Positions 1-35,579 of a stretch of 35,579 nucleotides of DNA are shown piece by piece (positions within the stretch are counted from its first letter, which is position 1; the number at the start of each line of letters is the position of its first letter). The notes under the pieces were generated by a model, which was not told the DNA's origin, ran no database searches, and was given only the letters and a program-made list of their open reading frames with translations. Position numbers and translations under genes: made by a program. The DNA is from Catajapyx aquilonaris (lineage: Eukaryota), in assembly GCA_000934665.2 (NCBI GenBank), contig JYFJ02004014.1, positions 1 through 35,579 of the forward strand, read 5' to 3'.

Positions 1-385
1 ATTTTTGGATATTGTAACCCGGTGGCAAGGAATCCAACGGCGGAAGTCCGACGTCTCTGCGACGCCGGGAAGTGCGAAATCTTTTTCATCCTATATCTTC
101 CTCCTCGGCGTGGGGCTTTATATATATTAGATGAGGAAGTCCGGGAGAGGTTGGAGGTGTCGCAGATATGGACCACAGATGGCAGGCAAATGACGGTTGG
201 CGTTATACAGACGGGAGAGGTTGAAGGTGTTATAGGTCCACAGATGGCATTGGTTGGCGGACAGACTGACAGATTCACATCCGTCTTTATTTATATAGAA
301 AATACGATTCGCAAGTCATCTGTGAGAAACCCATATTTCGTAACGCTACCGGAAGGAACGGGACCAGTACTGAAATGCCTAGTCG
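1..385 (-). mobile_element. Helitron-like non-autonomous repeat fragment(s) interrupting GPCR copy 1
   Basis: 133-299 read on the minus strand matches 17541-17670 (TCTATATAAAT start, GTCT-rich tract, AACGCCAACCGTCATTTGCCTGCCATCTGTGG). A second A^TCTAATATATATAAA start lies at 131 on the minus strand. GPCR homology stops abruptly at about 386. Confidence 0.5.
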
Positions 386-487
386 GTGGGTCAGACACAC
401 CAGAGATGTCTCCTGGTCGTCTCTTGTACAGAAGAGAGACACGTTCATGCTGCGTGTGGAGGTGTTGACCTGCACTGAGCCTGTCAT
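386..487 (-). pseudogene. GPCR copy 1, 5' part of exon 1 only (interrupted by repeat; any remainder lies outside the window)
   Basis: Encodes MTGSVQVNTSTRSMNVSLFCTRDDQETSLVCLTH, the family N-terminal motif, then runs into unrelated sequence. Confidence 0.8.
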
Positions 488-1994
488 CGAAAGACTGAAG
501 GGTCTATCTGTAAATCTGTGAGTTACGTATCAACGGGATGTGTCCGACATCATGTCAAAAAAGAATGGGACGCGCCCACACTATACGATCAGCTATTGAT
601 GTCTGTATGCAACAAGTGCATTTATTATTGCATATGCATTTCGTATGTATCACAGTTGCTATTATTTTTCGGTCACATAATTGCGACGTTATGTACGCGT
701 ATTACGTTAGGGACTGATATTGTGACACCATTGTTGTTCTGCGTCTGTCTCACAATAATTATGTTTGCACTTCCTATTAGTCCAGTCAACATCCCATTGC
801 ATATCCTGCGGCTTCAAATTCTTTATTATGTGGTGTCTTCTTAATATTTTTGAATGATGGACCTGTACGTGGAAATTTGTGGAAAAATCATCAGACATTT
901 TGGTACAGTTCCATGAACGAAAATTAAGGAGCAAAATATGTGCATGTAATGTGAAGATTGGGACTAACTGCTTTGTTACAACGACGTGTTGTACACTTCT
1001 CTCTATAACGTTTTTGTCTTCCAAGACTACAGGGTGTTCCAAATTATTTTAAAATGTGACCAGAAGTGCCATTCTCTTCTCTCTTTCCTTCAGCTCCATT
1101 TTCATTACCGCTTACTTATATAATTTCAATATATCCGTTACGGCATCCTGTTGGGCAGGTACACTAACCCATATGATAAACAGGGGAATCAACACGTGCT
1201 CTATTTCCGTACATTAGCCTCACAATCAGCTATTACTACCCTGACACTGCAAGGAACAATTCCATCAGTGCCCTCAATTCAATGATAGTAATACTGATTT
1301 ATTCCAATACACATACAGGATTCTCCTATCAATTGTTCACTTTTTACCTAACTTTGTACGCAACCAGTCACGTGTGTCCTGGTAGAGTAAATTACATGCC
1401 TCCCTGCAGCTCGGGATCCTGCAATGACAATAGAACCATTGGTTGTAAACCATCATGTGGTTTTAAAATACATTCAACTTATTACCTGTAGAAATAAAGA
1501 AACACATTGATGACGTAGTAGTAGAGCAGTAAAAAAGACAAATAAATGTAAGGCTTTGTCCATGGGCCTTCCTTGCAAAAGACGTACAAGATGACGAGGG
1601 GTCCTGATGTGCTGGAGTAAACTGCGCCCAAAAGAGTGAGAAGGATGGCCATTTTCTTCTCTCTTTCCTTCAGGTCCTGCAGGGTGCCCTTGCCAATATC
1701 TCTGCAAAGAGAGGCCATCAATAATAATAATAATAATAATAATAATTTATTATCGTCTGGGGTTTTTCCCCTATTGACGGAGAGTACTTGCCTTCCTTTG
1801 CAATACTCAAGACTTACAATACAATATTGAATATACATCAAAACAATTTCGAAAACAAAACGAACCAAATTGTAATTGTGTGCCTAATGTACAATGCAGT
1901 TTGAGCAGTGAGAGAGAAAAAGAAAGGAAAAGAAACAACAGGCAAAAAAACAGGGTTGCTGTTGGGAGGTGGGAATTACATATGTTTGGCTCTG

Positions 1995-4900
1995 TTACAA
2001 AACAATATCGGCAAATTGAAGAAGATACGTGATTTTCAAAAAAAAAGAATACAATTTATGAATTTGAAGGGTCGGGATATCTACGAATAAAAAGAATAAT
2101 TTATCAAGGGGGAGGGAGGGCCATGTCAACATGTGGTTTATTCTCAATGTGTCAAAAAATGGGCAAGTATATAGCAGATGATGGAGAATAAATGGTTCTT
2201 TTAAATTACATAGTGAGCAGTCTATCTCTTCGTTAAATTGGATTTTGTAGGAATTTACATAAAACCAAGATGAATTATTTCGGAGGTTAGCCAAAAGTCT
2301 GAGTGCATGTATTGGAAGATTAGAGTTGAGGTATGATTCCAGATATGGGGACTCTTTGATTAAAAAATAATGTGCATATCTCTTAGACTTCTTTAAATTT
2401 GAAAAATCTTTCTGTATTGAACTGTCCGCATATGTAGTGAGCATACCCAGTATCGAATTAACGTTCTCATCCGCCAACCAACTGTTGGCGGACACTCCCA
2501 TCTTCTCGAATTCTCTCGACACAAACCCAATCCAACTTTTGGAATTTCCACATAGTGATTTATTTACTTCGTAGTCGAAACATCTTTTTGTCAGTGAGTC
2601 CGGTTGCAGCTTCTTTACTTTCAATAACCATTTAATTAGATTTTTCATTATCCGAAGTGCTAATGGTCTACGCCCAGTCTCAAGTCTGACAAAATATCCA
2701 GCTGTACAGCTGGGGAGTACTAAGAATTTTTTAATGAAATACATTTGCACTTGTTCAAGTGTATCCAAATAATCCAGACCCCATATAAAGGAATTGTATA
2801 GGGCGATGGGGGCGATACGCGCATCGAATAATTTAAATGCAATTACAAGGTTTCTTACTTTCAACTTCGTGAGGGTAGGCCAAAGTGCTGCAATTGCCAT
2901 TTTACTTTTATCCACTCTAGACGCTGCTGCCTTCTTAAATTTTCCAGAACTCGAAAATAATATGCCTAAATAATTGTAATGGGCTGTTATCTCCAATAAT
3001 TCACAATTCATACGGAAATGTGTTCCTTTTGCTAACGGTCCCCCTTTGCGAAATATCACTACTTTCGTCTTATTGACATTTATAATCAGTTTTAACTCGG
3101 CCAAATAGGAACTTATAAGTAATATTTTTTTCTTTAAATATAACTCGTTCGGAGCTAGTAGAACTATATCATCTGCAAATTGCAAAAAGTGAATATCTTC
3201 TGAATTCGGTCCCAAATTAACACCCGGAATGCCACTACTTAGTAGTTTATCCTTCAGGTCCGCTAAAAAAAGATTGAATAATATTGGGGACAGTGAATCA
3301 CCTTGTAAAACACCTTTCGTTATTCGAACCGGAAGTATGTCCTCTTCACTTGTGATCGTGGCTGTTGCATAAATACGTTGTATCAAAGAAAGAAATCGAC
3401 CACCGATTCCCAAGTTACCGAGTTTTTTCCAAAGTAATTGATGGTTTACAGAGTCGAAAGCTTTCGAAAGGTCCAAAAATAATGCATACACTTTACCGCC
3501 CTTCTTCGATGTGTATTTATGAATTAATACGTCTAGTGCAAAAATGTGATCTGTACAGCTACGGCCCTGCCGAAAACCTGCTTGTTCATCAGGGAGAACA
3601 TGGCCGCTTTCTATCCATTTTGTTAGTCTTGTCGCCAGAATTGCTGTTAAAAGTTTAAGTATGTTATTTAATAATGAAATTGGTCTGTAATTGGCCGGGT
3701 CCTCTTTATCTCCGCCTTTAAATATCGGCACCACTTTAATCATGGTCCAGCTCGGGGGAATCGGAGCTCCATCTAGCACTAGATTAAACATTGTCAGCAA
3801 TTTATTACGAAGTTCCGAGGCATCTAATACCAAAATTGCATTAGAAATGTTATCAGGTCCCGGAGATGTCTTTGTCTTGCGGGATCTCATAACCATTTGG
3901 ATTTCTCTCATCTGTATTATTTCATCCAATGCACTTCGGTATGTATGACTCACTTCTAAAACACCCCCGGCCCCTCCACAATTTTCGGAATATAATGTTC
4001 TCAAATACGTTAACCAAACATTAGGGGACGGGGCGTTATGTGGTTTCGTTGATGCATTTTTTTTGACAAGTTCCCAAAAAGCTGACGAGTTCTTACAGTT
4101 TAATAGTTTTTGCACCGTATTTGAGTAATAGTACCGTTTTTTGGCCATTATTAATTTTTTATGTATTCTGGAGTTTGTTAAATAGTTAACCCTGTTCACT
4201 TGGTTAGGGACCTTCCTCCATTGTTTTAAGGCTAATTGGATTTGAGACTGGGAGCTTTTGACCTGGTCATCAAACCAAGGATTTGGTTTTTTTTTCCCAC
4301 AGTATGGTCTTCGTATTTTTAAGATCCCTTCTTCAACCAATACTCTTTGAAGCCTTGAGCTGAATTCCAGAGCCAATCCCTCCAACGATATTACTTCCAT
4401 TGGTATATTTGACAGACAATTGTTAATAGGATCAACTAAAAAATCTAGCCCGCCTTCCGGGATGGCTATTTTGAGTTGAGTGGTGGATTCCAGTCTACGT
4501 TGTGTTGGGTTTATGTTTTCGAACTTACAAACCAGAACAATTGGCAAATGATCCGAGCCCACTACACTTATCACTTCAAACGAGTGAATCATTGGAACCA
4601 TAGATTGAGTAACCAGCCCGTAATCAATTGTGCTTTGACCTCTGGATGACAAATACGTGAATCTACCTGGATAATCAGTTGCCACTGCCCCATTCAGAAT
4701 GAACAGGGCGTGGTCACTGAGTAGTTTCCTTAACTGTCTTCCACGACTATTAATCACTGAATCCAATGTAGCACGTTGGTCAAAAACTGAGACTTGTCGT
4801 GCTCCTTCATTTAACCAAACATTATCAGTTTGTCCCAATCTGGCGTTAAAGTCTCCCATTAAGACCAAATGTGTGTCCACTGGGAGCTGCCTTACAATTT

Positions 4901-5366
4901 CAGAGACCCTATCAATTTCCTCATTGAAATAACTGTTTGGTGGTAAATAAATTAAACCAATGGTCACTTTCCCCAAAGTTTTCTCCAAAAAATCAGTTGT
5001 AATGAATATACTACAAGGGTTGGAGGAATACAATTTACATTTTAATACCTTACTCACTCGGAGCCATAGTCCACTAGCCGCCCGTCCAAAATGAGCCTGT
5101 TTACGTGCAGTCACTTGAAAGTCATCATATTCTTGGTCCAATGGCACATTGCTCTTCATGCACCAGGTCTCCAAAAGTCCAACACATCCTAATTTCCCTT
5201 GCGGCCATGTAGCCTGGAGAGCTTCCAATATTGGTAGCCCTGCGACGTTCCATGCTATGAAACTGCACTCCAACATTTCCGTCGGGGGCGTAAAACTAAC
5301 ACTAGCCCCATATCTAACACTTTCACTGGCACTATTGACATTTTCACTCATCACTTCCTCCACCAT
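1995..5366 (-). CDS. LINE ORF2: AP endonuclease-reverse transcriptase, 1123 aa, uninterrupted
   Basis: Endonuclease motifs WNVAG, LLETW, GDFNAR, TIDY, SDH. RT motifs PGPD, YRPISL, QAGFR, DLSKAFD, QGDSLSP, FADD, YLG. C-terminal CSLC...HLLYTC. Confidence 0.96.
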   Translation of the reverse strand: MVEEVMSENVNSASESVRYGASVSFTPPTEMLECSFIAWNVAGLPILEALQATWPQGKLGCVGLLETWCMKSNVPLDQEYDDFQVTARKQAHFGRAASGLWLRVSKVLKCKLYSSNPCSIFITTDFLEKTLGKVTIGLIYLPPNSYFNEEIDRVSEIVRQLPVDTHLVLMGDFNARLGQTDNVWLNEGARQVSVFDQRATLDSVINSRGRQLRKLLSDHALFILNGAVATDYPGRFTYLSSRGQSTIDYGLVTQSMVPMIHSFEVISVVGSDHLPIVLVCKFENINPTQRRLESTTQLKIAIPEGGLDFLVDPINNCLSNIPMEVISLEGLALEFSSRLQRVLVEEGILKIRRPYCGKKKPNPWFDDQVKSSQSQIQLALKQWRKVPNQVNRVNYLTNSRIHKKLIMAKKRYYYSNTVQKLLNCKNSSAFWELVKKNASTKPHNAPSPNVWLTYLRTLYSENCGGAGGVLEVSHTYRSALDEIIQMREIQMVMRSRKTKTSPGPDNISNAILVLDASELRNKLLTMFNLVLDGAPIPPSWTMIKVVPIFKGGDKEDPANYRPISLLNNILKLLTAILATRLTKWIESGHVLPDEQAGFRQGRSCTDHIFALDVLIHKYTSKKGGKVYALFLDLSKAFDSVNHQLLWKKLGNLGIGGRFLSLIQRIYATATITSEEDILPVRITKGVLQGDSLSPILFNLFLADLKDKLLSSGIPGVNLGPNSEDIHFLQFADDIVLLAPNELYLKKKILLISSYLAELKLIINVNKTKVVIFRKGGPLAKGTHFRMNCELLEITAHYNYLGILFSSSGKFKKAAASRVDKSKMAIAALWPTLTKLKVRNLVIAFKLFDARIAPIALYNSFIWGLDYLDTLEQVQMYFIKKFLVLPSCTAGYFVRLETGRRPLALRIMKNLIKWLLKVKKLQPDSLTKRCFDYEVNKSLCGNSKSWIGFVSREFEKMGVSANSWLADENVNSILGMLTTYADSSIQKDFSNLKKSKRYAHYFLIKESPYLESYLNSNLPIHALRLLANLRNNSSWFYVNSYKIQFNEEIDCSLCNLKEPFILHHLLYTCPFFDTLRINHMLTWPSLPLDKLFFLFVDIPTLQIHKLYSFFLKITYLLQFADIVL

Positions 5367-5411
5367 ACTAGTTGCTTCTGTTGCAACAATGAACCCATCT
5401 CCCGCGTTATC

Positions 5412-6284
5412 TTATTCAACCAGATCCTGCACTGTTTCATTCGCTGGCTTCTTCTTCGTCATGTGCGGTGTGTCCATAATGGGCGACGCTGATGGTGGCC
5501 TCTTGTCGTTGCGATTTGCATTGGACTGGTGTGATGTCGTGCTACCATTCTGATCTTGCCTGGCAGCTTGTGCGTACGATGGGCGGGGTGCGCCCCCTGG
5601 TACCGGGACCCCGTCTTCGTTGATGACTTGCCTTGTTCCATTGATCCACAGCTTGTCGTGACTAATCCAAGCGTTGTCGCCTTTTTCTTTCGCTGCTTTC
5701 AGGTGAGGAAGAAGACTCTTACGTATCTTCCTCGTTTCCCAGCTGAAGTCATCGCGTATTGCGATTGATGTTCCGGCAAGATTCTTGGCACTTCTACGGA
5801 TAAACTACTTATCCTTGTAGTAGGTGAATGCCGAAATTAATGGTCTGGGCTGGGCTCCGATCTGGTTCCGTCTCCCCCCTACCCTGTGCGCTCTATCAAT
5901 CGGTGGTTGAGCACGACCTTGGGGAAGTAGCTGGAAGTCCCTGATGCACTTGATCACCTTTCTTTCTGCCTCGGCCCAATTTTCTTCACGTTCTTCCGGG
6001 ATTCCGTAGAACACCAAATTGGAACGGCGTAGTCGGTCCTCCAGCTCTCTGTTCTGGTTCTGTATTGCCGCCAGCTGGTTTTTCAGGGCTTCTACTTCAG
6101 TCCCATTCGACTTTGTCCGTTCTTCTAGGACTGCCATCTGCGTTGCTATACCATCAACCTTCCTGGATAGGGGGGCCACAACGTCTTGAACCAAACTGGC
6201 CCTCAACTCTGCGATGAGAGACTTCTTGAGTTCTTCCAGGATTGGTGTGAGGGCCTCTACCGACAATGGGGTAGTGGAACTCAT
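5412..6284 (-). CDS. LINE ORF1 (coiled coil + L1-ORF1-like RRM/CTD) with an internal in-frame TAG at 5805-5807
   Basis: Heptad-rich N-terminus, then LEDRLRRSNLVFYGIPE and IDRAHRVG...PRPLI. After the TAG the same frame continues FIRRSAKNLAGTSIAIRDDFSWETRKIRKSL...HDKLWING to a TAA at 5412-5414. Confidence 0.85.
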
Positions 6285-7086
6285 TTTATCGTCTTATCTT
6301 CGTTATGCTGACCCAGCTGAGCTGAGAGCCAAAAGGCACGTCCTTCCTATTCAAGAGTTGGCAAGCCTCTCGTCAAGTAGGCCATCAATAACATCACCAG
6401 TTAGTTGCAAACATCGTACCTGAAGCGCTTCAGTGGAGACCAACTCTGGCGCATCATGATCCAGATGAGTAAAAGACAGACCAACACTGTGATCCACGGA
6501 AGACAAACGTCTACTCCGTGGAGTACATTGTACTCATGATGATTCGCGTCAATCGACAACGAGCAGAAACCTTTACGTCTGCTGTAGCCATACCGGTTCT
6601 GAAACTGTTTTTAAAGGACATTATATTGTAATCAGTTTACAAGAAATGCTCACCGCCAAAAACGTTGGCGCCACTGCTGCCAACACCCATATGGCCACCA
6701 CCGCAGGGATGCCACCATACGACCCAAACAAGAAGTCGTAGCAAGAAGACTACCAGAGCTTCAATGTCCTTCAGGAGAGAAAGAATCAGTCTTCTGCACC
6801 AATAGGCACCATTATACTCCACCTGCTGAGTGTGGCTGCTGCCAGGGAAGTGGTTGAGGCCAACGACAGATAGGGCATGAGACCGCTGAAGATGTAGCAG
6901 TACATGGTACCTAGGACCCACTTTCGGTACAGATAAGACACTGGTAGGCCAGATAATATAATGAAGCAGTAAAGAGTGTCCGCAAGGCTCAGGCTGAGCA
7001 GGAGCAAGGTGGTTGGGCTAGTGGCAACAACACCCTGACAACGAACACGTTGTAACATGCTTCGGGGAAGAGCAACGGTCGAGTGA

Positions 7087-7157
7087 GCGCCGCTGGTGTA
7101 GGGGTATCATGCAAGATTCCCATTCTTGCGACCCGGGTTCGATTCCCGGGCGGCGCA
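7087..7157 (+). tRNA. tRNA-Gly (anticodon CCC)
   Basis: GCGCCGC/GCGGCGC acceptor stem, GCAAG-ATTCCCATT-CTTGC anticodon arm, GGTTCGATTCC T arm, discriminator A, and a TTTTT Pol III terminator just downstream. Confidence 0.92.
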
Positions 7158-7350
7158 TCTGTTTTTATTTTCACTTTTTCTTCATTTTACTGGATTCAAC
7201 AGTACTGAGACCATGAAACGACACCGTTTCTGTCTTGCGTTATACGGTACTATATTATTGTAAAATATTACGATATGAATTATGACACATGTTTACACTT
7301 CTTACACACAATGTCTCAATCCTGGCATCAAGCACTGAGACACTCCCGTG

Positions 7351-8769
7351 TTACCCCAACATCATGGCCACTTTTGCATATCTTCTTGTGCAGCCACTTA
7401 CGCGTGTGTCTCTGTAGAGTAACACGAAGGCATCCCGGTAGCTCTGTATCCTGCAATAATTACAGGTAAAGCCTGTGAAAATGTACGTGCATAATATTTC
7501 TGTGAGAATGTTAACTACCTGTATATGTAAAGAACCACGTTGATGACATAGTAATAGAGAGGGAAGAATGTGTAATAGATGTAAGGCCTGGTCCAGGGTC
7601 CTCCTTTGAAGAAGACGTACATGATGACCAGTGGTCCTGCTGTACCGGTGTAAACCAATCCAAGGAGAGTGAGAATTATGGCCATTCTCTTCTCTCTTTC
7701 CTTCAGATCCTTCAGGAGGTTTGAACCCACATCTCTGCAAAGAGTGGAGTGTCACGTCCAATCCCACCATTGCATTGTCTGCATGTACCTGAATTGCTTC
7801 AGTCGAGACCAATTTTGATGCATCTTGATCCAGATCAGCAGGAGGCACACCAAGACAGTGACCCAGGGAAGACACACATCTATTCCATATATTAGGACGC
7901 CATCTTCAGGATGATGTCCGTCACTGAGCATTGTGCATAACCCACTTGTTCTGCTGTATCCGAATCGGTGCTGTAACTGTTTGTATAATTGAATAATGTC
8001 TTAGTCTAACAGTCACTCTCTCATATCGTCTCCAATAGTGAAACTCATTGTGACTAATTTTTACAATCTTGATGATTTTAAGCTCTGAACAATTGGAGTA
8101 ATTTACATATAGCCTACTCGTACACACACCGCCACAACTGTTGGCACCACTGCTGCCAACATCCATATTCCTACGACAGCAGGTATGCAACTGTACGACT
8201 CGAAGAGGAAATTGTTTCCAGGAGGCCACCATAAGGCCAGCACCCTGTAGTAATAAAATAATTACACTTACGTAGTACACTCGTACCAGTCGTACAGTAC
8301 GCACTGCAATATCGTACCTGCTGAGTGTAGCTGCTGCCAGAAAACTAGTTGACACCAACGCCAGGTAGAAGACGAGGAAGCCGGATATGTAGCAGTATCT
8401 GATGCCCATGACCCACTTCCTCTGCAGAAAGGTCACTGCGTAGCCAGACAAAGCCACAAAGCAGAAGAGACAGTCCGCCAAACTAAGACTCAGGAGAAGG
8501 ACAGTGGTTGGGCTCTTTAGAGGACTTCGAGTGTCCGTGGTCCTCCACCTGGCGTATGGAATGGCCACCAGTACCATCAGGTTCCCAAATCCTCCAACCA
8601 CACTCAGAAGGAGCCAGTATGTTCCTGCTATTACTGTGAAGTAGTAAGGATGGTCCGGGAAGCAGCATGATGGCACTTCCTGTTGGGTCAGACACACTAG
8701 AGATGTCTCGTGGTCGTCTCTTGCGCAGAAGGAAGACAAGTTCAGGTTGATTGGAGAAGAGGTGTTCAT
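7351..8769 (-). CDS. Class A GPCR copy 3 (exons 8769-8318, 8244-8130, 7976-7789, 7734-7519, 7450-7351)
   Basis: Spliced frame is open with seven hydrophobic segments. Relative to copy 6, a 2-bp insertion near 7400 changes only the C-terminal tail. Confidence 0.85.
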
Positions 8770-9030
8770 TCTCCTTCAGTTGCATTCAGACTACATCACC
8801 CTGAAACATCCAGGATATACTGTTTAGTTGACTCATCCGTTATTGGCCTGTCTATAGCATGCATCCTTGTCTGTTGTCAGAAACAATATTAGTTAGAGCC
8901 ATAAAAGCATTGTTTCACTGACGTGGCCTGTGTCCATTGCTACAGGGAACCTATCAGTATGCCGCCATTGCAGCCTATTTGAAATAATTGCCCTTATTAC
9001 TGCACATGTATTTCGTGTATGTCCAAGTTA

Positions 9031-9107
9031 TGACTTCTGGTGTAGTGGTATCAATCGTATCATGCATTCCCATTCTTGCGACCCGGGTTCGATTCCCTGG
9101 CGGCGCA
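9031..9107 (+). pseudogene. Degenerate tRNA-Gly(CCC)
   Basis: The 3' half is nearly identical to 7087-7157. The 5' acceptor strand is lost, there is an insertion after the D arm and a deletion in the anticodon stem, and no T-run terminator follows. Confidence 0.85.
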
Positions 9108-9226
9108 TACAAGATACAAGAGTAAGCAGGGATTTCAACGACACTAATAGTATGAAACGAGATGTAATAAACAATGCAATTTATTATTCTGGTCATTCCC
9201 TTGTTAGACACATCATGTTCGGAATC

Positions 9227-10760
9227 TCACTTCCAGGATGAAACAGCGACTTTCCTAAAAGCCATGCGCATCCATGTCCGCGCATCTTTGTAAACTATAG
9301 CAAGGGCATCCATGTAGCTCTGGATCCTGAAAGAAATAAGGATGGCCATTTTTGATAGGGTATTATTGCATTACAATATGTAGGGACGTCATGAGAGTGA
9401 TGTACAATATTTTCAACTATAATATTGTTGAGGTAGGAGTGGAGAAGACCTATGCAATGTATACATCTGTTACAGACAAAAAAAGCTTACCTGTAGATAT
9501 AAATGAACACGTTTATTGCAAAGCAGTAGAGAGTGATGAAAGCATAGTATATGTACGGAGGGCTCCAAGGTCCTTCAGAGGTAAACACGTAGATGAGGAA
9601 CACTGGAATTGCAGTGCTGGTGTAAGTAGCTCCCAACAATGTGAGAAGAATTGTCATCTTCTTCTCTCTTTCCTTCAGCTCCTGAAGGGTGCTTTGCCCC
9701 ATGTCTCTGCAAATATTGGCACAATTTTTAAAGACGGTTTTTGTCAACGTGTGGTCACATACTCACTTGAAACGTTTAAATTGTGACCAATTTTGACGTA
9801 TTTTGATCCAAATGAGCAGGAGGCAGACCTGAACTATGAGCCATGGAAGTATGTGTACTACAGCCATACCGTATGCTGTTTGCTGATCAACGTCAATCAG
9901 CATGTCACAGAAACCTTCTCGCCTGCTATATCCTATTTCGTAATGAACCTATTCGCATTGAATATAAACAATGTCTTATTAAGTTAATCATCGTATGAGA
10001 CACATGGCAAAAGTTACTCACACTGGCCGATACGGGCACTGCAGCAGACACTACCCAGACCACAACCACGACAGGGATGCTCGCATATGGCTCGAAGGTG
10101 ACAGCAGATGCTGCAGGCCACCACAATAACAATGTCCTGTGGACATGAAGACATGACGCTACTACCATGTAAGCAGTGCAACGGTCACTCTGACTTCACT
10201 ATAGATATCTAAAGATTGACATCACTATAGACATAATAGTCCGATCTACCAGCATGTCTTTCTTTATGCACCTCATTAGGTTACTGCCTTTACCTACTAA
10301 GTGTAGCTGCTGCTAATGAATAGGGTGAGGCCACTGCTAGGTAATGGGTGATGAAAGCGAATATGTAGCAGAACCTGACTCCAAGTATCCACTTCTGATA
10401 CAACAACGTCAATGCTCTGGCTGGAAAGAAGATGAAGCAGAAGATGCAGTCAGCCAGACTCAGGCTCAGGAGCAACACCGTGGTTGGGCTCTTCAGAGGA
10501 CTTTGAGTGTCCGTGGTCCTCCACCTGGCGTAAGGAATGGCCACCAGAACCAGCAAGTTGCCGAATCCTCCAACCACACTCAGAAGCAAATAATATGTTG
10601 CTGCGATGATGTTGAAGAGGTAAGGATGGTCTGGGTAACAACACGAGGGAGCGTCCTGATGGGTCAAGCAGACAAGAGATGTCTCCTGGGCATCTCTAGA
10701 GCAGAAGGATGACATGTTGAGCTCAGCGGTATAAGTGTTGGCCTGCTCTGATCCAGCCAT
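9227..10760 (-). CDS. Class A GPCR copy 4 (exons 10760-10294, 10136-10022, 9948-9767, 9706-9491, 9326-9227)
   Basis: Spliced frame is open and all introns are GT-AG. Same subfamily as copies 7 and 10. Confidence 0.9.
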
Positions 10761-11247
10761 TGCAATGGACTAGTTGGCGGAGTGATGGATTATCTATATT
10801 CTGTGGGATACACCACTAGGTGTGTATCGTGATGAGAAGGAATTGGTGAGTGATGTCAGAAGGACATTGCGCGTTTATTATAACAGAAAACAATGGGTCA
10901 GACACCATCACACTCGGACAGGAACTATGCCGCTTCTGACATATGCTGGTATTATATGTCACGCGTAATTCATGTGATGAAAACATATTTCGCAACGCTA
11001 TCGCAATATCGCGGGGCTAGGAAAAAATCGCGAAAATTTGAAAGAGCTGAAAATGAGGCCTTTGTTGGGATAATTTGTTTCGGTTAGTAGAATTGGTCAA
11101 AATCCAATAAACATACTAATTATATATGAAATGAAAGAGAATCACAAGTGGAATGCGTCTATGGAATTTGTTTTCCTCTAAAATGTAACCAGAAAAACGT
11201 GTGTGGCATTCGATAGGTCACATGTCCAAGAATTTGGGGACTTGGAA

Positions 11248-11440
11248 AGTTTTATTGGCACTTACCTATGCAGTGTAGCGCGACTGACAGTATTTTCCGT
11301 CAATTGTCACTCTAAATAATTAAGCTCATGACTGATGACTTATTGTGACATTGCATGCGAGTCCTGTTGACAGACATGTCAAGGGAATTGGTTACGTGGA
11401 AGTTGGAAAAACAATTGAAAATATCGCGATACTCATAAAA
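11248..11440. repeat. Intergenic ~200 bp repeat, copy A
   Basis: GTGTAGCGCGACTGACAGTA...GTCACTCTAAATAAT...GATGACTTATTGTG...ACATGTCAAG is shared with 15146-15390 and 17055-17312. Confidence 0.85.
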
Positions 11441-11467
11441 ATATATGCAGGAAATATTGTACGACAA

Positions 11468-12783
11468 TTAGCACCAATCACGTCTATTGTACTTGGCATG
11501 GAACCAACGACATGTGTCACGGTATAATAAAATAAAGGCATGCCTGTAGGTCGGTATCCTGCAAAAATTTCATGAATTAATACCGGTACCTTATACTACA
11601 CATTACTTGACCATGAAAGAAGCTTACCTGTAGATGTAGAGAAACACATTGGCGGCGTAATAGTAGAACACGAAGAAAGTAAAGTAGATGTACGGTTTGG
11701 TAAGTGGGTCTTTTTTGAAGAAGAGGTACATGATGAAGAGTGGTCCACATTGGCTGGAGTAAATTCCTCCCAGAAGAGTCAGAAGGATGGCCATTCTCTT
11801 CTCTCTTTCCTTCAGGTCATGCAAGGTTTTTGCACCAATATCTCTGCAAACAATAGTATCAGTTCCATTCATCCCAGCATAGTTACATTGTTTACTCCGT
11901 ACTTGAATTGCTTCAGTTGAGACCAATTTTGACGCAGTTTGGCCCAGATGAGAAGGAGGCACACCAAGACAGTGGCCCACGTAAAGCACAGAGAAAACCC
12001 GTAGAGTACATTAGGCCTGTTTCCATTATAATTTCCATGGCCCATCATTGCACACAATCCTCTTGTTCTTCTGTATCCATATCCATACTGAAACTGTTGT
12101 ACAATTTGCCATTTTAATAGCCATCCAGACTATTTCTTTGTCATCTTACCCCCTCAAATATTGGCACCACTGCTGCGAGCATCCACACTGCCACCGCCGC
12201 AGGGACACCACTGCGCCACTTGAAGAGGATGGCGTTACATGCAGGCCACCACAGGTCCAGTGCCCTTTGCAGGAGGAATACAGTAGTTCAAATTGTGGCT
12301 TACTTATATGAGGCTGCCATACCTGCAGAGTGTGGCTGCTGCCAACGAAATGGTCGACGCCATGAAGAGATGAAGGCCCAGGAAGCCAACAATGTAGCAG
12401 TACGTGGGGCTAAGGACCCACTTTCTGTATAGAAACGTCAGTGCCATGCCAGACAATATGTTGAAACAGTAGAGGCAATCGGCCAGGCTGAGGCTGAGCA
12501 GGAGGACAGTGGTTGGGCTATTCAGAGGACTTCGAGGATCCGTGGTCTTCCATCTGGCGTAGGGCAAGGCCACCAGAGCGAGCAAGTTCCCAAATCCTCC
12601 AACCACACTCAGAAGTAGCCAGTATGTTCCTACTATCACTGTGAAGTATGTCGGATACTCGGGAAAGCAACATGGTGGCACCTCCTGTTGGGTCAGACAC
12701 ACTCGAGATGTCTCCTGGTCGTCTCTGGTGCAGAAGGAAGACAAGTTCAAGTTGATGGAGGATGTGTTGACCGGCCCTATCAT
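11468..12783 (-). CDS. Class A GPCR copy 5 (exons 12783-12323, 12264-12150, 12093-11903, 11843-11628, 11558-11468)
   Basis: Spliced frame is open with GT-AG introns. Close paralogue of copy 9. Confidence 0.9.
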
Positions 12784-13245
12784 GGCAAACGACTAGAGAG
12801 AAGGATTGTTGTGTGATTGGCACTCGTATAGGCGATGATAATATAGATCTGTGAATTATATTTGTCAAGCACTCATGAATGACATAACAAGGGGACACAC
12901 TCACCATGCACTGAGAGAGCATCACTGGAAATAGGACACGAACAGGGGCAAAGCGGACGTAATTGTCAGTCCTTGTATGGACGCAGGCTTTCATAATTAT
13001 GACACATCCAAAGGTGTTCCATTGTCTTTGATCGAAATCCTGCAATAATTAACATTGGAACATCTTGTGCCACCCTCCGTGGAATGATCCATTTGCGAGT
13101 TTAGATATTACGTTAGGGACAATTCGCACTATTGCCACGTTTTGCGTAAGAAATCGTGGCACTTTCCGGAATCCTTGCCACGTGCTGTCACACAGTGGCA
13201 ACAACGCGTGGGAACATGCTTCGGGGAAGAGCAACGGTCGAGTGA

Positions 13246-13316
13246 GCGCCGCTGGTGTAGGGGTATCATGCAAGATTCCCATTCTTGCGACCCGGGTTCG
13301 ATTCCCGGGCGGCGCA
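13246..13316 (+). tRNA. tRNA-Gly (anticodon CCC)
   Basis: Identical to 7087-7157, with shared flanks and a TTTTT terminator. Confidence 0.92.
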
Positions 13317-13460
13317 TCCGTTTTTATTTTCACTTTGTCTTTATTTCGCGGGATTGAACAGAACTGAGACCATGAAACGACACCGTTTCTGTCTTGTGTT
13401 ATACAGTACTATATTATTGTAAAATATTACAATATGTACTATGACACATGTTTACACTTC

Positions 13461-14838
13461 TTACACACAACGTCTCAATCCTGGCTTCAAACACTGAGAC
13501 ACTCCCGTGTTACCCCCAACATCACGGCCACTTTTGCATATCTTCTTGTGCAGCCACTTACGTGTGTCTCTGTAGAGTAACACGAATGCATCCTGGTAGC
13601 TTGGTATCCTGCAATAATTACAGGTACAATCTATGAAAATATACATATAGGTTCAGAATTTTTGTACGAATGTTAACTACCGGTAAATATAAAGAAACAC
13701 GTTGATGACATAGTAATAGAGAGGGAAGAAGGTGTAATAGATGTAAGGCCTGGTCCAGGGTCCTCCTTTGCAGAAGACGTACATGATGACCAGTGGTCCT
13801 GCTGTGCCGGTGTAAACCAATCCAAGGAGAGTGAGAATTATGGCCATTCTCTTCTCTCTTTCCTTCAGATCCTCCAGGATGTTTGCACCCACATCTCTAC
13901 AGAGATTAGGACCATGAGTGTCACTTCCCACCACGTCATTGCATGGTATCATGTACCTGAATTGCTTCAGACGAGACCAATTTTGATGCATCTTGATCCA
14001 GATCAGCAGGAGGCACACCAAGACAATGACCCAGGGAAGACACACATCTATTCCATATAGGATGCCATCTTCAGGATGATGCCCGTCCATGAGCATGGTG
14101 CAGAATCCATTTGTTCTACTGTATCCGTATCGGTGCTGGAACTGTTTGTAATTGAGAAATATTCTTGGGTCTAAAACTCTAAATCTTTGACCCCTGATTT
14201 AGTAAAGCCCTGGACAACTCACTGCCACAACTGCTGGCACCACTGCTGCCAACACCCATATTCCTACGACAGCAGGGATGCCACTGTACGACTCGAAGAA
14301 GAAATCGTGTCCAGGAGGCCACCATAAGCCAAGTACCCTGCAGGAATAAATTGATTATATTTATATGACACTTAGGTAGTAGTACGCACCTGCTGAATGT
14401 AGCTGCTGCCAGAAAACTAGTTGACACCAACGCCAGGTAGAAGACTAGGAATCCGAAAATGTAGCAGTATCTGGTGCCCAAGACCCACTTCCTCTGTAGA
14501 AAGGTCACTGCCAAGCCTGATAAGGCCATGAAGCAGAAGAGACAGTCCGCCAAACTAAGACTCAGAAGAAGGACAGTGGTTGGGCTCTTCAGAGGACTTT
14601 GAGGGTCCGTGGTCCTCCACCTGGCGTAGGGAATGGCCACCAGTACCATCAGGTTGCCAAATCCTCCAACCACACTCAGAAGAAGCCAGTATATTCCTGC
14701 TATCACTGTGAAGTAGTAAGGATGGTCCTGGAAGCAACATGATGGCACCTCCTGTTGGGTCAAGCAGACTAGTGATGTCTCATGGTCGTCTCTCGAGCAG
14801 AAGGAAGACAAGTTCAGGTTGACTGGAGAAGAGTTCAT
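13461..14838 (-). CDS. Class A GPCR copy 6 (exons 14838-14390, 14337-14223, 14141-13957, 13896-13681, 13608-13461)
   Basis: Spliced frame is open with GT-AG introns. Close paralogue of copy 3. Confidence 0.9.
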
Positions 14839-15145
14839 TCTGCTTCTGTTGCACCCATCAGACTACATCACCCTGAAACATCCAGGATATACTGTTTAGT
14901 GGAGTCATCCGTTATTGGCCAATGAATGTTTGCCTATCATCTAGTATGCATCCTTGTCTGTTGTCAGAAACGATATAAGTTAACATCCTTAAAGCATTGT
15001 TTCACTGACGTGACCTGGGACTATTGCCACGGGAGACTTACGTAAAACCTATTATGGTACCATGCATTCTTCATATTCTAACGAATAACTAAAATCATGT
15101 TTGTCGTCGTCGATAGTGAGAGATGGGACCATAGCATGACAACAA

Positions 15146-15390
15146 CGCATGGCTGATCCACATTTAGGAAAGGCAATTAAAAAACTAAAAGTTTTATAGG
15201 CACTTCCCTGTGCAGTGTAGCGCGACTGACAGTATTTTCCGTCAATAATTGTCACTCTAAATAATTAAGCTGATGACTGATGACTTATTGTGACATTGCA
15301 TGCGAGTCATGTTAACAGACATGTCAAGTGAATGTTTACGTGATGGACGGTGGAAAAACAATGGAAAAGGTCGCGACACGCATTAAAATG
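15146..15390. repeat. Intergenic ~200 bp repeat, copy B
   Basis: Aligns by eye with 11248-11440 and 17055-17312. Confidence 0.85.
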
Positions 15391-15642
15391 TATATTATGC
15401 AATAACACTTATAGCACGAATCACGTTTAATGAACTTGACATGGAACCAGTTACACTCACCATGCACTGCTAGAGCATCACTGAAAACAGGCCACAAATA
15501 GGAGTAAAGCTGACGTAATAATTGTCAGTCCTCTCCTGACGCAGGCGAAAGGGGACTCCGAGCGGTGATCAAACCCAGGACCTTCTGCTCAGCAAGCCTA
15601 GTCGTTACCAACGCGGCCACCACGCCACGCCTACCCGCAACA

Positions 15643-17010
15643 TTAATTTATGAAAACCTTGTGCATCCAGGTCCGTGCGTCTTTGAAGAACAAAACAATG
15701 GCGTCCTTGTAGCTCTGGACCCTGACATTATTGAGGTAGAGATAATGATAAAACTGGTAAATATGTTACACACAACTTACCTGTAGATGTAAATGAACAC
15801 GTTTATGACATAGTAGTAGAGCGTGATGAAAGTGTAATATATGTACGGAGGACCCCATGGTCCTTCACGGGTAAATACACTGATGAGGAAAACCGGAAGT
15901 GTAGTGCTGGTGTATGAAGCTCCCAACAAGGTGAGGAGAATGGCCATCCTCTTCTCTTTTTTCTTCATCTCCTGAAGGGTATTATCCCCCACGTCTCTGC
16001 AATTAGAGGGATATTTATTTAAAGTTCGTGGTTTTGTCAACGTGTAGTCACATACGTACGTACTTGAAACGTTTAAATTGTGACCAGTTTTGACGTAGTT
16101 TGATCCAGATGAGCAGGAGGCAGATCTGAACTGTGATCCATGGAAGTGCTATAGCAATACCGAATGCTGCTTGTTGGTCAACGTCACTCAGTATACCGCA
16201 GAAACCCTGCTTCCTGCTATATCCCATTTCGGATTGAATCTATATGTACCCATATAAATAAATATGTTATTAGTCATTTGATCATGCGTAAGGCAACGTT
16301 ACTCACACTGGCCAATATGGGAACCACAGCAGACACGACCCAGACCACAACCACTGCAGGTATGCTCCGATATGGCTCGAACGTGACAGAAGCTGCTGCA
16401 GGCCACCACAGTGCCAATGTCCTGTGGACATGAAGAGTGATGCTACCACAATGTTCAGGGGTTTTTAATTAAGAAGTCATACTGGCACCACTTGCGTGTC
16501 AAAATGTCTGTCTTCATGAACCTCACTAGATTACTGCCCTTACCTGCTAAGTGTAGCTGCTGCTAATGAATATGGCGAGACCACTCCCAGGTAATAGATG
16601 ATGAAAGCGAATATGTAGCAGAACCTGGATCCAAATATCCACTTATGGTATAAGTACGTCAAAGCTGCGGCTGGAAAGAGCATGAAGCAGAAGATGCAGT
16701 CCGCCAGGCTCAGGCTTAGGAGCAAGACCGTTGTGCAGCTCTTCAGAGGACTTCGAGGATCAGTGGTCTTCCACCTGGCGTAGGGAATGACCACTAGCAC
16801 CAGCAAGTTGCCAAATCCTCCGACCACACTCAGGAGGAACCAGTATGTTACTGCGATGATGTTGAAGTAGTATGGGCGATCTGGGTAGCAGCATGAGGGA
16901 GGATCCTCTTTGGTCAAGCAGACAAGAGATGTCTCCTGGTCGTCTCTTGTGCAAAAGGACGACATGTTGAACTCGGCTGTGTAAGTGTTGTGCTGCTCTG
17001 AACCAGCCAT
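15643..17010 (-). CDS. Class A GPCR copy 7 (exons 17010-16544, 16421-16307, 16239-16064, 15996-15781, 15721-15643)
   Basis: Spliced frame is open with GT-AG introns. The MAGSEQ start was chosen by homology to copy 4. Confidence 0.9.
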
Positions 17011-17054
17011 TTCAATGGACTGGAGTGAGTCGCAATTTATTGTCGTCTGAATAC

Positions 17055-17312
17055 GCATGGCTGATTCAGAAAATTAAAGGAAGGCAATTTAAAAAAATGA
17101 AGTTTTATTGGCACTTCCCTGTGTAGTGTAGCGCGACTGACAGTAAACTTTTTCCTTGACTTTTTCGTGACTATATTTGTCACTCTAAATAATAGTTAAG
17201 CTCACGCGATGACTTATTGTGTCATTGTATGCGAGTCCTGTTGACACACATGTCAAGGGAATGTTTACAGGTAAGTTGAAAAAACAATGGAAAAGGTCGC
17301 GATACGCATTTA
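17055..17312. repeat. Intergenic ~200 bp repeat, copy C
   Basis: Aligns with copies A and B and begins about 45 bp upstream of the copy 7 ATG. Confidence 0.85.
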
Positions 17313-17540
17313 AAATAGCAACAAGTGAATCGACTGAAAATTTTCCTAATTAGTCATCTAGAACTGTCATCGTAGGTTTAAAAAACACGCTAAATTATAA
17401 TTAGCATCAGTTTTTATTTACAGTAATATGCATATAATAATAATTTATAGGCGGTCCCGGTCCTCGGTCCCCCGCGTCTCACTCGCCGCGACTGATATGT
17501 GTAATAATTTGTAATTGATTGATTCGACTTGATTCATAAA

Positions 17541-17670
17541 TCTATATAAATGAAGCCGTTTGTGATCCGTCTGTCTGTCTGTCTGTCTGCCCGCCTGTAA
17601 CGCCAACCGTCATTTGCCTGCCATCTGTGGTCAGCCTCCAACACCTCCAACCTCTCCCGTCCCGATCCGG
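17541..17670 (+). mobile_element. Helitron/DINE-like 5' fragment
   Basis: A^TCTATATAAAT start followed by a (GTCT)n microsatellite. An inverted homologue lies at 133-299. Confidence 0.5.
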
Positions 17671-17780
17671 CCTTCCTAAAAGTGTCACGGCGGCTCTCTG
17701 TGCGTCGACCAGGCAAAAATTTTCAAAATTCAGGGGAGTAAAATGAGTCAGTTTGGTTGTAAGTGAGTACTTAGCGTACA

Positions 17781-19137
17781 TCATAGGATTGGTTGGTTGC
17801 TTTTACTTAGCTGCGTGTGAACCCAAGCACACGTGTCTTTATAGAGTAGAATAAATGCATGGCGGTAACTGGGGATCCTGAAACAATGAGGACAGTGATC
17901 TGTAATGAATAGTATCACGACTGATCCTGAAGGAAGCTTAATAATTATAGCCTTATTACCTGTAGACGTAAATGAACACGTTGATGACGAAGTAGTACAG
18001 CAAGACTATAGTGTAATATAATAAGGTTTGGTCCAGGGTCCTCCTTTGAAGAACAAGTAGATGATAACTAACGGAGCGTATGTGCTGGAGTAAACCGCTC
18101 CCAAAATAGTCAAAAGTATGGCAGTTCGCTTCTCTCTTTCCTTCAGGTCATTCAGGGTGAACTTGCCAAAACTGCAGACATGGCATTGGTATCCTCAGTC
18201 AATTCAAACTCTAGATGGATAGTGTACCTGCATTGCTTGAGGCGAGAAGAGTTCTGTCTCATCTTGATCCAGATGAGCAAGAGACCGATCACGACCGTCA
18301 CCCAGGGAAGAAACCCGGATAATCCTATAATAATGTTATCTCCCTTGTTGATCATCATTGAGCAGAATCCTTTTGATCGGATATACCCAACTCCGTACTC
18401 AAACTGTATTTGAATGAAGGTAACATCAAAGAGACTGTAACATGAGTTTTGTGATTATGATATTCATCAGGTAAGTAGCTTAATACTTACCTCCACAAAG
18501 GTTGGCACCACCAATGCCCACGTCCACACTGCCACCACTGCAGGAATACCACTGAGAGACTCGAAGAGGACTTGGTTACATGCAGGCCACCATAGACCCA
18601 GCATCCTTTGTGAGAAGTAACGCAGCCATTAAAACCACTCTCTATGTACTGGTGGGTGCCACTGCAATACCTGTTTGACGTAGCTGCTGCCAGAGAACTG
18701 GTCGATGCCAATGCAAGGTAAATTATGCTGAAGCCGAAGAAATGGCAGTACCTGGTGCCCAATACCCATTTTCTCTGATGGAAGAACGTCACTGATAAGC
18801 CAGATAATATGATGAAGCAGTAAAGACAGTCAGCAAGGCTGAGGCTCAGCAGAAGCAAGGTGGTTGGGCTCTTCAGAGGACTCTGAGGGTCCTTGGTCCT
18901 CCACCTGGCGTATGGAATTGCCACCAGAGCCATCAGGTTCCCAAATCCTCCGACCACACTCAAGAGGAGACAATACGTCCCTGCGATCATGGTGAAGTAG
19001 TAAGGATGATCCGGGTAGCAGCATGATGGCACCTCCTGGTGAGTCAAACACACTCGAGATGTCTCCTGGTCGTCTCTTGTGCAGAAGGAAGACAAGTTCA
19101 TGCTGAGTGAGGTCTTGTCCTGCACTGACCCTGTCAT
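17781..19137 (-). pseudogene. GPCR copy 8, frameshifted (exons 19137-18671, 18605-18491, 18403-18228, 18171-17960, 17877-17781)
   Basis: Exon 4 is 212 nt, not a multiple of 3. A 1-bp deletion near 18020 gives a TAG at 18006-18008 at the start of TM7. The rest is intact. Confidence 0.8.
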
Positions 19138-19885
19138 CGCAAGGACTGGATAGAAAGGATTTGGGTACCGTCGTGGGCTGTTTGTTCAGAAACGTTTTGG
19201 TGATGACTTGTTGTGACATTTTCAGCGAATCCTGTTTCCTTATTGTTTATACGAACTGGTAGATATTAGACAAAGCAGAGGAATAAACACTCGGGGACTT
19301 ACCTGGATATTATTAGCTGCGACTTTATATGCGGACGCTGTGTCATTGAGATGATGGCAGAAAACAATCGAGAAGGTCACGATATGCAAAAAATGACAAT
19401 AAATATACACTACACTTATCATGAATGTTACGTGAATAAGTACGCGTAAGTGAGGTGTGTAAATAGTAATATCAAGTAATATTTTACATAGCTTGCCACT
19501 GGTATAACTTCACGTCTGAATGATGGAATAACTGATTGGTCCTACGAAATCTGAAAAATAAAATCCTGTGGATGTGATGACCCCCCACTGTAACGGGCAT
19601 GACATTGGATGACACCATGTAGCGGTGGTGACACTGTTACGATTCGAATATTACTGCACACTTTGAGCCATCCCAGAGACAGTGCCGTGGAGAATTGGGG
19701 GTCATTTGGCACGGACTTCTATGAAGCGTAAATGACAAGTGCTTGTCAGTTACAAACAAAACGTTAATCCATTGTCACTTGCACAAGGTGTAATTAACTG
19801 ACAAGTGAGTGAACTTTCATTTGGTTTATTCATGAGACGAGTAATTATGATATAAAGCCTTTCGCCATTCCTCTATGGCTCTATG

Positions 19886-21212
19886 CTATTCTCCAGAATG
19901 TTGGCCACATTTACTGAACTTGGCATGAAACCAGTGACATGTGTCATTGTACAGTAAAATAAAGGCATGCCTGTAGGTCGGTATCCTGCAATAATTCAAT
20001 GAGTTAAGTACATTTATCTACACATTACTTGACCATGAAAGAAGCTTAACTGGTTACCTGTAGATGTAGAGAAACACATTGGCGATATAATAGTAGAACA
20101 TGAAGAAAGTAAAGTAAATGTACGGTTTAGTCAATGGATCTCTTTTGAAGAAGAGGTAAATGGTGAAGAGTGGTCCGCATTGGCAGGAGTAAAGTCCTCC
20201 AAGAAGAGTCAAAAGGATGGCCATTCTCTTCTCTCTTTCCTTCAAGTCATGCAAGGTTTTGGCACCAATATCTCTGCAAAAAATAAGATCAGTCCCATGC
20301 ATCTTATCATAGTTACAGTGTTTAAACTCCGTACTTAAATTGCTTCAGTTGAGACCAATTTTGATGCAGTTTGGCCCAGATGAGAAGAAGGCAGACCAGG
20401 ACAGTAGCCCACGTAAAGCACAGAGAAACCCCGAAGAGTATATTAGGCCTGTTTCCGTTATATTTTCCTTGGCCCATCACTGCACACAATCCTCTTGTTC
20501 TTCTGTATCCATATCCATACTGAAACTGTTGTACAATTTGCCATTTTAATAGCCATCCAGACTATTTCTTTGTCATCTTACCCCCGCAAATATTGGCACC
20601 ACTGCTGCGAGCATCCACACTGCCACCGTCGCAGGGACACCACTGCGCCACTTGAAGAGGATGGCGTTACATGCAGGCCACCACAGATCCAGTGCCCTTT
20701 GCAGGAGGAATACAGTAGTTCAAATTGTGGCTTACTTATATGAGGCTGCCATACCTGCAGAGTGTGGCTGCTGCCAACGAAATGGTCGACGCCATGAATA
20801 GATGAAGGCTCATGAAGCCAACAATGTCACAGTACGTGGGGCTTAGGACCCACTTTCGGTATAGGAAAGTCAGTGCCATGCCAGACAGTATATTGACGCA
20901 GTAGAGGCCATCGGCCAGACTCAGGCTGAGCAGGAGGACAGTGGTGCAGCTCTTCAGAGGACTTCGAGGATCCATGGTCTTCCACCTGGCGTATGGAATG
21001 GCCACTAGAGCTAGCAAGTTGCTCAATCCTCCGACCACACTCAGGAGGAGCCAGTATGTCCCTGCTATCACTGTGAAGTATTCAGGATAGTCCGGGAAGC
21101 AGCAGGAAGGAGTATTCTCTTGGGTCAGACACACCAGAGATGTCTCGTGGTCGTCTCCTGTGCAGATGGACGTGTTCATGCTGACTGGAGAGGTGTTGAT
21201 CCGTCCCACCAT
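19886..21212 (-). CDS. Class A GPCR copy 9 (exons 21212-20755, 20696-20582, 20525-20335, 20273-20058, 19985-19886)
   Basis: Spliced frame is open with GT-AG introns. Start chosen by homology (MVGRINTS). Confidence 0.88.
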
Positions 21213-21522
21213 GACAAGCGACTGGAGAGAGTGTTGTGCAATTGGCACTCCGAGATTATTCGTAGATGCTGACAATAGAGGGGGGGGGGATGTGCCAGGC
21301 CTTGATTGAATCATTAGCCATATTATTGGGTGAGTTATGAATCAGGACAATAATCCGGATGTTTGCTTGAAGTTTCTCGATGCGTATGTCTTGGGTATGT
21401 GCCCTCGTTACCTTTAAGATGGCCCCGTAATGCTCGCAGGAAACATGTTTAAAAGAATCAAGCAATTTGAACATTCACTTTTAATATTGTGAGGGATGTT
21501 TCACAATTTGATAGAAATTCTT

Positions 21523-23327
21523 TCAGGTATCTTGTATCGTAATTTTTGAGAGTCGAATAGAGGCCTTCCTGAACACGATGCATATCCATGCCCTTGCGTC
21601 TTTGTAGAACAAAACAAACGCATTCTTGTAGCTCTTCACCTTGAAGAGAAGGATTCACAAAAATTACATGATCTCTCTGGCATAACTCTGGCATAACTCT
21701 GGCAAAGAAATACCCTCTAATGTTGTGGAGCTTGAGTGTTGAAACAGCCTGTCTTACCTGTATATGTAAAGAAACACGTTTATTGCAAAGTAGTAAAGGG
21801 TGATGAACGTGTAGTAAATGTGAGGACTCCACGGTCGTCCATCGGAGAACACGTAGGCAAAGAAGAACGGAAGTGACGTGGTGAAATAAGCAGCTACCAA
21901 TAGAGTCAGCAGTGTGGCCATCCTTTTCTCTCTCTTCTTTAATTTGTTCCGAGTAATCCGATCAATTTCTCTGAAAACGGCCATGGTTACTCCAACCACA
22001 TTGTTTGATGTCATGCTATTCTCATATACTTGAAGGATGCCATTTGTGACCAATTTTGTCGAAGTTTGATCCAAATGAGAAGGAGGCATATTTGGACTGT
22101 GAGCCATGGAAGTGCAATGGCCACACCAAACAATCCCTTCTTCTTGAGGGTCAACGGTAGTCATCAAACCGCAGATTCCTTGCATTCTGCTATACCCCAA
22201 TTGATGATGTACCTGCGGGTTAAGCCATTAGTTGAATAAATTCCTCTGACTTGACATGATACTCACACTTGCCAATATGGGCCCCGCACAAGATATGACC
22301 CACACCACAATGACAACAGGGATTCCTCCCCATGGCTCGAAAGTGACAGAAGCTCCTGCAGGCCACCATAGTAACAATGCCCTGATGATGTGAAAATACA
22401 CAAACTAATTCACTGAATCAATGTAAAACACCTTAAGACTCTCCACTCAAAAAGCAAGTTTGGCTCTAAAATTGGGCAAAAAACGGCAAAAAATCCCGAA
22501 TCCGAAGGTGCAATTTGTTTTTCGCTACGCGGAACGGTAATCCCAGGGCGAGGTGTCAAAGTGTGTCGTCTGCTAATGAGCGGCGCCGCCACGCGGGGAA
22601 CAGGGGAACTGGAGGGCTGCACCGCTCTGGGATGGGCCTAAGCGCGCGGGCAGGCGGGAGCAGCCCTCCAGTTCCCAAGGTCCCGAGGGCGTCGCTGGCG
22701 GACGGCCAGCTTCTTGCGCACTATTTGAATTTCCCCACTTTGACCCCTCGCCCTGGGATTACCGTTCCGCGTAGCGAAAAACGGATGGCACCGTCGAATT
22801 CAGGATTTTTTGACCGATTTTTAGAGCCAAACTTGTTGTTTTTTGAGTGGAGTGTCCCTTTCAGTAGTGCTCTACCTGCTTAACGTGGCTGCTGCTAACG
22901 AAATGTACGATGCTATCCCCACGGTGTGCACGACGAACGAAAATATGTAACAGTACCTGATCCCTAGAATCCATTTGTGGTATAACATAGATATCGCCAA
23001 GCCCGGCAAGTTGACAAAGCAGAAGATGCAATCAGCTAGGCTGAGGCTGAGCAGGAGTAAGGTTGTTGGAGTCTTCAGAGGACTTTGAGGGTCTGTGGTC
23101 CTACACCTGGCGTAGGGCAATGCGACCAGAGCCATCAGGTTGCCAAATCCTCCAACCACACTCAGGAGGAACCAGTAAGTTGCTGCGATAATAGTGAAGT
23201 AGTAAGGATGGTCCGGGTAACAGCACTATGGGGCATCTTCTCTTGTCAGACACACTATAGATGTCTCCTGGTCGTCTCTTGTGCAGAAGGAAGACACGTT
23301 ATAGTTGATAACGGATGTGATGTTCAT
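21523..23327 (-). pseudogene. GPCR copy 10 pseudogene (exons 23327-22876, 22381-22267, 22212-22030, 21970-21758, ~21640-21523)
   Basis: TAG at 23226-23228 (AP*CC), a frameshift in exon 3 near 22130, the homologous exon 5 acceptor reads AA instead of AG, and a MITE sits in intron 1. Confidence 0.88.
22437..22859. mobile_element. MITE with ~125 bp imperfect terminal inverted repeats (Kolobok-like ends)
   Basis: CTCCACTCAAAAA...TTTTCGCTACGCGGAACGGTAATCCCAGGGCGAGG...TCAAAGTG on the left is mirrored on the right. Left flank TTAA, right end GTGTCCCT-TTCA, GC-rich core. Absent from intron 1 of the paralogues. Confidence 0.85.
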
Positions 23328-23776
23328 TCCGTCAGCTCCTGGTGTACACAGAGGACCACACAAGCCATGTGTGACGATATACAGCGATATGGTCCCTCAT
23401 TCACTATGTATGAATGCATATCATTTACAGACAATTGAATGTATATATCTGATATTTTGGGATAACTTGAGGGCACATGCACATCCTTATACAGGGTGTT
23501 TCAGAGTCACGGGTCAAGCGCGCGCGAGGGGGTGGGGAAAAATCGCAGGTGGCGACAACTCCGGTCTGTTTTATAAGACAATTAGAAATTAGGGAGTAAT
23601 AAGTTTATTTATTACGGCCGTACTGCGTGACGTCACATCCTTTCTGTTCGAATCGACTGGCGCGGACTGGCAGGTGTAGTAGTGGGTTGAACTTGGCTTA
23701 GGTGATGATGAAGTCACTGACATAGGGCCGGTTGTATGCATATTGCAAACATGACACTTCCAGTATGGCGGTCGTG

Positions 23777-25081
23777 TTAGTGTGATTTGGAACGAAACCA
23801 GTCACACATGTCTCTGTAGATTAAAATAAACGCATCCCTGTAGCTCGGGATCCTGCAATCATACATGAAAGTATATCAAAAAGTGTCATATTTCAAGTCG
23901 AAATAAACCAAGCTGCTTACCTGTAGATGTAAAGAAATACGTTGACGACAAAGTAGTAAAGTGTGATGAAAATGAAATATATGTAAGGTTTTGTCCATGG
24001 TCCTCCTTTGAAGAAGATGTAGATGATGACTCGTGGCGCTTCTGTGCTGGTGTAAACCACTCCCAGAAGACTGAGAAGGATGGACATCTTCCTCTCTCTT
24101 GCCTTCAGGTCCTGCAGGGTGCTCTTGCCCACATCTCTGGAAATATCTGGATGTGTTACGTCACCAAGTCATATCTGAACGTAGTACCTGAACAGTTTCA
24201 GTTGAGACCAATTCCGGTGAAGCTCTATCCAAATGAGTAGGAGACACACGAGCACAGTAACCAAGGGAAGATACAGGGCCACTCCATAGATGGTGTTATC
24301 TCCAGAATTGTTCACACCAATCAGGAAGGAGCAAGTTCCCTTCACTCTGCTGTATCCATACCCATATTGCAACTGTATATTTGGACAAATCAACAAATAT
24401 TAATAATTTATGAGTTAATCTGGTGGCTGTTGGCATAGATTTTCTCACCGCTACAACAGTTGGCACCACTCCTGCCAACATCCATATTGCCAACACTGCT
24501 GGGATACCATGACATGACTTAAAGAGGACTTGGTTACCTGCAGGCCACCACATTTCTAAGCTCCTCCAAGACAGAAATGATGCTGTTAATATTTCACATA
24601 TGCTCATTGTATTACAATACCTGCTGAGAGTAGCTGCTGCCAACGAAATGGTTGACGTCAATCGCAGGTAGCTCGAGAGCAATCCTAATATGTAGCAGTA
24701 TATGGTGCCCATGACCCACTTCCGGTGTATAAAGGTCACTGCCATGCCCGATAGTATGAAGAAGCAGACGAGACAGTCAGCCAGACTCACACTCAGAAGA
24801 AGAACAGTGGTGCAGCTCTTCAGGGGACTTCGAGGTTCCTTTGCTTTCCACCTGCCATATGGAATGGCCACCAGAACCATCAGGTTGCCGAATCCTCCAA
24901 CCACACTTAGGATGAGCCAGTATGTCCCTGCTATCAGTGTGAAGTATTCAGGATAGTCCGGGAAGCAGCAAGATGGCACCTCATGTTGAGTCAAGCAAAC
25001 TCTAGATGTCTCCTGGTCGTCTCTCGTGCAGAAGGAAGACACATTCAGTTCGGAGGTGTTGACCTGCACCGAATCCGTCAT
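23777..25081 (-). CDS. Class A GPCR copy 11 (exons 25081-24621, 24563-24449, 24372-24188, 24136-23921, 23852-23777)
   Basis: Spliced frame is open. The intron 1 acceptor is a weak GAG. Start chosen by homology (MTDSVQVN). Confidence 0.87.
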
Positions 25082-25478
25082 TGCAACAGACTGGATGGAA
25101 ACACTGCACTTCCTGGGCCAGACTGGGCGATGACATGCTGTGACATTGTTCACAAACTTAATTGAGCGACACTTCAAAAGGATGTGTGTGTTAGAAGACA
25201 ATAGGACCGGCCTCACTAGGAGGATAGTTGCAAAGGTACAGTCGCGAGAATAATGCATAGACAGCAAAAATAATACCGGTTTCATACTAAACAAAGTTGG
25301 AGGACCGTCTCCATCATTATGCTCGTGGCTGTACAAGCAAAATACAATGGACACAAATTGACGGAGTATCCTGATGCATATTTCTTGGAATTTTCGTGAA
25401 TATTTTTATGAATGTTTTGTTATTGACTTCTTTGCGTTTATTATAAATGGTAGGTCATTTAACATTAATGTCCTCTCA

Positions 25479-26807
25479 TCAAACACTGAGCTGTATGCCA
25501 GAAGAATGTTGGTTACTTTTACATGTTAATTTTGCATGAAACCAGTCGTGTGTGTCCTTGTACAGTAGAACAAATGCTTCCCGATATCTTGGGATCCTGA
25601 AATGATAATTAATGTGAGTATAAGGAAATAATAAGCCTATCTTTTTTACCTGTAAACATAAAGAAGCACGTTGACGACGAAGTAATCCATCAGTAAGAAA
25701 GTGTAATAAACGAAAGGTTTATCCCACGGGCTTCCTTTCAAAATCACGTAAACTGCGACTAATGGTGCTGCTGTAGCGGAATAAACTGCACCCAGGAGAG
25801 TCAGAAGGATGGCCATTCTCTTCTCTCTCTCCTTTATAACCTGCAGGGTACTAGCACCCACATCTCTGCAAAGAGTGGGACATACAGTGCCCCTCTCACA
25901 ATTTAATACGGTACTGTACCTGAATTGTTTCAATTCAGACCAGTTGCGTCGGAATTTAATCCAGATGAGCAGGAGACAAACCAGGGTTGTTATCCACGGA
26001 GTATACTGGGCCATTCCATAGATGCGGGTGTTTCCTGAATGATTCGATTCAATGATCATTGAGCAGAATCCTCTTGTTCTGCTGTATCCATATCCATACT
26101 GGAACTGATTGACACTTTAGTTGTTCATCGTTTATAATGCTGAGAAGATATATTGTGCTCACCGCCAGTAAGGTTGGCACCACTGCTGCGAGGACCCACA
26201 CTGCCAGCACTGCAGGGATGCCACTGTACGACTCAAACAGAACTTCGTGACCTGCATTCCACCACAACTTCATCGTCCTTTAGGAAATAAACCAAGCTAT
26301 TTTATAGTTATTTTGTCCCACTGTTAATACTGTAACACTACCACACCTGCTCAGTGTAGCTGCTGCCAACGATGTGGTTGAGACCAGTCCTAGATAGTGG
26401 AAGAGGAAGCCCGAAATGTAGCAACAAGTGGGTCCTAGAACCCACCTTCTGTTTAAAAACGCCACTGTCATTCCAGACAGTATGAAGAAGCAGACGAGAC
26501 AGTCAGCCAGACTCAGGTTCAGCAAGAGGACCGTGGTTGGGGTCTTCAGAGGACTGTGAGGGTCCGTGGTCCTCCACCTGGCGTAGGGCAAGGCCACCAG
26601 AGCCATCAGGTTCCCAAATCCTCCAACCACACTCAGAAGGAACCAGTACGTCGCTGCGATCATGATGAAGTGGTAAGGGAGGTCCGGGAAGCAGCAGGAA
26701 GGAGCATCCTCTTGGGTCAGACACACTCGAGATGTCTCTTGATCATCTCTTGTGCAGAAGGATAACATGTTCAGGTCCATGGAGGATGTGTTGACTCTGA
26801 ATTCCAT
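25479..26807 (-). CDS. Class A GPCR copy 12 (exons 26807-26347, 26277-26163, 26104-25920, 25865-25650, 25596-25479)
   Basis: Spliced frame is open with GT-AG introns. Confidence 0.9.
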
Positions 26808-27168
26808 TGCAACAGACTGAGCCTTGGAATGGCTGGTTGTGCGGTAATGCGACCTTGTTCACTTCAGGGACATGCCAATGGATATTTGCGTGTAATGTCA
26901 CAAAAATAACGCAGCAGGCATGGTGATGTATATTATCTTACCATGCCCAAACTGCCATCGATATTGTGGCCTGGACAGCCTATAATTAAATAACATCCGA
27001 AAAGCCCAAAGAGTGACAGTCACGAGAAGAGTCGATGGCGGTGATCAATCCCATTGTAGGCCTACCATGGGCCTTGGAGGGTTATGTCAACAAAAAAGAA
27101 TACATGCCTGTTGATGTACTATACTACGATACAGCAAGATGTGATTTTTTTTGATATGCATGGTACAT

Positions 27169-27569
27169 GAATGATAAGTAATGGAGGAGAAAGCCGGTTA
27201 TGTAGCAGTATGTGGCACCTAATGTCCACTTTTGCTGTAGAAACGTCACGCCCAGGCTGGATAAAAGAATGAAGCAGTAGACACAATCGGCCAGACTGAG
27301 GTTCAGCAACAGGACCGTGGTGCAACTCTTCAGAGAACTTCGTGGGTTCCTGGTCCTCCATCTGGCATAGGGCAAGGCCACCAGCACTAGCAAGTTGCCG
27401 AACCCTCCAACGACACTCATGATGACATAATACGTCCCTGCGATGATGTTGAAAAAGTGAGGACGATCTGGGTAACAGCAAGATGGAGCATCCTGTCTGG
27501 TAAGACGCACTAAAGATGTCTCCTGGTCGTCTCTGGTGCAGAAATGTTGGTATGTACTGATCCTGCCAT
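27169..27569 (-). pseudogene. GPCR copy 13, exon 1 fragment
   Basis: A frameshifting deletion lies between MAGSVHTN and FCTRDD. Homology ends in TM3 (LLHYLSF) and exons 2-5 are absent. Confidence 0.87.
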
Positions 27570-27978
27570 TGCAATAGTCTGGAAGGGCAAAGCGATCCTT
27601 CGAATGGGAATTATTACAACTCGGGGATTTACCTCAGGTGCGACAAGTCATTGGGATGTTCTTTTGTCAAAAACAAACAATGCGACAGATCCTACTATTC
27701 TAAAAATACAGGAGCGTGAGTACAGAAAATGTGACTGATGTGTGTCATATCAAATATATTTATACACTATTGGTACAATATATTACCAGGTTATCATCAC
27801 AACTGTGTGTATCTGGAAAATGCACCAGTTCATGATTCGATTCGAAATAGGTTGCAGTACCTTACATGTAAGAGTATTTTCCTTATATCACAGTTGTCTC
27901 GCAATAATATACTTCAAGAATCTATCATAAAATTGCATTCGCAAAATGTAAGTTTACTCTCATCTTCCCCGAACTATT

Positions 27979-29304
27979 TCAGCATGCTTCATGTTCCGTT
28001 TGGTCAGGTTTTCTTAGCTTCTTGTGGAAGAGGGCACACATATCTTTGTGGAGTAAAAAGAATGCATCTCGGTAGCTCGGGATTCTGAAATAATTTGAGT
28101 ATTATGCATGATTTAACTGTAAGTTGAAACAATTACCTGTAGACGTAAATAAATACGTTGATGACGAAGTAGTAAAATAAGACGAAAGTAAAATGCACGT
28201 AAGGTCTGTGCCACTGGCTTTCCTTGAACACCAGGTAGATGACGACTATTGGTACGGATGATGTGGAGTACACCACTCCAAGAAGTGTCAGAAGGGTGGC
28301 CATCCTCTTCTCTCTTTTCCTCAGTTCCTGCATGGTACTTGTACTCACGTTTCTGCAAAAAGTGGTGACCATCACAAATTATTTCCAAACACTCCAGTTG
28401 CACTGTACCTTAATTGTTTCAGTTGAGACCAGTTACATCGCAGTTTGATCCATATCAGCAGGAGGCAGACCATGACCATGACCCAGGTGAGACCCACAAA
28501 TATTCCGTACAGAACATTGACTGCCAGGTGATTCACTTTAACAATAATCGTGCAGATTCCTTTGGTCCTACTGTAGCCACCTCCATGCTGAACCTGGTTG
28601 TAATTGTGACGCATTTATAATCATTATCTTAATGAGACTGTGCGTGGGTGTGAGTCTTCGTACGCACAGTTGCAAAGATGGGCAACACAGCTGCCCACAT
28701 CCATGTGACCACCACTGCAGGAACACCACTGTACGACTCAAACAGGACGTTGTAACCTGCAGGCCACCACAGTTTCAATGCCCTACGGAAGAAAAACACT
28801 CGCCAGTAATAAGCATTGTCACGTCCGTATGTCATTACAATACCTGCTCAATGTAGCTGCTGCCAGGGAGTTGGTTGACGCTAATGCCAGGTACAAGGAG
28901 ATGAAACCGAACATGTAGCAGTACCAGACACCAAGGATCCACTTTCGATGCAGAAACGTCACTGCCAATCCGGGCAATGAGAATAAGCAGTAGAGACAAT
29001 CAGCAAGGCTCAGGCTCAGGATCAGGAGTGTGGTAGGGCTTCTGAGAGGACTCTGAGGGTCAGTGGTCTTCCACCTGGCGTAGGGCAAGGCCACCAGAAC
29101 AAGTAGGTTCCCCAAGGTGCCAACCACACTCAGGAGGAGCCAGTAAGCCCCTGCAATTATTGTGAAGTATTGATAATGGTCAGGGAAGCAACAAGATGGC
29201 ACCTCCTGTTGTGTCAGACACACTAGAGATGTCTCCTGGTCGTCTCTTGTGCAGAAAGAAGACACGTTCAGGTCGGATGTGCTGACCCCCACTGATCCTG
29301 ACAT
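27979..29304 (-). CDS. Class A GPCR copy 14 (exons 29304-28844, 28782-28668, 28593-28409, 28352-28137, 28084-27979)
   Basis: Spliced frame is open with GT-AG introns. Very close paralogue of copy 15. Confidence 0.9.
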
Positions 29305-29599
29305 TCCAACATACTGTGGAAAAACACTGGGGAATTTCTGCAGCGACTTCAAGCGACCTTGTACCCTATACGAGCACTCAGACATGTCATCAGGATGCAT
29401 GGGTTGTCATCAGGGAAACAATCCAATCGGTTTCGGAGAAAAAGGATGTCACAAAAATACAACTCACGGGGAATGACGAAAACGGTTTATTCCTGTGCAT
29501 TAGGGGTGGTCGAAAAAACCATTTTTTCGAAAGTGGTAATGTAAAAGTGAAAAAGTTGTGTCTGGCGACCTTTATCACGTGTGAAAAATGTAGGTCACG

Positions 29600-30275
29600 G
29601 GATTCATCTGTAATAGGGTCCCAGTGGAAGGTCCCAGGTTCGATCCCCGCCCGGGAGTTCCCTTTCGCCTGCGTCGGGATGGTCGCTGATCCGCACCTTT
29701 GAGGTGTCTGACAACCTGACCTCCTGGGGGACTGCACATGGCCCAGTGCTTGATATTGCACTCGCACCCGTGTCCCCGCCCCGAAAATCCCCTTCCTTAC
29801 CCTATACATCCTTGATTCCCTGCACCGGAGAGCGAAGTAGAAATACCCCAGAAAACTGATGGTGGTATGCCACCCCCCTATAACGACCTATACAAGTTGT
29901 ATCATGAGGTAAATGTCAAACATACTTGTTTTGAGTTGAGTGGGAGCGAGTGGGTGGCTGGGTGGCAGGTTGAAGCGATGGTGGCGCTATTCTGGCGGAC
30001 GATCCGTGCGGTTCGGCAACCGGGGAACCCTGTGGTGGGGTTTGTGCTTCTCCCGTGACCCCCAAGAGCTATGCCGGCGGTAGCTTCGTCTACTGGCAGG
30101 GTCACCCAAAACGGACAGGTCTTTGGGATAGGAGACAGACTATAAGAGAGATACCAGTCTTTCCTCTCTTCTTTTTCCTCTCCGTTTCTCTCTCCATCTG
30201 TCCCACCTTTGCGTCTTCTTATAGCCAGATAGCCATAGTTGCTTTGGCTTCTTTTTAATGAAACTAAACCTAAAC
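29600..30275 (+). mobile_element. Candidate composite SINE or retroelement fragment (B-box head + RTE-5'UTR-like body)
   Basis: GGTTCGATCCCC B box at 29637-29648. 30030-30145 resembles, from memory, the conserved 5' UTR of RTE-clade LINEs. The segment is absent upstream of copy 15. Boundaries are approximate. Confidence 0.45.
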
Positions 30276-30287
30276 CACTCGACTGTA

Positions 30288-30386
30288 AAGAGTACACTGG
30301 AGTACCAAATTCAAGGAGTACCAAGGAGTACCGAAGAGTAAGGAGTACGTGGGAGTACCACTGGGTGTATCCCAGAGTACCGAAGA
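30288..30386. repeat. Irregular GAGTAC(C) motif cluster
   Basis: About eight GAGTA(CC) units in 100 bp with variable spacing. Confidence 0.7.
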
Positions 30387-30557
30387 ACCCCTTGCCCTGT
30401 TATCATCACGCTTACGTGCATATGACCAATGCACCAGATATTTCATGTATAATCATGAGATGCGAAGTAGGTTGAAGGACCTTACATGTATTTTCATTAT
30501 TTTCATCACACTTGTGTCACACTAACATACTTTTGAAATCGGAATCGAAATTAATAT

Positions 30558-30993
30558 CAGGGTGTTCATGAAAAACACCGACACACCTATATCACCCCCG
30601 ACCTAGGGACCAGACGATCACATTATGTAGAGGAGTGATTATTCATAAGCCGCCTCATTACCGAGCAAATTGCCATCAAACAGGTAGTATAAAATATCCT
30701 GGAAGTTAGGCCACCCATCGAACCCTTCCCCAGTCACAAGGCTCTGGAAGGTCTGGGGGCGGGACATTGTTGGTTTGTTGCCCACAGTTGGTAAGGCCTC
30801 TATGGCTAGTTACACATGTAAATTCTCTTTTAAAGTCAGAAGGAGCGATTAGGCAAAAATCGCTAATCAGCAACGAGTCAATTATCTCAGTAATGAGGCG
30901 GTGTAGACATAATGACTCCTCTACATAAAATGACCCTCACGTTACCACTGGCCACTGGTTATCAGTTTTTTGGTGTTTTTCAGGAACACCGTG
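30558..30993. mobile_element. MITE with Tc1/mariner-like ends
   Basis: TIR CAGGGTGTTCATGAAAAACACC / GGTGTTTTTCAGGAACACCGTG-TA, plus a subterminal inverted pair ATGTAGAGGAGT...CCGCCTCATTAC at about 30625-30665 and 30886-30925. Absent from the matching 3' flank of copy 14. Confidence 0.8.
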
Positions 30994-31030
30994 TATGTAG
31001 GCTACTCTCATCTAATGTCACTGAACTATT

Positions 31031-32374
31031 TCAGCATGGTTCAGGTTCCGTTTGGTCAGGTTTTCTTAGCTTCTTGTAGCAGCGGGCACACATATCTTTG
31101 TGGAGTAGAAAGATTGCATCTCGGTAGCTCGGGATTCTGAAATATTTTGCGTATTATGCATATCTTAATTATCACAAATGATTTAACTGTAAGTTGAAAC
31201 AATTACCTGTATACGTAAAGAAATACGTTGATGACGAAGTAGTAAAATAAGACGAATGTAAAATACACGTAAGGTCTGTGCCACTGGCTTTCCTTGAACA
31301 CCAGGTAGATGACGACTATTGGTACGGATGATGTGGAGTACACCACTCCAAGAAGTGTCAGAAGGGTGGCCAGCCTCTTCTCTCTTTTCTTCAGTTCCTG
31401 CATGGTACTTGTACTTATGTTTCTGCAAAAAGTGGTGACCATCACAAATTATTTCCAAACACTCCAGTTGCACTGTACCTGAATTGTTTCAGTTGAGACC
31501 AGTTACATCGCAGTTTGATCCAGATCAGCAGGAGGCAGACCATGACAATGACCCAGGCGAGACCCACAAATATTCCTAATAGAACATAGTCTGTCAGCTG
31601 ATTCACTTTAAAAATAATCGTGCAGATTCCTTTGGTCCTACTGTAGCCACATCCATACCGAACCTGGTTGTAATTGTTAAGCATTTATAATCATTATCTT
31701 AATGAGACTGTGCTTGGGTGTGAGTCTTCGTACGCACAGTTGCAAAGATGGGCAACACAGCTGCCCACATCCATGTGACCACCACTGCAGGAACACCACT
31801 GTACGACTCAAAGAGGACGTTGTAACTAGCAGGCCACCACAGTTTCAATGCCCTATAGAAGAAAAACACTAGCCAGTAATAAGCATTGTCACGTCCGTAT
31901 GTCATTACAATACCTGCTCAATGTAGCTGCTGCCAGAGAGTTGGTTGACGCTAATTCCAGGTATGTGGTGAAGAAACCGAACATGTAGCAGTACCAGACA
32001 CCAAAGATCCACTTTCGATGCAGAAACGTCACTGCCAATCCGGGCAATGAGAATAAGCAGTAGAGACAATCAGCAAGGCTCAGGCTCAGGATCAGGAGTG
32101 TGGTAGGGCTTCTGAGAGGACTCTGAGGGTCAGTGGTCTTCCACCTGGCGTAGGGCAAAGCCACCAGAACAAGTAGGTTCCCCAAGGTGCCAACCACACT
32201 CAGGAGGAGCCAGTAAGCACCTGCAATTATTGTGAAGTATTGATAATGGTCAGGGAAGCAACAAGATGGCACCTCCTGTTGTGTCAGACACACTAGAGAT
32301 GTCTCCTGGTCGTCTCTTGTACAGAAAGAAGACGCGTTCAGGTCGGATGTGCTGACCCGCACTGATCCTGACAT
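31031..32374 (-). CDS. Class A GPCR copy 15 (exons 32374-31914, 31852-31738, 31663-31479, 31422-31207, 31136-31031)
   Basis: Spliced frame is open with GT-AG introns. Exons 1-4 are offset exactly 3070 bp from copy 14. Confidence 0.9.
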
Positions 32375-32580
32375 TGCAACATACTGTGGGGAAACACTGT
32401 GGAATATCTGCAGCGACTTCCAGCGGCCTTGGACACTATACGAGCACTCAGACATGTCAACGGGACGTATGGGTTGTCAGGGAAACAATTGCCCCACTCT
32501 ACAGACAGGCGCAAAAGAGGATGTTTACGCGGATTAATGCATCGTCATTACCTTCATTATTGGCTTGCATCAATCAACAA

Positions 32581-32668
32581 CCTCCTCCTCCTCCTTAATC
32601 CTCCTTAATCCTCCTTAATCCTCCTTAATCCTCCTTAATCCTACTTAATCCTCCTTAATCCCCCTAAA
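32581..32668. repeat. (CCT)n followed by a (CTCCTTAATC)~7.5 minisatellite
   Basis: Directly visible 10-bp tandem unit at 32591-32668. Confidence 0.95.
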
Positions 32669-32709
32669 TATTCGCTGGCAACCCCATATCTGTTTGGGAC
32701 ACCGTTCAC

Positions 32710-33214
32710 AGCAGGCCACCATTGTTGTAACGCCCTTTGTAGGTGGAAACAATTCAAACTCGGACTTCTACACCGCAGTAGCAATAATACCTGCTGAGTG
32801 TAGCTGCTGCCTGGGAATTGGAAGAAGCCAAGACTAAGTAGAGGAGGAGGAAGCCGGAAACGTAGCAATATCGGGTGCCCAGAACCTTCGGAGAAGAAAT
32901 GTCACTCCCATCTCGGGCAGATTGGTGAAACAGAACAGTCCATCCACCAGACTCATGCTGAGGAGGAGGACTGTCGTTGGGCTCTTCAGAGGACTTCTAT
33001 GGTCCCTGGTCCTCCACCTGGCGTAGGGCAAGGCCACCAGCACTAGCAAGTTGCCAAATCCTCCAACCACACTCAGGAGGAGCCAATATGTTCCTGCTAT
33101 CATCGTGAAGTATATCGGATGATCTGGGAAGCAGCATGATGGCACTTCCTCCTGGGTCAGACACACTAGAGATGTCTCGTGGTCGTCTCTTGCGCAGAAG
33201 GAAGACAAGTTCAT
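32710..33214 (-). pseudogene. GPCR copy 16, truncated (exon 1 33214-32791 and the start of exon 2 from 32734)
   Basis: Frameshifting deletion near 32885 relative to copy 17. Homology ends after ALQQWWPA and exons 3-5 are absent. Confidence 0.87.
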
Positions 33215-33545
33215 GCTGTGTGGAGATGGTGACCGCCTTGAGCGACTTCTTCTACGTAATGAATAATGCTGTGGCAATGCACTCGAACATTATTTGGTGA
33301 AGAATCAATGGTATATTTGCATAAACTGTCAAAAGGAAAACAATGGGACAACCACAGTGATTGGCACTCAAAAAATTTATTAATAACACCGTTGCGAGGG
33401 TTAGATTAGGCTTCGCAGGCGTTTTTGCTTATTGTTGTTGTTATTATTGCTGACCCATTCAAATTGAGCAAGAAGCTGATCATTCTTACTCTCCTTATTT
33501 TGGCTTTTTATTATGCCATGCCATTAGTTGAGGATCTTCATGGAA

Positions 33546-34984
33546 TCACGGTTCTATTTCATTATTATCCCGAAATGTTGGTAGAATTCTGCTCAACTTC
33601 CCATGCAACAGGTCACACGTGTCTCTGTAGAGTAGAATAAATGCATCCCGGTAACTTGCGATCCTGCAACAATGACATGAGTATTTTATGTAATGGTAGA
33701 CAGTATAACGAGAAATTAATTACCTGTAGACGTACAGAATTACGTTGATGACGAAGTAGTAATATGTGGAAAAAGTGACATATATGTAAGGTTTGGTCAT
33801 CGGGCTTCCTCTGAATGCCAGGTAGATGATGACTGGCGATGCTGTCGTGCTGACGTAAGCAGCTCCCAGAAGAGTCAGAAGAACAGTCATTCTCTTCTCT
33901 CTCTCCTTCAGGTCATGTTGTGTGGACTTGCCCATGTCTCTGGAAACAGTGGCACATGACAGCCATCACAGGTCAACCTTCACAGTTTCATAACTCACTT
34001 GAACTCCTTCAGTTGAGACCAGTTCTGGCGCAGCTTGATCCAGATCAGAAGGAGGCAGACCAGGACAGTGACCAATGGGAGAATTGTAGCTATTCCGTAC
34101 ATAACGTAAACTACTGCCTGATTTCCTTCAATCATTATCAATGTGCAAACTCCTTTTCTTCTGCTGTAGCCATAGTCATACTGAAACTAATAAATTGTAC
34201 CTAGATAACACCGAAAATGCATCGGCTACATCACTATCTGGATGTGTGCTTTGGGTGCTTTGGGGGGTTGCACTTGTGCCGCACTGTCAGTCAGAGTTAC
34301 TGGGCCACCCCGTTTGTGCCTCCAACTGGTTGAATATGTTACTTACCGCCACAAATATTGGCAACACAGCTGCCAACATCCACGCAAACACAGTTGCAGG
34401 AACACCACTGTACGACTTAAAGAGGACGTCGTAACCTGCAGGGCACCATTGTTGTAACGCCCTTTGCAGGAGGAAACTATTCAAACTCTGACTTATACTC
34501 TGTAATAGCAATAATACCTGCTGAGTGTAGCGGCTGCCAAGGAATTGGAAGACGCAAAGGTTAAGCATTGGAAGAGGAAGCCGGAAACGTAGCAATATCC
34601 GGTACCCAGAACCCACTTCCGGAGAAGAAACGTCACCCCCATCTCGGGCAGATTGGTGAAGCAGAACAGTCCATCAGCCAGACTCAGGCTGAGAAGAAGG
34701 ACTGTCGTTGGGCTCTTCAGAGGACTTTGAGGATCAGCTGTCCTCCACCTGGCGTAGGGCAAGGCCACCAGCACTAGCAAGTTGCTCAATCCTCCAACCA
34801 CACTCAGGAGGAGCCAGTATGTTCCTACTATCACTGTGAAGTATTCAGGATAGTCCGGGAAGCAGCAGGAAGGAGCATCCTCTTGGGTCAGACACACCAG
34901 AGATGTCTCGTGATCGTCTCTTGCGCAGAAAGATGTCACGTTAAGGTCGATGGAGGATGTGTTGATCTGCACTGAGACTGACAT
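33546..34984 (-). CDS. Class A GPCR copy 17 (exons 34984-34518, 34461-34347, 34186-33999, 33939-33724, 33663-33546)
   Basis: Spliced frame is open with GT-AG introns. Confidence 0.9.
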
Positions 34985-35387
34985 CGATAGAGACTGGATG
35001 TAATGGCGGCGAATAGCTTGTTATGCATTGAACATGGGGTATTAATTCCAAGCAATGAATGGCTGCAGCAATGCATTCATGCACTAATTGGCGAAGTGTC
35101 GATGCGGTATTTGCATATACTGTCAATGAAAACAATGCGATATCAGTAAACCAATCGGATAATAATTGTTTCTTAATACTGTGGTACAGGCAGACTAAAA
35201 AGAGCAGACTTGACGAGGACTCTGTATGTTCTTAGGTAATATGTAATTGGTCCAGAAAGATGATTATGAGATGGCAGATGGCATATCAACGTATGCTTGA
35301 CATATGTTTAACACATATTTGGGGTTGTCACTGAAACGTGTACAGACCACGGTTCCATATCATAATTCCGTCGGAATATTGGTCGGC

Positions 35388-35579
35388 TCAACTTCGCGTG
35401 AAACGGATCACACTGTCTCTATGGAATAATGTATTCCGGTAGCTCGGGATCCTGAAATAATGACAGGAGTACATTATGTAATGACTGACAGTATCACGCA
35501 ACACTGTTCGAGTATCTTCATTAATTACCTCTAGAAGTAAGGAAAAACGTTGATTACGTAGTAGTAATTAGTGTAGGAA
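35388..35579 (-). pseudogene. GPCR copy 18, 3' end only (exon 4 end 35579-35529, exon 5 from 35451); probable pseudogene
   Basis: Reads YYYVINVFPYF*R with a TAG at 35531-35533. Exon 5 (RIPSYRN...) carries small deletions. The array continues beyond the window. Confidence 0.75.

Follow-up and report, generated by a model that had tools for sequence, protein, structure and literature searches.

The stretch of DNA analysed here (the window, 35,579 nt) contains 18 units of one five-exon class A G protein-coupled receptor (GPCR) gene, all on the minus strand and arranged head-to-tail at a spacing of about 2 kb. The unit count results from exon-by-exon tblastn searches and splice-site modelling. 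The units, together with two insertions found within them, are as follows.

33546..34984, minus strand: copy A, intact, 367 aa; exons 34518-34984, 34347-34461, 33999-34186, 33724-33939, 33546-33663 (spliced model, open frame, GT/AG at homologous sites)
32793..33214, minus strand: copy B, dead, exon 1 only, ATG present, frameshift near 32885; 86.5% DNA identity to exon 1 of A
31031..32374, minus strand: copy C, intact, 360 aa; exons 31914-32374, 31738-31852, 31479-31663, 31207-31422, 31031-31136 (spliced model)
27979..29304, minus strand: copy D, intact, 360 aa; exons 28844-29304, 28668-28782, 28409-28593, 28137-28352, 27979-28084 (spliced model)
27154..27549, minus strand: copy E, dead, exon-1 relic without in-frame ATG, exons 2-5 missing (exon tblastn)
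25479..26807, minus strand: copy F, intact, 364 aa; exons 26347-26807, 26163-26277, 25920-26104, 25650-25865, 25479-25596 (spliced model)
23777..25081, minus strand: copy G, intact, 350 aa; exons 24621-25081, 24449-24563, 24188-24372, 23921-24136, 23777-23852 (spliced model)
21571..23339, minus strand: copy H, dead, five exons discernible, in-frame stop in exon 1, exon 3 broken (exon tblastn)
22437-22856: palindromic insertion of about 420 nt in intron 1 of copy H
19886..21212, minus strand: copy I, intact, 359 aa; exons 20755-21212, 20582-20696, 20335-20525, 20058-20273, 19886-19985 (spliced model)
17781..19137, minus strand: copy J, dead or nearly so, five exons, a lone 1-nt deletion in exon 4 near 18021, outside any homopolymer
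15643..17010, minus strand: copy K, intact, 350 aa; exons 16544-17010, 16307-16421, 16064-16239, 15781-15996, 15643-15721 (spliced model)
13461..14838, minus strand: copy L, intact, 370 aa, downstream ATG used; exons 14390-14838, 14223-14337, 13957-14141, 13681-13896, 13461-13608 (by eye and script)
11468..12783, minus strand: copy M, intact, 357 aa; exons 12323-12783, 12150-12264, 11903-12093, 11628-11843, 11468-11558 (spliced model)
9227..10760, minus strand: copy N, intact, 359 aa; exons 10294-10760, 10022-10136, 9767-9948, 9491-9706, 9227-9326 (spliced model)
7351..8769, minus strand: copy O, intact, 356 aa; exons 8318-8769, 8130-8244, 7789-7976, 7519-7734, 7351-7450 (spliced model)
1343..6983, minus strand: copy P, dead; exon 1 without its first ~100 codons (6825-6983), stop in exon 2 (6654-6767), exon 3 6422-6604, exon 4 1488-1700, exon 5 1349-1417; LINE in intron 3
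1720..6293, minus strand: non-LTR retrotransposon (LINE) splitting copy P
1055..1096, minus strand: copy Q, dead, a 14-aa exon-4 scrap (weak, E 0.001)
359..487, minus strand: copy R, dead, exon 1 from its ATG to codon 43, followed by unrelated sequence

Of 12 units for which a full model was attempted, 11 proved intact (A, C, D, F, G, I, K, L, M, N and O), with proteins of 350-370 aa, exons of 449-467, 115, 176-191, 216 and 76-148 nt, intron phases 2,0,2,2, and introns of 51-164 nt bounded by GT and AG at homologous positions. The seven dead units comprise three full-length pseudogenes and four fragments, a pseudogene share of 39%. Using one exon-1 peptide as query, tblastn located 17 exon-1 sites, and exon-1 E-values of 1e-56 to 1e-107 exclude chance similarity. 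An earlier note on this DNA had described 18 same-strand copies, one per roughly 2 kb, with exons of about 460/115/185/216/90 nt, the same intron phases, and some 11 intact and 7 dead members; splice-site models and lesion mapping bear out this description, "same-strand" being correct as all copies lie on the minus strand. Its placing of copies at both window edges holds for the left one, the sole edge to end in a fragment (copy R, 359-487), but not for the right, where exon-by-exon tblastn found no GPCR piece between 35000 and 35579. In copy O, the upstream ATG at 8785 is out of frame and the reading of exon 5 differs from that of L. The runs in which the larger part of the window recurs (0.80-0.81 of the words sampled) all derive from one sample, which may be the assembly's own source.

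The LINE in copy P has an open ORF2 (1995-5411, 1138 aa) with endonuclease and reverse-transcriptase domains (Exo_endo_phos_2, E 8.1e-11; RVT_1, E 2.6e-36), and its upstream frames (5412-6293), in the same frame as ORF2, are broken up by stops. An (AAT)9 run occupies 1720-1746, 20 nt from exon 4 of P.

DNA divergence among the copies is 6-33% and protein divergence 9-50%, with protein identities of 50-91% among the intact members. Four pairs are direct repeats: C/D (93.7% DNA identity over 1490 nt, 91% protein identity), L/O (90/86% DNA identity), I/M (88.2% and 86%) and K/N (78.7% and 76%). The tRNA-Gly flanks were duplicated along with the GPCR copies. Single-gene duplications would account for the pair C/D and for the origin of B from A, while M-N-O may have arisen from I-K-L when a block of three to four genes was duplicated, the tRNA-Gly gene included. 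Such a history would be that of one locus of a lineage-restricted class A family, growing and decaying through tandem duplication, i.e., birth-and-death evolution.

The class A identity proposed earlier is confirmed by a Pfam 7tm_1 match on exon 1 (copy L, 34.9 bits, cut-off 30.5; E 1.5e-8, profile positions 1-79), by seven hydrophobic peaks at conserved positions, and by the residues N1.50, D2.50, C3.25, R3.50, W4.50, E6.30, N7.49 and Y7.53 and the TM3-ECL2 cysteine pair, which are present in all 11 intact copies; P6.50 is found in 10 of them and P5.50 in seven. The canonical D/E-R-Y and N-P-x-x-Y motifs were found in none of the 11, all of which display S/C-R-A/T/V and N-V-x-x-Y instead; since R3.50, N7.49 and Y7.53 are kept, these altered motifs denote a class A variant and not exclusion from the class. 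An opsin identity was rejected, as position 7.43 is Y/F/M/L in the 11 copies, without the retinal-binding lysine; melanopsin and xenopsin appeared among the weak matches only.

Variation among the intact copies is concentrated at the predicted ligand-binding parts, and the signalling face is conserved. The outer thirds of the helices had an entropy of 1.19 bits and the inner thirds one of 0.52 (p 1e-7), and entropy was 1.51 bits at 31 canonical pocket positions versus 0.77 at the 172 remaining helix positions (p 8e-7); with a numbering set by anchor residues only, single positions may be off. Further, conservation among the loops is lowest in ECL2 (44% identity), and median dN was 0.374 in the outer parts versus 0.207 in the inner parts. 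The same pattern would be expected of any set of paralogous GPCRs with different ligands, sensory or otherwise. Conservation across the intact copies extends to the G-protein-facing residues and to a four-cysteine N-terminal motif, where constraint is stronger than anywhere else in the protein (omega 0.13); a motif so constrained is unusual for chemoreceptors and counts against reading the family as such, and could reflect a common partner or ligand. According to this model, each intact unit would encode a receptor of about 360 residues, with a putatively glycosylated N-terminus that includes the four invariant cysteines, the disulfide usual between TM3 and ECL2, a pocket within the helix bundle that would be lined by different residues in different copies, and a conserved inner face (R3.50, E6.30, N7.49, Y7.53, ICL1 and the start of TM6) that presumably couples to heterotrimeric G proteins.

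Among 1.84 billion cluster representatives, standing for approximately 15 billion public proteins, the family yielded 86 matches at E<=1e-3 and a single one at E<=1e-10, a 123-aa soil-metagenome fragment bearing the same N-terminal motif; orthologues across phyla, as expected of the low-copy Tre1/Moody/GPR84 group, were not seen in this search, which gave that fragment as the sole clear relative. From 30 weak matches looked up, 11 were named, including five Tre1, Tre1-like or moody-like proteins of ticks, mites, scorpions and horseshoe crabs, and a tick Tre1 compared to the spliced proteins gave 26% identity over 320 residues (E ~1e-27). In two trees, both built without any GPR84 sequence, the family was sister to the Tre1/moody clade (SH-aLRT 88 and 84) jointly with unnamed environmental sequences. 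GPR84, a single-copy vertebrate receptor for medium-chain fatty acids, was the top solved-structure match for exon 1 (TM1-TM3), with E 2.4e-6 for a single sequence and 6.9e-8 for a profile, only about ten-fold ahead of the next family, galanin receptor 1 (9.8e-7); the exon-3 and exon-4 profiles matched no solved GPCR, GPR84 included, at E<=0.01. The Tre1/Moody/GPR84-like ancestor suggested by the earlier note finds only partial support, from the best named matches, the top structure and the sister position; the family is not nested within that clade, profile-profile scores give no separation (205 for Tre1/moody versus 201 for mixed other class A receptors), and the NRY and NPxxY motifs are missing.

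Tre1 and Moody share with the array the class A fold, a G-[YFL]-x(4,5)-C motif in ECL2 and Y-[RQ]-x-A-[FY] in helix 8. They differ in being low-copy, as opposed to a family of 18 units at one locus. Relative to the tick, mite, scorpion and horseshoe-crab sequences, NRY, a TM3 hallmark of Tre1 (named in PMC3848830), is replaced by S/C-R-A/T/V, and its TM7 hallmark NPxxY by N-V-x-x-Y; ICL1 is about 8 residues longer and contains P-Y-A-R-W, and the N-terminus carries the four-cysteine motif. The nearest group by both profile and tree is a clade of unnamed environmental class A sequences drawn from catalogues of metagenomes and transcriptomes (P0003, P0019, P0037, P0049, P0050, P0062, P0079, P0083 and others), with a profile score of 283 (E 8e-40, 336 columns) and a tree clade of 23 rows (SH-aLRT 99), one member of which was predicted as a confident 7TM receptor fold (pLDDT 85.6, pTM 0.85). 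Both this clade and the array have an N-terminal C-x(9-11)-C-[FYV]-P and a long ICL1 containing P-[YF]-A, and both replace DRY by [ST]-R and NPxxY by N-[FVY]-x-x-Y. Identity to the array proteins is however 22-27%, the clade has two N-terminal cysteines where the array has four, and each of its sequences appears as a lone open frame on a short contig, in contrast to the four introns of the array genes.

Considering these features together, we lean towards a lineage-restricted, birth-and-death class A locus in which each copy most likely binds a different small ligand and all feed a shared signalling pathway, i.e., a repertoire of chemoreceptor type that would descend from a deep lineage sister to Tre1/Moody. 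The ligand-scanning expansion put forward earlier finds agreement in the birth-and-death pattern and the pocket-centred variation, which fit a ligand-diversifying repertoire; ligand diversity itself, and a sensory instead of an internal role, are plausible from the sequences. To our knowledge, Tre1, Moody and GPR84 are not sensory receptors, which counts against the chemoreceptor reading. Instead, the expanded receptors could detect internal or microbial cues in migrating or immune cells, like Tre1 and GPR84, and not in sensory neurons, an explanation that we consider rather unlikely, though of appreciable weight. In its favour, the nearest named relatives are Tre1/moody-like and GPR84 leads the structure matches; the consulted sections of PMC8540695, PMC8177520 and PMC9508565 describe Tre1 in germ and immune cell guidance and GPR84 as an immune-cell receptor, the first of them presenting GPR84 as the mammalian counterpart of moody; and the constraint on the N-terminal motif would suit a shared partner. 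Conversely, the kinship to Tre1/Moody is distant (26% identity) and the profile comparison gives no separation, the NRY and NPxxY motifs of Tre1 are missing, and named Tre1 members are few per genome, with three in Drosophila in the consulted text of PMC8540695. The 39% pseudogene share suits sensory and immune repertoires equally.

The intact genes are under purifying selection, with a median dN/dS of 0.29 at a median dS of 0.96 (55 pairs). Exons were more alike than introns in L/O (0.93 versus 0.69) and K/N (0.83 versus 0.68), and no better conserved than introns in I/M and C/D; dN/dS was 0.29 for L/O and 0.83 for C/D. Positive selection was not shown, the sole value above 1 (1.29, outer parts of C/D) resulting from 16 nonsynonymous versus 4 synonymous changes. 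These data bear on the improbable case that most of the copies lack a function, being by-products of a region prone to duplication and drifting to pseudogenes, as might be argued from the 7 of 18 copies already dead, from the C/D pair, and from the loss of the ancestral start codon's frame in L and O. Against such drift, 11 open frames of 350-370 codons survive at dS ~1, the key receptor residues are invariant in all 11, and the low median dN/dS is matched by L/O themselves. That one or a few genes were falsely multiplied by assembly, an artefact the earlier note had raised, is so improbable that it may be set aside: nothing was seen in its favour, artefact copies would be near-identical, whereas the divergence seen here (DNA 6-33%, protein 9-50%) excludes assembly duplication, and insertions (LINE, palindromic elements) and lesions vary between copies.

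The locus is, then, a real birth-and-death receptor repertoire whose ligand pocket is diversifying, of an ordinary kind among fast-evolving receptor gene families, yet almost without known relatives. As a tentative but possible extension of the chemoreceptor reading, it may represent a third branch, so far undescribed, next to Tre1 and Moody/GPR84, with a disulfide-knotted cap at the N-terminus, a long conserved ICL1 and N-V-x-x-Y as its marks. This branch would supply the GPCR-type chemoreceptors of an invertebrate lineage that is poorly sampled, perhaps a non-insect arthropod or another soil animal if judged solely by the best matches and the one soil relative, and chemoreception would there have been derived independently from a cell-guidance receptor stock. 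Several animal groups have built chemical senses through lineage-specific tandem expansions of class A GPCRs, and each new case reveals which receptor stock was recruited; here, a family nearly without public relatives combines a complete signalling face with a variable pocket. Expression in sensory cells would name receptors for an animal group in which no chemoreceptors of this stock are known, whereas broadly expressed receptors of internal cues would amount to an ordinary gene-family expansion. Furthermore, the invariant four-cysteine N-terminal motif next to a variable pocket constitutes a testable structural oddity.

Tandem clusters, pseudogenes and lineage-specific expansion are typical of chemoreceptor families, as stated in the available text of PMC11526382, and the candidate olfactory receptors of starfish are rhodopsin-like and clustered (PMC5442662, in part). 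The array resembles the starfish ApORs, the sea urchin surreal-GPCRs and the Aplysia and nematode families, as portrayed in the accessible parts of both sources, in consisting of rapidly diverging rhodopsin-like tandem paralogues; this likeness is a genome feature, and sequence kinship to these families was not shown. The array is much denser, with 18 units in 35 kb versus 12 in 140 kb in the starfish example given in that portion of PMC5442662, and each of its units contains four short introns, in contrast to the many intronless chemoreceptor families noted in the same text of PMC11526382.

The minus strand of the window (35,579 nt, G+C 38-48%) is filled by repeats of a single gene, recognizable in the minus-strand stop-to-stop frames by a repeated peptide of the type '...SSFCTRDDQETSLVCLTQQEVPSCCFPD...GNL...LSLADC...', and tblastn with one such exon 1 as query located 17 exon-1 places. 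Copy L was resolved, by eye and then by script, into five exons (449, 115, 185, 216 and 148 nt; phases 2, 0, 2, 2) separated by GT-AG introns of 52-81 nt and encoding 370 aa. The units, lettered from A at the right end to R at the left, were modelled by exon-wise tblastn and a boundary search requiring GT/AG, the right phase and a place near the homologous position; twelve full-length units were tried, and 11 of them (A, C, D, F, G, I, K, L, M, N and O) yielded intact models of 350-370 aa, with the exon 2-4 boundaries falling exactly at the extrapolated place, one case excepted. The introns of the array measure 51-164 nt, mostly 52-76 nt, and belong to the 'minimal' class of 50-70 nt. AATAAA or ATTAAA occurs no more than 500 nt beyond the stop in 9 of the 11 intact copies, and neither was found there in C and D. 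These models bear out the 18 units, exon sizes, phases and 11:7 ratio of intact to dead units that the earlier note had read from the sequence; the copy it had placed at the right window edge is absent, as exon-wise tblastn leaves the last 595 nt without any copy. Plus-strand frames over exons were taken as antisense artefacts, and seven other open frames, on both strands, gave no match in Pfam.

The dead units, all on the minus strand, carry the following lesions.

Dead units of the array
J: one base missing in exon 4, outside any homopolymer
H: stop in exon 1, broken exon 3, and a palindromic insertion in intron 1
P: exon 1 truncated, stop in exon 2, and a 4.5-kb LINE 20 nt from the exon-4 acceptor
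B: exon-1 relic
E: exon-1 relic
Q: 14-residue exon-4 scrap (weak evidence)
R: first 43 codons of exon 1

Other elements of the window
1720-6293, minus strand, non-LTR retrotransposon (LINE) in intron 3 of copy P, 20 nt from the acceptor
7087-7157, plus strand, tRNA-Gly(CCC), Rfam tRNA 58.1 bits, followed by a T-run, just downstream of copy O
13246-13316, plus strand, tRNA-Gly(CCC), Rfam tRNA 58.1 bits, followed by a T-run, just downstream of copy L
22437-22856, foldback element in intron 1 of pseudogene H
30558-30993, foldback element in the 1.7-kb gap between C and D
32589-32669, 10-nt microsatellite (TCCTCCTTAA) x 8, between relic B and copy C, immediately downstream of B

The LINE in copy P is probably young: it retains an uninterrupted frame of 1138 aa with endonuclease and reverse transcriptase, same-phase frames upstream are separated by stops, and the best public match of its ORF2, a psyllid protein, is only 29% identical, too distant to inform on the host. 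The foldback (MITE-like) elements, of about 420-440 nt, are near end-to-end inverted repeats with arms 78-90% complementary.

The array is real. An assembly artefact, which would have multiplied one or a few genes falsely, is excluded on internal evidence, since falsely multiplied copies would be near-identical: the copies are divergent, with 50-91% protein identity among the intact ones and 66-94% DNA identity between whole units including introns, and the insertions and lesions differ from copy to copy. All 182 self-matches of the window are direct repeats (60 longest inspected). Four DNA runs from one sample, possibly the assembly's own source, contained 0.80-0.81 of the sampled window words, and the one run from another study contained 0.06; no RNA run was among the matches listed.

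The duplication history can be partly read from the closest pairs.

Closest pairs of intact copies
C/D: protein identity 91%, DNA identity 93.7% over 1490 nt, dS 0.05
L/O: protein identity 88%, DNA identity 90% and 86%, dS 0.22
I/M: protein identity 86%, DNA identity 88.2%, dS 0.28
K/N: protein identity 76%, DNA identity 78.7%, dS 0.41

The order of the pairs I/M, K/N and L/O within the strand order I-J-K-L-M-N-O points to a single duplication of a three- to four-gene block, and the pair C/D represents a later duplication of a single unit. The two tRNA-Gly(CCC) genes, which are identical and antisense to the receptor genes, were copied together with the receptor block, because their flanks align at 91%. 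Exon 1 of A and that of relic B share 86.5% identity.

The identification of the genes as class A GPCRs, proposed in the earlier note, holds, as exon 1 scores above the cut-off of Pfam 7tm_1. The copies have seven hydrophobic segments in common, in matching places, and the residues N1.50, D2.50, C3.25, the ECL2 cysteine, R3.50, W4.50, E6.30, N7.49 and Y7.53 are present in all 11 intact copies, together with P6.50 in 10 and P5.50 in 7. In every copy, S/C-R-A/T/V replaces D/E-R-Y and N-V-x-x-Y replaces N-P-x-x-Y. An opsin reading is ruled out because position 7.43 has no lysine.

The coding sequences indicate that the receptors are maintained by selection, the pairwise Nei-Gojobori dN/dS having a median of 0.29 over 55 pairs (median dS 0.96). 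Exon conservation is much above intron conservation in L/O and K/N; exons are not better conserved than introns in C/D (0.958 vs 0.967) and I/M (0.881 vs 0.928). The intron likeness of I/M (92.8%) is far above that of its synonymous sites (dS 0.28), an excess that may reflect intron-biased conversion, or chance over 237 aligned intron bases.

Variation among the copies is distributed unevenly along the protein. The most alike regions are ICL1 (79%), TM1 (76%), TM2 (71%) and the N-terminus (68%), and the least alike are ECL2 (44%) and the C-tail (25%). Column entropy in the helices falls inward, from 1.19 bits in the outer thirds through 0.75 in the middle thirds to 0.52 in the inner ones (p 1e-7 for outer vs inner). 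With residue numbering resting on anchor residues, entropy amounts to 1.51 bits at 31 positions that we take to be the common class A ligand-pocket lining, vs 0.77 at the remaining 172 helix positions (p 8e-7), and is most extreme at 3.33, 3.32, 3.36, 2.57, 6.48, 5.38 and 7.42. Median dN (omega) is 0.374 (0.36) in the outer parts, 0.207 (0.24) in the inner parts and 0.112 (0.13) at N-terminal residues 12-40. Overall, the signalling face and the N-terminal cap have stayed constant and the pocket has diversified; positive selection is not demonstrated. The cap carries the motif C-x-R-D-D-x-E-T-S-x-x-C-L-x(7)-P-S-C-C-[FY]-P, with one or two N-glycosylation sequons ahead of it; its four cysteines are invariant, and two internal disulfides would be their simplest reading, because the loops offer no free partner cysteine.

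Upstream of the coding region, 10 of 12 copies (A, C, D, F, G, I, J, K, M and N; for instance, 25082-25100 for G) share a pyrimidine-rich stretch ending in CAG/TAG and followed by TC..TTGCA, located 8-12 nt before the ATG. Its candidate roles are that of a splice acceptor, serving either a 5' UTR intron or a trans-spliced leader, and that of an initiator-like CAGTC element at a start site. Most copies have an additional element, ATTGTTTYC...TGACA, about 110-150 nt upstream. L and O differ in their start: the ATG that aligns with that of the other copies does not lie in the receptor frame, which begins at an ATG further downstream; the ancestral ATG of O, at 8785, opens a 100-aa out-of-frame ORF (8483-8785), and that of L, at about 14870, a 7-codon upstream ORF. 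Despite the shifted start, the dN/dS of this pair is still 0.29.

The earlier note had further proposed a Tre1/Moody/GPR84-like ancestor. Among solved structures, GPR84 ranked first for exon 1 (2.4e-6 with a single sequence, 6.9e-8 with a 12-row profile), with the next family behind by about fifty-fold and ten-fold, respectively; the profiles of exon 3 (TM5) and exon 4 (TM6-7) gave no usable match against these structures, the best being ZNRF3 (E 0.074) and the oxytocin receptor (E 0.042). A full HMMER scan of exon 1 against 1.84 billion cluster representatives returned 86 matches with E<=1e-3 and one with E<=1e-10, namely P0001, a 123-aa fragment from a soil protein catalogue that is 57% identical and bears the same N-terminal motif. 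Names were found for 11 of the 30 matches looked up; five of these are Tre1(-like) or moody-like proteins, from ticks, house-dust and spider mites, scorpions and horseshoe crabs, and the others comprise one ostracod and one copepod gene model, melanopsin, xenopsin, a planarian GCR and a generic entry. In blastp, the spliced proteins are 26% identical to tick Tre1 over 320 residues (E about 1e-27) and 27% identical to P0003, an unnamed environmental receptor. A word-indexed protein search of exon 1 against longer proteins gave no match, and the protein atlas yielded generic 7tm_1 clusters only.

Quick maximum-likelihood trees, one of 41 rows and one of 47, both place the 11 copies in one clade (support 100) with a long stem (1.6-1.7), inside a group of solely unnamed environmental sequences (99) that is in turn sister to the named Tre1/moody clade (SH-aLRT 88 and 84). 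The evidence for this sister relation is moderate, because likeness to the query decided which rows entered, and these include neither GPR84 nor insect Tre1. Profile-profile comparison scored the unnamed group highest (283, E 8e-40), with Tre1/moody (205) close to a mixed set of other class A receptors (201). Taking structure matches, blastp, trees and profiles together, we file the family as a divergent orphan class A lineage that has Tre1/Moody/GPR84 for its nearest named neighbours, rather than place it within that group. Hints to the host lineage come from the minimal introns, from the named matches, which are mostly of non-insect arthropods, and from the one close relative, which is from soil. 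As the searched set includes annotated RefSeq proteins of many animals and none is close, the lineage to which the family seems restricted would be one whose proteome has not been deposited.

Members of the unnamed clade (P0003, P0019, P0037, P0049, P0050, P0062, P0079, P0083, P0245, P0260 and P0261) come from metagenome and transcriptome catalogues. Like the window family, they have an N-terminal cysteine pair before [FYV]-P and a long ICL1 with P-Y-A, and they carry [ST]-R, and N-[FVY]-x-x-Y (N-F-x-x-Y noted) instead of NPxxY. P0003 is confidently predicted to fold as a 7TM receptor whose ECL2 forms a hairpin. The fold is generic for class A, and so are its neighbours among solved folds, headed by opioid, somatostatin and histamine H3 receptors with GPR84 at rank 13 (TM 0.69), so that this search does not discriminate. 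The clade profile, run against a 5.8-billion-cluster set (90% identity representatives), gave 22 matches at E<=1e-10, none nearer to the window family; those with names are of generic kinds (melatonin-receptor-like, RYamide receptor and HCAR2-like). A metagenome contig scan with the exon-1 alignment returned 77 pattern matches and one confirmed locus (L001), rejected as a relative because its 20 matching residues, in DNA of 59% GC, agree by chance.

Regarding known systems, PMC8540695 describes three Drosophila genes, Tre1, moody and CG4313, with GPR84 as the mammalian counterpart of moody. Full-text searches of an open-access library turned up no paper on a tandem expansion of the Tre1/moody/GPR84 group, and the window family appears to be undescribed. 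Tandem, pseudogene-rich and lineage-specific class A clusters are a known kind (PMC11526382 and PMC5442662); the array belongs to this familiar class of genome feature, with a sensory role as a candidate.
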